Shown here one piece after another: positions 1 to 64,000 of a stretch of 64,000 nt of DNA; position 1 is the first letter of the stretch, and each line of letters begins with the position of its first letter. The notes below the pieces were generated by a model that saw only the letters and a list, made by a program, of their open reading frames with translations, was not told the DNA's origin and made no database searches. The position numbers and the translations under genes were made by a program. The stretch spans positions 57,970-121,969 of the forward strand of contig CALCLY010000025.1 of assembly GCA_937966555.1 (NCBI GenBank). The letters are read 5' to 3'. Origin of the DNA: an uncultured Clostridia bacterium. Lineage in GTDB: Bacteria; Bacillota; Clostridia; UMGS1883; UMGS1540.

Positions 1-695
1 TCGGGCTTATCGGTTTTGCGGATGACTATATCAAAATCGCAAAGAAAAGGAATCTGGGTCTTACGGCAAAGCAAAAAATGGCTGCGCAGATTCTTGTTGC
101 CGCAGCGTTTGCGCTTTTCATGATGCAGGCGGGGAAAAATGCTCTTCTGCACATTCCCTTTACGGATATTGACATAGATCTCGGCTATTGGTTTATCCCT
201 GTTTCGATTTTTGTGACGGTCGGAATGGTAAATTCCGTAAATCTTACGGACGGTCTTGACGGACTTGCTTCTTTTATAAGCACGGTTGTATCGATATTTT
301 TTGCCGTTGCGGCAAAAAAGTACGGTTTTTCGTCAATTGCGGTTGTCTGCTCGGCGCTTGCCGGCGGACTTGTCGGTTTTCTTATATATAACATATACCC
401 CGCAAAAGTTTTTATGGGTGACACGGGAAGCCTTTTTATAGGAGGTCTTCTTTCGGCGGCTGCGGTATATATGGGACTCGATATCGTGTTCTTTATTGCA
501 GGGGGTATATTTGTCTGCGAAACGCTTTCGGTAATTTTGCAGGTGACGTCATATAAACTTACGGGTAAAAGAATTTTTAAAATGAGCCCGATTCACCATC
601 ATTTTGAAATGCTTGGATTTTCGGAAACAAAAATTGTGGCGCTATTTACATTTGTTACAATACTTTTGTGTGTTGCGGCATATTTTGCGCTTTAA
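1..695 (+). CDS. mraY: Phospho-N-acetylmuramoyl-pentapeptide transferase MraY, 5' end truncated by window (reading frame starts at nt 3)
   Basis: The in-frame translation from nt 3 reads GLIGFADDYIKIAKKRNLGLTAKQK, then runs continuously into the 205 aa ORF ending at 695. Membrane-protein composition and position at the head of the dcw cluster upstream of ftsW/murG support the call. Confidence 0.85.
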   Translation, partial: GLIGFADDYIKIAKKRNLGLTAKQKMAAQILVAAAFALFMMQAGKNALLHIPFTDIDIDLGYWFIPVSIFVTVGMVNSVNLTDGLDGLASFISTVVSIFFAVAAKKYGFSSIAVVCSALAGGLVGFLIYNIYPAKVFMGDTGSLFIGGLLSAAAVYMGLDIVFFIAGGIFVCETLSVILQVTSYKLTGKRIFKMSPIHHHFEMLGFSETKIVALFTFVTILLCVAAYFAL

Positions 696-754
696 GTTTT
701 TCGCATACCCGCGGCGGAAACTGAAAATTACGGCGGGAGGAAAGGCTGTAAAAA

Positions 755-1906
755 ATGGCAAGAAAACGCAGAACAAAAACTGCAGGGGGCGGAATCGACA
801 TATCGCTTTTCATCACACTTATGATAATGCTTGCCTTCGGACTTATAATGGTGTTCAGCGCATCTGCTCCTTCGGCATTTTATGAAGAGGGAAATCAGCT
901 TTATTACATAAAAAAGCAGCTTGTCTGGACGGCTATAGGTCTCGTGGCTATGTTTTTAATATCAAATGTAAATTACAAAATTGTTAAGAAATATGCGGGA
1001 CTTTTCTGTGCCGCGGCATTTGTTTTAATGGTGCTCGTTATCCTCATGGGTGTTACGGGCGGCGGAGCACAGAGATGGATAAAAATTGGAGGAGTAACGC
1101 TTCAGCCGTCGGAAATTGCAAAATTTGCACTTATTCTGCTTTTTGCAAAAAAACTTTCCGAACAGCCGCAAAAACGCCTGAGACATTTTTCGGGAGGACT
1201 TACACCGTATCTTTTTTTAATAGCGGTTTTCTGCGGAGCGATGGTTTTGCAGGATCACCTGAGCGCCGCTATAATTACCGCGGCAACGCTTATTGTTATG
1301 CTTGCGGTTGCCGGTGCGGATTTAAAACAGCTTTTTGTGCTGATGATAGTTGGTGTTGCAATCGCAATTCCGCTTGTATTTTTTGAAGGTTACCGCGCAA
1401 ACAGAATCAAAGCGTATCTCGATCCTTTTGCTTATAAGGACAGCATAGGCTGGCAGATTGTTGAGGGTCTTTATGCCATAGGCTCCGGAGGTATTTTCGG
1501 AAGAGGACTCGGGCAGAGCAGACAGAAGTTTCTGTATGTTCCGGAGGCACATAATGACTATATTTATGCGATACTCTGTGAAGAACTCGGGCTTATGGGC
1601 GCAATAATAGTGATGGTGCTGTTTGCGGTTTTCATAACAAGATGTATAAAAATTGCACTTGCGGCTCCGGATAAATTTTCAAGTCTTTCGGTATTCGGCA
1701 TCACAACGCTTATAGGGTTTCAGTACATAATAAACATAGGAGTTGTAACGGGAGTTATCCCGAATACAGGTATGCAGCTGCCGTTTTTCAGCGCCGGAGG
1801 CTCGTCGCTTGTATTTATGCTTGCGGCTATGGGATTTGTGTTTAATGTATCGCGTTATGTAAAGAAGGAAGAAGAAATTCCGAAAGGAGAACTGAACGCT
1901 TTATGA
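755..1906 (+). CDS. ftsW: SEDS-family peptidoglycan glycosyltransferase FtsW/SpoVE
   Basis: 383 aa polytopic membrane protein with FtsW/RodA-type motifs (GGAQRWIKIGGVTLQPSE; NTGMQLPFFSAGGSS). RBS GGGAGGAAAGG upstream of the ATG. Located between mraY and murG. Confidence 0.85.
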   Translation: MARKRRTKTAGGGIDISLFITLMIMLAFGLIMVFSASAPSAFYEEGNQLYYIKKQLVWTAIGLVAMFLISNVNYKIVKKYAGLFCAAAFVLMVLVILMGVTGGGAQRWIKIGGVTLQPSEIAKFALILLFAKKLSEQPQKRLRHFSGGLTPYLFLIAVFCGAMVLQDHLSAAIITAATLIVMLAVAGADLKQLFVLMIVGVAIAIPLVFFEGYRANRIKAYLDPFAYKDSIGWQIVEGLYAIGSGGIFGRGLGQSRQKFLYVPEAHNDYIYAILCEELGLMGAIIVMVLFAVFITRCIKIALAAPDKFSSLSVFGITTLIGFQYIINIGVVTGVIPNTGMQLPFFSAGGSSLVFMLAAMGFVFNVSRYVKKEEEIPKGELNAL

Positions 1907-2979
1907 GGGCAATAATCAGCGGCGGAGGAACTGCGGGTCATATAAATCCTGCAATCGCCATTGCAGGAAAAATAAAGAAAACAGACAGAAAATCCGAAAT
2001 CCTGTTTGTCGGAACCGAACACGGGCTTGAAAAAAAGCTTGTTCCGAAAGCAGGGTATAAAATAAAATATATAGATGTGCGCGGACTTAAGAGAAGGCTG
2101 ACGGCGGAGAATATTAAAATACTCGGCATGGCATTTCGCGCGTACAAAGATTCTTTGAAAATCATTGACGAGTTTAAACCCGATATCGTTATAGGAACAG
2201 GGGGGTATGTCTGTGCTCCCGTGCTTTATGCTGCGTGCAGAAGAAAAATTCCGACGCTGCTGCATGAGCAGAATGTTCCGCCGGGACTTGCTGTAAAGCT
2301 TATGGCACCGCGAGTTGATGTTACCGCGATAAGTTTTGAGGAAACACGCGGACTTTTGAAAAAAGCAAAACGCATTGAACTGTGCGGAAATCCAATACGT
2401 GACGGTATATTGAAAATCAAACCGCAAAAAACGGAAAGACCTCAGGTTATGGTAAGCGGAGGAAGTTTGGGCGCCGGAAAAATAAACGAAGCGCTTCTGG
2501 AGCTTTTAACGCTTGACGGGCAGGATTATTATGATATATGCGCCGCAACGGGCGAAAGATATTACGACGATTTTATGCGTGAGCTTTCAAAACGTGCCGT
2601 AAGCCTTGACAAGCATAAAAAGATAGTGCCGTATATACATAATATGGACGAGGTGCTTGCGTCTTCAGCTCTTGCGGTGACGCGTGCCGGTGCAATAACC
2701 GTAAGCGAGCTTTGCGCCATAGGAAAACCGGCAATTTTAATTCCGAGCCCGAATGTGGCACACGACCATCAGCGCACAAATGCGCGCTTTATGGAGAAAA
2801 ACGGTGCGGCGGTTGTAATAGAAGAAAAAGATTTGAGCGGAGTGCGGCTTGCGGAAGTTATAGATGATTTGCTGCATGACAAAGAGAGGCTCCGCAAAAT
2901 GAGCGTCAGCGGCAGTGAAATCGGAATACGCAATGCAACCGACTCCATATACGCGCTCATAGAAGAACTGCTGGCGTAA
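1903..2979 (+). CDS. murG: Undecaprenyl-PP-MurNAc-pentapeptide-UDPGlcNAc GlcNAc transferase MurG
   Basis: N-terminal GGGTAGHINPAIAIA glycine-rich motif. 358 aa. ATGA start overlaps the ftsW stop. Confidence 0.9.
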   Translation: MRAIISGGGTAGHINPAIAIAGKIKKTDRKSEILFVGTEHGLEKKLVPKAGYKIKYIDVRGLKRRLTAENIKILGMAFRAYKDSLKIIDEFKPDIVIGTGGYVCAPVLYAACRRKIPTLLHEQNVPPGLAVKLMAPRVDVTAISFEETRGLLKKAKRIELCGNPIRDGILKIKPQKTERPQVMVSGGSLGAGKINEALLELLTLDGQDYYDICAATGERYYDDFMRELSKRAVSLDKHKKIVPYIHNMDEVLASSALAVTRAGAITVSELCAIGKPAILIPSPNVAHDHQRTNARFMEKNGAAVVIEEKDLSGVRLAEVIDDLLHDKERLRKMSVSGSEIGIRNATDSIYALIEELLA

Positions 2980-3002
2980 CAACAAGACAAAAGCTGCATA
3001 TA

Positions 3003-4280
3003 TTGGTTGGTGGAGGTGTAAATGTGTGCAGGCTTAAAATAAACGGAGGCAGAAAACTATCGGGCAGTATTGCCGTACAGGGAGCTAAAAATTCCGTGTT
3101 GCCGATTCTCGCCGCAACGGTGCTGTGTGACGGTGTAAGCGTTATTCACGGCTGCCCGGCGCTTCTTGATGTGGATTCGGCGGCAGAAATATTAAAATAT
3201 ACGGGCTGCAAGGTGAAAAGAGAAGGAAATACCGTAACTGTGGACGCTTCAAACGTTTTGCCGTGCGAATTTCCTGCATCGCTTATGCATAGAATGCGCT
3301 CGTCAATCACATTTTTGGGTGCGCTTACGGCGCGCTGCAAAAGAATTAAAATGAGCTCCCCCGGAGGATGTGAGCTGGGTCCGAGACCTATCGACTTACA
3401 TATAAAAGGGCTCCGGGAGCTTAATATAAAAACCGAGGAATACGGAGGATTTATCGAAACCGCGGCAGACGATATTCTCGGAAATGATATACATCTCGAT
3501 TTTCCAAGCGTCGGCGCAACCGAAAATATTATGCTTGCTGCCGTGCTTGCAAAAGGAAAAACGACAATAAACAATGCCGCAAAAGAGCCCGAAATATGGG
3601 ATTTGCAGTGCTTTTTAAAAAAGATGGGCGCGAAAATCTCGGGTGCCGGCACGGACAGAATAGAAATTGAAGGCGTAAAAAAACTGGGCGGCGCCGAACA
3701 CACCGTAATTCCGGACAGAATTGTGGCTTCAACATATCTTTGTGCCGCGGCAATGTGCGGCGGAAAGATAGAACTCCGAAATATTGAACCGCTTCACATA
3801 AACTCTGTTTTATCCGTTTTGAAACAGACGGGAACGCCGGTAACCGTAAACGGAAAATCCGTGTTGCTTGAATCTCCTGAACGGCTTTCCTGCGTTGATA
3901 TGATACGCACCATGCCTTATCCCGGTTTTCCCACAGACGCGCAGGCGGCAGCTTCTGTCATGCTTTCCGTTGCGGACGGCACGAGCGTTATTCTGGAAAA
4001 TATATTTGAAAACAGATTTAAGCATTTGGGTGAGCTCGGCAAAATGGGAGCCGATATAAAAATGAGCGGCAAAGTTGCGGTTATACGCGGTGTAAAAGAA
4101 CTTTACGGAGCAAGTGTAAGCGCCATGGAGCTTCGCGGCGGAGCGGCGCTTGTATGTGCCGGATGCCGTGCACACGGAGAAACACAGGTGCTTGACATAG
4201 AGCATATTGAGAGAGGTTATGCCGATATTGCGGCGGATTTGTCCGCTCTCGGCGCAGATATTTGCAGAATCGGACAATAA
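3003..4280 (+). CDS. murA: UDP-N-acetylglucosamine 1-carboxyvinyltransferase MurA; true start probably GTG at 3024 (GGAGG at 3012-3016)
   Basis: LKINGGRKLSGSIAVQGAKNSVLPILAATVL N-terminus is typical of MurA, and the ~420 aa length fits. The listed ORF start is TTG; an in-frame GTG follows 21 nt later with a well-spaced RBS. Confidence 0.85.
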   Translation: MVGGGVNVCRLKINGGRKLSGSIAVQGAKNSVLPILAATVLCDGVSVIHGCPALLDVDSAAEILKYTGCKVKREGNTVTVDASNVLPCEFPASLMHRMRSSITFLGALTARCKRIKMSSPGGCELGPRPIDLHIKGLRELNIKTEEYGGFIETAADDILGNDIHLDFPSVGATENIMLAAVLAKGKTTINNAAKEPEIWDLQCFLKKMGAKISGAGTDRIEIEGVKKLGGAEHTVIPDRIVASTYLCAAAMCGGKIELRNIEPLHINSVLSVLKQTGTPVTVNGKSVLLESPERLSCVDMIRTMPYPGFPTDAQAAASVMLSVADGTSVILENIFENRFKHLGELGKMGADIKMSGKVAVIRGVKELYGASVSAMELRGGAALVCAGCRAHGETQVLDIEHIERGYADIAADLSALGADICRIGQ

Positions 4281-4294
4281 GATATTTATAAATT

Positions 4295-4342
4295 GCCCGC
4301 GCAGGGGGAATCGCAGAAAAAACAATGCGCGGGCGGTTTATG
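4295..4342 (+). terminator. Weak hairpin after murA (GCCCGCGCA...TGCGCGGGC followed by GGTTTATGG); partial terminator or attenuator
   Basis: 9 bp GC-rich inverted repeat seen directly in the sequence. The downstream U-tract is poor. Confidence 0.3.
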
Positions 4343-4371
4343 GATTGTGATATAGAAAAAAGGAGGTCAGT

Positions 4372-5100
4372 ATGGCACGGCGCAGAAAGAAAAAAAGAAA
4401 AATAAATTTAAAAGTTCTTATAGCTTTAATAATAATCATCGGCGTGACGACCGGATTGCTGACGGCTCCGATATTTAATATTTCAAAAATATCAGTAAGC
4501 GGCATTGAGCGCCTTACTGAGGAACAGGTGATAAGTGTTTCGGGAATAGGACTCGGCAAAAACATTTTCAGGACAAGCATAGGCAGGGCAAGAAAGAAAA
4601 TAATGTCTCAGCCGATGGTTGAAAATGTGAAGATATTAAGAAAATTTCCGGCGCGTATAGAAATATCGGTTGAGGAAAGAAAGCTTTTTGCATACGTGCC
4701 GTTCGGAGATGTTTATTACGGAATAGACAAAAACTGTACTGTGATTGAAACTGTTACTGAATGCGCGGAAGACAGCCCGAAGCTTACGGGGCTTTATACT
4801 CTTGAAGCGCCCGAAGGCGGCGAAATAAAATTTCAAAACGACGGCGAAACCGAGCTTGTCAAAAAAATTGCGGGGGCGCTTTACGAAAACGGTATGGGAG
4901 ACGTGATTTCCGAGCTCAATCTTCAGAATACGGTAAACATTATGCTGGTTACAAAATCGGGTCTGATTGTACAGCTTGCGGATGACAGCGAGCTTGACTA
5001 CAAAATTAAGCTGATGAAAAATATAATGGACCGCGGCTATACGTGGGGAGTTTTTGACGTAAGCAACCCTGCCGTTCCCACATATAGGAAGAATATGTAG
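4372..5100 (+). CDS. ftsQ: Cell division protein FtsQ/DivIB-like (POTRA domain)
   Basis: Basic cytoplasmic N-terminus (MARRRKKKRK), a single TM helix, then an extracellular ~200 aa POTRA-like region. RBS AAAGGAGG. Sits immediately upstream of ftsZ. Confidence 0.7.
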   Translation: MARRRKKKRKINLKVLIALIIIIGVTTGLLTAPIFNISKISVSGIERLTEEQVISVSGIGLGKNIFRTSIGRARKKIMSQPMVENVKILRKFPARIEISVEERKLFAYVPFGDVYYGIDKNCTVIETVTECAEDSPKLTGLYTLEAPEGGEIKFQNDGETELVKKIAGALYENGMGDVISELNLQNTVNIMLVTKSGLIVQLADDSELDYKIKLMKNIMDRGYTWGVFDVSNPAVPTYRKNM

Positions 5101-5171
5101 GTATTTTATGCAGATTTTAGGAGGTAATTGTAAATTTTTTTAAAAAAAATTAAAAAATTTGCACTTTTCTC

Positions 5172-5200
5172 TTGAAAAAAATCCTAAAAGGATATACAAT
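5172..5200 (+). promoter_or_regulatory. Sigma-A type promoter upstream of ftsZ (TTGAAA - 17 bp - TACAAT; a second TATAAT at 5203-5208)
   Basis: Hexamers and spacing read directly in the AT-rich ftsQ-ftsZ gap. Confidence 0.5.
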
Positions 5201-5239
5201 ATATAATAAGTAATCGAAAATGACGAAGGAGGAGTAAAG

Positions 5240-6301
5240 GTGGCAAACGAATATGCAAATTATATTCAGGTAATAAAGGTCATCGGTGTAGGCGGCGGCG
5301 GTTCAAATGCTGTTAACAGAATGGTAGACGCACAGGTAGAAGGCGTTGAATTTGTTGTTGTTAATACGGACAAGCAGGCTTTGGAGCTTTCCAAGGCAAA
5401 AACAAAAATTCAGATAGGCGAAAAAATCACAAGGGGTATGGGCGCAGGAGCAAATCCCGAGGTTGGAAGAAAAGCTGCGGAAGAAAGCCGCGGCGAAATA
5501 GAAAAAGCTGTTAAGGATGCCAATATGGTTTTCGTAACGGCAGGCATGGGCGGCGGTACAGGTACCGGCGCGGCTCCCGTTGTTGCTGATATTGCAAAAC
5601 AGATGGGAATACTTACAGTAGGTATAGTAACAAAGCCGTTTGCTTTTGAGGGCAGACGCCGTATGACACAGGCGGAATCCGGTATATCCGCACTTACGGA
5701 GTGTGTTGATACAATAATCGTAATCCCCAATGACAGACTTCTTACAATAAGCAGTGCAAAAACACTCTTTACGGAAGCATTTAAAATGGCGGACGAAAGT
5801 CTTCGCCAGGGTGTTCAGGGTGTATCCGACCTGATTTACAGACCGGGCACAATAAACGTTGACTTTGCAGACGTTACGTCCATCATGAAAGACGCCGGTC
5901 TTGCTCATATGGGCATAGGCCGTGCGAAGGGTGACAACAGAGCTGAAGAGGCTGCAAGAATAGCAATCGAAAGCCCGCTTCTTGAAACATCTATAGACGG
6001 TGCTACGGGTGTTCTTATAAACATTACGGGCGGCCCCGATCTGACGCTGTTTGAAATAAACTCCGCAACAACTCTTATACAAAACTGTGCGGACGCGAAT
6101 GCAAACATCATATTCGGTACGGCTATTGACAACAAGATGGAAGATGAAATTTCCGTAACTGTTATTGCAACGGGTTTCCCGAGCGGCAATAAGCAGAAGG
6201 ATATTGATGTTGATACAAACATGATAAATAAAAACTCAAACTTTAATGATGAGGATTTAACCCTTCCCGGTTTCCTCAAAAAATCAAGTTTTGATTTTTA
6301 A
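5240..6301 (+). CDS. ftsZ: Cell division GTPase FtsZ (GTG start)
   Basis: Tubulin signature GGGTGTG plus the [14 protein letters not shown]-terminus. RBS GAAGGAGG 6 nt upstream of the GTG. Confidence 0.95.
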
Positions 6302-6320
6302 TTTTAAAGCATTGTCACGT

Positions 6321-6350
6321 GCGGCTTCGGAAAGAAGCCGCATTTTTTAT
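6321..6350 (+). terminator. Rho-independent terminator after ftsZ (GCGGCTTC-ggaaa-GAAGCCGC + TTTTTTAT)
   Basis: Perfect 8 bp GC-rich stem with a U-tract. It also lies at the 3' end of the convergent small minus-strand ORF. Confidence 0.8.
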
Positions 6351-6508
6351 CTTCTGCGGCATTTTCCGCGTTTTCTGAAGATGCTTGAAAACCGTTTGTG
6401 AATCTCGCAGCCGGTGTCAGCTGCTTTTTTTGCGGCTCTTTTAAGAGCAAGCATTTCAAGGTACGCTTCAACCTCGCAAAGATAATCGCTGTATCTGTTT
6501 TTTTTCAT
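6347..6508 (-). CDS. Possible small basic protein (53 aa, MKKNRYSDYLCEVEAYLEMLALKRAAKKAADTGCEIHKRFSSIFRKRGKCRRR)
   Basis: Not in the supplied ORF track because it is under 60 aa. The ATG is preceded by GGAGAG at a 6 nt spacing. It is convergent with ftsZ and ends in the shared terminator hairpin. Confidence 0.3.
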   Translation of the reverse strand: MKKNRYSDYLCEVEAYLEMLALKRAAKKAADTGCEIHKRFSSIFRKRGKCRRR

Positions 6509-6629
6509 ATTAATCTCTCCGATCAGTTATATTCTATGTGAAAATATCCCGATTGATGATAATATGCTTTTCTTGACTTTTTAAGCGTAATATGATAAAA
6601 TGACTTTAAAATAACAAAGGAGAACAGCC

Positions 6630-7604
6630 ATGAAAAAGAGAATTATTGCTTTTTTTTCGGTTCTTATGATTTTTTGTGCGGCAGTTCCTGTAAATGCGGC
6701 GTCTTTATGCCCTATAAACTACAGCTGCTTTATTACGCATGACGATGAGGGAGTACCGAGTATTCATTTCAGGTTTGTAAACACGTCTGAAAAAAAGATA
6801 GTCCGCGCGGACTACCGCGGCAACCTGCTGGACAGATCGTTTGCGCCCGCTAACGACAGAACGGGCAAAACATCTTCGTTTTATATAAGAATAACAAATT
6901 TAAGTGTTGAAGGAAATGCGGCAGAGCAAAGCGAAACCGTAACGTCGCTTTCAACATATCCGAGTGCCGCACATGTTGAAAAAGTAACTTATTTGAAAAT
7001 TGTTTTTGATGACGGAACATCATGGGAGGGAAGCGCTTCGCCCGAGGCACATGCAAAGCTTCTGTGCCGCGATGCTATAAAAGACGGAAGATATGCATCC
7101 GAAGACGGTACATTGCATTTTGCGGACGCTTCAAACGGTTCGCAGATGCGCGAATGGTTTTATTGGGATGACGGAAGCATGGAATGGAAGCTTTTTTCCA
7201 CTGATTTGTGCCCGTTATTTAAAACTTCTCTGGCGGAAAACTGTATAAAACTTCAGATAAACGGCGATCCGATGAACTATGACATTATGAGCGTATCGGC
7301 ATCTGTTCCGCGCATTGCCGCAACGCTTTATAACAGCGGAGAAACGCTTTACTCCGACAGCGGCATAATGTCTTTTAAACCTGCGGAGCTCGGTGCGCCT
7401 TACAAAATTGCTCTTTGGGATTTCAATGAAGGAAAATCATCGCGGAAATGGTTTTTGTGGAGCGATGAGCAGGGCGGCTGGCAGTTTGTTTCATCTGAAC
7501 GGGGACCGATGCTTGACATGATTTCAAAAGCCCCCATATGCCTGAAAGTGGAATATGAGGGCAATCATCAGGATTATCTTGTATATAACATATATATGCA
7601 GTGA
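6630..7604 (+). CDS. Secreted hypothetical protein with cleavable signal peptide and two W-rich repeats (REWFYWDDGSMEWKLFSTD / RKWFLWSDEQGGWQFVSSE)
   Basis: N-terminal MKKRIIAFFSVLMIFCAAVPVNA signal peptide. RBS AAGGAGAA. The internal repeat was seen directly in the translation. Confidence 0.6.
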   Translation: MKKRIIAFFSVLMIFCAAVPVNAASLCPINYSCFITHDDEGVPSIHFRFVNTSEKKIVRADYRGNLLDRSFAPANDRTGKTSSFYIRITNLSVEGNAAEQSETVTSLSTYPSAAHVEKVTYLKIVFDDGTSWEGSASPEAHAKLLCRDAIKDGRYASEDGTLHFADASNGSQMREWFYWDDGSMEWKLFSTDLCPLFKTSLAENCIKLQINGDPMNYDIMSVSASVPRIAATLYNSGETLYSDSGIMSFKPAELGAPYKIALWDFNEGKSSRKWFLWSDEQGGWQFVSSERGPMLDMISKAPICLKVEYEGNHQDYLVYNIYMQ

Positions 7605-7606
7605 AA

Positions 7607-7918
7607 TCAGTTTCGGAAAGGCAATGCCGCAATCATGCCGAAAAGTGAAACGGCAAGCAGAACGGATACATAAATCCATGCTGTGGAGTTATAAAAAATA
7701 AAAAGTGTTACGGTGTACAAAGCAGGGCTTCCGAGCGCATAAAGCGGGCGGAAGCCGTTTTTGTATCCGTATATAAAAGATGTAACAAGACATATAAGAG
7801 GCATAATTATAAGCATAATAAGTATTGCGCTTCCCGTGTCTCTTATAAAAATGGGGAGCACACATATGTTTACTATCATTATAATGTAAAAAACAAGATT
7901 ATTCTTCAGTCTGCTCAT
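7607..7918 (-). CDS. Small integral membrane protein (3 predicted TM helices), co-transcribed with the TetR regulator
   Basis: 103 aa hydrophobic ORF overlapping the 3' end of the TetR gene by 20 nt. Confidence 0.5.
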   Translation of the reverse strand: MSRLKNNLVFYIIMIVNICVLPIFIRDTGSAILIMLIIMPLICLVTSFIYGYKNGFRPLYALGSPALYTVTLFIFYNSTAWIYVSVLLAVSLFGMIAALPFRN

Positions 7919-8513
7919 CGGAAGTTTTCTCCCTGATTCTTTTATTTTTATATTTTTTCATAAACATCAAAACCGTTTCCTTGAGTATTTTTATCTGCGA
8001 GAGCATATAATACTCATCTTCAAAAAGAGCATAATGCACGGAGGCACGCACAAACATAAAGATAAGCGGCGCGATAACATCGTAAGGCAGACCGATTTTT
8101 GGCTCGAGCTGATGAGCATATTCGGTGTATCTGCGGCTTACGCCGTCAAAGAATTTTTTGCCGTATTCAATGTATTTCGGATGAGTGTATACCTGATACA
8201 TAAGGCGGTATTTCTTTCCGTGTTTTTCTGCTGTCCAGTAAGGAATTTCTGATAGAAATCTCATGACGTCTTCGGGATTTTCCGGAGCCAGCGCCATAAA
8301 ATCATCTTCAACTTTTGTCATGCAATATTCTGTGGATTCAATTATTAAATCGTCCAGATTTTTAAAATAAGCATATAGGTTTCCCGGCGTCATGGAGCAG
8401 GCTTTGCCCAGGGCTTTTATACCTGTGTTTCGGAGACCGAGTTCGGCATAGCATTCGAAGCACTTTTCCATTATTTCTTTTTTCTTTTCTTCTTTGTATT
8501 CTACAGAACGCAC
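7899..8513 (-). CDS. TetR/AcrR family transcriptional regulator (GTG start)
   Basis: N-terminal HTH typical of the TetR family (EKCFECYAELGLRNTGIKALGKACSMTPGNLYAYFKNLDDLI). ~200 aa. RBS GGAAAGGA upstream. Confidence 0.75.
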   Translation of the reverse strand: MRSVEYKEEKKKEIMEKCFECYAELGLRNTGIKALGKACSMTPGNLYAYFKNLDDLIIESTEYCMTKVEDDFMALAPENPEDVMRFLSEIPYWTAEKHGKKYRLMYQVYTHPKYIEYGKKFFDGVSRRYTEYAHQLEPKIGLPYDVIAPLIFMFVRASVHYALFEDEYYMLSQIKILKETVLMFMKKYKNKRIREKTSDEQTEE

Positions 8514-8544
8514 TTTGATAATTCCTTTCCTATATAATAATGAA

Positions 8545-8573
8545 GATATTCTTTTTCATTTGAATATATACTA
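8545..8573 (-). promoter_or_regulatory. Candidate promoter for the TetR gene (minus strand reads TTGACT - 17 - TAGTAT with TG at -15/-14)
   Basis: Read from the reverse complement of 8540-8580. Confidence 0.35.
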
Positions 8574-9030
8574 TCATATTTTGCTTCAAAAGTCAATGAA
8601 TTGTTTGCGCTTACAGAGTTTCTTTGAGAAAAAACGGGTTGTTTTTTCTCTGTTTTTAAATTAAAACAGAGCTGTTTTGTAACAAATTTGATAAAAAATT
8701 TGAATTTGACACCGCAAGATGTTGTGTTTGATTTTTTGAGATATTAGCAGATGTAGTATGTCAATGCGTCGAAAAAAGTCCGATTTTACGGCATTTTGAG
8801 TGTTTTTTGAGATGTTTGTAAATAAGCTTTTTTGAAAAAACCGGGCAAAAAAACTTAAAAAAAACCGATTTTTTGAAAAAAAATTTAAAAAATTTTTTAA
8901 TATTTTTTTAAAACTTTTAACACAATTCAAACCCTTGCGGCAAAAGGGTTACAGAGATTTTTTTAAAAAAAATTCCTTAGGATTTGCAGCCTAAAAATGG
9001 AAAATCAAAATAAAAATTACAAAAAAAGGT

Positions 9031-9059
9031 TTGACAAATTTGAATTTTTGCGTTAAAAT
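9031..9059 (+). promoter_or_regulatory. Sigma-A promoter for the 3D-domain gene (TTGACA - 17 bp - TAAAAT)
   Basis: Consensus -35 with a good -10, ~25 nt upstream of the RBS AAAGGAG. Confidence 0.55.
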
Positions 9060-9081
9060 ATCTGCTCAAAGGAGTGATTCA

Positions 9082-10374
9082 ATGTTTAGATTCAGAAAAA
9101 TGTCGAAACAAAAGAGAAAAAAATACTTAGTTACAACTTCTGTTTCGTTTCTACTTCTGGTACTCCTCTTTTTGCTTATGGCCGCATGGTCGAATTACAC
9201 CGTTACTGTGGACGATAACGGAAACGCGGTTACATTAAAGACAAAACAGAGCACTGTGGGTGAAGTTTTGGCGGAAGCCGGCATAACTCTCGGTGATTTT
9301 GACAAAGTCGAGCCCGCAAAGGGTGAGACGGTTTACAATAACATGAATATTGTAATTTCAAGAGCCGTTCTTCTTTCGGTTACGGACGGCGGTACGTCAA
9401 TAGAGTATTACAGCACGGCTAAAACCGTTGAAGGTGTTTTGAACCAAACGGGTTACACGCTCGGAGAATACGATAAGACCGTTCCGGAACTGACGGAACC
9501 CGTACAGGGCGGAACCGAGATTAAGATACTCAGAGCAAAGAAGTATACGGTTATAGACGAAAACGGTGAAAGAGAAGTTATGTCTGCGGCTCAGACCGTC
9601 GGAGAATTTGCGGTTGAAAACGGTCTTTATGACAAAGAGGGAGTAAGGCTTAACCTTAAAAACGATGTTCAGCTTAAAGAAGGAATGAAAATAAAGGTTT
9701 CCCAGGTTGAAATACGTTATGAAGATGTTACCGAGATTGTGCCTTACACTGAGGAAACCGTTCAGACGAGCTCTCTGCAAAAAGGTCAGACCAGAGTGGC
9801 GCAAAAGGGCAGAAACGGCGTCAGAGTTACAACTTATGAAGTGGAAATAAAAGACGGCGCGGAAACGGCGCGTTATGCCGTGAATACGGTTACGCAGGAA
9901 GAAGCACAGAAAAAAATTATTGAGGTTGGAACTGGTGCGGGCGGCGAGAATGCGGTTGTTAAAACATCGGCTGCTCAAAGCGCTCCCGTGCAGACAAAGC
10001 AGGCTTCAAATTCATCGGCAAACACAAGTGCTTCATCAACAGGTTTCAGTTATTCCAAAGTGCTTGTATGTACGGCAACGGGATATGATCTTTCTTACGA
10101 AAGCTGCGGAAAAAACCCCGGAGATTCGCATTACGGCATTACGGCAAGCGGAATGAAGGCTCAGCGCGGAGTTGTTGCGGTAGATCCGTCTGTTATACCG
10201 CTTGGCACAAAGCTTTATATCGAAGCTGAAGACGGTTCGTGGAGATACGGATATGCCGTTGCGGGTGACACCGGCGGAAATATCCGAGGAAACAGAATTG
10301 ACCTGTTTTTTGACAGCAGAGCGGAAGCTTTGCAGTTTGGCAGAAAGCAGGCAAGAGTATATGTTCTCAAATAA
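9082..10374 (+). CDS. YabE-like cell-wall protein with DUF348 repeats, a G5-like region and a C-terminal 3D (MltA-like) domain
   Basis: The C-terminus LVCTATGYDLSYESCGKNPGDSHYGITASGMKAQRGVVAVDPSVIPLGTKLYIE...GDTGGNIRGNRIDLFFDS matches the 3D domain. N-terminal TM helix. The start is taken at the ATG at 9082 with an AGGAG RBS, rather than the track start at 9031. Confidence 0.75.
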   Translation: MFRFRKMSKQKRKKYLVTTSVSFLLLVLLFLLMAAWSNYTVTVDDNGNAVTLKTKQSTVGEVLAEAGITLGDFDKVEPAKGETVYNNMNIVISRAVLLSVTDGGTSIEYYSTAKTVEGVLNQTGYTLGEYDKTVPELTEPVQGGTEIKILRAKKYTVIDENGEREVMSAAQTVGEFAVENGLYDKEGVRLNLKNDVQLKEGMKIKVSQVEIRYEDVTEIVPYTEETVQTSSLQKGQTRVAQKGRNGVRVTTYEVEIKDGAETARYAVNTVTQEEAQKKIIEVGTGAGGENAVVKTSAAQSAPVQTKQASNSSANTSASSTGFSYSKVLVCTATGYDLSYESCGKNPGDSHYGITASGMKAQRGVVAVDPSVIPLGTKLYIEAEDGSWRYGYAVAGDTGGNIRGNRIDLFFDSRAEALQFGRKQARVYVLK

Positions 10375-10408
10375 TAAAAAAACGCGGAATTCCGCGTTTT
10401 TTTATTAT
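10375..10408 (+). terminator. Rho-independent terminator (perfect palindrome AACGCGGAATTCCGCGTT + TTTTTTATTATTT)
   Basis: 18 bp perfect palindrome followed by a U-tract. Confidence 0.85.
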
Positions 10409-10520
10409 TTAAAGACTTATGAACGGAACTATTTGACTTTTTAAAAAAGTTGTGATATAATAACTCTAATTATAGAGTACACTTGTCGTTTGTAATTAAG
10501 CGGCGGAACGGAGAAAAAGA

Positions 10521-11819
10521 ATGTTTATTTCAAAGGCTCTCGGAATAAGCCGGGACGGTAATTTAACTGTCGGCGGAGCGGACACGGTGCTTCTTGCGGA
10601 GCATTTCGGTACGCCGCTGTACGTTATGGATGAAAATCTTATTGTTGAAAATATAAAAGCATACAAAGACAGTATTGAGCAAAGTTATGACGGGCACGGA
10701 ATGGTTTTATACGCCTCCAAGGCTTTTATGTGCAAAGAAATGGCACGTATTGCCGAGAGAGAGGGAATAGGTCTTGACATTGTTTCCGGCGGAGAACTTT
10801 ACACGGCGGATTCCGTCGGCTTTCCGCTTGAACGTGCATGCCTGCACGGAAACAACAAAGATATGTCCGAAATTGAAACGGCTTTGGAACGCGGAGTCGG
10901 CAGAATAGTTGCAGACTCTGCGGAGGAGCTTTCTATTATAAATTCACTGGCACTCTCGATGAAAAAACACCCCAAAGTGCTTTTGCGCATAAAACCCGGT
11001 GTGGAGGCGCACACGCATGAATTTATTCAGACGGGGCAAAATGACAGCAAGTTCGGCGTTTCGCTTGAAGGCGGAGAAGCGTTTGACGTTTTTGACAGAG
11101 CCAGAAAATATGACGGGATAGATCTTTGCGGCATACATTGCCACATAGGGTCGCAGATTTTTGACGAGGAGCCGTTCATATTTGCGGCACGCCTTTTGAT
11201 AAAATTTATGGCAAAGCTTAAAAATGAACTCGGAATAAAAATTACGGAACTTAACCTGGGCGGCGGTTTTGGCATTAAATACCTTTCTTCGGACAAGCCG
11301 AAGCCTTACAGAATTTATATGGACGATCTGCTTTCGGGCGTAAAGCGCGCCTGTGATGATTTCGGCGTTGAGAGACCGTTTATAATGGTTGAACCGGGCA
11401 GATCCATTGTCGGTGCCGCAGGTGCCACAATATACGAAGTGGGTGCGGTTAAAGATATTCCGGGTGTGCGCAAATATGTTTCCGTAAACGGCGGAATGAG
11501 CGACAACCCTAGATATATTCTTTACGGCGCCGAATACGAAGCGCTTTTGTGCCGCGCGCCTTATGCGGAAAAACTTGAAAAAGTTACAATTGTCGGAAAA
11601 CACTGTGAATCCGGCGATATTCTTATAAAAGACGCCAAGATGCCGCATCTTAAAAGAGGGGACATAATAGCCGTTTTGCAGACGGGAGCATATAATTACT
11701 CCATGGCAAGCAACTATAACCGCGTTACGCGTCCCGCGGCGGTTATGGTGCGCGACGGTGTCCCGAGACTTATTATAAAAAGAGAATCCTTTGAGGATTT
11801 GGTTAGGAATGATATTTAA
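10521..11819 (+). CDS. lysA: Diaminopimelate decarboxylase LysA
   Basis: 432 aa fold-III PLP decarboxylase features (FGTPLYVMDE, LYASKAF, HCHIGSQI, the GGG loop and the C-terminal CESGD motif). Confidence 0.85.
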   Translation: MFISKALGISRDGNLTVGGADTVLLAEHFGTPLYVMDENLIVENIKAYKDSIEQSYDGHGMVLYASKAFMCKEMARIAEREGIGLDIVSGGELYTADSVGFPLERACLHGNNKDMSEIETALERGVGRIVADSAEELSIINSLALSMKKHPKVLLRIKPGVEAHTHEFIQTGQNDSKFGVSLEGGEAFDVFDRARKYDGIDLCGIHCHIGSQIFDEEPFIFAARLLIKFMAKLKNELGIKITELNLGGGFGIKYLSSDKPKPYRIYMDDLLSGVKRACDDFGVERPFIMVEPGRSIVGAAGATIYEVGAVKDIPGVRKYVSVNGGMSDNPRYILYGAEYEALLCRAPYAEKLEKVTIVGKHCESGDILIKDAKMPHLKRGDIIAVLQTGAYNYSMASNYNRVTRPAAVMVRDGVPRLIIKRESFEDLVRNDI

Positions 11820-12473
11820 ATGCTTTTAAACGGTTTGGGATTGAAAGAAATTTTGCTGCGCCTGCCGATTATATTTATTGCAATTACCGTGCATGAATAT
11901 GCGCACGGCTATGCGGCGCTAAAAATGGGTGATCCGACTGCCAAATTAAGCGGCAGACTTTCCATGAATCCGCTTGCGCATATGGATATAGTGGGCGCTT
12001 TATCAATGCTCATTTTCGGTTTCGGCTGGGCAAAACCCGTGCCGATAAATCCGAATAATTTTAAAAATCACAAAAAAGGAACTGTTATTGTTTCGCTGGC
12101 AGGTCCGATTTCAAATCTTTTTCTTGCATTTTTGGGATCGGTTTTGTACGGAATTTTCAGAAGAATAGGTTTCGGCAATTTCAGTTCCCAGTTTTCAGAG
12201 ATATTTTACGGACTTTTGGCGCAGCTTATTTTGCTTAACGTATGTTTCGGCATTTTTAACCTTGTGCCGTTTCCGCCGCTTGACGGAGCGAAAATTGTCG
12301 GAGCATTTCTGCCGTATAAGACTTATTTTAAGATAATGCAGTATGAAAGATATGCATTTCCGATATTGATTGTGCTTATGTATCTCGGAATTTTTGACAA
12401 GATACTCGGCGTTTTGATAACACCGATTGTAAGCTCGCTTAATGCGCTTATTGCGCTCATTGCAGGCCTATGA
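11820..12473 (+). CDS. Site-2 protease family (peptidase M50) zinc metalloprotease, membrane
   Basis: HEYAHG zinc motif in the first TM region. 217 aa polytopic membrane protein. Starts immediately after the lysA stop. Confidence 0.7.
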   Translation: MLLNGLGLKEILLRLPIIFIAITVHEYAHGYAALKMGDPTAKLSGRLSMNPLAHMDIVGALSMLIFGFGWAKPVPINPNNFKNHKKGTVIVSLAGPISNLFLAFLGSVLYGIFRRIGFGNFSSQFSEIFYGLLAQLILLNVCFGIFNLVPFPPLDGAKIVGAFLPYKTYFKIMQYERYAFPILIVLMYLGIFDKILGVLITPIVSSLNALIALIAGL

Positions 12474-13198
12474 CGGAAAATTTGAGATTTTCTCTTGAAG
12501 TGTATGACGGGCCGCTGGACCTGCTTTTAACGCTTCTTCAGAAAAATAAACTTGACATTTTTGATATTCCGATATCGGAAATTACAGGGCAGTATATGGA
12601 GGAGCTTCGCCGCATGGCGGAAGCAGATCTTGAAATAAGCACGGAATTTCTGCTTATGGCTTCAAAGCTTTTGCTTATGAAGTCGCGTGCTCTTTTGCCC
12701 GTGGAAAAACCGGAAGAGGACGAAATGACGCCCGAGCAGCTCTCGGAAAGGCTTGCCGAGTATAAAAAAGTTAAAGAAGCGGCGCGGCTTTTGGGAGAGG
12801 TTCAGTTTTCTTCTGCGGCAAACTATTTTAAGCTTCCGGAAAAACTTCCGAAAATTCCGCCCGAAAATCCTTCTATGGAAAAGAATTCTCTGCTGCGTGC
12901 GCTTTTCGCCGTTTTGCAGAGAGTGGAAGACAGGCAGCCGCCGACGGCGGAAAATTTCAGCGGCATTGTCGGACATGAAAAGGTTTCGCTGCCGGATAAA
13001 ATAAAAGAAGTTATGTCATTTGTACGCAAAAGAAAAAAAGCTTCGTTCGGAAGCATTTTTGAAGGCTGCAAGTCGCGCGGAGAAGTTGTCACGGTGTTTC
13101 TTGCCGTGCTGCATCTTGTGTCACGCGGGCGAATCAAAATGAAAGAAACAAAAGACGATATTTTTTTTACAAAAACAGGTGAAGATGATGAAGAATAA
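12470..13198 (+). CDS. scpA: Segregation and condensation protein A
   Basis: N-terminus LEVYDGPLDLLLTLLQKNKLDIFDIPISEIT is typical of ScpA. ATGA overlap with the upstream stop. Followed by scpB. Confidence 0.85.
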   Translation: MTENLRFSLEVYDGPLDLLLTLLQKNKLDIFDIPISEITGQYMEELRRMAEADLEISTEFLLMASKLLLMKSRALLPVEKPEEDEMTPEQLSERLAEYKKVKEAARLLGEVQFSSAANYFKLPEKLPKIPPENPSMEKNSLLRALFAVLQRVEDRQPPTAENFSGIVGHEKVSLPDKIKEVMSFVRKRKKASFGSIFEGCKSRGEVVTVFLAVLHLVSRGRIKMKETKDDIFFTKTGEDDEE

Positions 13199-13733
13199 GC
13201 TTGTGCTTGCGGCGGAGGCGATTTTTTTCAGCTGTGCGGACGCGGTTTCGCTTTCTGAGCTTTCGGCGTCTTTGGGAGTTTCAAAAAATGCTGCGCTTGA
13301 TATTGCGCTGGATCTTCAGAAAGACTATGACGATGAAAAACGCGGTGTAAAGCTCATACGTCTTGAAGACGCGTTTCAGATGTGCTCGAGAGAAGATTAT
13401 TTCGGTTTTATAAGAGACGTTACCGAGCCGCGGCAGAAACAGGCTTTGTCTCCGGCGGCGCTTGAAACGCTTTCGGTGATTGCGTATAATCAGCCGGCAA
13501 CAAGAGCGAGAGTTGAATTTATACGCGGAGTGGACTGCACGGGCAGCATAGGAAGGCTTTTGGAGCGCGGACTTATTGACGAGGTCGGAAGAATGGACAC
13601 TCCGGGCAAGCCGATTTTGTACGGCACAACGGACGAGTTTCTGCGCTGTTTCGGTCTTTCCGCTTTAAGCGAATTACCGAAAATCGACGATGAACCAAAA
13701 CAGGAGAATTTTTTGGAAAAGAGCGGGGAATAA
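13179..13733 (+). CDS. scpB: Segregation and condensation protein B
   Basis: Winged-helix ScpB motifs (LETLSVIAYNQPATRARVEFIRGV; DTPGKPILYGTTDEFL). Confidence 0.85.
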   Translation: MKMMKNKLVLAAEAIFFSCADAVSLSELSASLGVSKNAALDIALDLQKDYDDEKRGVKLIRLEDAFQMCSREDYFGFIRDVTEPRQKQALSPAALETLSVIAYNQPATRARVEFIRGVDCTGSIGRLLERGLIDEVGRMDTPGKPILYGTTDEFLRCFGLSALSELPKIDDEPKQENFLEKSGE

Positions 13734-13740
13734 TAGCCTT

Positions 13741-14322
13741 ATGATTATTGCGGCTTTTATCATTTTGCTTATATGTATATTGCTTATTTTGCCCGTGAGC
13801 CTTGATTTAAAATATTTGTATCTGGGCGGCAGCGGAAGAATGACGGTTCGCGCCGGAATTTCAGCTTTGCATGTCACGGTTTTTGACAGTGCAAAGCAAG
13901 AAAAAATGAAAACGGAAGAATCGAAAAAAGATGATGAAAAAAAGAAGGAAAAGAAAGAAAAACTTGATTTCGGAAGGATGAAAAAAATTCTTTCGGAGAG
14001 TTTGAAGCTTTTGTCATATCTTTCAAAAAGACTTACCGTTGACAGGCTTAAACTGCATTTTCATATAGGGCTTGAGGATGCTGCGGCAACGGGAATTGCC
14101 ACAGGTGCCGCATGGGCTTTTTTATACGATTTTGTGTCGCTGTGCGACAATAAGCTGAAGCTTAAAAGCCACAGCGTTAATGTATGCCCCGATTTTAGAG
14201 AAGAAGTTTTTGAAACGGATATAAGGCTTGTTATAAGTATCAGAATCATTTTTGCCGTTATACTGGCTGTAAAGGCAATGAAATTATATTTAAAAATGAA
14301 GGGAGACAATAAAAATGAGTGA
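13741..14322 (+). CDS. YtfI-like membrane protein (DUF2953 type) preceding ytfJ; start taken at the ATG at 13741
   Basis: N-terminal TM helix and a lysine/glutamate-rich linker. Position immediately upstream of, and overlapping, ytfJ as in Bacillus ytfI-ytfJ. Confidence 0.5.
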   Translation: MIIAAFIILLICILLILPVSLDLKYLYLGGSGRMTVRAGISALHVTVFDSAKQEKMKTEESKKDDEKKKEKKEKLDFGRMKKILSESLKLLSYLSKRLTVDRLKLHFHIGLEDAAATGIATGAAWAFLYDFVSLCDNKLKLKSHSVNVCPDFREEVFETDIRLVISIRIIFAVILAVKAMKLYLKMKGDNKNE

Positions 14323-14725
14323 GCATCATCCTATTTCGGATTTGGTAAGTTCGGCTATGCAGAGTATACGTGAGATGGTGGACGTTAATACAATTATCGG
14401 CACACCGATTGAAACTGCAGACGGCACAACGATTATACCGATTTCCAAAGTAAGTTTCGGTTTCGGTGCCGGCGGAAGTGAGTTTGCGCCGAAAAAGTCC
14501 GAAGAAAAAGACAATCTTTTCGGCGGCGGAAGCGGAGCGGGCGTTTCGATTAACCCGGTCGGTTTCCTTGTTGTTTCCGGAGGAGACGTAAAGCTTGTTT
14601 CGGTTGAAAACGGAACCGGGGAAGGGATAGACAAGCTTTTGGGAGCTTTACCCGGCGTTGCGCAGAAAATAAGCGATTTCTTCAAAAAGAAAAAAGAAGA
14701 TAAAAGCGATGAAATCATAGATTGA
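14315..14725 (+). CDS. ytfJ: Sporulation protein YtfJ / GerW family
   Basis: 136 aa. Motifs GTPIETADGTTIIPISKVSFGFGAGGSEF and GAGVSINPVGFLVVSGGDVKLV are typical of YtfJ/GerW. Confidence 0.75.
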   Translation: MSEHHPISDLVSSAMQSIREMVDVNTIIGTPIETADGTTIIPISKVSFGFGAGGSEFAPKKSEEKDNLFGGGSGAGVSINPVGFLVVSGGDVKLVSVENGTGEGIDKLLGALPGVAQKISDFFKKKKEDKSDEIID

Positions 14726-14732
14726 TTTGCTT

Positions 14733-14775
14733 TAAAGCCGTTGGTTTGTTTTAAACAAACCAACGGCTTTTTTCA
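14733..14775. terminator. Strong hairpin terminator (AAAGCCGTTGGTTTGTTT-taa-AAACAAACCAACGGCTTT + TTTCAGG) between ytfJ and the convergent sigK gene
   Basis: 18 bp perfect inverted repeat. The U-tract is on the + strand, so it mainly serves ytfJ. Confidence 0.8.
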
Positions 14776-14806
14776 GGTTCCGGAGTTTTTTAACATCCCC
14801 TTTTTG

Positions 14807-15499
14807 CTATACTTCAAAACTCTCCCTAAGCTTTTTTAAAGCCTTTTTCTCTATTCTTGACACATATGAACGTGATATACCGAGTTCCCCGGCGATTTCG
14901 CGCTGTGTTTTTGCTTCTTTGCCGAAAAGCCCGTATCTTTTCGCGATAATTTCCGCTTCTCTTTTACAGAGCACGGTTTTTACGGCATTATAAAGTTTTT
15001 TGATTTTTGTTTTAAGTTCGATTTTTTCCGTGGCATCTTCATCGTCGGTTTTCAGAATCTCCATAAGGCTCACTTCGTTTCCTTCTTTGTCAAATCCTAT
15101 CGGGTCGTTTAAAGAAACCTCGTTTTGCAGTTTCCTGTTTGAGCGCAAAACCATTAATACTTCGTTTTCGATGCAGCGCGCGGCATATGTTGCAAGCCTT
15201 ATGTTTTTCTGCGGATTATATGTAGATATAGCCTTAATCAGACCTATTGTGCCTATGGAAATCAAATCGTCGTTTTCTATTCCCGAGCCGCAGTATTTTT
15301 TAACGACGTGAGCCACAAGGCGGAGATTGCGTTCTATGAGAATATTTTTTGCCTCTTCACTGCCTTCGCCCCACATGGCGAGATATTTTTCTTCTTCTTC
15401 CTTTGAAAGCTGAGGCGGAAAAGACGTTCCTCCGCTTACAAATGATACGAGAAAAACGTTTTCGAGAAGAAATGAAATAAAACCTATTAAAATGTTCAT
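14807..15499 (-). CDS. sigK: Sporulation sigma factor SigK (pro-sigma-K, uninterrupted)
   Basis: Pro-sequence plus regions 2 and 4 closely resemble B. subtilis SigK rather than SigE: FPPQLSKEEEEKYL, NLRLVAHVVKKY, ISIGTIGLIKAI, RLATYAARCIENEVLM, DPIGFDKEGNEVSL, KTQREIAGELGISRSYVSRIEKKAL. Confidence 0.65.
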   Translation of the reverse strand: MNILIGFISFLLENVFLVSFVSGGTSFPPQLSKEEEEKYLAMWGEGSEEAKNILIERNLRLVAHVVKKYCGSGIENDDLISIGTIGLIKAISTYNPQKNIRLATYAARCIENEVLMVLRSNRKLQNEVSLNDPIGFDKEGNEVSLMEILKTDDEDATEKIELKTKIKKLYNAVKTVLCKREAEIIAKRYGLFGKEAKTQREIAGELGISRSYVSRIEKKALKKLRESFEV

Positions 15500-15647
15500 T
15501 GCGATAATCTCCGTTTCGTTTAGGATATTAAAATATTATGAATGTAAATCGGGTTTTGTGCGTGTCCCTAAAAAGATTTGTCTTGCGAGGAAGGTGTTTT
15601 TGGGCTATAATGGGAACGAAAAAATTGTTTATAAGAGGGTGATTATT

Positions 15648-16064
15648 TTGGAATGGAAATTAAATAATGAAAAATTTACATATATATTGCGTTATTATCT
15701 GCCTGCACTTCCTCAGTACGGAGAAGAAGTGACAAAGAGCAGACTTTGCGAGCTTATTGACTTTTGCAAAGAATGTGACGTTAAAGCAGTGATGTTTTAC
15801 GTTGATTTAAACCCCTATTGGTACTATATGCCCGATACCGAGGAGCATAACAGCTACCTTGTCGGAGTTATATCCGAAGCTGCGGAAAAACTTCGTGAAA
15901 ACGGAATATCATATCAGCTTAATTATCAGAATCTTTTCGGCTCGTGGGACGGCAATTTTGACCACAGAGACATGCTTACGTGGGAGTGCTATGTTGACGA
16001 ATATAAATACGGCGTCTATGAAAAGGTTCTGATATGGGAAAAGGAAAGTATATCGCCGTTTTAA
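15648..16064 (+). CDS. Hypothetical cytoplasmic protein (~138 aa). The track ORF starts at 15492, but the likely start is the TTG at 15648 or GTG at 15639, after RBS AGAGGG
   Basis: The upstream part of the track ORF overlaps the sigK start and promoter region. Aromatic-rich sequence with no recognised family. Confidence 0.4.
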   Translation: MEWKLNNEKFTYILRYYLPALPQYGEEVTKSRLCELIDFCKECDVKAVMFYVDLNPYWYYMPDTEEHNSYLVGVISEAAEKLRENGISYQLNYQNLFGSWDGNFDHRDMLTWECYVDEYKYGVYEKVLIWEKESISPF

Positions 16065-16087
16065 CAAATTCATATTTTTTGCAGCTG

Positions 16088-16130
16088 CGAAAAACTTTAT
16101 TGAGAACTTTCCGCAGCTAATTTTTTTAAA
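16088..16130 (+). terminator. Putative terminator (GCAGCTGCG ... CGCAGCT + AATTTTTTTAAA)
   Basis: 7-9 bp stem with a long loop, followed by a T-run. Confidence 0.35.
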
Positions 16131-16203
16131 CGCTCATGTTATGAATAAATATTTATTTACATAAGAAAAAATACAGCAAATGGCAAAAAAGGTCTAAAAA
16201 CAT

Positions 16204-16231
16204 TGACGGAAAAAACATTTTGTGGTATACT
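16204..16231 (+). promoter_or_regulatory. Promoter for the GGDEF gene (TTGACG - 16 - TGgTATACT extended -10)
   Basis: Read directly from the sequence, ~45 nt upstream of the ATG. Confidence 0.45.
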
Positions 16232-16273
16232 GTAAAATACAATAAAAATTGATTGGGAGTTTTTATATTAACT

Positions 16274-17209
16274 ATGAATACCGATATGCTGAATTTAAAT
16301 GCAAAGGTATCGGAAAACGGCAAAAATATAAACATTCCGCTTTCCGAACTTCGAAAAGACATTCCGCATCTCACCGGAGGACAGATGAGAGAGCTGATGG
16401 GGTTTTTTAATAGAATGTTTGCCTTGGTCAGACTTGTAAAACCTTCAGTATGTGCGCAGTATTTATATGAAGATGGGACGCTGGAGAAAAAAGAACTTAA
16501 ATGCTACTGTAAATGGGGCAAAGACAGACGGTGCGAAAACTGCATTTCCGCTATTGCCGAGAGAAACGGTGCGTCCGAGACAAAAATAGAGTTTTTAAAC
16601 GACAGACTTTACAGTATTTCGGCGGCGCCCATGGTTGTGGACGGTGAGAATTTTGTACTGGAGCTTGCAACCTTTGTAGATTGCGGGGACGGTATTTCGG
16701 AAACCGAAAAAAATGAAATTTGGGGCGCCATAAAAAGACACGCCGGCAGACTGTATAGGGATCCTGTAACAGGTGTTTACAACAGACATTATTTTAATGA
16801 TAAGCTGAGCGGACTTAAAGGAAATTTTTCATTTGCCATGCTTGATATAGACAATTTTAAAAACATAAACGATATATACGGGCACATGGCAGGAGATGCG
16901 GCGCTTGTCGCGGCGGCACAGACGGTGAAAGAAATTATCGGAGAAAAAGGCGCGGTTATCCGTTACGGCGGAGATGAATTCTTTCTTTTGTTTAATAATG
17001 TCAAAAAAGATGAAACGGAAGAAATATTTTCGGAAATACTGAGAGCTGTAAGAAAAATCAAGCTTAAAAATTATCCCGAAATTAATTTGACCGTAAGCAT
17101 CGGCGGAGCAAGCGGACAAGGGAAAATGTCTCAGATTCTGCAAAATGCAGATTTGGCTTTATATGAAGCCAAAAATACAAAAGACACCTATAAAATATTT
17201 GCAGGATGA
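16274..17209 (+). CDS. Diguanylate cyclase (GGDEF domain) with a Cys-rich N-terminal sensory region (CYCKWGKDRRCENC)
   Basis: GGDEF domain with an intact active site (RYGGDEF), the YNRHYF motif before it and the DIDNFKNINDIYGH motif. No TM segments. Start taken at the ATG at 16274. Confidence 0.8.
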   Translation: MNTDMLNLNAKVSENGKNINIPLSELRKDIPHLTGGQMRELMGFFNRMFALVRLVKPSVCAQYLYEDGTLEKKELKCYCKWGKDRRCENCISAIAERNGASETKIEFLNDRLYSISAAPMVVDGENFVLELATFVDCGDGISETEKNEIWGAIKRHAGRLYRDPVTGVYNRHYFNDKLSGLKGNFSFAMLDIDNFKNINDIYGHMAGDAALVAAAQTVKEIIGEKGAVIRYGGDEFFLLFNNVKKDETEEIFSEILRAVRKIKLKNYPEINLTVSIGGASGQGKMSQILQNADLALYEAKNTKDTYKIFAG

Positions 17210-20200
17210 CAGGAAGATTTGTGTGATTGGGAACATTAAAAAGAAGAAAACTAAATATAATATTTTAAGAAATGCGGTTTTGCATTCTGTTATATTCACA
17301 CTTGTAATTTTGTGCGCTTTTCTTTTTCTCAATGCTAAACTCGGAAAAGCGGTGCAGACAAGGGCATACAGACTTCTTTCAGACGCTGCGCATGTGCAGA
17401 AAGCCGCTACGAACGAGCGTGTTGAGTCGTACTTCACTCGTCTTCAAATAATGGCTTCGAGCCTTAACTGGGACTGTGATATATATACAGATTCGGATCT
17501 TTTGGCGCATCTTAAGGAACTTGCGCGGGGCAGTCAGTTTGAAAATGTCGGGATTTCGGATACAAGCGGTAAGATACTTTACCAAGACGGCACAAAGAAG
17601 GACTGCGCGGACAGAGAATATATTAAAAACGCAATTGAAGGAAACCGGAGCACGCAGTTTTTAACGCACGGCCGCATGAGCGGAGACTCGATTTTGGTCT
17701 TTGCTTTGCCGGTATATTCATACGGCGTGGTGTCGGACGTGATTGTTGCAACAAAAAAAGTAAGCGATATAAGCCGCGAACTCGGCGGTATAGAATTAAA
17801 TGACGAGCAGCATTGTTTCCTTTGTTATGAAAGCGGCACAGTTGTTGCCGCACCGCAGGACAATTCCACGGGAATAGTACTCGGGAGCAGTATACAGGAT
17901 TTCTTTATAAATGACAGTGCACCCGAAGAAATACCGATAAACGAAGTGCGTGAATACACTTATAACGGGGAAAAATATTTTGGTGTATATACTGAGTCCG
18001 GGCTTGATGATGTATATATATTCAGCGTGGCAACGGTTTCATACGCTTCCAGCCTCGCGGGTCTTTATAACAGGCTCGCAACAATGATTATTGTTGCGGC
18101 ATTTATTGTATTCTTTATTGTTGCCGTCAACGTAATAATCAGAATGGCGCGTAAAATCAAAGAAGCGGAGAGGCAGGATCTGGAAAGACGCAAAAAGCTT
18201 TCCGAGTATCATGAATTTCAAAATAAGCGTTCTTCAAGCCGGGCAAATGTTTTGGCATCATATCATATTAATATTACCGAGAACAAGTCTATCGGTGGAA
18301 AAAGCGCAATAAATGCGGGTAAATTCGAAAATCTCAAGACGGTAGATGAGTTTTATGCCGCTGTGGCTGAAGACATACATCCGCTTGATAAAATAAGATT
18401 TGATGAAATTTTTTCTGTGGACGAACTCAAAAAAGTATTTGAAAACGGAGAATCTACCGTGCAGGGCGATTTTCTGTTTTATGAAAACGGAAAGCGCTAT
18501 ATTTGGCTGAGAATTGTTGCAGATCTTGTCCGTAATCCGCTTAACGACAGCTTGGAGACGATTATTTCGGCTATAGATATAAACCGCGGCAAACGTCTTG
18601 AGCAAATAGGCGATAAGCTCATAAAAGACGGATTTGACTCTATAGGGCTTATAGATGTTAAATCCGGCTGCGTTTATGGAACCAAAAAAATGGCAGCCTC
18701 AGAGCTGTTTGGCGGTTTTGTGGTAGACAAAGGCGTTTCGTATGACAGGGCAGCAAGAATTGTACTTAAAAGGGTGCTCGCAAAGCATGATTATGATTAC
18801 ATAATTGAAAGTTTTAAGCTTTCAAATGTAATTCATGAGCTTGAAAATAAACAGTTTTATTTTCTGACAACAAGATTTTATAATCGCAGTGCGAAAAAAG
18901 ATTTGCAGTACAGAATAAGTTTTTCGTATATTGATGAAAGAAAAGAGAGCATATTGGTCTCAAACGAAGATATTTCACATGTTTTGGCAAGTAAGACCGA
19001 TATTGAAACAGGGCTTTTGAATTCTACCGGATTTCATGAAAAGGTCGAAAAATGGCTTGAGGAGAATCCGAATAAAAAGTATAGAGTTTACAGGTACATT
19101 CTTGACGGCTTTAATGATATTAACGGCGTTTACGGCTTTGAAACAGGTAACAAGATTTTGCGCGATGTCGGCGTTTTCATGCGTATGCATAATGATGAGA
19201 ACAGCTTTTCGGCGCATCTTAATGCAAATCATTTTGTGCGTTTTTGTTCCGAAGATCATAACTCCGCCGAGACGGTGCTGAAAGAATTTAACGAATATTT
19301 CTCACATTACGATATTGACTATCCGCTTTCAATTCACATAGGCGTTTATGACCTTTGCGAAGAAAATTGTGATTCTCTTGCAATGGTGTATAAAGCATAT
19401 ATTGCTCTGCAGTCATTGGAAACAAGCGCTTCAAAGCGCATTGCATATTATGCTCCGGGGCTTTTAAGCAATGTGCAGAGCCGCAGGGAGCTTCTCGGCG
19501 AACTTAAAAGCGCAATTTCCGGCGGACAGTTTGAAATATGGTTCCAGCCGCAAATAGATTATAAAACAAAATCCATAGTCGGAGCAGAGGCACTGGTGCG
19601 CTGGAGACACCCCGAAAGAGGTTTTATACCGCCTTCGGAGTTTATTCCGCTGCTTGAGCGCAGCAGGCAGATAACGGTGCTTGACAGATACGTTTGGGAG
19701 CAGTGCTGCCGCTATGTACGGCATTTGATGGATATGGGAGTTACTTTGCCGGTATCCGTAAATGTTTCGCGCGTAGATATTGAGGATATAAAAGTTTGCG
19801 ATATTATTCTGGAATATGTAAAAAAATATAAAATATCTCCCGAGCTTATTAAGCTTGAAATTACAGAAAGCGCGTATATGAGCAGAAGAGATGAGCTGAA
19901 AAACGTTGTTACGCAGTTTAAAAAAGCAGGCTTTACGGTTGAAATGGACGATTTCGGAGAGGGCTATTCTTCACTTAATATTCTGAAAGACAGTGATGTT
20001 GACGTATTAAAACTCGATATGAATTTAACCGCCGGAATAGAAGACGCAAAGACGGTGGAAATTCTGAAAAGCGTTGTTAATATGGCGCATAATCTTAATG
20101 TTTTTGTTATTGCCGAGGGTGTGGAAAGCAAAGCGCAGGCAGATACTCTGGCAAGTCTGAAATGCCGATATATGCAGGGATACTTTTTCGGAAAGCCTAT

Positions 20201-20258
20201 GCCGGCTGCGGAATTTGAAAAGCTTTTAAAGGAAAGGGATATAAAGTCGATTCAATAA
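17145..20258 (+). CDS. Membrane-anchored c-di-GMP phosphodiesterase: periplasmic Cache-like sensor, TM, degenerate GGDEF domain, C-terminal EAL domain
   Basis: EAL motifs: QPQID...GAEALVRW, ELIKLEITESAY, the DDFGEGYSSL loop and EGVE. The middle GGDEF-like region lacks GG(D/E)EF. Two TM helices flank a ~250 aa extracytoplasmic domain. The start (17145, 17163 or 17223) is ambiguous and overlaps the upstream gene. Confidence 0.8.
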   Translation: MQIWLYMKPKIQKTPIKYLQDDRKICVIGNIKKKKTKYNILRNAVLHSVIFTLVILCAFLFLNAKLGKAVQTRAYRLLSDAAHVQKAATNERVESYFTRLQIMASSLNWDCDIYTDSDLLAHLKELARGSQFENVGISDTSGKILYQDGTKKDCADREYIKNAIEGNRSTQFLTHGRMSGDSILVFALPVYSYGVVSDVIVATKKVSDISRELGGIELNDEQHCFLCYESGTVVAAPQDNSTGIVLGSSIQDFFINDSAPEEIPINEVREYTYNGEKYFGVYTESGLDDVYIFSVATVSYASSLAGLYNRLATMIIVAAFIVFFIVAVNVIIRMARKIKEAERQDLERRKKLSEYHEFQNKRSSSRANVLASYHINITENKSIGGKSAINAGKFENLKTVDEFYAAVAEDIHPLDKIRFDEIFSVDELKKVFENGESTVQGDFLFYENGKRYIWLRIVADLVRNPLNDSLETIISAIDINRGKRLEQIGDKLIKDGFDSIGLIDVKSGCVYGTKKMAASELFGGFVVDKGVSYDRAARIVLKRVLAKHDYDYIIESFKLSNVIHELENKQFYFLTTRFYNRSAKKDLQYRISFSYIDERKESILVSNEDISHVLASKTDIETGLLNSTGFHEKVEKWLEENPNKKYRVYRYILDGFNDINGVYGFETGNKILRDVGVFMRMHNDENSFSAHLNANHFVRFCSEDHNSAETVLKEFNEYFSHYDIDYPLSIHIGVYDLCEENCDSLAMVYKAYIALQSLETSASKRIAYYAPGLLSNVQSRRELLGELKSAISGGQFEIWFQPQIDYKTKSIVGAEALVRWRHPERGFIPPSEFIPLLERSRQITVLDRYVWEQCCRYVRHLMDMGVTLPVSVNVSRVDIEDIKVCDIILEYVKKYKISPELIKLEITESAYMSRRDELKNVVTQFKKAGFTVEMDDFGEGYSSLNILKDSDVDVLKLDMNLTAGIEDAKTVEILKSVVNMAHNLNVFVIAEGVESKAQADTLASLKCRYMQGYFFGKPMPAAEFEKLLKERDIKSIQ

Positions 20259-20513
20259 AAGTAAAAGGGGATGTTAAAAAGCTCCGGAACGCAAGAAAAG
20301 GGGAAAATCAAATATCACGGAATATGCAAATGATGCAGTTAGATTTAATTAGAGGCAGAAAAATCAAAAAAATGATTTTTCAAAAAATATACCTTTTCTT
20401 GCTATCAGCAAACTTCACCTCTCGACGTACCTATGTACGCCTTCGGGTAACCCAAAACAAAAGTTTTGGCTCAGTTTGCCGATTCCAAAGCTTTTTTCCT
20501 ATCCCCTTGAAAA

Positions 20514-20545
20514 AATGGGCTTTTTAAAAAGCCCCGATTTTATAA
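20514..20545 (-). terminator. Terminator for the RpiR gene (GGGCTTTTTAAAAAGCCC palindrome followed by ATTTTTTC on the minus strand)
   Basis: Palindrome read directly, with a U-tract on the minus strand. Confidence 0.6.
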
Positions 20546-20558
20546 ATCTTTTCTGCTA

Positions 20559-21395
20559 TTAATATTTCTTTGTTTTTAAAGCATTTTCAACGTTATTTAT
20601 TGCGCGCGCCGCATCTTCGCCCATGTGATTTACAATGTAGGCATAAATTGAATCTATTATAGCAAGCGCCGCAATACGTGAGTTAAGCCCCAAAATTGAA
20701 TACTGTGTTTCTTTTGAAGACGTATAAAGCGAAATATCCGAAGCTTTAACAATTGGAGATTTGCCGTGATTGGTTATCGAAATTGTGAAAGCTTCGTTTT
20801 TTTTGGCAATTTGCAGAGCTTCAACAATATCGCGCGAAGAACCCGAGTGGGATATTCCCAAAGCCACATCGCCTTTTTTCATGTGAGACGCGGCAATTGC
20901 CTGCATGTGGTTGTCGCAGTATGCAAACGCGCTGCACCCCGCGCGCATGAATTTGTGCGCGGCATCAAGCGCCACGGCGGAGGAATTACCGAGCCCGAAT
21001 ATGTAGACGGCTCCGGCTGTGAGTATTTTTTGCGCCGCAAGCTCAAGTGTTTTGGAATTTAAGCTGCTTTTGGTCATTTCGAGGGAGCGGTATATATCAT
21101 CGGAAAGCTTTTCAAATATTTCAAAACAGCTGTCTGTCGGCAATATATCGGGGTTTGTAAGATTTTGACCGCTTTCCTGTGCAACCGAGATTTTGAGTGC
21201 CTGGTATCCCGAAAAGCCGAGGCGGCGTGCAAAACGGACTATTGTGGCTTCGGAGCTTTCCGCTGCATCGGCAAGCTCGGTTATGGACAGGGGAATAATT
21301 GCCTGTGGGTTGGCGAGAATAAAATCCGCTATTTTTTTTTCCGATTTCCCCATTTTTTCATATTTTATTTGTATGTTTAATATTGTTTTGTTCAT
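20559..21395 (-). CDS. RpiR/MurR family transcriptional regulator (HTH + SIS domain)
   Basis: N-terminal HTH_6 (ITELADAAESSEATIVRFARRLGFSGYQAL) and a C-terminal SIS phosphosugar-binding domain. 278 aa. Divergent from the sugar catabolic operon. Confidence 0.8.
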   Translation of the reverse strand: MNKTILNIQIKYEKMGKSEKKIADFILANPQAIIPLSITELADAAESSEATIVRFARRLGFSGYQALKISVAQESGQNLTNPDILPTDSCFEIFEKLSDDIYRSLEMTKSSLNSKTLELAAQKILTAGAVYIFGLGNSSAVALDAAHKFMRAGCSAFAYCDNHMQAIAASHMKKGDVALGISHSGSSRDIVEALQIAKKNEAFTISITNHGKSPIVKASDISLYTSSKETQYSILGLNSRIAALAIIDSIYAYIVNHMGEDAARAINNVENALKTKKY

Positions 21396-21591
21396 ATAAT
21401 TTCTTCACTTTCGGTTATTGATTTAAGAGCGTTTTAAATGTTTTTTTCACTATATATATTTTATATCAAAAAAAATATCCTGTCAATGAAAAAATTTTTT
21501 AAAAACACTTGAAATTTCTTTTTATTTGTGCTATAATTTTTTTGAAAAAAGAGCTTAAAAACGAAAAATATTTTCAGAATGGAGAGGTTTT

Positions 21592-23013
21592 ATGAACGAT
21601 TTACTGTTTACTCTGATATTAACAGAGCTTGAAGATGCAGTCGGAAAAGAAAATTGTTCGACAAAAGAGATTGATAAAATAACTCACAGTGTCGACTATT
21701 TCTGGCTTTCGAGAATGTGGGCCGACAGGGGGCTCAGAATGCCCGAAGCGGCGGCTGTTGTTTCGCCGAAAAATGCCAAAGAGGTAAGCGCGGTACTTAA
21801 AATTGCAAATTATTACAAGATCCCCGTGACGACATGGGGCGGCGGCGGCGGCACCCAGGGAGGGGCGCTTCCCGTGGCAGGCGGCATTGTTCTCGATACG
21901 AAGAGAATGAATGAGATTTATGACATAAATGAAAAATCAATGTACATAGAGTGCGGAACCGGCGCTATATATAAGCACCTCGAATGGGCGGCAAACGAGA
22001 GGGGATATGCCACAATGCATTACCCGAGTTCTTTGACATGCTCCACCGTCGGCGGATTTTTGGCACACCGCGGCATAGGCGTTGTTTCCACAAAATACGG
22101 AAAAATTGACGATATGGTGCTCGGCATGGAGGTTGTTTTGCCAAACGGCGATATTATTGAAACGTCTCCGGCGCCGAAACATGCGGCAGGTCCCGATTTA
22201 AATCAGATTTTTATAGGCTCTGAGGGAACTCTGGGCATTATGACAAAGGCACAGATGCGTATTTACGATATGCCCGAGGAGAGACGCTTCCGCGGTTTCC
22301 TGTTCCAGAATATGGACGACGCTTTTTGCGGCGCACGTGAGCTTTTGCAGAAATTCAAACCGTCCGTTATGAGGCTTTACGATGAAGCGGAAACGGCAAC
22401 GCTTATCAAAAAAATAGTCGGGGTAGAGAAAAAGGGCGCGTTTATGAACGTTGCGATAGAAGGTGTTTCAGAGCTTGTTGAAGTTGAAGAAAAGATTCTT
22501 CTCGATACGTTTGTAAATAAATATCATGCGGAGGATTTGGGCTCCGAGTACGGTGAAAAATGGTGGAAGGAGAAAATAACGTTCTTCTATCCGGGGCACA
22601 TGATGGATGTTCCGCAGATGTTCGGAACAATGGATACCATAGCTCCGTATGACAAAATCGAAAAAATATACTGGGAGATGAAAAAAGCAATAGAAACAAA
22701 TTTCCCCATGGCAAGGTTTATTGCGCATTTTTCGCACTGGTACGAATGGGGCTGCATGATTTACGACAGATTTATCGTAGACGATGTTCCGAAAGATCCG
22801 CATGACGCACTCCGTCTTCACCAGGAAATATGGACGTGCGGCGTAAGAACGGCACTCCAAAACGGCGGTGTTGTAAACGATCATCACGGAGTCGGCATTA
22901 AGCTCGGCAGACTTATGAAAGAACAGTACGGCCCTGCAATGCAGGTGTTTGAAGGACTTAAAAAACAGCTTGATCCTAACGGAATTATGAATCCGTACAA
23001 GCTGGGATTATAA
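21592..23013 (+). CDS. FAD-linked oxidase (PCMH-type FAD binding, GlcD / D-lactate dehydrogenase-like)
   Basis: 473 aa with an FAD-binding region (PVTTWGGGGGTQGGALPVAGGIVLDTKRMNEI) and a C-terminal oxidase domain. Confidence 0.7.
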   Translation: MNDLLFTLILTELEDAVGKENCSTKEIDKITHSVDYFWLSRMWADRGLRMPEAAAVVSPKNAKEVSAVLKIANYYKIPVTTWGGGGGTQGGALPVAGGIVLDTKRMNEIYDINEKSMYIECGTGAIYKHLEWAANERGYATMHYPSSLTCSTVGGFLAHRGIGVVSTKYGKIDDMVLGMEVVLPNGDIIETSPAPKHAAGPDLNQIFIGSEGTLGIMTKAQMRIYDMPEERRFRGFLFQNMDDAFCGARELLQKFKPSVMRLYDEAETATLIKKIVGVEKKGAFMNVAIEGVSELVEVEEKILLDTFVNKYHAEDLGSEYGEKWWKEKITFFYPGHMMDVPQMFGTMDTIAPYDKIEKIYWEMKKAIETNFPMARFIAHFSHWYEWGCMIYDRFIVDDVPKDPHDALRLHQEIWTCGVRTALQNGGVVNDHHGVGIKLGRLMKEQYGPAMQVFEGLKKQLDPNGIMNPYKLGL

Positions 23014-23023
23014 GGAGGGTATT

Positions 23024-24109
23024 ATGCATTTTTCGGAATCAGCTAAAAAGAATATAGACTCATGCCGTTTCTGCTGGATGTGCAGACATATTTGCCCCAT
23101 CGGAAACGTAACGGGACAGGAGAGAAATACGGCAAGAGCAAGAGCGCTGTCGCTTTCCATGGTGGCGCGCGGCTCGGCAGATTTTTCGGAGGATATTATA
23201 GATAACGTTTATCAGTGCGCATTGTGCAGAGCCTGCACAAATGACTGCGCAACAGGCTACGACCCGGTTGTATACACAAAAGAAGCAAGACTCATGGCGG
23301 CTTTGGAGGGTAAAATGCCCGAGTATGCCGAGAGACTTCTTTTAAATATTGAAAAAACGGGCAATGTGTACGGCGAAAAGAAAATTGACGAAGAGCTTAT
23401 GGCGGAAATCAGCCCGGGAGGAGAAAAGAGCGATACGCTTTTCTATCTGGGTACGGATGCAATTTACAAAACGCCAAAAAACGCAATTGCCGCAATACGC
23501 GTTTTGAGAAAAGCAGGAATTAAATTTGAGCTTCTTAAAGATGAACCCGAAAGCGGTTATGCCGAAGATTTTCTTTTCGGTGCGGCGGACGAAACGAAGA
23601 AAGCGATGAAAAAATGCGCAAAGGCTTTAAACGAATATAAAACCGTAATCGTTTATAACCCCGACGATGCAAAAGAATTTTTAAGAGAATATAAGGAATG
23701 GGGAACAGACCTTTCCGCAAATATCAGAACTTTTGTTTCCGTATTGGCGGAAAGCGTTAAAAACGGCAGCCTTAAAGCGGAAAAAGGCGAAAAGACGTTT
23801 ACGCCTCAGGACACGCCGTCGCTTTCGAGAGAGCTTGAGGATTCGGAAAGTCTGAGAGACGTGCTTTCTGCATTCGGAGAAATAAAAGAAATGCTTCTTA
23901 TAAAGAAAGACACCGTGCTTTGCGCAAATCTTATTATGAACGAATATATGCCGGGCGTTATGAAAGCCGTTGCGGAAAAAAGATGGGCGGACGCGCTGCA
24001 TGTGGGCGCAAAAACGGTTGTGACTTCGTCACCTGCCGAATATTTCATGCTCCAAAGCACAAAGCCCGAGGGAATAGAGCTCCTGAGCATAGAGGAGGTA
24101 GTTTTGTAA
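23024..24109 (+). CDS. Fe-S oxidoreductase with 4Fe-4S motifs and CCG-like domain (GlcF/LutA-like partner of the FAD oxidase)
   Basis: Two Cys clusters (CRFCWMCRHICP; CALCRACTNDC) followed by a Cys-poor C-terminal domain. Directly downstream of the oxidase. Confidence 0.6.
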   Translation: MHFSESAKKNIDSCRFCWMCRHICPIGNVTGQERNTARARALSLSMVARGSADFSEDIIDNVYQCALCRACTNDCATGYDPVVYTKEARLMAALEGKMPEYAERLLLNIEKTGNVYGEKKIDEELMAEISPGGEKSDTLFYLGTDAIYKTPKNAIAAIRVLRKAGIKFELLKDEPESGYAEDFLFGAADETKKAMKKCAKALNEYKTVIVYNPDDAKEFLREYKEWGTDLSANIRTFVSVLAESVKNGSLKAEKGEKTFTPQDTPSLSRELEDSESLRDVLSAFGEIKEMLLIKKDTVLCANLIMNEYMPGVMKAVAEKRWADALHVGAKTVVTSSPAEYFMLQSTKPEGIELLSIEEVVL

Positions 24110-24936
24110 TGCTTTTAAATTTAAAACAATTACTTGATTATACAAACGGGAAGGAATTTGCCGTTCCCGCGTTTAATGTATATAATATGGAAACGGTTAT
24201 GGGTATAATGGCTGCGGCGGAAGAAACAAACGCGCCCGTTATAATCCAGTGTTACTCGCGTCTTTTCACAAACGGCGAGGGAGCATATGTTGCACCTTTG
24301 GCGGTTGCGGCGGCTGAAATGGCACACACACCCGTTTGTTTCCATCTGGACCACGGCGCGGGCGAAGCGGAAGTTATGAAAGCTTTGCGCGGCGGAGCAA
24401 CGGGAATTATGATAGACGGTTCCGCATACAGCTTTGAGGAAAATGTGGCGCTTACAAAGCGCGTAAGAAAACTCTGCGATGCACTCGGCGTGCCGGTTGA
24501 GGCGGAACTCGGACATGTGGGGACGGTAAATGATGAGCATATGGCAGATTTTACTGAAGTTTCCGACGCTGTAAAGTTCGTTCAGGAAACGGGCGTGGCA
24601 TCTCTTGCCGTTATGGTCGGTACGGCTCACGGCAGATACAAAAAAGCGCCGCGGCTTGACATGCAGCGCATTCGCGACATAAGCCGCGAGACAGGTATTC
24701 CGATAGTGCTGCACGGTGGAAGCGGCGTGCCGGACGATCAGATAAAAGAGGCAATAAAGTGCGGCATAAGAAAAGTAAATTTTGGAACGGACGTATGCTA
24801 TTCGTTCCTTGACAAGGTTTTTGAAACATCGCGCGACAAAGTGGCGATAGATATGTTTATGAAAGACGCGGTTCAAAACGTAAAGAATTTTGCCGTAAAC
24901 AAAATAAAGCTTTTGGGAGCTGACAATAAAGCATGA
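24109..24936 (+). CDS. Class II ketose-bisphosphate aldolase (FBA_II family; tagatose-/fructose-1,6-bisphosphate aldolase-like). Start at the TAATG overlap at 24109, not the track start at 23920
   Basis: Motifs PVIIQ, HLDHGAG, the GGATGIMIDGS region and the HGGSG loop of class II aldolases. RBS AGGAGG at 24092-24097. Confidence 0.75.
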   Translation: MLLNLKQLLDYTNGKEFAVPAFNVYNMETVMGIMAAAEETNAPVIIQCYSRLFTNGEGAYVAPLAVAAAEMAHTPVCFHLDHGAGEAEVMKALRGGATGIMIDGSAYSFEENVALTKRVRKLCDALGVPVEAELGHVGTVNDEHMADFTEVSDAVKFVQETGVASLAVMVGTAHGRYKKAPRLDMQRIRDISRETGIPIVLHGGSGVPDDQIKEAIKCGIRKVNFGTDVCYSFLDKVFETSRDKVAIDMFMKDAVQNVKNFAVNKIKLLGADNKA

Positions 24937-25865
24937 TAAAAATAGTGGGAATAGGTGCAAATGTACATGATACTTTAATATCCGTGCCGCATTTCCCGAA
25001 AGAGGACACAAAATCAAAGTGCACTTTTGTAACGGAAAGTGGCGGAGGGCCCTGTGCAACGGGTCTTGTTGCGGCATCAAAACTCGGCGCGGAGTGTGCG
25101 TATATAGGCGCGCTGGCAGATGATGCCGGCGGAAAGTTTCTGCTTTCCGATATGATAAAATTCGGAGTTTCGGCAGAATACACGGTTTTGCAAAAAAACG
25201 CTTCGTCCTTTGCCTCATATATTCTTTTAAACACCGGGAACGCGACAAGAACATGCGTTTTTAACAAAGATAATCTGCCGATTTTTGAAATTGACGAAAA
25301 TGCAAAAAAAGCCATTGAGGCGGCAGAGGTTCTGATGGTGGACGGAAATGAGCTTGAAAACGCCGTAAAAGGCGCAAAAATTGCGCGCGGTGCCAAAACG
25401 AAAGTGCTTTATGACGCGGGCGGAATTTATGAAGACGTTGAAAAGCTTTTGAGACTTACCGACATACTTATTCCGTCCGAAGAATTTTCACTGGAATTTA
25501 CGGGAAAGAAAACTGCCGAAGATGCGGCACATGCGCTTTTTGAGATGTTCTCGTCCGAGGTTGTTGTAATAACGCAGGGCAAAGAAGGCGGAATAATTCT
25601 GCAAAACGGTGAAATACGGCGCTATCCATCATTTAAAGTAAATGCCGTGGATTCAAACGGCGCCGGAGACGTATTTCACGGTGCATTTGCATACGGTGTA
25701 ACAAAAGGCTTTTCATATTATGACTGCTGCGTTTTTGCAAGTGCGGTTTCGGCGCTTAAGTGCACTGCAGTAGGTGCGCGCGCGGCGGTTCCCTCATATA
25801 ACGATACAATTAACTTTTTAAAGGAGTGCGGACATGATGAATTTAAAGAAAACATGGAACGGTAA
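24933..25865 (+). CDS. PfkB-family carbohydrate kinase (ribokinase fold; KdgK/tagatose-6-P kinase-like)
   Basis: C-terminal NGAGDVFHGAF motif of PfkB kinases. 310 aa. ATGA overlap with the aldolase. Confidence 0.75.
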   Translation: MIKIVGIGANVHDTLISVPHFPKEDTKSKCTFVTESGGGPCATGLVAASKLGAECAYIGALADDAGGKFLLSDMIKFGVSAEYTVLQKNASSFASYILLNTGNATRTCVFNKDNLPIFEIDENAKKAIEAAEVLMVDGNELENAVKGAKIARGAKTKVLYDAGGIYEDVEKLLRLTDILIPSEEFSLEFTGKKTAEDAAHALFEMFSSEVVVITQGKEGGIILQNGEIRRYPSFKVNAVDSNGAGDVFHGAFAYGVTKGFSYYDCCVFASAVSALKCTAVGARAAVPSYNDTINFLKECGHDEFKENMER

Positions 25866-26625
25866 GTATGGAAAAAGCGAAATTATAACGCGGAAAAACA
25901 GTACGATGGAGCGCGTTGAAATCAATGCCCTAAAGCTTCACGACGGCGAAACAAAAAAATACAGCGAGTGCGGCAAGGAGTACGGCATAACGATTTTGGG
26001 CGGAAAATGCTCCGTTGAGGGAGACGGATTTTCGTTTGAAAAAATCGGAAAGAGAAAAAACGTGTTTGACGGCACGGCAACCTGCGTATATATTCCGCGC
26101 AACAAGGAGTTTACAATAAAGGGCGAAGGAGAAGTTTCGATGATTGTGGCAAAATGCCCGTCGGAAAAAGACTGTGCTCCGCGCCTTATAAGCCCGGATG
26201 ACATTATAGTAAAATCTTTGGGCAAGCCCGGCTGGCAGCGTGACGCGCACTTTGTTCTCGATGAAAGATGCGATGCGGATATGATTTACATAGGAGAGGC
26301 ATATGTTGAAGGCGGTCAGTGGTCGAGCTTTCCTCCTCATAAGCATGACGATGACAACATGCCCACCGAGGCAGACACGGAAGAGGTTTATTACTATGAA
26401 TTCGATAAGCCGGAGGGTTTTGGTATTCAAATGATCTATTCAAAAGAGGGCGATGTTGACGAGACGATAAAGGTTAAAACAGGTGATTTTGCGGAAATTC
26501 ACAGAGGATATCATCCGCTTGCAACGGCGCCCGGATACAAGTGCTACTATTACTGGGTTATGGCAGGGAAAAACAGAGGATTTTTCATGACAACTGACGA
26601 AGAGCATGCATGGCTCAATAAATAA
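25834..26625 (+). CDS. KduI/IolB-family sugar isomerase (cupin; 5-dehydro-4-deoxyglucuronate / 5-deoxyglucuronate isomerase-like)
   Basis: ~263 aa with a beta-rich sequence and a PPHKHDDD metal-binding-like motif. The family assignment is from memory of KduI/IolB and is uncertain. Confidence 0.45.
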   Translation: MMNLKKTWNGKYGKSEIITRKNSTMERVEINALKLHDGETKKYSECGKEYGITILGGKCSVEGDGFSFEKIGKRKNVFDGTATCVYIPRNKEFTIKGEGEVSMIVAKCPSEKDCAPRLISPDDIIVKSLGKPGWQRDAHFVLDERCDADMIYIGEAYVEGGQWSSFPPHKHDDDNMPTEADTEEVYYYEFDKPEGFGIQMIYSKEGDVDETIKVKTGDFAEIHRGYHPLATAPGYKCYYYWVMAGKNRGFFMTTDEEHAWLNK

Positions 26626-26642
26626 ATTATCGGAGAGCAGCT

Positions 26643-28112
26643 ATGAAATATGTACTCGGAATAGACTTTGGCGGAGGTTCTTCAAAAGCTTTGCTGCTTT
26701 CGGAATCGGGGGAAATTGCAGCCGAAGCGTCGGTTGAATATCCGACGTATTTCCCCGAAAACGGATTTTGCGAGCAAAGACCCGCCGACTGGTATGATGC
26801 GGCATGTGAAAACATACGTATTCTGCTTGAAAAAAGCGGGGTTTCAAGCTCAGATATAAAGGCGATGGCGCTTGACGCCGCAACGCACACGGCGGTGCTG
26901 TGCGACGAAAATTTCAATGTTCTGCGCGATTCGGTTTACTGGACAGACACAAGAAGCTTTGCCGAATGTAAATTTCTTCGCGAAAAATACGGTGATCTTA
27001 TTTTGCGGCAATGTTATCACAGCCCGGACACAATCTGGACTTTGCCGCAGCTTTTGTGGATTAAAAACCATGAGCCGCAGCTTTTCTCAAAGGTTCGGAA
27101 AATTATGTTTGCAAAAGACTATGTGCGCCACATGCTGACGGGTGATTTTGTGACAGACAATGTGGAAGCCGAGGGAAGCATGCTTTTTGATTTTGAAACG
27201 CAGAGCTGGTCACATGAACTTTGCTGCATTTTGGGCATTTCGCCGTCATTTCTGCCGAAGATTGTAAAGCCTTATGATATGGCAGGAAGGATAACAAAAC
27301 AAGCCGCGCTCAGCACGGGACTGTGCGAAGGTATGCCCGTTTTATGCGGAACCACGGATACTCTTATGGAGGTGTTTGCCGCAGGCGGCACAAAAAAAGG
27401 AGCAATGACCGTAAAGCTTGCTACGGCAGGCAGAATCTGCGTTATAACGGATGCACCTCTTAAGGGACGCGACTTTGTAAATTACAGCCATTTTAAGGAT
27501 GGACTGTGGTATCCCGGGACGGCTACAAAATCGTGCGCGGCGTCGCTTCGGTGGTACCGCGATACGTTCGGGGGCAAATATGATGAAATGGATAATGAGG
27601 CGGAAAGAATTCCGGCAGGTGCGGAAGGACTTTTGTTCCATCCGTATTTAAACGGCGAACTTACCCCATATGCCGACCCGGAACTTTGCGCAAGCTTTGT
27701 GGGAATACGTGCCGGGCATACAAAAGCACATTTTACAAGAGCTCTTTTAGAGGGCGTGGCTTTTTCGCTTTTGGAATGCAAAAATGCGCTTGACAAAAAG
27801 ATGACAGACCATGACAGTGCAGCTGCGGCAATAGGCGGAGGAGCAAAAAGTCCTCTTTGGCGGCAGATTGTTTCGGATGTGCTTAACATAAAACTTGCAG
27901 TTAAAAACTGCAGTGACTCATCTTTGGGAAGCGCAATGCTTGCAGGTGTGTATGCAGGATTTTTCGATTCGTACGAAAGCGCGCTGCAAAAATGCACACA
28001 CACGGTTTCCGAAACCGTGCCATCAAAGGCAAGACACGAAAAATATATGAAAGTTTTCGGGCGCTACAAGGCAGTGCATGACGCTTTGGCGCCGATATAT
28101 AAAATGAAATGA
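26643..28112 (+). CDS. FGGY-family sugar kinase (xylulokinase/glycerol kinase fold)
   Basis: N-terminal LGIDFGGGSSKALL motif, a second actin-fold domain with a GGGAKS-like loop. 489 aa. Confidence 0.8.
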   Translation: MKYVLGIDFGGGSSKALLLSESGEIAAEASVEYPTYFPENGFCEQRPADWYDAACENIRILLEKSGVSSSDIKAMALDAATHTAVLCDENFNVLRDSVYWTDTRSFAECKFLREKYGDLILRQCYHSPDTIWTLPQLLWIKNHEPQLFSKVRKIMFAKDYVRHMLTGDFVTDNVEAEGSMLFDFETQSWSHELCCILGISPSFLPKIVKPYDMAGRITKQAALSTGLCEGMPVLCGTTDTLMEVFAAGGTKKGAMTVKLATAGRICVITDAPLKGRDFVNYSHFKDGLWYPGTATKSCAASLRWYRDTFGGKYDEMDNEAERIPAGAEGLLFHPYLNGELTPYADPELCASFVGIRAGHTKAHFTRALLEGVAFSLLECKNALDKKMTDHDSAAAAIGGGAKSPLWRQIVSDVLNIKLAVKNCSDSSLGSAMLAGVYAGFFDSYESALQKCTHTVSETVPSKARHEKYMKVFGRYKAVHDALAPIYKMK

Positions 28113-29461
28113 AGATATTGGTTTGCGTTAAAATCATAAAGGGCGATGTAAATCCGTTTGACGAGTGTGCGCTTGAGGCGGCGCTGAGGCTTTCGGACGA
28201 TGTTACGGTGCTTTCTATGGGACCGGTTTCGTGCCGTGAGCCGCTTCAAAAACTGACGCGCCTCGGGGCGCGGTGTATACTGCTTTCGGACAGCGATTTT
28301 GCCGGTTCCGACACGCTTGCAACATCGTATATTTTGTCCGAAGCGGCAAAAAAAGCAGGGTTTGACCTGATAATCTGCGGCAGACAGAGCATAGACGGCG
28401 ACACAGGGCAAGTTGGCGCGATGATGTCACATATGCTGGATATAAGGCTTTATCCGTTTGTAACAAAGCTTGAGGGACTTAGGGCTCATATGCGGAGCGG
28501 CAAAACGGAGGATATAAAGCTGCCTGCGCTTATTACGGTTGAGAGGATAAATACTCTGCGCTTTCCGTCTATACGCTCACGTGCCGGCGAGGTCACGGTG
28601 TGGGACAATTCCGTTCTTGGTGCCGACAGAGAGCGGTGCGGCATTTCGGGTTCGCCGACAAGGGTTATAAAAAGCTTTGAAAACGAAAGCGGAAAAAGAC
28701 ACTGCCGTTTTATAAAGCTTTCGGAGCTCGATGAGATAATTAAAAACTACAGAAGAAAACCGCGCGCCGTGCGTGAAAGCCATGGCAAGCTTAAAAAGGT
28801 ATGGTGTGTGGGAGAAGAGGCGGCGGCTGAAGCCTTGTGCATTTCTGACGATATTAAGGTGTTGGAAGAAAACAATCCGCTTTTGATTGCAAAGTATGCA
28901 AAAGAAGAAAAGCCGAACGCAATTTTGTGGAAAGCGGATTTGGAGGGCAGAACTGCCGCTCCGATTTGCGCGGCGGAGCTTTCGGCAGGTCTTTGCGCAG
29001 ACTGCACGGAACTTGAAACTGACGGCGAAACTCTTTTTATGTACCGACCGGCGGGAAGCGGCAAAATATATGCGAAGATAAAATGTATTACGGCTCCGTG
29101 TTTAGCCACTGTGAGAACTGCCGCGCTCGGCGGAAGAATAACGGTTTCGGCAGGGAAGGGCGCAAAGGATGCGCTTGAAGCTGTGCACACTTTTGCAAAA
29201 AAATACGGAGCGGATTTCGGAGCTTCGCGTGCCGCGGTTGACATGGGACTTGCGCCGTACGAAGCGCAGATAGGACTTACGGGAAAAAGTATATCGAGCG
29301 ATATATATATAGCAGTCGGGATTTCCGGTGCGGTGCAGCATATGTGCGCCGCCGAAGGGTGCGGACTTATAATAGCCGTAAATTCCGATAAAAATGCGGA
29401 CATATTCGACTATGCCGATATGGGAATAGTATGTGACGCCGACAGGCTGGGAGATATATGA
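28109..29461 (+). CDS. Single-chain electron transfer flavoprotein: EtfB-like N-terminal domain fused to an EtfA-like C-terminal FAD domain
   Basis: N-terminus MKILVCVKIIKGDVNPFDECALEAALRL is the EtfB signature. The C-terminus carries EtfA motifs (LCADCTELE, RPAGSGKIYAKIKC, IAVGISGAVQHMCAAEGCGLIIAVNSD). It is 450 aa, where separate subunits would total ~580. Confidence 0.65.
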   Translation: MKILVCVKIIKGDVNPFDECALEAALRLSDDVTVLSMGPVSCREPLQKLTRLGARCILLSDSDFAGSDTLATSYILSEAAKKAGFDLIICGRQSIDGDTGQVGAMMSHMLDIRLYPFVTKLEGLRAHMRSGKTEDIKLPALITVERINTLRFPSIRSRAGEVTVWDNSVLGADRERCGISGSPTRVIKSFENESGKRHCRFIKLSELDEIIKNYRRKPRAVRESHGKLKKVWCVGEEAAAEALCISDDIKVLEENNPLLIAKYAKEEKPNAILWKADLEGRTAAPICAAELSAGLCADCTELETDGETLFMYRPAGSGKIYAKIKCITAPCLATVRTAALGGRITVSAGKGAKDALEAVHTFAKKYGADFGASRAAVDMGLAPYEAQIGLTGKSISSDIYIAVGISGAVQHMCAAEGCGLIIAVNSDKNADIFDYADMGIVCDADRLGDI

Positions 29462-30639
29462 TTATTAAAAACGGAAAAGTTGTAACAAAAGAAAAAATAC
29501 TTTCCGGATTCGATATAAAATGCGAAAACGGAAAAATTACGGAAATTGCGGAGAATCTGCCGCCCTGCGATGATACTCTATTTGCCGACGGTATGTTTGT
29601 GCTGCCGGGTCTTGTGGATATTCATACTCACGGCGGATACGGCGCGGATTTTATGGATGCCACAAAAGAGGCTTTTGACACGGCGCTTTCGTTTCATATG
29701 CAAAACGGCACGACTTCCGTGCTCGCATCAAGCGTAACGGCGCCCGTTGAAAGCATAGAAAAAATGCTTTGCGCAACGCGCGGATATATGAAGAAGAGCG
29801 GCGGTGTGTGCCGCGTTTTGGGTGCGCACATAGAAGGTCCGTTCATTTCTTATAAAAACAAGGGTGCGCAAAAAGCGGAATATTTAAAAATACCGTCCAA
29901 AGACGGATATTCGTTTATTCTGAACAATGCGGATATTATAAAAAATGTCACCTTGGCAACAGAGCTTGACGGGGCGGTGCAAATGACAAAAAAGCTGACT
30001 TCTCTGGGAATAACCGTTTCGTGCGGACATGATGACGGCAATCTTTTAACTCTTTTGCCGTGTATTGATGCCGGAATGACAAACTGTACGCACTGGAGCT
30101 GCGCGATGAGCTCCGCGGCGGTGCGTGACGGAGTGAGAAATGTAGGTCTTACGGAGCTTGCACTTATAGATGAAAGACTCACGCTGGAACTTTTGGCAGA
30201 CAATCATCATCTGCCGCCCGAGATGGTAAAGCTTGCATATAAGTGCCGCGGAGCGGACAAATTGTGCATAGTTTCCGACTGTCTCCGTGCCGGCGGCATG
30301 CCGCGTGACGGCAGAGTGTATTCTCTCGGAGCCGGAGCGGAGGGAGAAACCTCTCGGTTTATTGTATCGGACGGTGTGGCGCGCCTTACGGACGGAACAA
30401 GATTTGCCGGAAGTATTCAGCCTCTCGGGCAAATGATACGCAATCTTGTTTTTGACTGTAATATACCGCTTGTTGACGCCGTTAAAGCCGCGTCGGCAAA
30501 CCCGGCGAAAATTATAGGCGAAGACGGGTTTGTTGGTTCAATAGAAAAGGGCAAGGCGGCGGACTTTTATATTTGCGACGCGGCTCTCAATCCCAAAATG
30601 ACGATAGTAAATCAGATAATAAAAAATAAATTAATGTAA
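29458..30639 (+). CDS. NagA-family amidohydrolase (N-acetylglucosamine/galactosamine-6-phosphate deacetylase-like)
   Basis: Motifs LPGLVDIHTHGGYGADFMD and HIEGPFIS, and ~390 aa length. Confidence 0.75.
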   Translation: MIIKNGKVVTKEKILSGFDIKCENGKITEIAENLPPCDDTLFADGMFVLPGLVDIHTHGGYGADFMDATKEAFDTALSFHMQNGTTSVLASSVTAPVESIEKMLCATRGYMKKSGGVCRVLGAHIEGPFISYKNKGAQKAEYLKIPSKDGYSFILNNADIIKNVTLATELDGAVQMTKKLTSLGITVSCGHDDGNLLTLLPCIDAGMTNCTHWSCAMSSAAVRDGVRNVGLTELALIDERLTLELLADNHHLPPEMVKLAYKCRGADKLCIVSDCLRAGGMPRDGRVYSLGAGAEGETSRFIVSDGVARLTDGTRFAGSIQPLGQMIRNLVFDCNIPLVDAVKAASANPAKIIGEDGFVGSIEKGKAADFYICDAALNPKMTIVNQIIKNKLM

Positions 30640-30661
30640 AACAAGGAAAGGAAGACCTAAT

Positions 30662-31483
30662 GTGAAAGAAACATATTATTGCAGCCCCGAAGAATTTGCA
30701 AAAAACAGCAAGATTCCGCTGCGCGTTATGAAGACGGAAGAATCCATGTACGAAGAAATCGGCAGACTCATGGCAGATACGATAAAAAATAACGGAGATG
30801 ACAAAACGGTTATAATTTGCCCCGTGGGGCCAATTGCACAGTACACTCACTTTGCAGATATAGTAAACCGCGAAAAAATTAGCCTTAAAAACTGCTGGTT
30901 TATCAATATGGATGAGTATCTGACAGATGACGATAAAACAATAGCTTACAACAATCCTCTAAGCTTTCATGCCACCATGGACAGAATGCTTTATTCAAAG
31001 ATTGACCCCGAGCTTTTGATGCCCGAAAGCCAAAGGCTTTTTCCGATTCCGGGAAAAGAAAAGGAAACAGATGAGCTTTTTGAAAAGCTCGGCAAGGTTG
31101 ATATCTGTCTTACGGGCGTCGGCATAAACGGACATATTGCATTTAATGAGCCGGCAGAGCCGGGAGACGATATAACCGATGCGGAATACATGGAGCTCGG
31201 AACGCGCTGCATGGATATTTCACGCGAAACGATAGTAAATAACGGCGCTCACAAAATCCGCGGCGCTTTGGATATATTTCCGAAAAGATGCATAACCCTG
31301 GGCGTAAAGCAGCTTATGAAAGCAAAGGTTTTGAAGGTTTATCTCTACTGCGACTGGCAGTGGGGAATTGCGAGGAAAATAGCTCTTGAGCCTGCGTCGC
31401 GCTTTATGCCGGCTTCATTTTTGCAGCTTCATGATAATGCGGAGATGGTAATAACGGAGGATTTGTATAATTTTATGCTGTAA
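30662..31483 (+). CDS. Glucosamine-6-phosphate deaminase/isomerase family protein (NagB/AgaI-like), GTG start
   Basis: NagB-family motifs (VICPVGPIAQYTHF; NCWFINMDEYL; DICLTGVGINGHIAFNEP). 273 aa. Confidence 0.7.
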   Translation: MKETYYCSPEEFAKNSKIPLRVMKTEESMYEEIGRLMADTIKNNGDDKTVIICPVGPIAQYTHFADIVNREKISLKNCWFINMDEYLTDDDKTIAYNNPLSFHATMDRMLYSKIDPELLMPESQRLFPIPGKEKETDELFEKLGKVDICLTGVGINGHIAFNEPAEPGDDITDAEYMELGTRCMDISRETIVNNGAHKIRGALDIFPKRCITLGVKQLMKAKVLKVYLYCDWQWGIARKIALEPASRFMPASFLQLHDNAEMVITEDLYNFML

Positions 31484-31517
31484 GATGCTTGTATCGGGCA
31501 TATTATCGGTAAACAAA

Positions 31518-31567
31518 AGCAAGGTGCTGCAAAACGGTTTCGTTTTGCAGCACCTTGCTTTAAAAAA
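31518..31567. terminator. Bidirectional terminator between the nagB-like gene and the convergent AraC gene (AAGCAAGGTGCTGCAAAAC-ggtttc-GTTTTGCAGCACCTTGCTT, flanked by A/T runs)
   Basis: 19 bp perfect inverted repeat, with TAAAAAA downstream and AAACAAAA upstream. Confidence 0.85.
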
Positions 31568-32473
31568 TCACCTCAGCGACGATTTATATTCCGAAGGCGA
31601 CATGCCGCATATTTTCTTAAACTGCATTGAAAAATAGTACGGCGAACTGTAACTTAATAAATTTGATATTTGATTTATATTGTATTTTCCGCTGCGCAGA
31701 AGCATTTTTGCTTCTACCGTTTTTAAATTGTTGTAATATTGCATAACGGAATATCCGGTATGCTTTTTAAACTCCGTGCACATCATGGTTTTGCTGTAGT
31801 TTAAATCATGACATATCTGTTCTATTGAAACGTTTCCGTAAATATTTTTTCTGAGATATTCCGCAACTTTTTCACACATGTCGCTGTTAAATTCGCTTTT
31901 TGAAAAGAATAAAGTTCCGGTATCCGCTTCGGTAGTTTTTCTGACAAGATTTATAAAAAGCAGTTCCAAATATGCTTTGATATACTGAAAGCTTGCAAAT
32001 TTAAGATTTTTTTCATCCTTTTCTTCAAGCTGCCGAAGATTGTACTGTATTGCAGGAAGTACTTTGTTTGGTGCGGTATCAAAAGGGTTGTTCGGAATTT
32101 CTGAAATAAGGTTTTTAATTATTTCGCGGGATTCTTTGTCAAGCTGTGGGTTGTATTTCGGAATAGAATAAAGAATCTCGCTTTTTGATGTAAAGGTTAA
32201 TATAAATGCGTGCGGACGAACAGGGTTTTCACCCACGTCTGTAATTTGATGATATTCGTTCGGCTGATGCAGATACATGTCACCTTTTTTCAGGGTATAT
32301 TCTCTGTCTCCGGCAAAAAGCTTAAGTTCGCCTACGTCAATATATATAAGCTCCCAGAAATCATGAGTTTCCGGAGGGTCATAATAACCATAGGGAAAGT
32401 TTCTGTAAAAATAGGTAATAACTTGCCTTATATTGATTTTCTGGGTTAATGTGTGTTTGATATATTTTGGCAT
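31568..32473 (-). CDS. AraC-family transcriptional regulator (N-terminal cupin sensor + C-terminal dual HTH)
   Basis: C-terminal AraC HTH (QYYNNLKTVEAKMLL...ISNLLSYSSPYYFSMQFKKICGMSPSEYK). Start taken at the second Met at 32473 with RBS GGAGAA; the track start is 32503. Confidence 0.8.
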   Translation of the reverse strand: MPKYIKHTLTQKINIRQVITYFYRNFPYGYYDPPETHDFWELIYIDVGELKLFAGDREYTLKKGDMYLHQPNEYHQITDVGENPVRPHAFILTFTSKSEILYSIPKYNPQLDKESREIIKNLISEIPNNPFDTAPNKVLPAIQYNLRQLEEKDEKNLKFASFQYIKAYLELLFINLVRKTTEADTGTLFFSKSEFNSDMCEKVAEYLRKNIYGNVSIEQICHDLNYSKTMMCTEFKKHTGYSVMQYYNNLKTVEAKMLLRSGKYNINQISNLLSYSSPYYFSMQFKKICGMSPSEYKSSLR

Positions 32474-32735
32474 TTTGTTCTCCTTATAAAATCGTACGAA
32501 CAATTTATTAAAAAAATTATCTTATTTTATATGGACTTTTTATACTATATATTGTATCATGAAATTGTAAATTAGTCAAGTATCACAAACGCAACCCAAA
32601 ATCCGGTAAAGGAGCTTGATGCGAAAAATTTTCCGCGTCGGTCTCCGGCAGGATCTCCTTTAGTTTTTGCTGCGCGGAGGAGATTTGATTTTGATATTAT
32701 TAATGCCGACGCGCAGCGGCGGAATGGAGTTTTAT

Positions 32736-35700
32736 ATGAAAAAAATAGCTGCAATCATGACGTCGGTTTTCATGTGCTCGTCGTTTCTGCCCGTTTCGGC
32801 CGCACAAAGCGAGACGGTGACGATTCCCTACGTATATCACGAAACCTTCAACGATACCGCGGACGGTTTGGTGCCGTCAAGTATGGTGGCGAACGCCAAG
32901 ACAAATAAAATAGAGGTTAAAAGCGTTCCGTCCGAGAGTGACAAGAGTCTTAAATTCACATCCTCCACTCCGTCGGATTTTTACACAGACATAAGCCTCG
33001 GAGGCCTCGAAGACAATGTAGTAATAGATTTCAAGGTAAGATTTGACAAAAAATCGAATTCGGATTTCAGAATATACATGAAAAACTCGGCGGGAAAAGA
33101 GAGCGAGGTTTTGAGAATCAACAACAGTTTGCAGCTTTGCTCGCCTGACGGAACGGCGTATTCAAAGCTTACTACGGGTAAGTTTTATAAGCTGACAGTT
33201 AAAATCAATACCAAATCAGGACTTGCAAATTACTATGTGCGCGGCAAGGAGCGTGCGCGCGATATTTTGATAGGCGGCGGAACTTTTCAGAATATAAGCA
33301 TTCTCAGATTTCATTCTCTGGGCTTTGCGGGAGGCAACGTTTACCCCGAGTTTTATATTGACGAAATATCAGTTTACCAAAGCGAAAAACCAGATTTTGT
33401 GTTGAAAAACGAGGGTAAAGATGTTTCTTTGGGCGGCGGAACGGTAGGAAGCTCCGCAAGCGGAATTGCATCGGAAAGTGCGGTGGAGGATTATATGGGG
33501 AATGCAGCGGCTTTTTATATAGGTCAGCCGAGAATGTATGTGGACGGCGGCGTACAGTATGTAGACGCGGACAACACGTCGGCGGCGCCTTACATAAAGG
33601 AAGGGAGAACCATGGTGCCGCTTCGCGCGGCGGGAGAAGCTCTCGGGGCGGACCTTACGTACAGCGAAAAAGACCGGTCGGTGACGGTGGAATATGAAGA
33701 TAAAACCGCAGTGTTTACGGTTGATAAAAAAACATTTGAAAAGGACGGCGAAAAAATATCTCTTGACGCGGCGCCCGAAATCACGGCTTCGAGAGTATAT
33801 GTGCCTATCCGCGCAATCAGCGAGACTTTCGGCAAAAAGGTTACGTACGATAAATGCGGGCTGGTTGTTATTGCCGACCGCGAGGATTTCTTTAATTTCG
33901 TAACGGATCTCGATGTTTTCAGAAAGCTTACGGGCGACCTTTGCTTCCATGCGCCCACGGGTGCGGAGCTGGTAAGGAGGATAAAAGAAAACTTCCCGGA
34001 TAACGAGCATCCGCGTCTTTATGCAAACAGCGATAAAATTGCGGTTTTGCGTGAAAGAATTAAAAACGATGCGAATGTTGCAAAATGGTTTGAGAGTGTA
34101 AAGCAGCTTACGGAGGTATATTTCAAGACAGACCCGGTTGTATATGATATTTACGACGGAATAAGGCTTCTTTCAATATGCCGTACGGCAAGAGACAGAA
34201 TGCAGAATCTCGCCTTTTGCTATCAGATGACGGGCGAGACAAGATATGCCGACAGATGCATAGAAGAGATGAAGGCCGTTTGCAATTTTAAAGACTGGAA
34301 CCCGTATCATTTCCTTGATACCTCCGAGATGACAGAGGCTCTTTCCTTTGCATACGACTGGCTTTACGACTATTTGACGCCTGATATGCGCGAAACAGCG
34401 AAAACAGCAATTATTGAAAAGGGCTTAAATCAGATACTTGAAGACTACAGAGACGAGCCTTCGGGCAGAAGAAGAACCTGGAAATGGGCGCAGAGCCCTG
34501 TTGCGGACAACTGGAATTTAGTTTGCAACTCGGGTCTTTTGCAGGGCGCGATGGCTGTTGCGGAGGATGTCCCCGAAATTGCCGCGGAGGTGTTTGACGG
34601 CGGTTTGGAGCTTATCAAAAAAGCCGTTTTGCTTTACGGGCCGGACGGCGCATGGTATGAAGGACCCGGCTACTGGCTCTATGCTACAAGCTACTACACC
34701 GACCTTATGTGCTGTCTTGACTCGGTGTTCTCCGACACCTTCGGCTACTTAAACGTACCCGGTATTGCGCAGACAGGCTATTACATAACTTCGATTACGG
34801 GGCCGTGCGGAAACTTTAACTTTCACGATTCCGACATTGGAAGCGTAAACTCTCCCGAGATATTCTTCCTTGCGGATAAGCTTCATGACGCCGCTCTTTC
34901 AAATCTGCGAATGGAGCAGATGGCAGACAGGGGAACAAACGGAACCATAAGAGATATTTTGTATTATAATCCCGGACTTTCGGGAACAGCGGCAACAATG
35001 CAGAAGGATTACTATTTCCGCGATACGGAGGTTGCGTCTTTCAGAAGCGACTGGGATGACTCAAATTCAATATTCCTCGGCGTTCATGCCGGCAAAACAA
35101 ACGTATATCACGGTCATATGGACGCGGGAAGCTTTGTGCTTGACGGCTTCGGAACACGCTACGCCTCGGATCTGGGCGCGGACAACTACAATATCAGAGA
35201 CAGCGTGTGGAATCTTTACCGCTACAGAGCGGAGGGGCATAACACACTTGTTATAAATCCCTCAAAGGATGGCGGACAGAGGCTTGCCGGCGCGGCAAGG
35301 ATTGACAGATTCGAGTCGGGCATAAACAGCGGCTATGCGATAATGGATCTTACCGATATGTATAAGGACGCCGAAAGCGTCAGCCGCGGCTTTAAGCTTA
35401 CAAATAACCGCTCGGCGGTAATCGTACAGGACGAGATAAAGACAGCGGAGCCTGCCGATATATGGTGGTTCATGCACACAACAAACGACATTGAGGTGGC
35501 GGAGGACGGAAAGAGCGCGACTGTCAAGGGCAAATATAAAAATCTTAAGGTATCGCTTCTTGCCGACACACCGGGAACCTTCTCCGTTATGAGCGCTTCG
35601 CCTATGGAGACTTCGCCGCAGAACTCGGAGCAGAACAAAAACTTAATGTACAAAAAGCTTGCGTTCCATGCGGAAAATGTAACTGATATTACGATTCCCG

Positions 35701-36473
35701 TATTAATGCAGTTTGTAATACCGGTTGAAGGTTTTGAAGAAGAACTCAGCGTTCCGCTTGTTCCGCTCGCACAGTGGACGCTTGACGAAACCGGTGCTTC
35801 CGAAAAACCGATGCTTACAAGCATCACGGTGGACGGTGCAGAGCTTTCAGGCTTTAAACCCGACAGATATGTTTATACATACAGAATACCGGCGGAAAGC
35901 GACAGAATGCCTGAGGTTAAAGCGGAGGGCAGCGGAGAGGTAAGCGTTAAATACACCTCCTCGGTACCGGGATATGCGGTGATTACGGTAAACGACAGGG
36001 TTGACAGCAACGTTATAAACCAGTACATAATTAAAATAGATAAGGAAATCTTAAAACAGGCGCCCGAAGGCGTTTCACAGCTGAGTGTAAAGGAAGTTAA
36101 GGCAAGCTCTGTTCCGCAGCCTGAGAACAGCCCCGAAAACACGCTTGACGGCGATCTTTCAACGCGCTGGTCGGCTGAGGGCAATGCGAATATTGTGTTC
36201 GATCTCGGAGAGAGCAGGTCAGTAAAATATCTCGGTCTGGCGGTTTACCAGGATACGACAAACGACGGAAGACAGCAGTATTTTGATGTGCTTGTATCCG
36301 AAGACGGAGAAAATTATACTCAGGTCTACAGCGGCGAAAGCTCGGGAACAACGCTTGAGGAGGAAATATTCCCGATTCCCGAAACACGCGGAAGATATGT
36401 GAAGATTTATTGTAAGGGAACAAGCGTCGGAAACTGGAATTCGCTTACGGAGTGCACTTTGTACGGCAATTGA
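32736..36473 (+). CDS. Secreted multidomain polysaccharide lyase 1: signal peptide, LamG/DUF1080-like jellyroll, Cu-amine-oxidase-N-like domain, heparinase II/III-family domain, C-terminal F5/8 type C (discoidin) domain
   Basis: Signal peptide MKKIAAIMTSVFMCSSFLPVSAAQS. Heparinase II/III motifs (NWNLVCNSGLLQGAMAV; YHGHMDAGSFVLDGFGTRYASDLG). C-terminal NTLDGDLSTRWSAEG discoidin region. Start chosen at the ATG at 32736, with GGAG 6 nt upstream, in frame with the track start at 32667. Confidence 0.75.
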   Translation: MKKIAAIMTSVFMCSSFLPVSAAQSETVTIPYVYHETFNDTADGLVPSSMVANAKTNKIEVKSVPSESDKSLKFTSSTPSDFYTDISLGGLEDNVVIDFKVRFDKKSNSDFRIYMKNSAGKESEVLRINNSLQLCSPDGTAYSKLTTGKFYKLTVKINTKSGLANYYVRGKERARDILIGGGTFQNISILRFHSLGFAGGNVYPEFYIDEISVYQSEKPDFVLKNEGKDVSLGGGTVGSSASGIASESAVEDYMGNAAAFYIGQPRMYVDGGVQYVDADNTSAAPYIKEGRTMVPLRAAGEALGADLTYSEKDRSVTVEYEDKTAVFTVDKKTFEKDGEKISLDAAPEITASRVYVPIRAISETFGKKVTYDKCGLVVIADREDFFNFVTDLDVFRKLTGDLCFHAPTGAELVRRIKENFPDNEHPRLYANSDKIAVLRERIKNDANVAKWFESVKQLTEVYFKTDPVVYDIYDGIRLLSICRTARDRMQNLAFCYQMTGETRYADRCIEEMKAVCNFKDWNPYHFLDTSEMTEALSFAYDWLYDYLTPDMRETAKTAIIEKGLNQILEDYRDEPSGRRRTWKWAQSPVADNWNLVCNSGLLQGAMAVAEDVPEIAAEVFDGGLELIKKAVLLYGPDGAWYEGPGYWLYATSYYTDLMCCLDSVFSDTFGYLNVPGIAQTGYYITSITGPCGNFNFHDSDIGSVNSPEIFFLADKLHDAALSNLRMEQMADRGTNGTIRDILYYNPGLSGTAATMQKDYYFRDTEVASFRSDWDDSNSIFLGVHAGKTNVYHGHMDAGSFVLDGFGTRYASDLGADNYNIRDSVWNLYRYRAEGHNTLVINPSKDGGQRLAGAARIDRFESGINSGYAIMDLTDMYKDAESVSRGFKLTNNRSAVIVQDEIKTAEPADIWWFMHTTNDIEVAEDGKSATVKGKYKNLKVSLLADTPGTFSVMSASPMETSPQNSEQNKNLMYKKLAFHAENVTDITIPVLMQFVIPVEGFEEELSVPLVPLAQWTLDETGASEKPMLTSITVDGAELSGFKPDRYVYTYRIPAESDRMPEVKAEGSGEVSVKYTSSVPGYAVITVNDRVDSNVINQYIIKIDKEILKQAPEGVSQLSVKEVKASSVPQPENSPENTLDGDLSTRWSAEGNANIVFDLGESRSVKYLGLAVYQDTTNDGRQQYFDVLVSEDGENYTQVYSGESSGTTLEEEIFPIPETRGRYVKIYCKGTSVGNWNSLTECTLYGN

Positions 36474-36510
36474 CAGGCGGACAAAACATAGAATAACAGA
36501 ATATTTGTAG

Positions 36511-36573
36511 GGACAATTCACGAATTGTCCGCATGGTGTGCGGAAACTAAAGCGGGAGATTCACAAATCTCCC
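36511..36573 (+). promoter_or_regulatory. Two similar palindromic hairpins/operator-like sites (GGACAATTCACGAATTGTCC and GGGAGATTCACAAATCTCCC) upstream of the next gene
   Basis: Both share the TTCAC(G/A)AAT core. Neither has a U-tract. They lie ~120-180 nt upstream of the ATG at 36690. Confidence 0.4.
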
Positions 36574-36689
36574 CTACGATACATTATTGAACACGGAAAA
36601 GGCTTAAATTCGTAAAAAAGCCGCGGCGTGTGCACAAGAATTTAACGGTGTGTGAAAACAAAAAACGGATAACGGAAAGGAGAAGTGCA

Positions 36690-38540
36690 ATGAATTTTAA
36701 AAAAGCAATATCGGCGGCGCTGTCATCACTGCTGCTGCTTGCTTCGATTCCGTCTTATGCGGCGCCTGCCGCAAGCGAAAAAATCCCGTACGACACATTT
36801 GAAACGTACGGCAGCAAGCTCGGAGGCGGATGGAGAGTGCAGGGAGCGGATACCACGGCGCCGATTGTCGAAACCGAGAAGGGCAAAAGCGTGATGGGTG
36901 TGACAAGCCCGGGAGGAATGCTTGAGATTTTCAGAGATTTTGCGCAGACGGGAGAGAATGTAACGAGCGTTGCATGCGTGTTTTCGATTAAAATCGCGGA
37001 TCAAAATTCCCAAAGAAGTTTTTATACGAGAACTTCAAGCGGAGAATACGCTGTTTTGGCAATACAAAAGGGCGGGAAAATTAAAGTCGGAAAAACGGAA
37101 TATACGGAAATGTTGGTTGAAATTGACAAGTGGTATAACTTTTTTGTGGAATACAATGCAAAAAGCGGATACACAAGATGCCATATATCCGACGGCTCCG
37201 AAACAGTTACGGTATGCTCAAATCAAGATGCCGTAAATCTTACGGGACTGTACAGAATGAATTTTGCGCTTTTTAAACCCGATGAGGGCGAAAGCGTAAC
37301 ATACATCGATAATGCAGCTTTCTACGAGCTTCCGTATGATGTTGAAGCATATGCTGACGGAAAGGACACAAACGCACCTGAAACATTTGATGATTTTGAG
37401 CCTGCCGCTGACGGACTTACGGCGCCGCAGCCCGGCTGGAGGCTTCAGAACATCGAAGCCGGAAAGACTTCTCTTACGGCAGAATCCGCAGAGGGCAGAG
37501 GCAAATATCTGAAAATGCACAGTGAAGGGTTTAATCATTTTGAGCTTGTAAAAGATACGGGATTATTGGAGGGTGAGGCTGAAATTTCTTTTGATTTCAT
37601 GAAAACACCGCAGTCGTATTTTAAATTCGGCCTCCGCGGCACCAGGCCTGACGGAAGCCATATGAACGGAGCCTTTCCGATAGAGCTCACAAAGTCCGGA
37701 ATGCTGAATATAAGCGATGAAGCTCTGACAGCTCTTTCCGACAATGTATGGTACAAATTAAAAAATGAGTTTAACACAGAAAGCAATACAATGAAGATAA
37801 CGGTTTTGGAAGGAGATACAGAAGCGGCCTCCAAAACAATACCGATACCTCAAAATCTTATAAACATTACGGCGTATGAGTTTTATATGACGGTTACCGG
37901 AAATGCAAGCACGGTTTGCTTTGACAATTGCTTTGCGGGCAAAAATGTGTCGAAAGAAGCAGGCGTTTCCGGAATAAGCCCGGCGTTTGGAAATGTTTCT
38001 AAAAATATTGATAAGATTACAGTTTCGTTTGATGAAAAAATAACGGATGAAAACTTGGAAAATGCCGAGGCGCTTATAAACGGCAGCGCGGAGAATATTA
38101 AAGAAATCAAAGCGGAAGGGAAAACCGCGGTTATAACACTTTCGCATGAGCTTGCGGAGAATATGGGTTATCTTTTTGAGCTTACGGGCGTTAAAATAGG
38201 CGAAAAAGAGCTTTCGGCGATAATGTTTTATCAGACGCGCCCCGCCTTTGAGGTTATAAGCGTTGAGGGAGGAGAGCTTAAACCCGGCTTGTTTTCCTTC
38301 ACCGCGAAGATGGCTGCGACGGACGGAGGACCCGAAAAGGCTACGCTTATAACGATTATTTACGATAACAAAACCAATGCAATGGTCGGTGCGGATTTCT
38401 GCACGGCAGACCTCACCCCCGACGGGACGGAGTACAACACAAGCGTGGCACTTCCCGAGGGCAGCTACAGAGCTGTAAACTACATATGGGATAACGTTAA
38501 AAATATGCGTTCGCTTAACGCATTTTATGAAATAAAATAA
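36690..38540 (+). CDS. Secreted protein with two tandem LamG/DUF1080-like jellyroll repeats plus C-terminal beta-rich domains
   Basis: Signal peptide MNFKKAISAALSSLLLLASIPSYAAPAA. Repeat units begin (I/E)P..F/TFDDFE...GW..Q and end YIDNAAFYE / CFDNCFAG. RBS AAAGGAG. Confidence 0.6.
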   Translation: MNFKKAISAALSSLLLLASIPSYAAPAASEKIPYDTFETYGSKLGGGWRVQGADTTAPIVETEKGKSVMGVTSPGGMLEIFRDFAQTGENVTSVACVFSIKIADQNSQRSFYTRTSSGEYAVLAIQKGGKIKVGKTEYTEMLVEIDKWYNFFVEYNAKSGYTRCHISDGSETVTVCSNQDAVNLTGLYRMNFALFKPDEGESVTYIDNAAFYELPYDVEAYADGKDTNAPETFDDFEPAADGLTAPQPGWRLQNIEAGKTSLTAESAEGRGKYLKMHSEGFNHFELVKDTGLLEGEAEISFDFMKTPQSYFKFGLRGTRPDGSHMNGAFPIELTKSGMLNISDEALTALSDNVWYKLKNEFNTESNTMKITVLEGDTEAASKTIPIPQNLINITAYEFYMTVTGNASTVCFDNCFAGKNVSKEAGVSGISPAFGNVSKNIDKITVSFDEKITDENLENAEALINGSAENIKEIKAEGKTAVITLSHELAENMGYLFELTGVKIGEKELSAIMFYQTRPAFEVISVEGGELKPGLFSFTAKMAATDGGPEKATLITIIYDNKTNAMVGADFCTADLTPDGTEYNTSVALPEGSYRAVNYIWDNVKNMRSLNAFYEIK

Positions 38541-38556
38541 AAGGAGATGTTTTTGT

Positions 38557-41007
38557 ATGTTCGGAAAAAAACTAACGGCGATTTTTTGTGCGGCGGCAAT
38601 GACCTTGTCTTTGTGCGCATTGACAGCAGGGGCATCGGCAGGAGATATTCTTATTCCGCAAACAGATTTTGAAGGATACGACTTAGGTCACGAATTCCCC
38701 AAGAAGCAGGGAGTAGCATCTCCCGAATGGTCATATCAGAACGCAGGCTCCGCGGTTATAGCGGAGACGGAAAGAGGCAAAAGCGTTAAGGTTGCGGGAG
38801 AGGCTCACTGTGAATTCAGATACGGAAACCTCGAATGGAATATCGAAGACACAATTACATCAAGCTTTGCCATAAAGAGAGAAACGTCGATAAAAGACAT
38901 TGCTCTTATTATGTATCACAACAGCGACGCAAACTCCAGACAGGTTTTAAAGCTCCGCAATGACGGAGGCATCACCCTCTGGAAATCGAGTTACCCTCTT
39001 TCGGATTTCAAGATGGAGCTTGGCAAATGGTATGATATAACGGTTAAATACAGTAAAACAGGTAAGGTTTACGCGCATATATCGGGTAACGGCGATGAAT
39101 TTGAATGCTATGCCGAGGACAGCAAGATGGCTCTTGAAAAGGTATTGGTTTTCGATATATACACACCCGGTGCGGACACATATTATTTTGATGATGCCTT
39201 TGTTAAGGAAGATGCACCTTTAAAACATGTATTTACGCAGAGAGAAATTTTAAACGTTGATTTTTCGCAGTATGACGAAGGCACAACATGGGAGTCTCTT
39301 TACGGAGCTCCCGGAGGCGCTGCAAACGGCGCGGCAGTCGTTGCAAGTGAAAACGGAAAAAAATATATGAAGCTTACAAGCACGGGCAGTTATTTCCAAC
39401 CTGAAGTTGCGGCTTCGGTTCCGATGAGCGAAAAAGCATTTGTTTTTGAAGCCGATATAAGATATGCGGCGGCGGGCAAATTCAATTTCCAGCCGAGGAA
39501 CACCGCGGGTGAATGTAACTTTATGTATGTAGATATTAACGGAAAGATAAATTTTGGCACAAATAATTCAAGCGCTACCATTAAGTGCGGCGAAAATTCT
39601 CCGTGGTATCATGTTACATACTATTATCTCTTTGATGAGCAGACTGGCGTTGTTTTCTTTGATGACGGAGACCGAATTGTTTCTGCAAGCGGGAAAGCTA
39701 CAACGCCTGATAATAAAGATATCACAAAATGGGGATTTGTTCTCTGGGGCGGCGAAATGGATATTGCCAATATGTCCGTAAAGACATTTGACCCCAATAA
39801 AATTTCAAAGCAGGGAATAACAATAAACGATTTCTCATTTGACAATGTTGGAGACAAAATTTTAGATCCTGTCGCTGACGGCGCCGAGCCTGCAAAAAAC
39901 GCGTATTACGGCTGGATGCAGACAAATACGAAAAACGGCGAGGTTATAAGAGCAACCGCAAAGGGTGAAACCGTAGACGGCAGGAAGGTTGTTGCGTTAA
40001 AGGATATAACGGGTACGTATTCGGAGTTTATAAACGATAATTTGGGGATAGCCAAGAATATGCTCGTTGAAACCGTGCTCCGCGTGACGGACGGCTCGCC
40101 TCTTCATGTTCAGCTTCGCGGACTCAATAAAGAAGGAGCTGCGGCTAATGTGGATTCGGGGTTTGTGTATTTCACCGGAGACAGCTTTAGGCTTTTGGAC
40201 AAAAAGGTATGCGCAATTAATCCTGCGGAATGGTACAGGCTTTCGGTATACCTTGACACAGATGCCGACACGCCTCACGCATATGTGGGCATTACGAATC
40301 TTTCAAGCGGAGAGACCTTTAAGGCTGACGCAGATATACCGCGCGCAATTGCAACAATTACGAGACTCGGCTTCTTTATTCCGAACAAACCGGGAGCAGT
40401 GGCTTATATAGACAGCTGCCGCGTAAGCCAAAAGGGGCAAAACACAATAACCGAGGCTCCGAAGGACGGCGTCGTTATAGCGGCGGACGGAAAGCTTGAT
40501 TTTGCGGTTGATCTCGCAAATATCGACCCCATTGCAAGTTCGATTAAATTAAACGGTGCGGAAGCGGACGCAAGCTTTGATACCTTGAAAGACAGAAGGG
40601 TTTCCGTGTCCGGAAGCTTTGAAGAAAACAAAAATTACACAATGGAATATACGTTTAAGGACTATGCCGGCGGAAGCGTTACGGGTACGCTTGACTTTAA
40701 AACGCTCGCAAGCTACGAGTTTGGAAGCATTGAGCTTTCAAAAACGGCAATTGAAGCGGGTGCGGTTTCAGCCACGGTAAACGGCAGAGTGCTTGATTCG
40801 AAGCATTACGCTACCTTTATTATTGCCGTGAAAAACGCAAACGGACGTATTCTCGACATAGAGCTTAAAACAATCAGATACAACGCCGATAACACGGATC
40901 ATACCGTTTCGGCGGAGGTCCCCGCGGAGGAAGGCAACTACAGCGTATCGGCAATGCTCTGGAAGAGCAATATGCAGCCGATACAGAAGGCGGCTGAAAT
41001 AAAATAA
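38557..41007 (+). CDS. Secreted paralog with three tandem LamG/DUF1080-like jellyroll repeats and a C-terminal beta-rich region
   Basis: Signal peptide MFGKKLTAIFCAAAMTLSLCALTAGASA. The repeats resemble those of the upstream gene (ETERGKSVKVAG vs ETEKGKSVMGV; YFDDAFVKE vs YIDNAAFYE). Confidence 0.6.
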   Translation: MFGKKLTAIFCAAAMTLSLCALTAGASAGDILIPQTDFEGYDLGHEFPKKQGVASPEWSYQNAGSAVIAETERGKSVKVAGEAHCEFRYGNLEWNIEDTITSSFAIKRETSIKDIALIMYHNSDANSRQVLKLRNDGGITLWKSSYPLSDFKMELGKWYDITVKYSKTGKVYAHISGNGDEFECYAEDSKMALEKVLVFDIYTPGADTYYFDDAFVKEDAPLKHVFTQREILNVDFSQYDEGTTWESLYGAPGGAANGAAVVASENGKKYMKLTSTGSYFQPEVAASVPMSEKAFVFEADIRYAAAGKFNFQPRNTAGECNFMYVDINGKINFGTNNSSATIKCGENSPWYHVTYYYLFDEQTGVVFFDDGDRIVSASGKATTPDNKDITKWGFVLWGGEMDIANMSVKTFDPNKISKQGITINDFSFDNVGDKILDPVADGAEPAKNAYYGWMQTNTKNGEVIRATAKGETVDGRKVVALKDITGTYSEFINDNLGIAKNMLVETVLRVTDGSPLHVQLRGLNKEGAAANVDSGFVYFTGDSFRLLDKKVCAINPAEWYRLSVYLDTDADTPHAYVGITNLSSGETFKADADIPRAIATITRLGFFIPNKPGAVAYIDSCRVSQKGQNTITEAPKDGVVIAADGKLDFAVDLANIDPIASSIKLNGAEADASFDTLKDRRVSVSGSFEENKNYTMEYTFKDYAGGSVTGTLDFKTLASYEFGSIELSKTAIEAGAVSATVNGRVLDSKHYATFIIAVKNANGRILDIELKTIRYNADNTDHTVSAEVPAEEGNYSVSAMLWKSNMQPIQKAAEIK

Positions 41008-41036
41008 GAAAATCTGCCGCAGAAACGGAGAAGTAT

Positions 41037-42635
41037 ATGAAAGAAAAAATAATTCCAATCGCACTGTGCGTTGCACTTGCGGCGGGCGCTTCGGCGTCCG
41101 CCGGCGAGATAAATTCCGCAACGGTTGACAAAACCACACACCGTGTGAGCATATCGGGCACGGCTGACAACGCGGGAGAAAGGGTTACGGTTGAAATTCT
41201 TTATCCGAATGTTTCGGAAAGCGATATAGATTCCGTAACACCCGAAAGCTTTACAAAGGTGTTCAGCAACGTTTTCGAGGTTGTGTCGGGTGCGGACAAA
41301 AAATTCACGGTGCCCGAGTATACTCTGGGCGATGTGTCGGGGCTTTACGGGATAAGGGTTATGGAGAGCAGCGGCGAAGCGCCGAGATTTTTCGAAAAAG
41401 CTTTCCGATATATTTCCGACACTTTTGAAGAAGAACTTGCCGCAGCGGCAAAAAACGGCACTCTTTATGATTTTACGGTTAAAAACGCGGAGATTCTGAC
41501 GGGTTTTGCGGACAAATTTTCAGAACTTTCGGAAGATGAGAAAAAAACAATAGTTTCTCTGTGCGAAAGTGCCGCAAAAAGCGGAACGGAATCATACGGA
41601 CGCGCTTTTGCAAGAGCCATGTTCTTAAAGAGCGGAGATGAGGCGTTCTTGACAGAATGCGGCTTTTCCGAAGATGTTAAGCCTGCGGAATACTTTAAAG
41701 ATTTCAGTGCCGATGATAAAAAGAACATCGTTTCCGGAGTTTCGGGAAAAACGCTTGATGAGATGACAAAAAGTTTCGGAGACGCATGTTTTATAGCAAA
41801 ACTTGCCACCGTTTCGGGAAGTTCAGGCATTGAAGAAATTTTGCTGCAAAATGAAGATTGGCACAAAATCGATTTGACAAAATACAAAGCTTTAAAAAGC
41901 AAAAAAAGTGTGAACACCGCGATTGCGGAGGAAAAACCGCAGAGCATTTCAAAGCTTGCGGCGCTTATTGACAAAGAAGTTTCAAAAGTTTCCGGCACAT
42001 CGAGCGGTTCAGGCAGAACGGAAACCTCGGGGCGCGGCGGCACAGGTTCGGCAGGGTTTACACCGGCGGATAAGAAAACCCCGGAAGACCAAACCGAACT
42101 TTTCACAGATCTTGCAGGTTTTGACTGGGCGAAGGAATATATAGAAAAGCTTGCCGAAAAGAAAATAGTTTCGGGAACAGGCGAGAAAAAGTTTTCACCC
42201 GAGAGAACCGTTACAAGAGAAGAATTTGTAAAGCTTATATGCGCGGCATTTGCAGGCGGTACGGCAGAATACAGAAATAACTTTGCCGATGTTTCCGCTT
42301 CCGACTGGTTTGCACCTTTTGTGGCGCGCGGCGTTGAAAAAGGCATTGTAAAAGGAATAGCCGGGGACCGTTTCGGAACGGGACTTAATATAACGCGTGA
42401 GGATATGGCGGTTATGGCGTTTAAGGCGTCGGGGCTTTCGCAAAAAGGCGACAGCATCAGCTTTTCGGATTTCTCCGAAATTTCCGAATACGCAAGAGAC
42501 GCCGTTGCGGCGATGAAGGAGCACGGAATAATTACAGGACGCGGCAATAACGAGTTTGCTCCGAAGGCATATGCCACAAGAGCCGAGGCGGCAAAAATTA
42601 TATGCATGCTGCTTGACGCCGTAAACGGGAGGTAA
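41037..42635 (+). CDS. Cell-surface protein with signal peptide and three C-terminal S-layer homology (SLH) domains
   Basis: The C-terminal ~180 aa contain three SLH-like repeats (FTDLAGFDWAKEYIEKLAEKKIVSG...; FADVSASDWFAPFVARGVEKGIVKG...; FSDFSEISEYARDAVAAMKEHGIITG...). Confidence 0.65.
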   Translation: MKEKIIPIALCVALAAGASASAGEINSATVDKTTHRVSISGTADNAGERVTVEILYPNVSESDIDSVTPESFTKVFSNVFEVVSGADKKFTVPEYTLGDVSGLYGIRVMESSGEAPRFFEKAFRYISDTFEEELAAAAKNGTLYDFTVKNAEILTGFADKFSELSEDEKKTIVSLCESAAKSGTESYGRAFARAMFLKSGDEAFLTECGFSEDVKPAEYFKDFSADDKKNIVSGVSGKTLDEMTKSFGDACFIAKLATVSGSSGIEEILLQNEDWHKIDLTKYKALKSKKSVNTAIAEEKPQSISKLAALIDKEVSKVSGTSSGSGRTETSGRGGTGSAGFTPADKKTPEDQTELFTDLAGFDWAKEYIEKLAEKKIVSGTGEKKFSPERTVTREEFVKLICAAFAGGTAEYRNNFADVSASDWFAPFVARGVEKGIVKGIAGDRFGTGLNITREDMAVMAFKASGLSQKGDSISFSDFSEISEYARDAVAAMKEHGIITGRGNNEFAPKAYATRAEAAKIICMLLDAVNGR

Positions 42636-42640
42636 AGGCA

Positions 42641-45265
42641 ATGAAATTTAAAAAACTTATATGTATGGCGGTTTCGGCGCTGATGCTTCTTTCCGTGCCT
42701 GTGTATGCAGATACTGCCGCCGAGGTGTCTGAGGAGTATACGCTGCTTTCCGAGCTGGGCTTTATATCGGCATCGGCAGCAAAGAAATTCAATTCAGACA
42801 AAAAAATCAAACGCGGCGAATTTGCTTCACTGACATCGCTTTCGATGGGACTTGAAAAGTCGGGACTTTCCCCCGAGGGGGCAGAAGGCTTTGACGATGT
42901 TACGACAAACAACGAAAACTATAAGGATATTCTTTTGTGCAAAGCCGCGGGAGTGTTTAAGGGTGACGGAAACGGAAATTTCCGCCCGCTTGACAAAATG
43001 ACATGTGCCGAAGGCGTAAAAGTAATCATGTCCGCTTTGGGATATGATGAGCTTGCAAAGGCATACGGCGGTTACCCTGCGGGATATTTCGTATGTGCGG
43101 CGGAAAACAAAATAACAAGCGGCATAAGGCTTGACGGAGAACGCTCCATGACATGGGGAGACGCCTTAAAGCTTTTTGCAAACGCCGTTGACACAAAGAT
43201 TTTCAAGCAGACCGTTTTCGGCTCCGAGGCTGTGTATGATTCAGGCACGGGCGAAACGTGGATTGAAAAATATCACGGACTGAAAAAATATTCCGGAAGC
43301 TTTCGCGCAGCGGAGGGTATCTCCTTTGAAAATGCAGATTCCATGGAAAAGGGAAAAATCATGGTTGACGGGACGATATTCGATTATAACGGCAGCAGGC
43401 TTGATCTTGCAGGAAGAGATATTTATTATTATGCCGAAAAGGATGAGGATATTATAGCGGCAATAACTCCGAAAAACAAGTCGGAGCAGATTGTTACGCT
43501 TTCGCCCGACGATGTTGCGTCGTTTAAAAACGGTGTCCTTACGTATTATGAGGGTGAAAGTGAAAAGCACATTACTGTTTCCTCCTCCGCGGACACGGTA
43601 TATAACGGCAGACCGGCATATTTGTCAGCTTCGGACTACACTGATTTCAAGGGAAACATAAAGCTTGTTTTAAACGGCAGCAGATGCAATACTGTTATTG
43701 TTGAGGACCCCGAGACGTTTGCGGTTAAAAAATCAATCGGTGCAAAAGATTTATTTTTCGATATGTACGAGAGCGGAAAGAGCTTTTCCTCAAAGGACAA
43801 AGAAATAACGTTTACCGACGAATACGGCGATACTGTGGAAATAGAAGAGCTCGGCGAATACGATATAGTTTCCGTGCTTCAAAGCCGTGACGGCAAGTAT
43901 GCAAAACTTTATTATTCAAGCCGCGAAATTTCAGGAACGCTTAATTCAGTTGATGAAAGCGGAGGAAATGTAACGGTTGAGGTAGACGGAAGCTTTTTTA
44001 AGGTTTCGGCAAACTATAAAAATGAAATCAGAAAGCTTTCGATAGGCAGTACGGGCTTGTGGGGAATTAATGTTTACGGCGAAATTTCGGCAATGAAGCC
44101 GTATTCTGCAAGCATGAAGTGGGCTTATCTGATAGAAAGCAGGAAAGACAAAGGCTTTGCCGGAGAATACAGGCTGCGTATTCTCTGTGATGACGGGAAG
44201 GTTCGTATATTTACCGCCGCATCGCGCGTTACGGTGGACGGCGATTCGGTTAAAAAGGAAAATCTTGACGGCGCTCTGCCGGCGGAGGGAATAATACGCT
44301 TCTCCGAAGCCGGCGGTATAATAAGCAGCATAGATACTCTGCAAAAGGGTGCGGATGAAAATGAAGAAAGCCTGACGGCTCTTTATGAGGGATATGATTC
44401 GTCAAAAAACACACTCGGAGATTTGCAATACAACGCGTATCAGTATATTTTCGGCTCGAGAGTGCCGATAAATAACAGCACAAAAATATTTATGGTGCCT
44501 TCCGTTGTGGAATACGATGACAGTCTTTACAGGGTGAAGAACCGCAGCTACTATATAAACGACAGAAGATACTCCATAAACGCTTACGCCGACCGTGCGG
44601 ATTCCCACATAGCCGGAGCTGTCCTCATGTTTACGGGCAGCGGCGCTGAGAAGATAGACGAAAACGTTGAGGTAACCATTATCGATTACGTTACGCGCGG
44701 AGTATCGGCGGACGGCACCTCCTGTTATATAATACACGGTCTGCGCGGCGGAGCGGAGGTAACAAACATAGTTAAAGACAATTCCGTTATAGACAATCTC
44801 ATGTCAATCGTTCCCGGACTGAGCGGACAAAAGCATACGCTTTCCTGCGGAGACGCCGTAAAGCTTGCTTTGAATTCCGAAACTCAGGAGGTTACGGACA
44901 TTGAGCTTTACTATGACAGAGAGAATGACTATATCCTCAAAAACTCCGGAATAACAAAAGATATTTCCGACAGCAACAGAATGCTCAAGGCAAGCGTTTA
45001 TTCCGAGGAGGGCGGCAATCTGTGGCTCACTCAGGAGGATCTTGACAAAGACGGAGTGGTTTTGAAGGCAGAGGATGTTGAGTCGGTTAACGCACTGCTC
45101 TACAGAGTTTATAAGCTTGAGCTTAAAAACGGAAAGCTCAAGGCTTCGGTTGCGGGTACGGGGGATATCTGCGACTATAAAAACACAGGAGAGAATTATT
45201 CCAAGATTGCAATGTTCAGTAAATACAACAATCCCGGAGTAATCCTGATATATAATTATGAATAA
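42641..45265 (+). CDS. Cell-surface protein with signal peptide and N-terminal SLH domains, followed by a ~650 aa domain of unknown function
   Basis: Signal peptide MKFKKLICMAVSALMLLSVPVYA. SLH-like repeats at residues ~30-190. RBS GGGAGG. Confidence 0.6.
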   Translation: MKFKKLICMAVSALMLLSVPVYADTAAEVSEEYTLLSELGFISASAAKKFNSDKKIKRGEFASLTSLSMGLEKSGLSPEGAEGFDDVTTNNENYKDILLCKAAGVFKGDGNGNFRPLDKMTCAEGVKVIMSALGYDELAKAYGGYPAGYFVCAAENKITSGIRLDGERSMTWGDALKLFANAVDTKIFKQTVFGSEAVYDSGTGETWIEKYHGLKKYSGSFRAAEGISFENADSMEKGKIMVDGTIFDYNGSRLDLAGRDIYYYAEKDEDIIAAITPKNKSEQIVTLSPDDVASFKNGVLTYYEGESEKHITVSSSADTVYNGRPAYLSASDYTDFKGNIKLVLNGSRCNTVIVEDPETFAVKKSIGAKDLFFDMYESGKSFSSKDKEITFTDEYGDTVEIEELGEYDIVSVLQSRDGKYAKLYYSSREISGTLNSVDESGGNVTVEVDGSFFKVSANYKNEIRKLSIGSTGLWGINVYGEISAMKPYSASMKWAYLIESRKDKGFAGEYRLRILCDDGKVRIFTAASRVTVDGDSVKKENLDGALPAEGIIRFSEAGGIISSIDTLQKGADENEESLTALYEGYDSSKNTLGDLQYNAYQYIFGSRVPINNSTKIFMVPSVVEYDDSLYRVKNRSYYINDRRYSINAYADRADSHIAGAVLMFTGSGAEKIDENVEVTIIDYVTRGVSADGTSCYIIHGLRGGAEVTNIVKDNSVIDNLMSIVPGLSGQKHTLSCGDAVKLALNSETQEVTDIELYYDRENDYILKNSGITKDISDSNRMLKASVYSEEGGNLWLTQEDLDKDGVVLKAEDVESVNALLYRVYKLELKNGKLKASVAGTGDICDYKNTGENYSKIAMFSKYNNPGVILIYNYE

Positions 45266-45298
45266 GGCGGACGCCTTACGCGAAAGGAAGTTTTAAAA

Positions 45299-46354
45299 AT
45301 GGAAAAAAAAGTAAAATACGCAGTGGTTGGAACGGGTTCATTCGGTTCGCATCATATTAATACGCTGAGCCTTATCAGAAACGTAGAAATAGTTGCCGTA
45401 TGTGACGTACACCGCGACACGGCTGAAAAAGTGGCCGAAAAATATGGAATTAAAGGTGTTTACAGCGACGTTGACGAGATGCTCGCAAAAGAGGATATTG
45501 ATATCGTAACCGTTGCAACCGGTGACAAGGCACATAAGGATGCCACGATTAAAGCTTTAAATGCCGGCAAAAACGTTTTGTGCGAAAAGCCGATGTCTCT
45601 CCATGTTGAAGACTGTGCTGAGATGATAAAGGCTGCCGATAAAAGCGGTAAAATTCTTATGGTAGGTCAGATTTGCAGATACACACCGGGCTTTATTGAA
45701 GCCAAGAGAATGGTTGACGAAGGTTACATAGGCGAGCTTTTCTATGTTGAATCCGAATATGCTCACGATTATGCACATATTCCCGGTACTGACAACTGGA
45801 GAGTTGACCCCGACCGCGACCCCATTATAGGCGGCGCGTGCCACGCTATAGACCTTCTGCGCTGGATAGCCGGCGATCCCAAAGAGGTTTCGGCTTTCTC
45901 AAATCATAAAATGCTTACAACATGGCCCGTAAACGACTGCACAGTTGCAATATTCAAGTTCCCGAATGATGTAATAGGCAAGGTGTTCACGTCCATCGGC
46001 TGTAAGAGAGATTACACCATGAGAACCGTGCTTTACGGAAGCCGCGGAACAATCGTTGTTACAAACACAGACAATCATCTCACTCTCTACAGAGCACAGG
46101 ACGGTGACGAGGCGACGGACAAATTCCTCGGCGGCGTATTCCCGGGTGCTGACCAGTGCATAAGACATGAAATTCCCGTTGTGGTTAACAACCACAATAT
46201 AGGCGGCGAGCAGGAAGCTATGATCGATTCGTTCTTAAACGGAACTCCCGTTCTTATGACGGGCATGGAAGGTGCGAAAACCGTTGCCGTTTGCTGTGCG
46301 GCGGTTGAGTCTGCAAAGAAAGGCGAAATCGTAAAAATAGATTATAATTTCTGA
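45299..46354 (+). CDS. Gfo/Idh/MocA-family NAD(P)-dependent oxidoreductase
   Basis: N-terminal Rossmann motif KYAVVGTGSFGSHHINTL and the conserved EKP motif (VLCEKPMSL). 351 aa. Confidence 0.8.
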   Translation: MEKKVKYAVVGTGSFGSHHINTLSLIRNVEIVAVCDVHRDTAEKVAEKYGIKGVYSDVDEMLAKEDIDIVTVATGDKAHKDATIKALNAGKNVLCEKPMSLHVEDCAEMIKAADKSGKILMVGQICRYTPGFIEAKRMVDEGYIGELFYVESEYAHDYAHIPGTDNWRVDPDRDPIIGGACHAIDLLRWIAGDPKEVSAFSNHKMLTTWPVNDCTVAIFKFPNDVIGKVFTSIGCKRDYTMRTVLYGSRGTIVVTNTDNHLTLYRAQDGDEATDKFLGGVFPGADQCIRHEIPVVVNNHNIGGEQEAMIDSFLNGTPVLMTGMEGAKTVAVCCAAVESAKKGEIVKIDYNF

Positions 46355-46409
46355 TTTACGGTTTTAATAAGGAAAAGCTATCAATTTCCGCGGACAGTTA
46401 AAATTTCGT

Positions 46410-46452
46410 GGGGGGGGTAGACAGGCGTTACACTTGTTTGCCCCCCTTTTTT
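46410..46452 (+). terminator. Possible terminator: G8 ... C6 followed by T6, with a large loop
   Basis: GGGGGGGG(46410-46417) ... CCCCCC(46441-46446) TTTTTT, downstream of the oxidoreductase gene. Confidence 0.35.
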
Positions 46453-46501
46453 AATAAGTTTTGTTTCGGTTAAAAAATAAAAAATATACGGAGGTTTTGA
46501 A

Positions 46502-49500
46502 ATGAGCAAAAAATTATTTTCTGTTTTGGTAATTATCTCTGTGCTGGCGGCACTTTTTACATCGTTTTGTGCGGCGGACGAACACGTTAATATTTTGCCG
46601 GCGAAAACAAAAAGCATAGCGGCAAATATATCAAAACGCAATCAGGGTTTGGAAATAGAAAATGTTATTGACGGAATTGACAGTACGCGGTTTGTATCAA
46701 AGGAATCGGAAACGGGAGAACTTACGGTAACCGTTAATCTAAAAAAAGAATTCAGTTTAACTGCCGTTGCGGTACGCGAGCGTTTCTTTACCGTAGGTTC
46801 TATGGCGAACGGCGTAAATGTTGAAGTAGGTACATCAGAAACAATGAAGGCGGTTGTTCAAAACGGTAAATTAAACAGCGGAACAACCGGAAGTGACGGA
46901 GAAATCGTCAGAACGGAATTTTCTTTTGCGGCGGCAAGCGGAAACATAATTAAATTTACTTTCACGCCCGGAGCATTAAAGGGAAACGGTGAATCTTTAT
47001 ACCAGCTTGCGGAGCTTGAGGCATTCGGAACGGAAATATCTTCGGGTGAAAGCGGAGAGGAAGAGACAAATTATATGACAGAGAGAATATACAATCCGTA
47101 CCTGCCGAGTTATGAATATATACCGGACGGGGAGCCGCATGTTTTCGGTGACCGCGTGTATATTTTCGGAAGTCACGACCATTACGAAGGAGCCGATTGG
47201 TGCGGCACGGATTATGTTGCATGGTCTGCACCGGCAAACGATTTATCGGCGTGGAGGTGTGACGGCGTAATCTGGGACTGTGACAGTGACCCGAGTTATT
47301 CTTCGGGTCAGGCGCTTTACGCACCCGATGTTACAAAGGGCGCAGACGGCAAGTATTATCTTTACTATCCTTTAAACGGCTCGGGAAGAATAGGCGTTGC
47401 GAAATGCGATACGCCGGCAGGAAAATATGAATATCTCGGAGCGGTGCAATACCCCGACGGCACGAATTACGGCAGAAAAGCCGGTGATCCTCCGGCATGC
47501 GACCCGGCGGCATATGTGGATGATGACGGGAGAGTATATTTTTACGCAGGTTATACAACGCACGACGAAACGGAATACAACGGACAAATAGCAAATGGCG
47601 TGGGAGCCGACGGAGCCTATTGCGTTGAGCTGGAATCAGATATGGTAACCGTTAATGAAAACACGCGCCGGAGAATTGTTCCCGGAAAGTATATTACGGG
47701 TGAGCAGGGCAATGAAGAATATGCCGGAAACGGATTTTTCGAAGCCGCGAGCATGAGAAAAATTAACGGGAAATACTATTTTATTTATTCCAAGGAAGAG
47801 GGACATCAGCTTGCCTATGCTGTCGGAAACAGCCCGAGCGGACCGTTTTCTTTCGGCGGCATTATAGTATGCAATACCGATGTAGGTTATGAGGGAAATG
47901 TTGAGAGAAAGGCAATTTACGGAAACAACCACGGAAGCATTGCCGAGATAAACGGCGAATATTACATATTCTATCATCGTCAGACCGGGAAAAAGTGCAG
48001 ACAAGGCTGCGCCGAAAAAATAAATATAAATTCCGACGGCTCGATAAATCAGGTTGAAATAACAAGCTTTGGCTTGGGCGGCGGCCGCCCCATGCTTGCA
48101 AAGGGCAAATTCCCCGCATATATTGCCTGCAATATTTCTCAGGGTGCAAGCTACGCGCAAACAGGGAAAGACGGAGACGTTTTTGCAAAGCAATATGTTT
48201 CGGCTTTAAAGACCGGAGAGTATGTGGGATATAAATATTTTTACTTTAAAGATACGAACAAAATTTCAGTAACCGCAAAAGCTCCTTCGGGCGGAAAAAT
48301 AAAGGTTTATACAGGGGCTATGATAGGAAGTCCTATAGCGGAAATTCCTTTGTCCGCAACAAGCGAATGGACAAAGTTTTCGCAGGATGTGAAGTTTGAT
48401 AACGGCACAGAGGCGCTTTTCTTTGTGTATGAGGGCAGCGGAACTCTTGATATTCTTGATTTTACTTTGGGAGAAGAGGGAGAAAGCCATGAAGTTTCAA
48501 TAAGCGGAAGCGAAGCTGCCGTCAGCGGAGCCGGAAGCTATCAGAGCGGCGAAACCGTTGCCGTATCTGCGGGAAGCCGCGAAGGATATGCATTTGACGG
48601 ATGGACGGTGAACGGAAACGCAAAGCTTGCGGATATCGGCAGTGCGGAAACGTCGTTTATAATGCCGGAAGAAAATGTTTCACTGACGGCTTTATGGAAA
48701 GCTGCTCCGCCGACTCCGAAAAACATTTTGCTTGCCTCGCAGAATCATGTAACAAAGGCAGAGGTAAACTTGCCTGCCGTAGTGCCGGTGCTCGGCGAAT
48801 ACAAAATGCGCAACGGAGAGATAGCCTCAAACGGAGATGACCGTTACGCGGCAAAAACGGGCGATGAGCCTTTGATTATCACATATACGCTTGATAAAAT
48901 ATATGATTTTTCAAAGATTTCCGTTTACGAGCGTTTCCAGGGCTATACGTTCGGTGAGGAGGTAAAAATAGAAGTCGGCAACGTTAAAAACGGTGCATAT
49001 GTCTTTGAGGAGGCTCTTTCGGGAGGAAGACTGAAGCAGGGCGCGGAACCCGGGAATGTTAATATAGCGCCATGCGTGCGTACAGATTTTAATATTTCGG
49101 CAAAGGGAAGCGCGCTGAGGCTTACTTTTACAAATAAATGGGAGGATAAAGACGGGAACCCGACAGGCGGAGTTCAGTCAAACGGCGGAAAAGAAGTCAG
49201 CACAGGCTACAGCTTTTTTGAGCTTGAAGCTTACGGAATCGAAATTGAAGGCGGAGATTTGCCCTACAACGTATGCCTCGGAAAGGCAGTATCGGTAAAT
49301 CTGCCTGCAGAGTATGCCGCTTTGCCTGCATCGGCAATTACGGACGGTTCCTATGAAGATAAATTGATGACGGAAACCGAGTATGACAGATATACAAGTC
49401 CTCCGTCTCCGAAAGAAGCGTTGGTTGTAACAATCGACTTGGACGGAGTGTATGACATCGGCTGGGCGGAGTTTAACAGCAGATTTGTTGTAAACGAAGG

Positions 49501-50056
49501 AGTGATCGCAGACCGCGTCAAGGTCGAGGTTGGCAGATCGGGCGCTTTCGGAACAACGTGGACCGTGGCAAACGATAACGTTATATTAAATAAGGGCGGC
49601 GACGGCGAGCATGTCTCCACACTTATTCCCTTTGAAAAAACGCTTACAGGCAACGAGATACGCTTTACATTGTTCAGAAACAGTTACAGCAGTCCGTGCA
49701 ATTATAACATTGCGGAGATTATGGCATACGGAAACAAAGCTGAAACCAAAACGGAGGACAGTATAGGCAGCGTGAGATTTATGAAATCAAAGTCGGGAGC
49801 CGTGACGGCAGCCGTAAAAGTCGTAAAGCAGGAAGAAAATTCCGTTTTGCCCGAAAAAACAATACTAATATTGTGTACATATAAAAATAACAGATTAGTC
49901 AGTGTGGATAAAAAGGAATATACACCGGCGGTTGGCGGAAATGAACTTACGGCAACGGTGGACAGTGTGGACGACGGCTGTGATATAAAGGCTTTTCTTT
50001 GGGAAAGCGCCACTTTAAAGCCGCTTATCGGCTGTGAAGCATATATTGCACAATAA
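46502..50056 (+). CDS. Secreted multidomain glycoside hydrolase: N-terminal discoidin-like domain, GH43-like five-bladed propeller, additional beta-sandwich/discoidin-like modules
   Basis: Signal peptide MSKKLFSVLVIISVLAALFTSFCAA. GH43-type motifs: NPYLPSYEYIPDGEPHVF (Asp base), LYAPDV (Asp) and GFFEAASM (Glu). 1184 aa. Confidence 0.55.
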   Translation: MSKKLFSVLVIISVLAALFTSFCAADEHVNILPAKTKSIAANISKRNQGLEIENVIDGIDSTRFVSKESETGELTVTVNLKKEFSLTAVAVRERFFTVGSMANGVNVEVGTSETMKAVVQNGKLNSGTTGSDGEIVRTEFSFAAASGNIIKFTFTPGALKGNGESLYQLAELEAFGTEISSGESGEEETNYMTERIYNPYLPSYEYIPDGEPHVFGDRVYIFGSHDHYEGADWCGTDYVAWSAPANDLSAWRCDGVIWDCDSDPSYSSGQALYAPDVTKGADGKYYLYYPLNGSGRIGVAKCDTPAGKYEYLGAVQYPDGTNYGRKAGDPPACDPAAYVDDDGRVYFYAGYTTHDETEYNGQIANGVGADGAYCVELESDMVTVNENTRRRIVPGKYITGEQGNEEYAGNGFFEAASMRKINGKYYFIYSKEEGHQLAYAVGNSPSGPFSFGGIIVCNTDVGYEGNVERKAIYGNNHGSIAEINGEYYIFYHRQTGKKCRQGCAEKININSDGSINQVEITSFGLGGGRPMLAKGKFPAYIACNISQGASYAQTGKDGDVFAKQYVSALKTGEYVGYKYFYFKDTNKISVTAKAPSGGKIKVYTGAMIGSPIAEIPLSATSEWTKFSQDVKFDNGTEALFFVYEGSGTLDILDFTLGEEGESHEVSISGSEAAVSGAGSYQSGETVAVSAGSREGYAFDGWTVNGNAKLADIGSAETSFIMPEENVSLTALWKAAPPTPKNILLASQNHVTKAEVNLPAVVPVLGEYKMRNGEIASNGDDRYAAKTGDEPLIITYTLDKIYDFSKISVYERFQGYTFGEEVKIEVGNVKNGAYVFEEALSGGRLKQGAEPGNVNIAPCVRTDFNISAKGSALRLTFTNKWEDKDGNPTGGVQSNGGKEVSTGYSFFELEAYGIEIEGGDLPYNVCLGKAVSVNLPAEYAALPASAITDGSYEDKLMTETEYDRYTSPPSPKEALVVTIDLDGVYDIGWAEFNSRFVVNEGVIADRVKVEVGRSGAFGTTWTVANDNVILNKGGDGEHVSTLIPFEKTLTGNEIRFTLFRNSYSSPCNYNIAEIMAYGNKAETKTEDSIGSVRFMKSKSGAVTAAVKVVKQEENSVLPEKTILILCTYKNNRLVSVDKKEYTPAVGGNELTATVDSVDDGCDIKAFLWESATLKPLIGCEAYIAQ

Positions 50057-50253
50057 ACATTTACGGATTAGAGGAACCAAAAACGCACAGACTCCATAAA
50101 ACACTATTATTCTGCCCCCTCTTTTGGAAATTGCCGGCAGAATAATTGCTTTGCCGCACGTCAGAAAAAATCATCACACGCCGGCTGTCTCATATATACA
50201 CTTAACCTTTTTTGTCATTATATTCCGTTTTCTTGACATGTTGTATAAAATCA

Positions 50254-50283
50254 TTGACTTTGTGTTGAGTTTTATTGTATAAT
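50254..50283 (+). promoter_or_regulatory. Sigma-A type promoter for lyase 2 (TTGACT - 18 - TATAAT)
   Basis: Hexamers read directly, ~25 nt upstream of the RBS GGAGG. Confidence 0.5.
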
Positions 50284-50307
50284 TCAGAAAAAAGGTTGGA
50301 GGTAATT

Positions 50308-53300
50308 ATGAAAAAATTAACAGCAATACTTGTATCTCTTGTTATAAGTGCATCATTGTTACCCGCAAGGGCGGAAACAACCCCCGGGCACAAGCTCGAG
50401 ATGTTCATGGGAAACGCAGCCGCTTTTTACATCGGACAGCCGAAGATGTACACGGGCGGTGAAGTAAAATACGTTGACAGCGAAAACATAGCCGTATTGC
50501 CTTACATAAAGGACGGAAGAACGCTTGTTCCGCTTCGTGCGGCTGGCGAGTCAATCGGCGCAGAGATTTCGTACAACGAAATTGAAAGATCGGTAACCGC
50601 TGTTTACAACGGGGAAACGGCTGTTTTCCCGATAGGTCAAAATGAGTTTACGCTCGGCGGAAAAGAAATTCCCCTCGACGTTGCTCCCGAAATACGCGAA
50701 TCGAGAACCTTTGTTCCGATAAGAGCAATAAGCGAGGGCTTCGGGAAAAAGGTTTCCTACGATAAATGCGGTCTTGTGGTCATAGCCGACAGAGAAAATT
50801 TCTTTGATCTCGAAAAGGACCTCGATTTGTTCAGGGAGCTTACGGGCAAGCTTTGCTTTCATGCGCCCTCGGGCATCGAAGCGGTAAACAAAATAAAAGA
50901 AAACTTCCCCGATAACAAGCATCCGCGCCTTTATGCCGACGATGATAAAATCGAAGTTTTGCGCCGGAGGGTAAAAACCGACGCAAGCGTTTCAAAATGG
51001 TTTAAGGGTATAAGAGATTATGCGGATACTTATATAGGTACGGACCCCGTGGTTTATGATATTTACGACGGCATCAGGCTTTTAAATATTTCCCGTAAGG
51101 CAAGAAGCATAATGCAGGAGCTTGCATTTTGCTATCAGATGACGGGCGAAACAAAGTATGCCGACAGATGCATTAAGGAAATGAACGCCGTTTGCGAGTT
51201 TCCCGACTGGAATCCGTCTCACTTTCTCGATACGGCGGAAATGACGGAAGGACTTGCCTTTGCGTACGATTGGCTGTATAACTATATTACTCCCGATTTC
51301 CGCGAAAAGGTTAAAACGGCAATAATTGAAATGGGCTTAAAACAGGGAGTTCAGGATTACAGAAATAAGCCCGAGGACAGAAAAAGAACATACAGATGGG
51401 CGCAAAGCAGTGTTGCGGACAACTGGAACATTGTCTGCAATTCGGGACTTATTCAGGGTGCAATGGCAGTTTGCGAGGACGCGCCGGAGCTTGCGGCGGA
51501 GATTTTTGAAAGCGGAATGAAGCTTTTGGAGAAAGCTGTTTTGATGTACGGTCCCGACGGCGCATGGTATGAAGGCCCCGGCTATTGGCAGTATGCGACA
51601 GAGTATTTTATCGACCTTTGCAGCTGTCTGGATTCGGTTTTTTCCGATACGTTCGGATACTTGAGTGCGCCGGGTGTTTCGCAAACGGGCTACTACATAA
51701 CGGCAATAACAGGTCCTTGCGGAAACTTTAATTTCCATGATTCCGAAATACCTGCCGTAAACGCACCCGAGCTTTTCTTCCTTGCGGATAAGCTTTCCGA
51801 CAGCGCGCTTTCGGCGCTTCGCACGGAGCAGATGAAAAACAGAAACACAAAAGGCTCGATAAGAGACATTTTATATTATAATCCCGAGCTTTCCGGCGAC
51901 TCGGCTTTGATGAAAAAGGACTATTATTTCCGTGACACGGAGGTTGCTGCATTAAGAAGCGACTGGAACGATTACAATGCGGTATTCCTGGGCGTTCACG
52001 CAGGCAAAACAGACGTTTATCACGGACACATGGACGCGGGCAGTTTTGTTCTTGACGGCTTCGGCACGCGCTATGCCTGCGATTTGGGCGCGGATGACTA
52101 CAATATAGATGACAGCGTCTGGAATCTTTACAGATACAGAGCCGAGGGTCATAACACTCTCGTTATAAATCCTTCGAAGGACGGAGGACAGAAAATAGAA
52201 GGCTCAGCGAAGATTGACAGATTTGAGTATGACGACAACGACAGCTTGGCGGTTATGGATTTGACGGATATGTACGACGCTAAAAGCGTAAAGCGCGGCT
52301 TTAAGCTTATCGATAACCGCAGCGCCGTAATAATTCAGGACGAGATAAAGACGGATACGCCCTCGGATATCTGGTGGTTTATGCACTCGGAACAAGGCAT
52401 TGAAGTGTCGGAGGATAAAAAGAGCGCAACAATAAAGGGAGAATACAGAAATCTTAAAATTTCGCTCCTTCAAGACACGCCCGGAGAATTTTCGGTTATG
52501 GAGGCGGCCCCGATGGAGACATCGCCGCAAAATGATTCTCAGAACAAAAATTTAAAGTACAGAAAGCTTGCGTTTTGCGCGAAAAACGTAACGGATTTAA
52601 CTATTCCCATGCTCTTACGGTTTGAGCTGCCAATCGAAGGCGCGGAAGAGGGGATAAAGCCCGGTGTTACAAAGCTTGACAGCTGGACTCTTGATAACGC
52701 CGAGACGCCGAAAAAGCCGAAGCTTACAAGCATTCTGGCAGACGGCAGGGAAATCGAAGGTTTTGAGAGCGACAGATTTGTTTACGCATACAGAGGCCCT
52801 TCGGAAAATGAAAAAGCGCCCGAAATCACGGCACGCGGACAGGGTGAGATAAGCGTCGTGACAACCGGCAGCGTGCCGGGATACGCCGTGGTTTCGGTGA
52901 CCGAAAACGGAGAAACACAGCATTATGTTATAAAAATAGAACGCGAAATTTTAAAGAAGGCGCCGTCAGACGTTTTGAATTTTGAAATCAAGGGCGTTGA
53001 GGCAAGCGATGTTCCGCAGCCCGAAAACAACGCGGAAAATACCATTGACGAAAACCTTGCAACGCGTTGGTCTGCATACGGAAACGCGCATATAGTCTAT
53101 GATCTGGGCGAGGTTAAGACAATCAAATACGTAGGTCTTGCCGTTTATCAGGACAAATCAAATGACGGAAGAAGACAGTATTTTGATATATCGGTTTCGG
53201 AGGACGGAGAAAATTACAGGCATATCTTCACGGGCGAAACCACGGGAACAACGCTTGAAGAAGAAATTTTCCCGATAGGAGAGGCGAAGGGAAGATATGT

Positions 53301-53373
53301 AAAAATATATTGTAAGGGTTCAAGCATGGGAAACTGGAATTCCATCACCGAATGCAATATCTACGGGAAATAA
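50308..53373 (+). CDS. Secreted polysaccharide lyase 2: signal peptide, Cu-amine-oxidase-N-like domain, heparinase II/III-family domain, C-terminal discoidin domain
   Basis: Paralog of lyase 1 at ~75-80% nt identity in the catalytic region, sharing motifs such as YHGHMDAGSFVLDGFGTRYACDLG and NWNIVCNSGLIQGAMAV. Signal peptide MKKLTAILVSLVISASLLPARA. Start at the ATG at 50308. Confidence 0.75.
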   Translation: MKKLTAILVSLVISASLLPARAETTPGHKLEMFMGNAAAFYIGQPKMYTGGEVKYVDSENIAVLPYIKDGRTLVPLRAAGESIGAEISYNEIERSVTAVYNGETAVFPIGQNEFTLGGKEIPLDVAPEIRESRTFVPIRAISEGFGKKVSYDKCGLVVIADRENFFDLEKDLDLFRELTGKLCFHAPSGIEAVNKIKENFPDNKHPRLYADDDKIEVLRRRVKTDASVSKWFKGIRDYADTYIGTDPVVYDIYDGIRLLNISRKARSIMQELAFCYQMTGETKYADRCIKEMNAVCEFPDWNPSHFLDTAEMTEGLAFAYDWLYNYITPDFREKVKTAIIEMGLKQGVQDYRNKPEDRKRTYRWAQSSVADNWNIVCNSGLIQGAMAVCEDAPELAAEIFESGMKLLEKAVLMYGPDGAWYEGPGYWQYATEYFIDLCSCLDSVFSDTFGYLSAPGVSQTGYYITAITGPCGNFNFHDSEIPAVNAPELFFLADKLSDSALSALRTEQMKNRNTKGSIRDILYYNPELSGDSALMKKDYYFRDTEVAALRSDWNDYNAVFLGVHAGKTDVYHGHMDAGSFVLDGFGTRYACDLGADDYNIDDSVWNLYRYRAEGHNTLVINPSKDGGQKIEGSAKIDRFEYDDNDSLAVMDLTDMYDAKSVKRGFKLIDNRSAVIIQDEIKTDTPSDIWWFMHSEQGIEVSEDKKSATIKGEYRNLKISLLQDTPGEFSVMEAAPMETSPQNDSQNKNLKYRKLAFCAKNVTDLTIPMLLRFELPIEGAEEGIKPGVTKLDSWTLDNAETPKKPKLTSILADGREIEGFESDRFVYAYRGPSENEKAPEITARGQGEISVVTTGSVPGYAVVSVTENGETQHYVIKIEREILKKAPSDVLNFEIKGVEASDVPQPENNAENTIDENLATRWSAYGNAHIVYDLGEVKTIKYVGLAVYQDKSNDGRRQYFDISVSEDGENYRHIFTGETTGTTLEEEIFPIGEAKGRYVKIYCKGSSMGNWNSITECNIYGK

Positions 53374-53583
53374 AAAATATTTTTTATCCTGTTCCGCTGA
53401 CATAACAGGATGTTAAAAACTCCGGAAGACAGCGGAAAAATACATTTCTTGAGGCTTAACGTGATTTTTCGCGTTAAGCCTCAAGCTGTGTAAACAATTC
53501 ATTTTATACGCCTTATCGGTTCGTGATAAGAGATTTTTAATTATTTTTTGTGCCGGCGATTTTACGGCAAAATGGAGATTAAT

Positions 53584-55395
53584 ATGAAAAACACAAACAA
53601 AAAGGACAACCTGAAATATTTCAATGCGCCAAAGGGTTCCGAAATGGTAAAAATGATTTTGGAAAAACACCACGATAACGCTCATCCGCGCCTATATGCG
53701 GATAAAAACAAAATAAAAATTCTGCGTGAGCGGATCAAAAACGACACAAATGTCTCAAAATGGTTTGAGGATGTCAAGGAGCTTGCGGAAACATATTTTG
53801 ACATCGAGCCCGTAACATACGAAATCCCCGACGGCATAAGACTTCTTCGGAATTGCCGCAGAGCGAGAGACAGAATGCAGGAGCTTGCGTTTTGCTATCA
53901 AATGACGGGGGAGACAAGGTATGCCGAAAGATGCATAAAAGAAATGAAAGCCGTTTGCGCGTTTCCCGACTGGAATCCGTATCATTTTCTCGACACTGCC
54001 GAAATGACGGAGGGGCTTGCCTTTGCCTACGACTGGCTTTACAATTACATGTCGGAGGATTTTCGCGAAACTGTTAAATCTTCCATAATAAACAAGGGTC
54101 TGATGCAGATAGTCGAAGATTACAGAGATGAGCCGAAGGACAGGCGCAGAACATGGAAATGGGCGCAGAGCGAAGTGGCGGACAACTGGAATATTGTCTG
54201 CAATTCGGGCCTTACAGAGGGTGCGATGGCGGTTTGTGAGGACGCACCGGAGCTTGCCGCCGAGGTTTTTGACGGCGGCATGGAGCTTATTAAAAAAGCC
54301 GTTTTGTTATACGGCCCCGACGGCGCATGGTACGAAGGCCCCGCCTACTGGCAGTATGCGACAGAGTATTTTATCGGCTTTTGCTGCTGCCTTGATTCGG
54401 TTTTTTCCGACACCTTCGGTTATTTGAATGCGCCGGGAGTTTCGCAAACGGGCTACTACATCACCGCAATAACAGGTCCTTGCGGAAGCTTTAATTTCCA
54501 CGATTCGTCGATGGCGGTTATGAATGCGCCCGAGCTTTTCTTTCTTGCCGACAAGCTTTCCGACAGCGCGCTGTCCGCGCTCAGGACGGAGCAGATGACG
54601 GAAGGAAACGTTAAGGGTAAAATAAGAGATATTTTGTATTATAACCCCGAGCTTTCGGGAAAGTCGGCAAAGCTTAAAAAGGACTTTTATTTCCGCGACA
54701 CGGAGGTTGCCTCCTTCAGAAGCGGATGGGACAATGACGCGATATTTTTGGGTATTCACGCAGGCAAAACGGACGTTTATCACGGTCATATGGACGCGGG
54801 AAGCTTTGTTCTTGACGGCTTCGGCACGCGCTATGCCTGTGATTTGGGTGCGGATGATTACAATATAGAGGACAGAGTGTGGAATCTTTACAGATACAGA
54901 GCCGAGGGTCATAACACTCTCGTTATAAACCCTTCGAAGGACGGCGGACAAAGCCTTGAGGGAAATACGAAAATAGATGTTTTCAAGTCGGAGGAAAGCG
55001 CATTTGCGCAAATCAATTTAACCGATATGTACAATGCCGAAAGCGTAAAGCGCAGCTTTGAGCTTACAAACAACAGAAGTGAAATAATAATACGCGACAA
55101 AATAAAAACAAATGAAAAATCCGATGTTTGGTGGTTTATGCACACAACGTGCGAAATCAGTGTGTCGGAGGACAGGCGAAAAGCAATTTTAGCGGGGAAA
55201 AACAAGGATCTTGAGGTTTCGCTTATTTCGGACATTCCGGGAGAATTTTCGGTTATGAAGGCAATGCCCATGGAGACATCGCCGAAAAACTCCGAGCAGG
55301 ATAAAAACGAGGAATTCGTAAAGCTTGCTTTCCGTACGGAGAATGTAAAAGACGCGGAAATCTCAATATTAATGCGTTTTACGGAGAAACGGTGA
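53584..55395 (+). CDS. Polysaccharide lyase 3: heparinase II/III-family catalytic region only, with no signal peptide (predicted cytoplasmic)
   Basis: Tandem paralog of lyase 2, ~90% nt identity over long stretches. Start placed at the ATG at 53584 after GGAG; alternative starts are 53572 and 53548 (TTG). Lacks the Cu-amine-oxidase-N and discoidin modules. Confidence 0.7.
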   Translation: MKNTNKKDNLKYFNAPKGSEMVKMILEKHHDNAHPRLYADKNKIKILRERIKNDTNVSKWFEDVKELAETYFDIEPVTYEIPDGIRLLRNCRRARDRMQELAFCYQMTGETRYAERCIKEMKAVCAFPDWNPYHFLDTAEMTEGLAFAYDWLYNYMSEDFRETVKSSIINKGLMQIVEDYRDEPKDRRRTWKWAQSEVADNWNIVCNSGLTEGAMAVCEDAPELAAEVFDGGMELIKKAVLLYGPDGAWYEGPAYWQYATEYFIGFCCCLDSVFSDTFGYLNAPGVSQTGYYITAITGPCGSFNFHDSSMAVMNAPELFFLADKLSDSALSALRTEQMTEGNVKGKIRDILYYNPELSGKSAKLKKDFYFRDTEVASFRSGWDNDAIFLGIHAGKTDVYHGHMDAGSFVLDGFGTRYACDLGADDYNIEDRVWNLYRYRAEGHNTLVINPSKDGGQSLEGNTKIDVFKSEESAFAQINLTDMYNAESVKRSFELTNNRSEIIIRDKIKTNEKSDVWWFMHTTCEISVSEDRRKAILAGKNKDLEVSLISDIPGEFSVMKAMPMETSPKNSEQDKNEEFVKLAFRTENVKDAEISILMRFTEKR

Positions 55396-55496
55396 TGAGG
55401 TCTCCCGCGGCGCGCAAAAAATATGTGCATTATATATATATGTTCGGCAAATTTTTTAAACAATGTGACAAATATGTTTACCGAGCGCTTTTTTTA

Positions 55497-55525
55497 TTGA
55501 CAAAACTTGCGATAAATTGTATAAT
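55497..55525 (+). promoter_or_regulatory. Near-consensus sigma-A promoter for the hydrogenase operon (TTGACA - 17 bp - TATAAT)
   Basis: Perfect -35 and -10 hexamers with a 17 bp spacer, ~70 nt upstream of hydC. Confidence 0.7.
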
Positions 55526-55597
55526 ACTTTTTGTGTGCTTTGTGCTATATTGTGTTAAAAAAATAACAAAGCGTAATACTCGGAAGGAGGGCTATCA

Positions 55598-56089
55598 ATG
55601 CCTCATTTGAATGATGCTTCCGCAGCAAAAATATCTGAAATTTGCGACAGATACACAGCGGAAAAAACGCCTCTAATGATGATCCTCAGCGATATCCAGA
55701 ACGAATACGGTTATATTCCTCTGGAGGCGCAGGAGCTTGTTTCGGAAAAAACGGGTATTTCCGTTGCCGAAATATACGGGGTGGTTACTTTTTACTCATT
55801 TTTCTCTTTACAGCCAAAAGGGAAATATATTATAGGCTGCTGTCTCGGTACGGCATGCTATGTTAAGGGCGCGCAGCATATTATCGATAAGTTTTCCGAG
55901 GTTTTGGGCGTTAAACCCGGTGAAACGACAGAAGACGGTATGTTTACCATCGATGCGTTAAGATGTATCGGCGCCTGCGGTATTGCTCCGGCAGTATCCA
56001 TTAACGGAAAGGTATATCCCAAGGTTTCGGTTGACCAGGTTCCCGAAATTATCGAAGAATATCGTAATATGGAGGGTGCGGGTCAATGA
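55598..56089 (+). CDS. hydC: [FeFe]-hydrogenase subunit HydC (NuoE-like thioredoxin-fold [2Fe-2S] protein)
   Basis: Motifs CLGTACYVKGA and CIGACGIAPAVSING. 163 aa. RBS GGAAGGAGG. Confidence 0.8.
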   Translation: MPHLNDASAAKISEICDRYTAEKTPLMMILSDIQNEYGYIPLEAQELVSEKTGISVAEIYGVVTFYSFFSLQPKGKYIIGCCLGTACYVKGAQHIIDKFSEVLGVKPGETTEDGMFTIDALRCIGACGIAPAVSINGKVYPKVSVDQVPEIIEEYRNMEGAGQ

Positions 56090-57951
56090 TTAAAAACTTT
56101 GATGAATTAAATTCAAAAATTTGTGATTGCTCCAAAAGCTTTGACGCCAAAATGGTGGGAGAAAACGGTAAGCGCGCAATACTTCTTTGCGGCGGTACGG
56201 GATGTCTTTCGTCAAATTCGGCCGAAATTCAGGAGAAATTTTCCGAGCTTGTAAAAGAACATAAAATGGAGGACAAGGTTTCGGTTAACAAAGTCGGCTG
56301 TTTCGGCTTCTGCTCACAGGGACCTTTTGTAAAGATTTATCCCGAAGACACGCTTTACCGTCTTGTCTGTCTTGACGATGTTGAAGAAATTTTCGAAAAA
56401 GACATAATAAACCATGAGGTTGTTGAAAGACTTTTGTATGTTGACCCTGCAACAAAAGAGCATGTTACAAAGCAGGATGATATAAACTTCTATAAAAAGC
56501 AGGTGCGTGTTGCTTTGCACGGCTGCGGTCAGATAAACCCCGAGGATATCGAAGAGGCTTTGGGCTTTGACGCATTTAAGGGTCTTATAAAAGCTCTTTC
56601 AATGTCTCGCGAGGACGTTATAAAAGAGGTTTTGGATTCCGGACTTCGCGGCAGAGGAGGAGGCGGCTTCCCAACGGGCAGAAAATGGCAGTTTGCGTTT
56701 GCTCAGCCCGACGGTGAGAAATATGTTGTCTGTAACGGCGACGAGGGTGACCCCGGTGCTTTTATGGACAGGTCAATCCTCGAAGGCAACCCTCTTGCCG
56801 TTATAGAAGGCATGATGATTGCCGGTTACGCAATAGGCGCACAAAACGGTTATTTTTACGTTCGTGCGGAATATCCCATTGCCGTTAACAGACTTAAAAT
56901 AGCTATAAAGCAGGCTGAAGAGCTTGGACTTTTGGGAGAAAACATTTTGGGCACGGGTTTCTCGTTCCGCGTTCATATAAGACTCGGCGCCGGCGCATTC
57001 GTGTGCGGTGAGGAAACGGCTCTTCTGAATTCCATAGAGGGTCAGAGAGGTATGCCGCGTCCCCGTCCGCCGTTCCCGGCAGTTAAGGGTCTGTGGCAGA
57101 GCCCGACTATAGTAAATAACGTTGAAACGCTTGCAACCGTTCCCTATATATTAAGAGAGGGCGCCGCAAAGTTTGCGGAATACGGCACGGAAAATTCCAA
57201 GGGCACCAAGGTGTTCGCCCTCGGCGGTAAAATAAACAACGTTGGTCTTGTTGAGGTTCCCATGGGCACAACGCTCCGCGAGCTTATCTATGATATCGGC
57301 GGCGGAATCCCCGAAGGAAAGAAATTCAAGGCTATACAGACGGGCGGTCCCTCCGGCGGCTGTTTGACAGAGAAGGATCTCGACACGCCCATAGACTTCA
57401 ACAGTCTCGTTGCAAAAGGCTCAATGATGGGCTCCGGCGGCGCAATTGTTATGGACGAGGATAACTGTATGGTTGACGTTGCAAAATTCTATATGGAATT
57501 TATCTGCGACGAGTCCTGCGGTAAGTGCTCACCCTGCCGTATCGGTACAAAGAGAATGCTCGAGCTTCTCACAAAGATAACCGAGGGTAAGGCTGATATG
57601 GAAGATTTAAACCAGCTTGAAGAGCTTGCCGCTACAATTAAAAACGGCGCTTTGTGCGCTCTGGGGCAGACGGCGGCAAACCCCGTTACGTCAACCCTTA
57701 CTCATTTCAGAGATGAATACATAGCTCATATCGTTGACAAGAACTGTCCCGCACATGTTTGCAAGAGACTTACAAGCTACAGCATTGACCCCGACAAGTG
57801 TAAAAAATGCAGTCTCTGTGCAAGACAGTGTCCCGTTGATGCTATTTCGGGCGTTGTCGGCAAGGAACCGTTCGTAATCGACCGGAGCAAGTGTATAAAG
57901 TGCGGAATGTGTATGTCTTCCTGCAAATTCGGCGCTGTTATAAAGAAATAA
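56086..57951 (+). CDS. hydB: [FeFe]-hydrogenase subunit HydB (NuoF-like NAD(P)H/FMN-binding subunit with N-terminal [2Fe-2S] and C-terminal 2x[4Fe-4S])
   Basis: The GRGGGGFPTGRKW FMN/NADH motif, a SLBB region, the 4Fe-4S C-X2-C-X2-C-X3-C motifs CKKCSLCARQCP and CIKCGMCMSSC, and an N-terminal thioredoxin-like Cys pattern. Confidence 0.85.
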   Translation: MIKNFDELNSKICDCSKSFDAKMVGENGKRAILLCGGTGCLSSNSAEIQEKFSELVKEHKMEDKVSVNKVGCFGFCSQGPFVKIYPEDTLYRLVCLDDVEEIFEKDIINHEVVERLLYVDPATKEHVTKQDDINFYKKQVRVALHGCGQINPEDIEEALGFDAFKGLIKALSMSREDVIKEVLDSGLRGRGGGGFPTGRKWQFAFAQPDGEKYVVCNGDEGDPGAFMDRSILEGNPLAVIEGMMIAGYAIGAQNGYFYVRAEYPIAVNRLKIAIKQAEELGLLGENILGTGFSFRVHIRLGAGAFVCGEETALLNSIEGQRGMPRPRPPFPAVKGLWQSPTIVNNVETLATVPYILREGAAKFAEYGTENSKGTKVFALGGKINNVGLVEVPMGTTLRELIYDIGGGIPEGKKFKAIQTGGPSGGCLTEKDLDTPIDFNSLVAKGSMMGSGGAIVMDEDNCMVDVAKFYMEFICDESCGKCSPCRIGTKRMLELLTKITEGKADMEDLNQLEELAATIKNGALCALGQTAANPVTSTLTHFRDEYIAHIVDKNCPAHVCKRLTSYSIDPDKCKKCSLCARQCPVDAISGVVGKEPFVIDRSKCIKCGMCMSSCKFGAVIKK

Positions 57952-57965
57952 GGGAGGGAAATTAA

Positions 57966-59732
57966 GTGTCAGAAATTAATATTAAAATAGAAGGCGTTTC
58001 CTACAAAGTTGAGGAGGGGCTTACAATACTTGAGGCCGCCAAAAAGTGCGGTTATGAAATTCCGTCCCTTTGTGCATACAATCACGGTGAATGTTCAAGA
58101 GGTTCCTGCCGCGTATGTCTCGTTGAGGCAACCGGGGCAAGAGGTCTTGTAGCATCCTGTGTGTATCCCGTAAGCGAAGGAATGGAAATCACAATTTCGT
58201 CGCCCAAGGCGGTTGCGGCAAGGCGTGCATCTGTTGAGCTGCTTCTTTCAAACCACTCGACAGACTGTCAGCAGTGCGATAAAAACGAATACTGCGAGCT
58301 TTTGCACGTTGCGCGCATTACGGGCGCGAGAGAGGGTATGTTTGAGGGAGAAAAAACCCCGACAACCTTGGACGAGCTTACGCCGTCCATCGTTCGCGAT
58401 ACGTCAAAATGTATTCTCTGCGGAAGATGTATCGAAAGATGTAAAAATGCTCACGGAAAAGGTATTTTGGGATTTGAGAACCGCGGCTTTGCAACAATTG
58501 TTGCACCTGCCGAAAACAGATCCTTTGCAAATTCGCCGTGTATACTCTGCGGTCAGTGCACAAGCGTCTGTCCTACGGGCGCATTGATGGAAAAGTCCGA
58601 AATACATAAAATTGACGAGGCGAAAAGCCGCGGTAAATTCATAGTTGTTCAGACGGCTCCTGCGGTTCGTGCGGCGCTTGGCGAGGAATTCGGAATGAAA
58701 ATAGGCACGCCCGTTACCGGAAAAATGGTTGCGGCGCTTCGCCGTCTTGGTTTCGACAAGGTTTACGATACCGATTTTGCCGCTGACCTCACAATTATGG
58801 AGGAGGCAACCGAGCTTCTCGGAAGAATAACAAACGGCGGAGTTCTTCCGATGATAACATCGTGCTCCCCCGGCTGGATAAACTACGCGGAGTATAATTA
58901 TTCCGATTTGCTTCCGCATCTTTCAAGCTGCAAATCGCCTCATGAGATGTTCGGCGCAATAGTTAAGTCCTACTATGCCGAGAAAAACGGCATTGATCCG
59001 GCTGATATTTTTGTTGTTTCAATTATGCCCTGTACGGCAAAGAAATTTGAAAAGGAAAGAGAACAGCTTAAAACAAACGGATTTATGGACGTTGACGCTG
59101 TCTTAACAACACGTGAGCTTGCAAAGCTTATAAAGCGTTCAGGCATAAACTTCAAAAAGCTTCCGGATGAGGAGTTTGACGCTGATTTGCTCGGCGATTA
59201 CACCGGAGCCGGCGTTATCTTCGGCGTTACCGGCGGCGTTATGGAGGCTGCATTGAGAACGGCTTATCACGCGCTCACAGGTAAAGAGCATGAGCTTATT
59301 AAGTTTGAAGCTGTTCGCGGTTTTGACGGAATCCGTGAAGCAAGCCTTGATATAAACGGCACCATTATAAATGTTGCTGTGGCACACGGCATGAAAAACG
59401 CAAAGGTTTTGCTTGACGATATAAGAGCGGGCAAGTCAAAATATCACTTTATCGAGATAATGGGCTGCCCCGGCGGATGTATTGCGGGCGGCGGTCAGCC
59501 GTATGTGAAACCGTGCTTTTTGCCCGATGAGGATATTGATATTCTCGATACGTATAAGGAAAAGAGAGCAGCGGCGCTTTATTCCGAGGACGAAAGAAAC
59601 GCTGTGCGTCAGTCTCACAACAATATGCAGGTTAAGGCGCTTTATGATGAGTTTTTGGGAGAACCTAATTCGCATAAGGCTCATGAGCTTTTGCATACGA
59701 CATATGCGGCGCGTGAGGGCTTTAACGACTGA
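57966..59732 (+). CDS. hydA: [FeFe]-hydrogenase catalytic subunit HydA (M3 type: 2Fe-2S, His-ligated 4Fe-4S, 2x4Fe-4S, H-cluster), GTG start
   Basis: H-cluster motifs L2 MPCTAKKFE and L3 EIMGCPGGCIAGGGQP. L1 reads TSCSPGW, where the canonical form is TSCCPxW. Also the N-terminal ferredoxin-type Cys patterns. Confidence 0.85.
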   Translation: MSEINIKIEGVSYKVEEGLTILEAAKKCGYEIPSLCAYNHGECSRGSCRVCLVEATGARGLVASCVYPVSEGMEITISSPKAVAARRASVELLLSNHSTDCQQCDKNEYCELLHVARITGAREGMFEGEKTPTTLDELTPSIVRDTSKCILCGRCIERCKNAHGKGILGFENRGFATIVAPAENRSFANSPCILCGQCTSVCPTGALMEKSEIHKIDEAKSRGKFIVVQTAPAVRAALGEEFGMKIGTPVTGKMVAALRRLGFDKVYDTDFAADLTIMEEATELLGRITNGGVLPMITSCSPGWINYAEYNYSDLLPHLSSCKSPHEMFGAIVKSYYAEKNGIDPADIFVVSIMPCTAKKFEKEREQLKTNGFMDVDAVLTTRELAKLIKRSGINFKKLPDEEFDADLLGDYTGAGVIFGVTGGVMEAALRTAYHALTGKEHELIKFEAVRGFDGIREASLDINGTIINVAVAHGMKNAKVLLDDIRAGKSKYHFIEIMGCPGGCIAGGGQPYVKPCFLPDEDIDILDTYKEKRAAALYSEDERNAVRQSHNNMQVKALYDEFLGEPNSHKAHELLHTTYAAREGFND

Positions 59733-59745
59733 TATTTGCTTTTAA

Positions 59746-60075
59746 AAAAACAAAGCTGTTTAAAAAGCCACAACCCGATAAGGAAGTATTGGTTTTGAAA
59801 GCCGTTCTTTAAGTTTATACTTCGTAAACAGGCGGTCGTATACGTCAGTATTACGACCGCCTGTTTTCTTGTCTAAAGCTTAAACTCCGACCTTCAAAAC
59901 TGCTCTGCACCCTGTAAACAATATTTTTTGATGAAGTTCAAGGCAAAAAAGCGAGTAATCCTGTCGGATTTCGAGCCTTTTTTAACGCTGAAATTCGCAA
60001 AAAAGATGTTTAGCAGGGCAATACTTCCTTGCCGGGCTGTGGCTAAAGTCAGTTGACTTTTTAAACAGCTTTTTT
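59746..60075. mobile_element. MITE-like non-coding element bounded by ~50 bp imperfect terminal inverted repeats
   Basis: Left arm AAAGCTGTTTAAAAAGCCACAACCCGATAAGGAAGTATTG (59752-59792). The right arm reverse-complements to AAAGCTGTTTAAAAAG[14 nt insert]CCACAGCCCGGCAAGGAAGTATTG (60020-60072). No ORF between the arms. Confidence 0.45.
59826..59870 (+). terminator. Terminator after hydA (AAACAGGCGGTCGTA ... TACGACCGCCTGTTT + TCTTG), lying inside the MITE-like element
   Basis: 15 bp inverted repeat with a T-rich tail. Confidence 0.6.
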
Positions 60076-60089
60076 TATGAGGTAAACAA

Positions 60090-60118
60090 TTGCTTTTTAA
60101 GCTGTTTGATGATATAAT
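60090..60118 (+). promoter_or_regulatory. Promoter for the M20 amidohydrolase gene (TTGCTT - 17 - TGaTATAAT)
   Basis: Hexamers read directly, immediately right of the MITE-like element. Confidence 0.45.
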
Positions 60119-60167
60119 ATATACAATATAAGAAGAATTTGAATTTTATAAGAGGTGATTGACTGAT

Positions 60168-61511
60168 ATGAACGAACGAATGAAGCATATATCGGATGCT
60201 GTTGAAAAACATTCAAAATTGATTTTGGAAGCGGAAAGACATATCTGGAAAAACCCCGAAACAGGTTATAAAGAAGAAAAAACAAGCAAATATCTTGAAG
60301 GCAAATTCAAAGAAATGGGATATAACACAACTCCTGCCGGAGATATACCCGGGTTTTGCGCAGAGCTTGATACCGGAAGAAAAGGACCGTGTGTTCTTGT
60401 TTTGGGGGAAATGGATTCGCTTATATGCGCTGAGCACCCCGAGTGCGATCCTGTTACAAAGGCCGCACATGTATGCGGACACAATGCGCAAACCGCAGCG
60501 CTTCTCGGAGTTGCGGCAGCTTTGGCGGACAGTGATATTGCAGAAAACTGGAGCGGAAAAGTGAGATTTTGCGCCGTGCCCGCCGAAGAACTTATAGAAA
60601 TCGGTTTTCGTGATACGCTTAAGGAAAAAGGAATTATAAAATATTACGGCGGTAAAACGGAGTTTTTGTACAGAGGATATTTTGATGGTGCCGATATGGC
60701 GATGATGGTGCATGCAAGGGCATGTGAGGGGTTCTATTTTAATGCGGGAAGCGTTGGCTGTCTTGCAAAAAAAATAGTATATAAAGGAAAAAGCGCACAT
60801 GCGGGCGGAGCGCCGCATGAAGGCATTAACGCTCTGTATGCCGCAAATCTCGGGCTTTCCGCTGTAAATGCGCTTCGTGAAACCTTCAGAGAATGTGACA
60901 CTATAAGATTCCACCCGATTATAACAAAAGGCGGAAGCGCGGTAAACGCAATTCCGGACGAGGTTATCGTTGAAAGCTATGTAAGAGGTATGACACTTGA
61001 CGCAATAGAACGTGAAAACAATAAAATAAACCGCGCTCTGACAGCAGCGGCGGCCGCAATGGGCGCAAATGTTGAAATTTTTGATAACCCCGGATACAGC
61101 CCGTACGTAACGGACAAAAATTTTGCTGAGGCGGCATTAAAATCCGTTTCGGGCACGCCGTATGAATACAAATTTAATTTCGGCGAAACCGAAACATCAA
61201 GTACGGATATGGGCGATTTATCAAGCGTTATGCCTACAATTCAGCCGTATGCCGGTGGTGCCGTAGGCACTCAGCACGGCAAAGATTTTTATATAAAAGA
61301 CCCTCAGACAGCTTGTGTTGACAATGCAAAGGTTCAAATAAGAATTCTTGATGAGCTTCTGTGCGGCGGCGCGGAAACCGCAATAAAAATAGCTGCCGAA
61401 GCAAAGCCGCTTTTTGCATCAAAAGAAGATTATTTCAAAAAAATAGATTCCCTCGTTCAAAGCGGAGACCGCATAAAATATGAGGACGGCAGAATTATTT
61501 TAAGAGGCTGA
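60168..61511 (+). CDS. M20D-family amidohydrolase (aminoacylase/hippurate hydrolase-like)
   Basis: HVCGHNAQTAALLGVAAAL metal-binding motif of M20D peptidases. Start taken at the ATG at 60168 after AGAGGTGA; the track lists a TTG at 60159. Confidence 0.7.
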   Translation: MNERMKHISDAVEKHSKLILEAERHIWKNPETGYKEEKTSKYLEGKFKEMGYNTTPAGDIPGFCAELDTGRKGPCVLVLGEMDSLICAEHPECDPVTKAAHVCGHNAQTAALLGVAAALADSDIAENWSGKVRFCAVPAEELIEIGFRDTLKEKGIIKYYGGKTEFLYRGYFDGADMAMMVHARACEGFYFNAGSVGCLAKKIVYKGKSAHAGGAPHEGINALYAANLGLSAVNALRETFRECDTIRFHPIITKGGSAVNAIPDEVIVESYVRGMTLDAIERENNKINRALTAAAAAMGANVEIFDNPGYSPYVTDKNFAEAALKSVSGTPYEYKFNFGETETSSTDMGDLSSVMPTIQPYAGGAVGTQHGKDFYIKDPQTACVDNAKVQIRILDELLCGGAETAIKIAAEAKPLFASKEDYFKKIDSLVQSGDRIKYEDGRIILRG

Positions 61512-62532
61512 GCACAATAAGAAATAAAATCGACACAAAGCCCGAAAAGCCCGAAAACATGAAGATCTTTTCGGAAATAATATCGGAAAACGAAGAGAGC
61601 GAAACAGGGAAGAAAATAAGCAGAATATATGCGCACAGCGCGGATAAAACCGCACACAAAAGTTTGCCCCAAATGCAGTAAAAAAGAGAGAGGCGCGCGT
61701 CTTTTGTAAATGCCAGCGTCTGCATGAAAACGGATATGCCGCCAAACGATATCACCGCGGCGGCGCACGGAATACTTTTTGAGGCGGACGAAAAAAGCGC
61801 TGTTGTTATTTCGAAAAGTCCGCATGAAAAAAGCTCGGCATTTTCCGTCGAAAGTCCCAAGCGACAAAGAAAAGAAGTCAGAAACGAAATGACTCCGCTT
61901 TGACGGAGAATTGACAGTACAACCGAAAAAAATACCACCGTGCCGCAGAGAGACAGCATGCTTTCTGCGGCACGGCTTATTGAATTTTCGGAATTTATTG
62001 CCGATGCTGCAAACTGCTGTGTGCCGCTTTCTTGTTTTTTGGCAAAGAACGAAAAAATAATTCCGCACAAAATGGCGCCAAGGACATGTGAAACATACAA
62101 AATAACCCCGGCGCGTGTGCTGCCGAAAATGCCGAGACCCACGGCGCTTATAATAAAAAGAGGACCGGAGTTATTTGAAAAGGCCAAAAGGCGGTTGGCT
62201 TCATTTTTCGTGAGAGAACCGTTTTTATAAAGACTGCAAACCGTGGCGGCTCCGCACGGATATCCGCTTAAAAATCCTAAAACAATCGGCAGAGCGCCGC
62301 TCCCTCCGACCGAAAAAAGCGGACGGGTGATTTTGCCTGCGTATTTGGATATTTTGTCCGCTGCGCCGAGCGAAACCAATATATTTGAACATACCAAAAA
62401 AGGAAAAATTGACGGAATCAATACATCGGAACAAAGAATCAGTGCATTTTTCGCCGCTTCGCGCGACTGAACGGGCATTGCAGCAATGCAGAGCGCAAGA
62501 AGCGCCGTGAATATAACGGCAATTTTTTTCAT
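61495..62532 (-). CDS. ylbJ: Sporulation integral membrane protein YlbJ-like (nucleoside-recognition/Gate domain)
   Basis: 345 aa polytopic membrane protein with Gly-rich Gate-like segments (GGSGALPIVLGFLSGYPCGA). It is convergent with the M20 gene and divergent from yqfC. Confidence 0.5.
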   Translation of the reverse strand: MKKIAVIFTALLALCIAAMPVQSREAAKNALILCSDVLIPSIFPFLVCSNILVSLGAADKISKYAGKITRPLFSVGGSGALPIVLGFLSGYPCGAATVCSLYKNGSLTKNEANRLLAFSNNSGPLFIISAVGLGIFGSTRAGVILYVSHVLGAILCGIIFSFFAKKQESGTQQFAASAINSENSISRAAESMLSLCGTVVFFSVVLSILRQSGVISFLTSFLCRLGLSTENAELFSCGLFEITTALFSSASKSIPCAAAVISFGGISVFMQTLAFTKDARLSLFYCIWGKLLCAVLSALCAYILLIFFPVSLSSFSDIISEKIFMFSGFSGFVSILFLIVLSLLK

Positions 62533-62612
62533 AATGACACCTCACTATACTTATATTTAAAACAAGTCATAAAAATGCATAAGATGCATATATTTTTACG
62601 GAGGTGACTGCG

Positions 62613-62885
62613 GTGAAAAAAAGAATACCCAAAATAGAAAAAGCTGTGGAAGCGCTTGATCTGCCGCGCGAGCTGGTGCTGGGAATACCGTATCTCACAG
62701 TACTCGGCGACAGAGAGGCGCGCCTTGAAAACTACAGCGGCGTGGCGGAATACACCGAAACGGGAATATCCGTATGCACTTCTATAGGCATATACGAAAT
62801 CCGCGGAGAGGGGCTTTCCATAAAAGCCATAACGGGAGAAGATGTTACAATATGCGGCAGGGTGACGGGGTTTGATTTGAAATGA
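62613..62885 (+). CDS. yqfC: Sporulation protein YqfC (GTG start at 62613; track start 62604)
   Basis: ~90 aa with typical YqfC features (DLPRELVLGIPYLTVLG...ENY.GV.EYTE..I...GL.I.G..L.I). GGAGG 8 nt upstream. Immediately followed by yqfD. Confidence 0.7.
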   Translation: MKKRIPKIEKAVEALDLPRELVLGIPYLTVLGDREARLENYSGVAEYTETGISVCTSIGIYEIRGEGLSIKAITGEDVTICGRVTGFDLK

Positions 62886-64000
62886 TACTTGATTTTTTAT
62901 ATTTTTTAAGAGGATATCTTGTAATTAAGGTCTCAGGGCCTTTTATCGAGCGCTTTATTAATATTGCAACAAAAAACGGAATTTTGCTCAGAAAAATCAC
63001 GCGCGGCAAAGATTCTGCAACAATGCTTATAAGTGCACGCGGTTTCAAAAAAATCCGTTCGGCGGCAAGGAAAACAAAAACCTCCGCGAAAATCGTTGAA
63101 AAATGCGGACTTCCGCTTTTTTTACATAAACACAGAAAGCGCAGCTTTTTTTATGTGGGAATATGTATTTTCGGCGCGGTTTTATTGTGTTTATCGTCAT
63201 TTATATGGTCTGTTGAGATAGAAGGAACGGAAAAAATAGACAAAAATATTATAAGAGAAGCGTTAAGGTCTTGCGGTATTGACGCAGGTGTGGTAAAATA
63301 CAATCATAAGCTTTCCGATATACAGGATGATATGCTTTTGAAAGTGCCGTCTCTTTCGTGGTGCTGGGTGGAAATCAGAGGTACTCGTGCAATTGTTTCG
63401 GTGCGCGAAAGAAGCGAAAAACCCGAGATTGAACAAAGCGATATTCCGTGCAATATTGTTGCAAAAAGAGACGGGGTAATAAAAAAACTTACGGTTTTGC
63501 AGGGCGAGCCTGTTTTAAAAGAAGGCGAAGCTGTGCAAAAGGGCGGACTTATAGTAAGCGGCGCGCTTGACAGCTCCTTTTACGGCGTGAGACTTATTCA
63601 TGCGGACGCGGAGGTTGAGGCTGAAACATGGCATGAAAAAAGCGGTGTATTTCCGCTTGTGCGTACGGAAACGAAGGAAACGGGACGTGCGGAAAAAAGA
63701 TATGTTTTAAGTATATGCGGTAAAGATATAACGGTTTATCCGTTCTCAAAAATTTGTTTTTCGGATTATGAGATTGCGGAAGAAGAAAAAAAATTAAAGC
63801 TCTGGGGCGATTTTTATTTGCCGATTTCGGTAAAAATACAAAATGTTCGTGAAACCGAATCTGTAGAAATTCCGCAAAGCAATGAGGAGGCGGCGGATTT
63901 TTATGCTGCTGTGCTTTACGCAGACTTGGAAAAGGAAGCCGAAGATGCGGAAATAATAGAAAAAAACTCGGAATATACAGTGGAAAACGGAACAATTACA
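62882..64000 (+). CDS. yqfD: Stage IV sporulation protein YqfD, 3' end beyond the window; absent from the ORF track because no stop occurs before nt 64000
   Basis: Own translation from the ATG overlapping the yqfC TGA (ATGA): MILDFLYFLRGYLVIKVSGPFIERFINIATKNGILL...NIVAKRDGVIKKLTVLQGEPV...GGLIVSGALD. These resemble the B. subtilis YqfD hallmarks. A single TM segment sits around residue 100. Confidence 0.7.
   Translation, partial: MILDFLYFLRGYLVIKVSGPFIERFINIATKNGILLRKITRGKDSATMLISARGFKKIRSAARKTKTSAKIVEKCGLPLFLHKHRKRSFFYVGICIFGAVLLCLSSFIWSVEIEGTEKIDKNIIREALRSCGIDAGVVKYNHKLSDIQDDMLLKVPSLSWCWVEIRGTRAIVSVRERSEKPEIEQSDIPCNIVAKRDGVIKKLTVLQGEPVLKEGEAVQKGGLIVSGALDSSFYGVRLIHADAEVEAETWHEKSGVFPLVRTETKETGRAEKRYVLSICGKDITVYPFSKICFSDYEIAEEEKKLKLWGDFYLPISVKIQNVRETESVEIPQSNEEAADFYAAVLYADLEKEAEDAEIIEKNSEYTVENGTIT

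Follow-up and report, generated by a model that had tools for sequence, protein, structure and literature searches.

The nearest described relatives of the three lyases encoded in the locus analysed here (A, H and I) are the glycosaminoglycan (GAG) lyases of family PL35, represented by GAGase I–VIII, BcPL35 and VvPL35 (PDB 8KHV, 8KHW and 9O3Q), which surpass other polysaccharide lyase (PL) families as sequence matches by 60 orders of magnitude. Both groups share a DUF4962 (alpha/alpha)6 toroid plus a Hepar_II_III_C beta-sandwich, together with a neutraliser Asn, a Tyr/His acid/base and a second (Mn-site) His. Known PL35 enzymes are single proteins of ~625 aa, whereas multimodular forms with ConA-like, Cu_amine_oxidN1, Ig-like and CBM32 modules occur here; the characterised representatives compared are largely from Bacteroidota, with Victivallis vadensis as a further source (PMC12269599), while the host here is Gram-positive. 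One described genomic setting is PUL25 of B. caccae, which combines PL35, GH88, GH109 and GH154 (PMC12269599).

The window, that is, the whole 64-kb stretch of DNA that was analysed, carries nine genes between positions 32736 and 55395, all on the plus strand and with open reading frames that coincide with those called previously: lyases A, H and I, repeat proteins B and C, SLH proteins D and E, oxidoreductase F and the multidomain GH43 protein G (Table 1). Genes B, C, D, E and F are separated by gaps of 5–33 nt. Reading of the N-termini revealed a signal peptide (basic–hydrophobic–AxA) in A, B, C, D, E, G and H and none in F and I, in agreement with the preliminary description, which had assigned one to every product except the oxidoreductase and the last lyase. 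Pfam searches also returned the families it had named: heparinase II/III, Cu_amine_oxidN1, F5_F8_type_C, SLH and Glyco_hydro_43. We consider it likely that this stretch of the chromosome serves an uncultured anaerobic gut Clostridia species in glycan utilisation; judging from the encoded proteins, the cluster most likely degrades a uronic-acid-containing polysaccharide via its three PL35 lyases. Its earlier interpretation as a polysaccharide-utilisation-like locus is supported by the conservation of the cassette beside an AraC-type regulator across many genomes.

Table 1. Features of the locus and its surroundings (positions within the window).
Feature	Position	Strand	Evidence
RpiR regulator of catabolic operon	20559-21395	-	
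Catabolic operon adjoining the cassette	21592..31483	+	Pfam/NCBIfam
Strong bidirectional terminator between catabolic operon and cassette	31517-31560		
AraC-family regulator (cupin/AraC_binding sensor + HTH_AraC), divergent from A	31568..32503	-	Pfam
AraC/A divergent intergenic region, promoter-like sites on both strands	32504..32735	.	
Lyase A, secreted, 1245 aa	32736..36473	+	Pfam, PDB matches, alignment
Lyase A: Cu_amine_oxidN1	~33573-33854	+	
Lyase A: PL35 catalytic module	~33945-35717	+	
Lyase A: CBM32-type discoidin domain	~36096-36449	+	
Protein B, secreted, 616 aa	36690..38540	+	Pfam, homologues, alignment
Protein C, secreted, 816 aa	38557..41007	+	AlphaFold model, Foldseek
Protein D, 532 aa	41037..42635	+	Pfam SLH 4e-37
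Protein E, 874 aa	42641..45265	+	Pfam SLH 5.9e-8
Protein F, cytoplasmic Gfo/Idh/MocA NAD(P) oxidoreductase, 351 aa	45299..46354	+	Pfam 9e-36
Strong terminator-like hairpin, 16-bp stem + T run, closing A-F unit	46410..46448	+	
Protein G, secreted, 1184 aa	46502..50056	+	Pfam, PDB match
Promoter-like site, 11/12 matches, ending 24 nt upstream of H start codon	50254..50283	+	
Lyase H, secreted, 1021 aa	50308..53373	+	Pfam, alignment
Lyase I, 603 aa, no signal peptide	53584..55395	+	Pfam, PDB matches, alignment

Lyase A begins at the same ATG (32736) that gene callers chose for its homologue on other contigs. Its signal peptide is followed by a ConA-like N-module, Cu_amine_oxidN1, the PL35 module, an Ig-like region and the CBM32-type discoidin domain, with Pfam matches to Cu_amine_oxidN1 (5e-29), DUF4962 (7.6e-10), Hepar_II_III_C (5.6e-13) and F5_F8_type_C (1.2e-18). 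Lyase H has the same Pfam set (Cu_amine_oxidN1, PL35, Ig-like region and CBM32-type discoidin) without A's N-terminal module, and lyase I is the PL35 catalytic module alone, matching only DUF4962 and Hepar_II_III_C; it is presumed to be a cytoplasmic oligosaccharide lyase. A and H share 68% identity over 995 aa, and I is 71% identical to either of them over about 590 aa; the motifs YHGHMDAGSFVLDGFG and NWN.VCNSGL, cited earlier for three paralogous lyases, were found in all three. The suggested families PL12, PL15, PL17 or PL21 were not borne out, as a PDB search identified the lyases as PL35 (8KHV, 1.4e-72; 8KHW, 1e-59; the PL35 chondroitinase 9O3Q, 3e-56), with the next PL families at only about 1e-10 to 1e-12. 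Identity to GAGase II is 33–34%, and alignment with this enzyme demonstrated that N192, Y246, H401, H403, R88, R94, H136, E242, D299 and Y427 are retained in A, H and I. With residue roles taken from PMC12088678, the alignment identifies all three as PL35 uronate lyases whose Asn/Tyr/His beta-elimination machinery is predicted to be intact.

The substrate-binding side differs. The Trp438/Met440/Arg446 loop of characterised PL35 enzymes is missing through a 13-residue deletion, Arg87 and Arg342 of GAGase II are replaced by Ile and Asn191 by Asp, and GAG enzymes have a more cationic active site. With this 13-residue substrate loop and three arginines absent, we agree with the preliminary description that the substrate cannot be read from the sequence. 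The CBM32 of A, with AlyQ (8e-22) and YeCBM32 (1.1e-11) as best matches, is nearest to alginate-/pectate-binding CBM32s, and A and H are each predicted to bear a CBM32 of the uronate-binding type. The combination of Cu_amine_oxidN1, lyase and discoidin, previously not recognised as described, is not a rare architecture (at least 50 clusters at 90% identity), although no experimental paper on it was found in the literature searched.

Protein B comprises two ConA-like modules, a Big_5 Ig-like domain (its sole Pfam match) and a ~100-aa C-terminal beta-sandwich, and is probably a non-catalytic glycan-binding protein. Protein C had neither a Pfam nor a PDB sequence match; its AlphaFold model (pLDDT 66, moderate confidence, from a 7-sequence alignment) predicts three tandem jelly-roll (ConA/LamG-like) modules, an Ig-like domain and a B-type C-terminal domain, and Foldseek matched the model to legume lectins, laminin LG, BoNT Hc and Bt SGBP-B. 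The two proteins are 22% identical over 589 aa (5e-11), and among 24 homologues Laminin_G_3 was present in two and Sialidase-like_CBM in two. Of the LamG/DUF1080-like repeats described earlier, the ConA/LamG-like part stands by predicted fold, but the DUF1080 HMM matched neither protein. B and C are predicted to be exported strings of ConA/LamG-like (lectin-like) jelly rolls. Conserved polar residues are almost absent from both, a scarcity that fits binding proteins, while a catalytic role is also possible. No description of these lectin-like proteins came to light in the literature searched.

The main source of interest in the locus is the pair of SLH proteins. Protein D consists of a signal peptide, an Ig-like and helical region, a Ser/Gly linker and three C-terminal SLH repeats, and its N-terminal region matched no family. 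In protein E, a signal peptide and an N-terminal SLH trimer precede ~680 aa predicted to fold as small OB-like beta-barrels, a region without a Pfam family; the model is of moderate quality (pLDDT 69, from an 11-sequence alignment). Pfam confirmed both as SLH surface proteins, and they are anchored to the wall polymer through their SLH trimers. The proposed surface-anchored system therefore holds for D and E, but no SLH, sortase or dockerin signal was found in the enzymes of the locus, for which anchoring is surmised.

Most related loci pair D with E. The two genes are adjacent here and overlap by 4–8 nt in other loci, and in the fusion protein P0200 full-length D aligned first (1e-35), followed by E (4e-38). 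Gene adjacency or overlap and the fusion suggest that D and E act as one unit. At E<=1e-30 the E family comprises 7,664 clusters, of which some may match through SLH alone; the literature searches yielded no paper on this family and did not recover the pair itself. Elsewhere the pair lies beside PL8 lyases (L096), ABC importer genes (L087, L097 and L098), GH130 with two SBPs (L100), and GH141-like and GDSL (esterase) enzymes (L101), neighbours which indicate a general glycan role. D and E are an uncharacterised cell-wall-anchored pair recurring in many related sugar-degrading clusters.

The cassette was mapped by tblastn over 84 loci together with gene tables. Many MAGs of uncultured gut Clostridia show the order A-B-C-D-E(-F), with proteins 30–55% identical, and of the 19 loci with a full-length A and flanks of 8 kb or more to either side, 14 yielded E. 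At least seven copies of the cassette were found in MAG RGIG1656, and within the window's species the locus is 96–100% conserved on eight contigs. Accessory enzymes vary by copy: GH43 here, and GH20 with GH89, CE4 or an ABC importer elsewhere.

The best-conserved cassette protein is F (55–64% identity across loci), whose best PDB matches are IolG 3MZ0 (4.9e-32) and DgpA; Pfam bore out its Gfo/Idh/MocA assignment, and it scored under all NCBIfam equivalog cut-offs. Protein G was correctly described as a GH43-like multidomain hydrolase (Glyco_hydro_43, 5.6e-26; also F5/8C, CBM_6 and Flg_new_2 by Pfam). It combines F5/8C, GH43 with a CBM6-like module, Flg_new_2, further beta-sandwiches and a C-terminal domain of the B/C type (aa 1084–1176, HMM 3.4e-8), and retains the Asp/Asp/Glu motifs of the arabinofuranosidase/xylosidase TerARA (PDB 9NO3, 4e-102). 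Strains L094 and L095 have lost gene G or have it in split form; the protein is an accessory enzyme.

The core is predicted to be an AraC-controlled operon A–F (32736–46354) closed by a strong terminator, with G, H and I as accessory units. An AraC-type gene occupies the equivalent position in L005, L007–L011, L014, L020, L086 and L101. No operator motif was found common to the upstream regions of A, G, H and I, or shared by the AraC/A intergenic region and other intergenic regions, which leaves co-regulation of the accessory genes conjectural. Promoter-like sites lie before H and before the hydrogenase genes.

The neighbouring catabolic operon encodes a GlcD-like FAD dehydrogenase, an Fe-S protein, a class II ketose-bisphosphate aldolase, a PfkB kinase, an IolB-type isomerase, a XylB-like kinase, a fused EtfB-EtfA, NagA (above its NCBIfam cut-off) and a NagB-like protein. 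The isomerase, formerly termed KduI-like, clears the NCBIfam IolB equivalog cut-off (236.9 vs 205), and no KduI model reached 1e-10. The operon, counted before as part of the system, has its own RpiR regulator, is separated by a terminator and lies beside the cassette in this lineage only. Its membership is uncertain and the link positional only.

In the mechanism we propose, A and H would cleave, outside the cell, a polysaccharide with 4-substituted uronic acid, probably unsulfated or weakly charged, to which B and C would bind. The D/E unit may retain substrate, or secreted proteins, at the wall, and G would trim pentose (arabinofuranose or xylose) decorations. Oligosaccharides would enter via a transporter encoded elsewhere and be cleaved in the cytoplasm by I, and F would oxidise or reduce the resulting 4-deoxy-keto-uronate or glycoside. 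Both the import and the steps after it are assumptions, since genes for a transporter, GH88/GH105, KduD, Eda and a sulfatase are missing from the 64-kb window, as are hexosaminidase genes.

Tentatively, the polymer may be a host GAG-type glycan (unsulfated chondroitin, hyaluronan or heparosan/heparan sulfate), with the neighbouring operon consuming N-acetylhexosamine and uronate, a possible reading already contained in the preliminary description. All characterised PL35 enzymes act on hyaluronan, chondroitin or heparan sulfate (PMC11262172; PMC12269599), a paralogous cassette (L085) carries GH20 and GH89 (NAGLU) immediately upstream of its lyase, and the PL8 lyases of another D/E cassette point the same way. 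The absence of a sulfatase suits an unsulfated substrate, and NagA, the NagB/AgaI-like protein, the aldolase and PfkB would fit a GalNAc/tagatose branch, but their operon is not conserved with the cassette. The low identity to GAGase II, with R87, R342 and the W438/M440/R446 loop gone and Asp at 191, argues against a GAG, as do a CBM32 closer to alginate-/pectate-binding modules than to the Gal/GalNAc-binding C. perfringens type and a GH43 pentosidase as accessory enzyme in a window devoid of GH88 and hexosaminidase. Likewise conceivable, if doubtful, is an acidic polysaccharide of dietary or microbial origin that bears pentose decoration or has a polyuronate backbone, such as alginate-like or pectic polymers, arabinogalactan-protein/gum-type glycans or bacterial exopolysaccharide. 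The CBM32 of A most resembles those of alginate lyases and the polygalacturonate-binding YeCBM32, the GH43 module shares about 50% identity with the termite-gut arabinofuranosidase/xylosidase, and the less cationic active site is in line with such a substrate. Relatives occur in herbivore caecum/colon MAGs and soil Paenibacillus, and the GH141-like beta-helix and GDSL esterase genes of D/E cassettes are typical of plant-glycan loci. PL35 GAGase III cleaves alginate too (PMC12088678), but His188, required for that activity, is Asp here, and no PL35 is known to attack plant gums or pectin; GH43, lost in some strains and missing from other cassettes, may not report the main substrate.

A role in remodelling the organism's own surface instead of feeding, with a uronate-containing secondary cell-wall polymer, a capsule or biofilm EPS among the conceivable envelope or matrix targets, is improbable. 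The SLH anchoring of D and E, a related locus (L004) set among envelope genes (WecG-type glycosyltransferase, DegT aminotransferase and other SLH proteins) and the fast divergence of surface components between close lineages (C 53–64% identical vs 97–100% for flanking genes) would agree with it, but an AraC regulator with a sugar-binding cupin, a cytoplasmic lyase and oxidoreductase, and ABC importers and SBPs in related cassettes point to import and catabolism, and many paralogous cassettes with differing CAZymes in one genome resemble PUL repertoires, not housekeeping. That the genes are mere neighbours is very improbable: G, H and I seem to have their own promoters and terminators, and no operator common to them was found, but the conserved gene order at such low protein identity contradicts this view, as do the short B–F gaps and the D–E fusion.

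Read as a glycan-utilisation locus, the region can be set beside several known systems. TerARA aligns with the GH43 and CBM6-like module of G over 462 residues; unlike it, G adds about 700 residues of F5/8C-like, Flg_new_2 and beta-sandwich domains, belongs to a lyase locus, and some strains can do without it. In contrast to the SLH-anchored S-layer and surface proteins SpaA of Paenibacillus alvei and Sap of Bacillus anthracis, D and E are multi-copy and cassette-specific, not a single lattice protein, and for their non-SLH parts (OB-like barrels; Ig-like and helical) there is neither a Pfam family nor a close structural match. As in Gram-positive PULs of Firmicutes, a transcription factor lies beside secreted multimodular CAZymes and cytoplasmic finishing enzymes, and related cassettes (L087, L098 and L100) include permeases and SBPs; unlike in those PULs (regulator, ABC importer, CAZymes), no transporter is encoded together with this copy in the 64 kb. 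Compared with Bacteroidota PULs (SusC/SusD, SGBPs, CAZymes), the locus lacks SusC/SusD, an outer membrane, lipoproteins, GH88 and sulfatase, as well as a transporter in the window. It nevertheless shares with them a regulator-linked cassette, an outward-facing endo-lyase, non-catalytic surface glycan-binding proteins, variable accessory CAZymes, many paralogous cassettes per genome and a conserved marker pair of surface proteins, which here, unlike in Bacteroidota, is SLH-anchored.

All nine open reading frames named in the preliminary description were found on the + strand: lyases A, H and I, proteins B and C, the SLH proteins D and E, the oxidoreductase F and the hydrolase G. Start codons follow the gene calls on other contigs of the same species, in which A begins at an ATG and B, H and I are shorter, at 616, 1021 and 603 aa. 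Pfam HMMs for Hepar_II_III_C, Cu_amine_oxidN1, F5_F8_type_C, SLH and Glyco_hydro_43 all matched within the locus. Lyase A comprises Cu_amine_oxidN1, DUF4962, Hepar_II_III_C and F5_F8_type_C; H carries the same Pfam domains minus the first ~230 residues of A, and I has DUF4962 and Hepar_II_III_C with no other domain. The proposed paralogy of the three is borne out by identities of 68% over 995 aa (A versus H) and 71% over ~590 aa (A or H versus I). Almost every protein of the locus had been described as bearing a signal peptide; reading of the N-termini upheld this for A, B, C, D, E, G and H, which are predicted to be exported, and not for F and I, which are predicted to be cytoplasmic. No dockerin or cohesin was matched by Pfam in A to I, which argues against a cellulosome-type display. 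The coordinates are collected in the table.

Features of the locus, its surroundings and related loci (window positions unless a related locus, L001 to L101, on another contig or MAG is named)
Feature	Position	Remark
dcw cell-division cluster	first 20 kb	
GGDEF protein and 1037-aa dCache-GGDEF-EAL protein	16253-20258	between post-dcw housekeeping genes and catabolic operon
Catabolic operon with divergent RpiR-family regulator gene	20559-31483	upstream of locus
Bidirectional terminator, 20 bp	31517-31560	between upstream operon and AraC gene
AraC-family gene	31568-32503	divergent from A
Locus A to I	32736-55395	+ strand; ATG of A at 32736
Discoidin domain of A	36063-36470	
A-B gap	36474-36689	216 nt
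GC-rich hairpin in A-B gap	36554-36573	no + strand T-run
Terminator, 16-bp stem	46410-46448	after F
Gene G	46502-50056	
G in L094	L094:11195-12348	equivalent to window 46502-50056; largely deleted in one strain
G in L095	L095:11205-14758	equivalent to window 46502-50056; split into two ORFs in another strain
Sister lineage, L001	L001:1-16812	compared with window 23024-41007
Cu_amine_oxidN1 protein in L100	L100:17438-19594	718 aa
Beta-helix/Big_2 enzyme with Cu_amine_oxidN1 in L101	L101:11711-15617	1320 aa
HydABC-type cluster, three genes (NuoE-like, NuoF-like, [FeFe] hydrogenase)	55598-59732	directly downstream; perfect 12/12 promoter match

The lyases had been described as members of the heparinase II/III family. 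The domain assignment stands, since the DUF4962 toroid and the Hepar_II_III_C sandwich both exceeded the Pfam gathering cut-off in A, H and I; placement in PL12, PL15, PL17 or PL21, raised as one option, does not. Searched against all PDB sequences, lyase I matched three solved PL35 enzymes best, namely 8KHV (1.4e-72), 8KHW (1e-59) and the chondroitinase 9O3Q (3e-56), and the next matches were weaker by some 60 orders of magnitude: 8R73, annotated as heparinase II/III-like (7e-12), the PL15 structure 3A0O (3.8e-10) and the heparinase III structure 4MMH (7.6e-3). Against the NCBIfam models of heparinase proper, scores reached 34.9 bits for HepB (cut-off 600) and 17.1 bits for HepC (cut-off 700). 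These low scores, together with the weak 4MMH and 3A0O matches, rule out membership of PL12, PL21, PL15 or PL17.

In the characterized PL35 enzyme GAGase II, Asn192 acts as the neutralizer and Tyr246 and His401 as acid/base residues (PMC12088678). Alignment with the 8KHV sequence, to which A, H and I are 33-34% identical, revealed that all three catalytic residues are kept in the three lyases; they are also invariant among 22 homologues. Because of the PDB matches and the kept catalytic residues, PL35 membership of A, H and I is well supported, and their beta-elimination chemistry is predicted to be intact. H403, R88, R94, H136, E242, D299 and Y427 (GAGase II numbering) are likewise retained. 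Other positions have changed: R87 to Ile, N191 to Asp, Y240 to Trp, R342 to Ile and E428 to Asn, and a 13-residue deletion takes out the loop with W438, M440 and R446. The substrate-binding set of the GAGases (R87, N191, R342, W438, M440, R446) is thus not kept, which bears on specificity and not on family membership. The cleft is accordingly predicted to be less cationic and differently shaped than in the GAGases, so that the substrates of characterized PL35 enzymes, namely hyaluronan, chondroitin, heparan sulfate and in one case also alginate (PMC12088678, PMC11262172, PMC12269599), are not simply transferable to A, H and I; their specificity may be new. Characterized PL35 enzymes are single-domain proteins mainly from Bacteroidota, whereas the lyases here are multimodular, occur in several copies and come from Gram-positive, uncultured gut Clostridia. 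Judged by their sequences, A, H and I extend a known family with new multimodular enzymes from Gram-positive bacteria, in which the cleft is divergent. The architecture of A is shared by at least 50 clusters (90% identity), nearly all of them unnamed or entered as "MAG: Clostridia bacterium". Literature searches on this architecture, on Clostridial PL35 enzymes and on SLH-type Gram-positive polysaccharide utilization loci (PULs) found nothing relevant.

The two repeat proteins B and C had been likened to LamG/DUF1080 proteins, an assignment that we abandoned: neither family matched B or C in Pfam even at E ≤ 10, and DUF1080 was present in none of 24 homologues, among which Big_5 occurred in nine, Laminin_G_3 in two and Sialidase-like_CBM in two. 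HMM searches gave no informative match for either protein, and C has no Pfam family at all. B and C share 22% identity over 589 aa (5e-11) and are thus paralogous in sequence, and the first module of C is weakly akin to the N-terminal module of A (6e-4). The predicted model of C (pLDDT 66) comprises three tandem jelly rolls and two small sandwiches, for which Foldseek retrieved, with probability 1.00, legume lectins (target-normalized TM of about 0.45-0.5), laminin LG domains and the BoNT Hc domain, and also a Bacteroides SGBP. A concanavalin A-like fold is therefore likely for both B and C on the strength of this model; confidence in the models of C and E is moderate, limited by shallow alignments, as word-based homologue searches gave just 6 and 13 sequences. 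Conserved polar residues are nearly absent across the B/C family, which fits fast-evolving binding proteins.

B (aa 536-636), C (aa 719-816) and G (aa 1084-1176) end in a common beta-sandwich of ~100 residues with a conserved aromatic-Trp motif. An HMM of this domain from B/C-like proteins matched the C-terminus of G (3.4e-8), the L096 protein with Big_5 and further proteins of several domains encoded in these loci. The same domain, which no Pfam family covers, closes many secreted multidomain proteins in related loci. It could serve B, C and G as a docking or retention module.

G carries F5/8C, GH43, CBM6 and Flg_new_2 domains in Pfam, and its description as a GH43 enzyme is confirmed by a score of 92 bits against a cut-off of 32.2. 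The GH43 and CBM6-like modules align over 462 residues with 9NO3, the termite-gut arabinofuranosidase/xylosidase TerARA (4e-102), and the motifs PDGEPHVF, APDVT and FEAAS, which we take to hold the GH43 catalytic Asp base, Asp modulator and Glu acid, are kept in that alignment. In two strains G is deleted or split (table) while the remaining cassette genes are 96-100% identical to those of the window; G therefore appears dispensable. F was correctly recognized as a Gfo/Idh/MocA oxidoreductase (Pfam). Its best matches are IolG and DgpA-type glycoside 3-oxidases, and with glucuronide 3-dehydrogenase also among its relatives, PDB and NCBIfam show a generic Gfo/Idh/MocA similarity; F remained below every NCBIfam equivalog cut-off, and no GH109 structure was among the 60 listed PDB matches.

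The genes from B to F are separated by gaps of 5-33 nt and are followed by a terminator, which defines A-F as the core unit, divergent from the AraC gene. Promoter-like sites precede H (11/12 match) and the hydrogenase genes (12/12, sigma-70-like), and G, H and I look like add-ons to A-F. A search for 14-mers (≤2 mismatches) before A, B, G, H and I gave just AT-rich chance matches and no shared AraC operator. The hairpin in the A-B gap lies inside the core unit and might act in processing or attenuation.

When GTDB species genomes were scanned, full-length relatives came from MAGs whose record titles point to chicken, the Hadza gut, goat caecum and buffalo colon. At least seven such loci are present in a single MAG, RGIG1656. 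Mapping of the window proteins and reading of the called genes revealed a recurring order of AraC, A, B-like, C-like, D and E, with or without F, which indicates a conserved cassette. E was detected in 14 of the 19 loci with at least 8 kb on both sides, and F is the best-conserved cassette protein (55-64% identity). Many related loci contain extra PL35 copies; L085 has GH20 and GH89 genes before the lyase, and L087 an ABC importer and a CE4 fusion. In the window's own species, to which we ascribe a human-gut origin from the sample labels, eight contigs carry the locus at 96-100% identity. In the sister lineage (L001-L003), protein identity falls from 97-100% in the flanking operon and 95% for AraC to 85% for A, 87% for B and 53-64% for C. 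This drop suggests either recombinational replacement or rapid divergence under diversifying selection of the surface-exposed cassette proteins.

The preliminary description of D and E as SLH surface proteins is substantiated by three tandem SLH repeats, as in a wall-polymer-binding trimer, so both are predicted to be anchored through SLH. D consists of an Ig-like and helical N-terminal part without a family, a Ser/Gly linker and three C-terminal SLH repeats; in E, Pfam places SLH near the N-terminus. The non-SLH parts of both have no Pfam family. Searched against 1.84 billion representatives, the E profile recovered 7,664 clusters at E ≤ 1e-30, some possibly through the SLH part alone. The best 150 matches are almost all full-length (roughly 850-1,100 aa, E ≤ 1e-126); the remainder comprises some truncated forms, a small number of ~1,440-aa fusions and a single protein of 2,594 aa. 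Some family members bear an N-terminal F5/8C, Golvesin_C or GDSL domain. In size and match coordinates, four representatives of ~1,440 aa fit a D-E fusion, and the one checked, P0200, aligns with the whole of D (1e-35) and then with E (4e-38). The stop of D and the start of E overlap in several loci.

D/E-like pairs also have other neighbours. In L096 such a pair is flanked by two PL8 lyases, along with a two-component regulator, and in L097 and L098 it adjoins SBPs and permeases. In L100 it is accompanied by GH130, two SBPs and a protein with Cu_amine_oxidN1; in L101 its neighbours are an AraC gene, a GDSL esterase, a GH141-like beta-helix enzyme and a Cu_amine_oxidN1/beta-helix protein. Judged by the handful of loci sampled, the pair appears to accompany regulator-linked glycan cassettes of these bacteria in general and not PL35 alone. 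A role as the S-layer lattice was rejected as the main reading of D and E, since the pair is multi-copy and cassette-linked. A bolder reading, which we put forward tentatively and with more doubt than conviction, is that D and E form an undescribed, widespread SLH-anchored two-protein apparatus that marks Gram-positive glycan cassettes, much as SusC/SusD mark Bacteroidota PULs. In such an apparatus, neighbouring SLH trimers would present the Ig/helical head of D and the row of OB-like barrels of E; the pair would capture substrate or tether secreted enzymes and lectin-like proteins, and oligosaccharides would be handed across the wall to an importer. Cu_amine_oxidN1 and the C-terminal domain of B, C and G could then be docking modules. 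Cu_amine_oxidN1 as a universal docking module is not supported: secreted proteins of L100 and L101 bear it, yet neither the PL8 enzymes of L096 nor B, C or G do. Literature searches found no published counterpart of the D/E pair or of the B/C proteins.

The upstream catabolic operon encodes a GlcD-like FAD dehydrogenase, an Fe-S protein, a class II ketose-bisphosphate aldolase, a PfkB kinase closest to ribokinase, an isomerase, a XylB-like kinase, a fused EtfB-EtfA, a NagA that passes its own NCBIfam equivalog cut-off and a weak NagB/AgaI-like protein. The isomerase, previously called KduI-like, proved to be of the IolB type (TIGR04378, 236.9 against a cut-off of 205), and no KduI model reached 1e-10. 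The window contains no SDR KduD, Eda or GH88/105 of the canonical unsaturated-uronate route. The genes of the operon form an unusual mix. They might unite a deoxy-keto-uronate branch with an amino-sugar/tagatose branch and an Etf-coupled 2-hydroxyacid dehydrogenase, and could support the breakdown of hexosamines and deoxy-keto-uronates, but the canonical KduI/KduD/KdgK/Eda route is not encoded. Since the operon accompanies the cassette solely in this lineage, the link between them is positional. Genes for c-di-GMP signalling lie further upstream. The HydABC cluster is unrelated to the lyase locus; its [FeFe] hydrogenase indicates a strict, fermentative anaerobe. Pfam scans of the window's ORFs, which covered the locus, its two flanks and most other ORFs, detected no ABC, MFS or PTS carbohydrate transporter, no GH88/GH105 and no sulfatase.

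These elements can be arranged into a working model. A and H are predicted to cut a 4-substituted-uronate polymer at the cell surface, steered by a uronate-type CBM32, while B and C would bind the polymer and D/E, as a single wall-anchored unit, would retain substrate or secreted proteins. G would take off pentose decorations. After uptake by an importer presumably encoded elsewhere, I would depolymerize the oligosaccharides, and F would act on a 4-deoxy-keto-uronate or glycoside intermediate. The polymer would be either glycosaminoglycan-like or a dietary or microbial acidic polysaccharide. Most substrates of the characterized PL35 enzymes are glycosaminoglycans; the altered cleft and the lack of sulfatase genes point to a weakly charged, unsulfated substrate. 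The closest CBM32s to the discoidin domain of A are those of alginate lyases (AlyQ, 8e-22), followed by the polygalacturonate-binding YeCBM32 (1.1e-11), and the match to the Gal/GalNAc-binding type of CBM32 from C. perfringens GH84 is far weaker (1.4e-4).

The locus brings to light the lectin-like B/C proteins and the D/E SLH pair, whose neighbours include ABC importers as well as lyases, hydrolases and esterases. Should D/E prove to be a general device for glycan capture or display, it would offer a practical marker of polysaccharide utilization loci in Gram-positive gut bacteria and a testable model for polymer handling at a thick wall with an S-layer. Compared with known systems, the locus lacks the SusC-like TonB-dependent transporter and SusD-like lipoprotein of Bacteroidota PULs, for which neither the locus nor its flanks gave a Pfam match. 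It resembles Gram-positive PULs in having a regulator beside its CAZymes, the AraC-family gene divergent from A, and differs from them in that no transporter lies within it, although the related loci L087, L098 and L100 do contain one. Overall, these comparisons position the locus as PUL-like, without SusC/SusD and, in this copy, without a transporter.

Follow-up and report, generated by a model that had tools for sequence, protein, structure and literature searches.

A 64-kb window of DNA from an uncultured Clostridia bacterium (the whole stretch analyzed here) carries two adjacent lyase genes, L2 and L3, of which the downstream one is far shorter. How did the short gene arise, and what would its product do? 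The initial annotation had proposed a recent tandem duplication of L2 with loss of the flanking modules, pairing an extracellular endo-lyase with an intracellular exo-acting or oligosaccharide lyase.

Architecture and relationships of the three lyases

The gene L2 (positions 50308 to 53373, + strand) encodes a predicted secreted PL35-type lyase of 1,021 amino acids (aa), characterized here by its translation, Pfam, AlphaFold2, and Foldseek. A predicted signal peptide (aa 1 to 23) is followed by a Cu_amine_oxidN1-like module (about aa 38 to 160), an (alpha/alpha) toroid (aa 189 to 523), a beta-sandwich (aa 539 to 772), an Ig-like module (about aa 806 to 892), and an F5/8C (CBM32-like) module (aa 896 to 1020). 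L3 (53584 to 55395, + strand) encodes a predicted leaderless, core-only PL35-type lyase of 603 aa, as judged from its translation, Pfam, phmmer, and residue columns. Both proteins have the Pfam domains DUF4962 and Hepar_II_III_C, and the Cu_amine_oxidN1 (aa 59 to 153) and F5_F8_type_C (aa 899 to 1015) matches of L2 are missing from L3. BLASTP aligned the two at 71% identity over 589 aa with two 1-aa gaps (L3 aa 13 to 599 with L2 aa 184 to 772), confirming that these adjacent, same-strand homologues are tandem paralogues. Their reading frames and starts agreed with the initial annotation, and so did the lack of a signal peptide, Cu-amine-oxidase-N module, and discoidin module in L3, which we judged by Pfam, a reading of the N terminus, and a crude hydrophobicity heuristic.

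A third copy, L1 (32736 to 36473, + strand), was identified by Pfam and by BLASTP against L2 and L3 as a long-form PL35-type lyase of 1,245 aa. It consists of a signal peptide, an N-terminal module of about 250 aa, Cu_amine_oxidN1, the catalytic core, an Ig-like module, and F5/8C, and an identical 1,245-aa protein was found in a database cluster. L1 is the first gene of an operon whose conservation in relatives shows as synteny with L001, L003, and L054. We also considered a 1,037-aa open reading frame at 17145 to 20258 as a possible fourth lyase (outside homologues are equal in size) and ruled it out as a dCache/GGDEF/EAL signaling protein.

The three copies were monophyletic with 100% bootstrap support, and their sister gene, RGIG1656 L001, encodes a secreted protein of 1,250 aa. 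All 13 Clostridia relatives with a readable gene start, the sister included, carry a signal peptide and both N- and C-terminal extensions, and 9 of the 13 have the full L1-type architecture (1,237 to 1,262 aa). In the AlphaFold model of L2, the two-domain core runs from the start of the toroid (aa 189) to the end of the last sandwich strand (aa 772), and the ends of L3 fall exactly at these limits. Domain loss in L3 is well supported, because the copies form one lineage-specific clade and the outside relatives are long secreted forms; the original idea that L3 is a derived, stripped form therefore held up. In the flanks of L3 (53374 to 53583 and 55396 to 55597), searches with blastx and with blastn-short against L1 and L2 recovered no relics of the lost modules, only noise (E > 0.1). 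We propose that the three genes would have been duplicated within the lineage from a long, secreted, multimodule ancestor. L1 would retain the full ancestral architecture, L2 would have dropped the first N-terminal module, and L3 would have been pared down precisely to the two-domain core, with the signal peptide and all accessory modules gone.

Divergence of the copies and the L2/L3 mosaic

Next, we looked at how the three copies differ from each other. Core identity was alike in all three pairs (70 to 73% for amino acids and 72 to 75% for nucleotides), with L1-L2 the closest pair at the protein level (73.1%, against 70.3% and 907 bits for L2-L3 and 69.8% and 911 bits for L1-L3). At the level of the whole gene, L3 was thus equally similar to L1 and to L2, the outcome that the initial annotation itself had named as counting against its proposal. 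Synonymous divergence (dS) was 1.04 for L2-L3, 1.23 for L1-L2, and 1.53 for L1-L3, with dN/dS of 0.13 to 0.19. The low synonymous divergence expected of a recent duplication was not seen for L2-L3; judged by dS, which places synonymous sites near saturation, the duplications happened long ago.

The initial annotation had pointed to long stretches of near-identical DNA in L2 and L3. The 44-mer that it quoted is indeed exact in both genes (52126 to 52169 in L2 and 54886 to 54929 in L3) and occurs exactly twice, against a chance expectation of 0 matches, but taken as a whole, the shared core is no more than 74.7% identical in nucleotides. Four exact runs of at least 23 nucleotides (nt) were found (28, 23, 35, and 50 nt), all in the central part of the gene. 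The maximum chi-square segment that delimits this part covers 51553 to 52176 of the + strand in L2 (about aa 416 to 623) and 54316 to 54936 in L3 (aa 245 to 451), a tract of about 620 bp that holds the 44-mer and all four runs and to which the near-identical DNA is confined. The statistic (31.6) was reached by 0 of 200 permutations, and L3 matched L2 at 77% of the discriminating sites in the tract versus 46% elsewhere. Inside the tract, L2-L3 nucleotide identity was 85.0% and dS 0.59, with dS of 1.32 and 1.93 for the pairs with L1; outside it, identity was 69.6% and dS 1.52, with 1.18 and 1.37 for the pairs with L1, so that L2-L3 became the most distant of the three pairs. In region-wise Kimura-corrected neighbor-joining (NJ) trees, L2 and L3 grouped in 83% of replicates within the tract and in 0.3% for the C-terminal third (1 of 300 bootstraps), and the proportion of synonymous differences (pS) in the C-terminal part was higher for L2-L3 (0.76) than for either pair with L1 (0.62 to 0.63).

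Site patterns and synonymous divergence in the tract thus both differ from those of the flanks, and the pattern is that of a gene-conversion-like mosaic. Most simply, the central tract of about 620 bp would have been homogenized by conversion after the old duplications. Gene conversion between tandem paralogues is a general phenomenon in bacteria, and L2 and L3 resemble known cases in being adjacent direct repeats about 210 bp apart with an internal tract of far lower synonymous divergence than its flanks. They differ from young conversion tracts in the tract's dS of 0.59 and 85% identity, values that suggest a record of one old event or several and no ongoing homogenization.

No single branching order was adopted for the three copies, as uncorrected NJ grouped L1 with L2 (76%) and Kimura-corrected NJ grouped L2 with L3 (78%). 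Because of this instability, an old tandem duplication of an L2-like gene without any conversion remains an alternative, in which L2 and L3 would be sisters throughout and the ends of L3 would have evolved faster, mimicking a mosaic. L3 does have the most lineage-specific amino acid changes (37, versus 28 in L2 and 19 in L1), half of which (18) lie in aa 452 to 603, and the N-terminal part weakly favors L2+L3 (59%). Relaxed protein constraint, however, should not yield a regional difference in dS of the kind seen between the tract and its surroundings for L2-L3 (small or reversed in the pairs with L1), and the high C-terminal pS of L2-L3 weighs against this account as well. We consider it unlikely, if the strongest of the competitors.

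A recent duplication is more doubtful still. Outgroup-polarized informative sites favor L2+L3 overall (69 versus 53 and 35 for nucleotides; 20 versus 6 and 8 for amino acids), as do the Kimura-corrected tree, the adjacency of the genes on one strand, and the exact 44-mer. Against these stand the overall dS near 1.0, which still reaches 0.36 to 0.41 in the most similar windows of 50 to 60 codons examined, the equal closeness of L3 to L1 and L2, the distance between L2 and L3 outside aa 245 to 451, and the rejection of L2+L3 by the C-terminal third. The near-identical DNA is most likely a local copy-correction patch, not a sign of recent duplication. The endo/exo pairing that came with this proposal fares no better, with no loop inserted in one core relative to the other that could close the cleft for exo action (see below).

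Catalytic residues, expression signals, and predicted role of L3

To place the enzymes in a family, we used sequence searches, a structure model, and active-site residues. The best phmmer matches of L3 were 8khv (E value = 1.3e-72, aa 33 to 550), 8khw (8.7e-60), and 9o3q (2.8e-56), with the next families (PL33, PL15, PL17, and PL12) at 1e-12 or weaker. The AlphaFold2 model of L2 (pLDDT 88.5, pTM 0.81; helices at aa 189 to 523 and strands at aa 539 to 772) gave the same three structures as top Foldseek matches (target-normalized TM scores of 0.84, 0.83, and 0.79). In PL35 enzymes, a Tyr and a His act as Bronsted acid and base, and an Asn acts as the neutralizer. For GAGase II, the triad is Tyr246/His401/Asn192 and the Mn ligands are His403/Asp405/Asp421/His457 (PMC12088678). 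The corresponding triads are Y255/H400/N201 in L3, Y426/H572/N372 in L2, and Y646/H792/N592 in L1, in columns invariant across 55 aligned sequences, and the predicted metal ligands of L3 (His402, Asp404, Asp420, and His443) have equivalents in L1 and L2. By sequence, modeled fold, triad, and predicted Mn ligands, all three are PL35-type lyases.

L2 and L3 share with GAGase II (8KHV), GAGase VII (8KHW), and BcPL35 (9O3Q) the (alpha/alpha)6 toroid and antiparallel beta-sandwich, and L3 matches a stand-alone core in size, as in PL35 glycosaminoglycan (GAG) lyases. In contrast, the identity of L2 to these enzymes is only about 24 to 29% in structural alignment. The residue before the neutralizer Asn is Asp here, Asn in GAGase II, and His in GAGase III and 35 of the 55 aligned relatives, and the omega-loop segment that bears Trp438 and Arg446 in GAGase II is about 12 residues shorter. 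The F5/8C module of L2 aligns over 130 residues with the CBM32 of the alginate lyase AlyQ (7D29 and 7D2A; 37 to 38% identity, TM score of about 0.8). In 7D2A, this CBM32 holds an unsaturated uronate, and the L2 counterpart is missing from L3.

We then considered expression and targeting signals. L2 starts at the ATG at 50308, downstream of a promoter-like site at 50254 to 50283 (+ strand; TTGACT, 18-nt spacer, TATAAT), which matched 11 of 12 positions in a consensus scan and is a pattern match only. The same scan gave no + strand promoter-like site upstream of L3. L3 starts at the ATG at 53584, with a GGAG ribosome-binding site read from the sequence 6 nt before it (53574 to 53577, + strand), and its open frame extends upstream to 53548 only, that is, by 12 codons. 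Signal peptides were called by eye from the N termini together with the crude hydrophobicity heuristic. The N terminus of L2 reads MKKLTAILVSLVISASLLPARA, with predicted cleavage directly before E, and was examined for a basic region, a hydrophobic core, and an AxA-type site. That of L3 reads MKNTNKKDNLKYFNAPKGSE and lacks a hydrophobic stretch; no hydrophobic segment was found in the N terminus or in the upstream open frame from 53548 on. For P0001, a 607-aa form of L3 (99% identical), the maximum Kyte-Doolittle mean, a crude heuristic, was 0.20.

The L2-L3 spacer holds a stem-loop (53448 to 53485, + strand; 17-bp stem with one G-U pair, RNA fold z-score of -5.7). It has no canonical T-tract and fails the rule of our terminator scan; a role in partial termination or in RNA stability is possible. 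Rfam gave no match anywhere in the window, this spacer included. Once aligned, the spacer is 99% identical to that of strain L081; an apparent divergence between strains (86 ungapped mismatches) proved to be an indel artifact.

L3 is probably a functional cytoplasmic lyase, as its triad and metal site are intact and it is under purifying selection. That partial duplication left it as a relic in decay or without function, as its want of any targeting or binding module and of a promoter-like site of its own might hint, is highly improbable given the retained catalytic and metal residues, the good ribosome-binding site, the dN/dS of 0.13 to 0.19, a 603-aa frame that is full length and intact in 14 strain variants (98.7 to 99.5% identical), and a strain variability (3.2% of columns) similar to that of the L2 core (2.2%). 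Gene order was unchanged in strains L081, L082, and L083, and the contig of a sister species (L084, 85 to 94% nucleotide identity) ends before the L2/L3 position.

Pairs of leadered and leaderless lyases are known from other families. Yersinia has a secreted endo-acting and a cytoplasmic exo-acting PL2 paralogue (YePL2A/YePL2B), and secreted alginate lyases work with cytoplasmic oligoalginate lyases such as PL15 Atu3025 (3A0O) and PL17 Alg17c (4NEI), two structures that appear among the phmmer and Foldseek matches here. In such pairs, the enzyme with the leader attacks the polymer and the leaderless one completes the breakdown of oligosaccharides in the cytoplasm. The initial annotation had proposed such a model, and L2 and L3 resemble these pairs in that one member has a leader and its paralogue does not. 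In the PL2, PL15, and PL17 pairs, the exo enzyme has added loops or a domain by which the cleft is shut off at one end to form a pocket. Unlike those enzymes, L3 shows no such PL15- or PL17-type element, differing from L2 by only two 1-residue gaps over 589 aa, and no importer is encoded in the window. Exo action of L3 is thus without sequence support, although substitutions could still alter the mode of action.

Locus context, substrate, and meaning for the family

Upstream of the lyases, at 24933 to 26625, lie genes for two enzymes of unsaturated-uronate processing, KduI and a PfkB kinase. The 64-kb window encodes neither an oligosaccharide importer nor an unsaturated-uronyl hydrolase (GH88/GH105), so that the cytoplasmic pathway is incomplete as seen there. 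These absences would fit a leaderless L3 that acts outside the cell, released by lysis, exported by a nonclassical route, or serving as the soluble partner of surface-bound L2, the two then differing as tethered and free enzymes. The commonest architecture in the wider family is likewise core-only (about 600 to 640 aa). Most of these core-only relatives have a hydrophobic N terminus, however (84 of 120 by the crude heuristic), and L3 bears no positive sign of export; we regard an extracellular L3 as improbable. In the explanation that we prefer, L3 would stay in the cytoplasm and cleave imported uronic-acid oligosaccharides, and L1 and L2 would attack the polymer at the cell surface via their CBM32-like and wall-associated modules. 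Homology, architecture, phylogeny, the mosaic pattern, conservation, and the retained residues are observations; from them we infer this localization, activity, substrate, and division of labor, and we find the explanation as a whole, with its old paralogues, stripped L3, and conversion tract, somewhat more plausible than not.

PL35 lyases cleave GlcA-containing GAGs (hyaluronan, chondroitin, and heparan sulfate) by beta-elimination. Those that have been characterized act in endo mode and stem from GAG loci of Bacteroidota that include GH88 (PMC12269599). The neighbors here are different: SLH proteins, a lectin-like protein, and a GH43 arabinofuranosidase/xylosidase-like gene, with no GH88. 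The substrate may therefore be something other than an animal glycosaminoglycan, a question on which the Asp-Asn motif bears too. Two neighboring proteins of 636 and 816 aa had no sequence match in PDB or NCBIfam. The 816-aa protein, which has only 6 homologues, gave a model of a lectin-like jelly-roll array rather than of an enzyme.

A bolder reading, which we offer as speculative and rather unlikely, is that L3 would be the first known cytoplasmic PL35-type lyase derived secondarily from a surface-anchored multimodule enzyme. It would be the intracellular finisher of a Clostridia-specific PL35 clade whose substrate is a uronic-acid glycan of plant or microbial origin rather than an animal GAG, a clade marked by the Asp-Asn neutralizer motif, the shortened omega loop, and the GH43, SLH, and lectin-like partners. 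If this were true, L1-L2-L3 would be a natural deletion series for each accessory module.

Paralogue expansion, module loss, and gene-conversion patches are routine in carbohydrate-active enzyme families, and what we describe is ordinary enzyme-family evolution that implies no new mechanism. The clade extends PL35 into gut Clostridia, at a locus unlike a glycosaminoglycan locus. Moreover, the three lyases form a natural truncation series (1,245, 1,021, and 603 aa) on one catalytic core, in which the contribution of the CBM32-like, Ig-like, Cu-amine-oxidase-N-like, and N-terminal modules to a PL35 enzyme could be studied.

Two adjacent lyase genes and their domains

The ORF map placed two PL35-type lyase genes side by side on the + strand, L2 (50275/50308-53373) and L3 (53548/53584-55395). 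In a 589-residue BLASTP alignment, interrupted by two gaps of one residue each, their products shared 71% identity, and the 44-mer quoted in the initial annotation occurred as one exact copy in each gene (L2, 52126-52169; L3, 54886-54929; chance expectation, none). L2 starts with what reads as a typical Sec leader (MKKLTAILVSLVISASLLPARA, followed by E) and is preceded by a TTGACT-18-TATAAT site and a GGAGG ribosome-binding site. The N-terminus of L3 is MKNTNKKDNLKYFNAPKGSE, with GGAG located 6 nt before its ATG (53584). Since the L3 frame opens only 12 codons upstream of this ATG and contains no hydrophobic segment there, L3 most probably has no hidden leader. Pfam domains DUF4962 and Hepar_II_III_C were common to both proteins, and Cu_amine_oxidN1 and F5_F8_type_C were found in L2 but not in L3. 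The initial description of neighboring same-strand lyases, the second lacking the leader and both accessory domains, was thus confirmed. The spacer between them carries a stem-loop (53448-53485; 17-bp stem, one G-U pair, no T-tract) and is predicted to fold much more stably than shuffled versions of itself (z = -5.7).

Age and mosaic structure of the L2-L3 pair

We compared L2 and L3 with each other and with the third paralogue, L1 (32736-36473; 1,245 aa), over 603 shared codon columns, with dS calculated by the Nei-Gojobori method. Identities were 73.1% (amino acid) and 74.5% (nucleotide) for L1-L2 (dS = 1.23), 69.8% and 71.8% for L1-L3 (dS = 1.53), and 70.3% and 74.7% for L2-L3 (dS = 1.04), with dN/dS values of 0.13 to 0.19 for the three pairs. 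The dS range of 1.04 to 1.53 indicates that the duplication is old, and the recent event initially proposed is contradicted by the L2-L3 value. Nor did the whole-gene alignment place L2 and L3 closer to each other than to L1, the outcome that the initial annotation had named as counting against its reading.

Similarity between L2 and L3 was unevenly distributed. All exact runs of at least 23 nt lay in the gene center, and a maximum chi-square scan delimited a segment, L3 aa 245 to 451, whose value was attained in 0 of 200 permutations. At sites distinguishing L1 from L2, L3 matched L2 in 77% of cases within this tract versus 46% elsewhere. Within it, L2-L3 nucleotide identity was 85.0% (dS = 0.59; L1-L2, 1.32; L1-L3, 1.93); outside it, identity was 69.6% (dS = 1.52; L1-L2, 1.18; L1-L3, 1.37), making L2-L3 the most distant pair there. 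Region-wise trees grouped L2 with L3 at 83% support in the tract and at 0.3% in the C-terminal third. This pattern is most simply read as a conversion event between the tandem neighbors, later than the duplication yet not recent. Because the branching order of the three genes over the whole gene was unstable and 18 of 37 L3 lineage-specific substitutions, an excess, fell within its last 150 residues, an old L2-to-L3 tandem duplication in which the ends of L3 evolved faster stays as a weaker alternative to gene conversion.

Origin and maintenance of the leaderless copy

Among 185,579 species genomes scanned, the closest outside relative was the goat-caecum Clostridia MAG RGIG1656 (58% identity), and in a neighbor-joining tree L1, L2, and L3 were monophyletic (100%), with a 1,250-aa lyase of RGIG1656 as their sister. 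This genome carries two long-form lyases in tandem (contig L001, 3423-6644 and 6661-10413) and at least four lyase paralogues (contigs L001, L003, L005, and L051). Expansion of lyase paralogues is a trait of this clade. A word-indexed protein search with L3 missed the L1 cluster, which is 70% identical and present in the collection, so absences in that search are unreliable. We inspected 15 Clostridia relatives, 13 of them with a readable gene start; in each of these 13 a signal peptide was present and the core was extended at both ends, and 9 had the full L1-type architecture (1,237 to 1,262 aa). The most parsimonious ancestor is a long, secreted enzyme, and L3 is therefore a secondarily stripped form. 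In an AlphaFold2 model of L2 (pLDDT, 88.5; pTM, 0.81), the ends of L3 (aligned to L2 aa 184 to 772) coincide with the toroid start and the final sandwich strand. The domain loss proposed at the outset is supported by both the relatives and these core boundaries. No relics of the lost modules were found in the L3 flanks.

The 603-aa L3 frame was intact in 14 strain variants (98.7 to 99.5% identical), and variable columns were about as frequent in L3 (3.2%) as in the L2 core (2.2%). The L2-L3 arrangement also occurs in other strains, and the spacer, including its hairpin, is 99% conserved between strains. Together, the intact frame, low variability, and kept arrangement and spacer indicate that L3 is a maintained gene. 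Judged from its sequence, L3 most likely works in the cytoplasm, because it is leaderless. By a crude heuristic, 36 of the best 120 matches were leaderless core-only family members, several with L3-like N-termini, so a cytoplasmic PL35-like enzyme has precedent at the sequence level. The Gfo/Idh/MocA oxidoreductase of the locus is also leaderless.

A sugar-acid catabolic cluster (20559-31483) just upstream of an AraC-type regulator (31568-32503) and L1 includes KduI and a PfkB kinase (unsaturated-uronate catabolism). It also encodes an RpiR regulator, a FAD oxidase, an Fe-S protein, a class II aldolase, an FGGY kinase, an ETF-like protein, and an amidohydrolase. Elsewhere in the window, two c-di-GMP signaling proteins are neighbors of each other (16253-20258; one GGDEF, one dCache-GGDEF-EAL). 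No importer, GH88, or GH105 gene was found within the 64-kb window. That L3 is an exo-acting partner of an extracellular endo-lyase, as had been suggested, is unsupported: the L2-L3 alignment, with its two short gaps, gave no sign of a closed, exo-type cleft in L3. The F5/8C module of L2 (52993-53367; aa 896 to 1020) shares 37 to 38% identity with the CBM32 from AlyQ, an alginate lyase (7d29, 7d2a), this CBM32 having been solved with unsaturated uronate bound, and PF07833 occurs widely in wall-associated proteins of Gram-positive bacteria (PMC4137172). The accessory modules of L2 fit action at the surface. Downstream of L3, a sigma-70 consensus promoter (55497-55525; 12/12) precedes a three-gene operon (region 55497-59732) of NuoE-like, NuoF-like, and [FeFe]-hydrogenase genes laid out as in electron-bifurcating HydABC.

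Enzyme family, locus, and putative substrate

The best solved relatives of L3 were the PL35 lyases GAGase II (8khv; E = 1.3e-72), GAGase VII (8khw), and BcPL35 (9o3q), to which the L2 model aligned with TM scores of 0.79 to 0.84; matches of L3 to PL33, PL15, PL17, and PL12 were far weaker. GAGase II uses the catalytic triad Tyr246, His401, and Asn192 and the Mn2+ ligands His403, Asp405, Asp421, and His457 (PMC12088678). All of these residues are present in L1, L2, and L3, the counterparts in L3 being Y255, H400, and N201 (triad) and H402, D404, D420, and H443 (predicted metal ligands). Two features distinguish this clade. The neutralizer Asn is preceded by Asp, where GAGase II has Asn and 35 of 55 aligned relatives have His, and the omega-loop segment is about 12 residues shorter than in GAGase II, where it carries Trp438 and Arg446.

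L1 is the first gene of an operon that also encodes a Big_5 protein, an 816-aa lectin-like orphan, two SLH proteins, the Gfo/Idh/MocA oxidoreductase, and a GH43 arabinofuranosidase/xylosidase-like enzyme; its gene order is kept in the Clostridia relatives, and L2 and L3 follow directly. Among strain variants, some just 90.7% identical overall, the accessory modules of L1 varied in 19.5% of columns versus 2.7% in the catalytic core, and its surface modules appear to be diversifying. Only 6 homologues of the secreted 816-aa protein (38557-41007) turned up in 5.8 billion proteins. Its identity was just 89% to the copy in a strain that matches this locus at 97.5% of DNA positions, and its model consists of three jelly rolls of the legume-lectin/ConA-like type together with Ig-like modules (pLDDT, 64). 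The large secreted GH43 enzyme (46502-50056), directly upstream of L2, carries F5/8C, CBM6-like, and InlB B-repeat modules, and its best PDB match was a termite-gut arabinofuranosidase/xylosidase (9no3; E = 5e-90). A neighbor of this kind may point to a plant-type glycan as the target of the locus.

Hyaluronan, chondroitin, and heparan sulfate are the substrates of the characterized PL35 enzymes, whose genes lie in Bacteroidota loci with GH88 (PMC12088678; PMC12269599), whereas the partners here are the GH43-like enzyme, SLH proteins, and lectin-like protein. The relatives came from herbivore guts. The substrate is no less likely to be an acidic glycan of plant or microbial origin than an animal glycosaminoglycan. 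The locus combines several lyase paralogues, one of them leaderless, with a patch of probable conversion, a kind of system already known; its value is modest and lies in the natural truncation series formed by L1, L2, and L3 and in a Clostridia PL35 clade so far unexplored.

Follow-up and report, generated by a model that had tools for sequence, protein, structure and literature searches.

The hydCBA operon and its surroundings

The window, by which we mean the whole stretch of 64,000 nucleotides that was analysed, carries on its plus strand a three-gene operon in the order hydC-hydB-hydA. The first gene, hydC (55598-56089, +), codes for a NuoE-like [2Fe-2S] subunit of 163 amino acids, which matches the NuoE/HoxE families and whose best match among solved structures is HydC of Acetobacterium woodii (7q4v_C; E 2.9e-49). 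Its stop codon overlaps the start codon of hydB in the sequence ATGA. HydB (56086-57951, +; 621 amino acids) is a NuoF-like flavoprotein subunit, formed by an N-terminal 2Fe-2S ferredoxin domain (residues 40-117), a NuoF core (154-549) and a C-terminal 4Fe-4S ferredoxin domain (565-617) of the 2x[4Fe-4S] type; again, the best solved match is the A. woodii subunit (7q4v_B; E 5.6e-249). The last gene, hydA (57966-59732, +), starts with GTG and encodes the [FeFe] hydrogenase catalytic subunit, of 588 amino acids. Residues 1-583 of HydA align to A. woodii HydA1 (7q4v_A; E 3.3e-199), its best solved match, with 54.8% identity. Motifs of a second [FeFe] hydrogenase were searched for in the whole window, and none were found besides those of hydA.

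The three genes are adjacent and colinear in 60 of the 63 orthologous loci for which enough upstream sequence was available. At one locus with a TSCSP-type hydA (L078, hydA at 6001-7758), hydB and hydC were not detected within 6 kb upstream, and this gene may represent a rearranged operon or a solitary HydA. A candidate σ70 promoter, recognised by its match to the consensus (TTGACA-17-TATAAT; 12 of 12 positions), is found at 55497-55525 (+), about 70 nt 5' of the hydC start. Between this promoter and hydC lies a Rex-like palindrome, GTGTTAAAAAAATAACAA (55552-55569), in which 12 of 14 consensus positions match. When 62 related loci were scanned along with the window, a comparable site was present in only 4 of these 63 sequences, with a chance expectation of about 0.1. 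A Rex operator upstream of hydC was thus rejected as a conserved feature of the operon, and any redox control through Rex would not be general among the relatives.

Upstream of the operon (50275-55395) are two tandem paralogues of 1032 and 615 amino acids, which have long near-identical stretches in common. Both show DSE-like_N and heparinase II/III C-terminal domains, with only weak matches to the NCBIfam HepB models, and the longer one is extended at both its N- and its C-terminus. The two proteins probably act as polysaccharide lyases and belong to a locus for glycan degradation in the gut. Downstream of the operon (61495-64000) there are sporulation genes: a ylbJ-like gene (61495-62532, -; 200 bits against TIGR02871, below the cut-off of 304.65), a YabP/YqfC-like gene (62604-62885) and a YqfD-like gene that runs off the end of the window at position 64000. 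Therefore, the host is a spore-forming member of the Clostridia; as an approximate placement, it is a gut or rumen Clostridia bacterium resembling the Oscillospiraceae/Acutalibacteraceae.

Downstream of hydA there is a MITE-like element of 279 nt (59766-60044), present in one copy in the window and bounded by terminal inverted repeats of 26 nt that are 88% complementary. It interrupts the ancestral terminator hairpin of hydA within the loop; the arms of this hairpin are at 59748-59770 and 60054-60076. The element has a hairpin of its own, with a perfect 15-bp stem and a T-rich tail behind it (59826-59866, +), and this inverted-repeat pair is likely to be the present terminator of hydA. Other strains of this species, which encode an identical HydA, do not have the element: L082 lacks about 264 nt here and keeps a simple hairpin, and gene spacing indicates the same for L084 and L087. 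At another locus with an identical HydA (L088, 5127-7767), synteny 3' of hydA is broken by fragments of an ISL3-type transposase and a GH127 glycoside hydrolase, and the M20 amidohydrolase present in the window is absent. An Rfam scan of the whole window returned nothing at gathering score.

The L1 motif and the family assignment of HydA

The codons ATG ATA ACA TCG TGC TCC CCC GGC TGG (58851-58877) are in frame with hydA and translate as M296-I-T-S-C300-S301-P-G-W304, so that the L1 motif (T298-W304; 58857-58877, +) reads TSCSPGW rather than TSCCPxW, as a sequence-only reading of this DNA had stated. That reading had asked for raw reads to be re-inspected at 58872-58877, but these positions hold GGC TGG; the serine codon, TCC, is at 58866-58868 (+), and the position of the suspected G-to-C change is 58867. 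The register of the motif was established with HMMER alignments to Clostridium pasteurianum hydrogenase I (CpI) and to Thermoanaerobacter kivui HydA1, mapped residue by residue. C300 (TGC, 58863-58865, +) pairs with CpI C299, the proton-transfer cysteine (PMC11376134), and S301 pairs with CpI C300, at a ligand position of the [4Fe-4S] subcluster of the H-cluster (herein the cubane). The roles proposed earlier for the two positions, proton transfer for the first and cubane ligation for the second, are thereby borne out, and the register is right.

The L2 and L3 motifs were found whole, in agreement with the sequence-only reading. L2, MPCTAKKFE (59025-59051, +), includes Cys356 and Lys359, and L3, EIMGCPGGCIAGG (59454-59492, +), includes Cys501 and Cys505. 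Thus, the three other cubane cysteines are retained (C356, C501 and C505, equivalent to CpI C355, C499 and C503). Following CpI numbering, in which the cysteine bridging to the di-iron site is C503, we take the bridging residue of the window protein to be C505. The second L3 cysteine is the di-iron anchor according to Kertess et al. (2017; PMC5855289), whereas Katsyv et al. (JACS 2023; PMC10021017) assign the additional bond to the di-iron site to Cys356Aw. The residues of the proton-transfer pathway are kept as well (E280, E283, R287, S320 and C300, corresponding to CpI E279, E282, R286, S319 and C299), as are K359, M354 and M499.

By the motif definition that we used for group A [FeFe] hydrogenases (L1 TSCCPxW, L2 MPCxxKxxE and L3 ExMxCxxGCxxG, with four cubane ligands), HydA matches L2 and L3 exactly, and its L1 is a recorded natural variant, TSCSPGW. 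HydA scores 843.8 bits against the NCBIfam model of NADH-dependent [FeFe] hydrogenases of group A6 (NF040763; cut-off 765), over positions 1-571 of the 571 of the profile, and 542 bits against TIGR02512 (cut-off 405.95); its score against TIGR04105, 175.5 bits, is below the cut-off of 450. This M3-type HydA thus passes the cut-off of the HydABC family (group A3 in HydDB; 'group A6, NADH-dependent' in NCBIfam), and it adjoins the partners expected in that family, namely a NuoE-like HydC and a NuoF-like HydB, which has a 2Fe-2S domain at its N-terminus and a 2x4Fe-4S domain at its C-terminus. With a serine at the CpI Cys300 position, and the proton-transfer cysteine and three cubane cysteines kept, the protein also has the sequence pattern of the Ser-ligand subclass. 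It differs from group B enzymes, whose motif is TSCCCP with a third adjacent cysteine, and the low TIGR04105 score likewise speaks against group B.

An altered L1 motif could also mark a sensory or degenerate, non-catalytic paralogue, comparable to the group C enzymes (HydS) or to the TSCSPGW copies of Melainabacteria that have lost an L3 cysteine. The trimeric hydrogenases of Melainabacteria ACD20 carry the same TSCSPGW in a HydABC-type context (Di Rienzi et al., eLife 2013; PMC3787301), and in two of them an L3 cysteine is exchanged for isoleucine, which their authors described as deviating from functional motifs (PMC3787301). A literature search for the string TSCSP matched only this paper. 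In addition, an altered L1 occurs together with a degraded L2 or L3 in a few distant representatives of our survey (e.g. P0124 and P0209). However, HydA of the window keeps both L3 cysteines and has intact L2 and L3 motifs, and its proton-transfer cysteine and pathway residues are conserved. HydS enzymes were defined here by loss of the proton-transfer cysteine of L1 and gain of a PAS or other signalling domain; in the window protein Cys300 is retained, and the Pfam list consists only of Fer2_4, NADH-G_4Fe-4S_3, Fer4 types, Fe_hyd_lg_C and Fe_hyd_SSU, with neither PAS nor any other extra domain in an architecture that is of the HydA1 type from end to end. The protein aligns over its full length to A. 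woodii HydA1, an enzyme with the same motif that is catalytically active, and its score exceeds the curated cut-off for the catalytic hydrogenases of group A6. A sensory or degenerate nature is thus very improbable, and the suggestion of a sensory-type enzyme made from the sequence alone, which the hydCBA operon also speaks against, was rejected.

Conservation and distribution of Ser301

A simpler explanation of the serine would be an error of sequencing or assembly, in which a TGC codon (Cys) was turned into TCC by the miscall of one G as C. Its sole support is that the two codons are one base apart. Against it, the exact HydA protein is found on at least 22 contigs, and the representative cluster to which it belongs comprises 31 contigs from NCBI, Logan and ENA. 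Eight of the contigs with the exact protein were inspected; they come from eight ENA/Logan samples and were built with several different assemblers. Their hydA genes are 0-34 synonymous bases away from that of the window, and the serine codon is TCC in six of these same-protein strains and TCG, which is two changes from any Cys codon, in the other two. The independent assemblies refute a sequencing error, which had been raised when the sequence was first read and to which we assign practically no probability.

The same conclusion is reached with more distant relatives. TSCSPGW is present in all 120 close homologues listed (85-100% identity), and TSCSP[GA]W in all 80 species-level orthologues (80-90% identity), which derive mostly from metagenome-assembled genomes (MAGs) of gut or rumen Oscillospiraceae, Acutalibacteraceae or 'Clostridia'. 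Related genomes thus carry TSCSP; Cys-Cys in them would have spoken for a miscall. Among the 80 orthologues Ser301 is encoded by all four TCN codons (TCA in 32, TCT in 22, TCG in 14 and TCC in 12), and the codon for Cys300 is TGC or TGT throughout. Since the codon turns over synonymously and the amino acid is invariant, the serine is old and selected; Ser301 is conserved under purifying selection.

Serine at this position has been reported for about 20% of the hydrogenase sequences analysed (Kertess et al., 2017; PMC5855289, citing Winkler, Esselborn and Happe, 2013). We surveyed the best 150 representatives of 50%-identity clusters drawn from a library of 1.84 billion proteins. Among the 133 representatives with the proton-transfer cysteine, Cys-Ser was found in 22 (16.5%) and Cys-Cys in 111. 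Nearly all Cys-Ser sequences that extend to L2 and L3 have both motifs intact, and in sequences with intact motifs position 301 is hardly ever an alanine or a glycine. The claim that a serine would be unusual in the catalytic subunit of a HydABC enzyme therefore does not hold: it is present in HydABC of A. woodii and in some 16-20% of relatives.

The serine sequences cluster, in that the nearest neighbour is also a serine sequence for 14 of 20 of them, compared with about three expected. A neighbour-joining tree of 131 H-domains, analysed by Fitch parsimony, gave 15 changes with many singleton serine 'clades', but is unreliable at the divergence involved (50% or more). Monophyly of the serine subclass was thus not retained and, the tree being unreliable, multiple origins are likewise not claimed. 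One related genome (L049) has, at about position 757 (+), a second [FeFe] hydrogenase with a canonical TSCCPAW motif, about 5 kb upstream of its own TSCSP-type hydA, which shows that a genome can contain both types of L1.

Serine as a probable ligand of the H-cluster

The closest enzyme of known structure, HydABC of A. woodii, offers a direct precedent. The sequence LPMITSCSPGWI of its HydA1 (7q4v, 7q4w and 8a5e) is identical to that of the window protein, with the serine aligned and bearing the same residue number, 301, and the three remaining cubane cysteines are the same. In A. woodii, Ser301 is described as a ligand of the H-cluster [4Fe-4S], replacing a cysteine, in an enzyme that shows normal H-cluster infrared signatures and catalytic activity (Katsyv et al., 2023; PMC10021017). 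The possibility of serine ligation, one of those put forward in the sequence-only reading, is in this way the option that is supported. There are also differences: about 45% of the HydA residues differ, L3 includes EIMGCPGGC in the window and ELMACPGGC in A. woodii, the genes of the window form a compact hydC-hydB-hydA array, and the host belongs to a gut or rumen Clostridia lineage and, unlike A. woodii, is not an acetogen. The comparison extends to HydABC of T. kivui (8a6t) and to CpI (4xdc and others), which share with the window protein the M3-type architecture, the L2 and L3 motifs and the proton-transfer residues; however, both have a canonical TSCCP, with a cysteine ligand in place of Ser301, and CpI is a monomeric, ferredoxin-dependent enzyme that works without HydB or HydC, in contrast to the HydABC operon of the window.

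The window very probably encodes a functional HydABC-type [FeFe] hydrogenase whose catalytic subunit has an H-cluster of the natural Ser-ligand subclass. By analogy with the A. woodii homologue, from which serine ligation, a normal FTIR signature and activity are here carried over to a protein 54.8% identical, the [4Fe-4S] subcluster would be held by the serinate oxygen of Ser301 together with Cys356, Cys501 and the bridging Cys505, the Ser301 oxygen ligating one iron of the cubane, and protons would, as is usual, reach the di-iron site through Cys300 as the final relay. H2 would be made or split at HydA, and electrons would pass through the iron-sulfur chain of HydA to the FMN of HydB, where they would be coupled to NAD(H) and ferredoxin, as in HydABC of A. 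woodii. The best explanation thus includes an enzyme that would be NADH- and ferredoxin-linked, of the electron-bifurcating or confurcating type; among the homologues, it is those of A. woodii and T. kivui alone in which H2 turnover has been shown to be coupled to both NAD(H) and ferredoxin (PMC10021017).

Alternatively, the serine may not be a ligand at all, and either Cys300 could shift to the cubane or water or hydroxide could hold the fourth iron site, with protons delivered by another route. In HydA1 of Chlamydomonas, the corresponding residue was changed from Cys to Ser by engineering (C115S as numbered in the expressed protein, where C115 follows the proton-transfer residue C114), and the variant did not hold its cluster: cubane binding was nearly abolished and all activity was lost (Kertess et al., Chem Sci 2017; PMC5855289). 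Moreover, the A. woodii map showing Ser301 at the cubane is at 3.4 Å, and the ligand atom is not resolved, so that the Fe-O(Ser) bond is modelled rather than proven. However, the authors of that study place Ser301 at the cluster in their model and observe a canonical infrared signature of the H-cluster, in which the protonated and hydride states are represented; these states require protons to be delivered normally (PMC10021017). Both Cys300 and Ser301 are invariant among the orthologues, and alanine or glycine hardly occurs at position 301 in sequences with intact L2 and L3, a pattern consistent with a specific function of the side chain. We regard a non-ligating serine as improbable, and ligation by Ser301 as the reading to be preferred. 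The failure of the engineered C115S enzyme then implies that ligation by serine is context-dependent and, as natural serine enzymes are conserved and that of A. woodii is active, that the natural protein context must accommodate the oxygen ligand.

Residues that might compensate for the serine were sought by computing the mutual information between Ser/Cys at position 301 and every other column of the alignment, and no strong partner emerged. The best columns near the cluster, 500 (Gly/Ala/Cys versus Ala) and 297 (Ile versus Phe), give weak signals that are confounded by phylogeny; an Ile instead of a Phe just before the motif is present in 12 of the 22 serine sequences, compared with 12 of the 111 cysteine sequences. 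A more speculative idea, which we put forward tentatively and think rather unlikely, is that the serine is an adaptive tuning device and not a neutral alternative to cysteine, and that it needs a permissive second sphere. Candidate permissive features would be the Ile for Phe before the motif and a Gly or Cys for the Ala before the first L3 cysteine. If the idea is true, the cubane would have an altered potential or spin state, owing to its oxygen ligand, across a large HydABC-type subclass that is abundant in gut and rumen Clostridia, and the need for a permissive second sphere would account for the loss of the cluster when the same change is made in Chlamydomonas HydA1.

The serine variant in the window is already known: it is a documented natural subclass in a routine HydABC operon, and neither an error nor a new type of enzyme. 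The window protein adds no new principle and is one further example, from a gut Clostridia lineage. In genome annotation, TSCSPxW should be read neither as an error nor as the sign of a pseudogene or of a sensory hydrogenase: the motif is typical of a common natural subclass that makes up about one sixth of relatives, with a structurally characterised and active bifurcating enzyme among its members.
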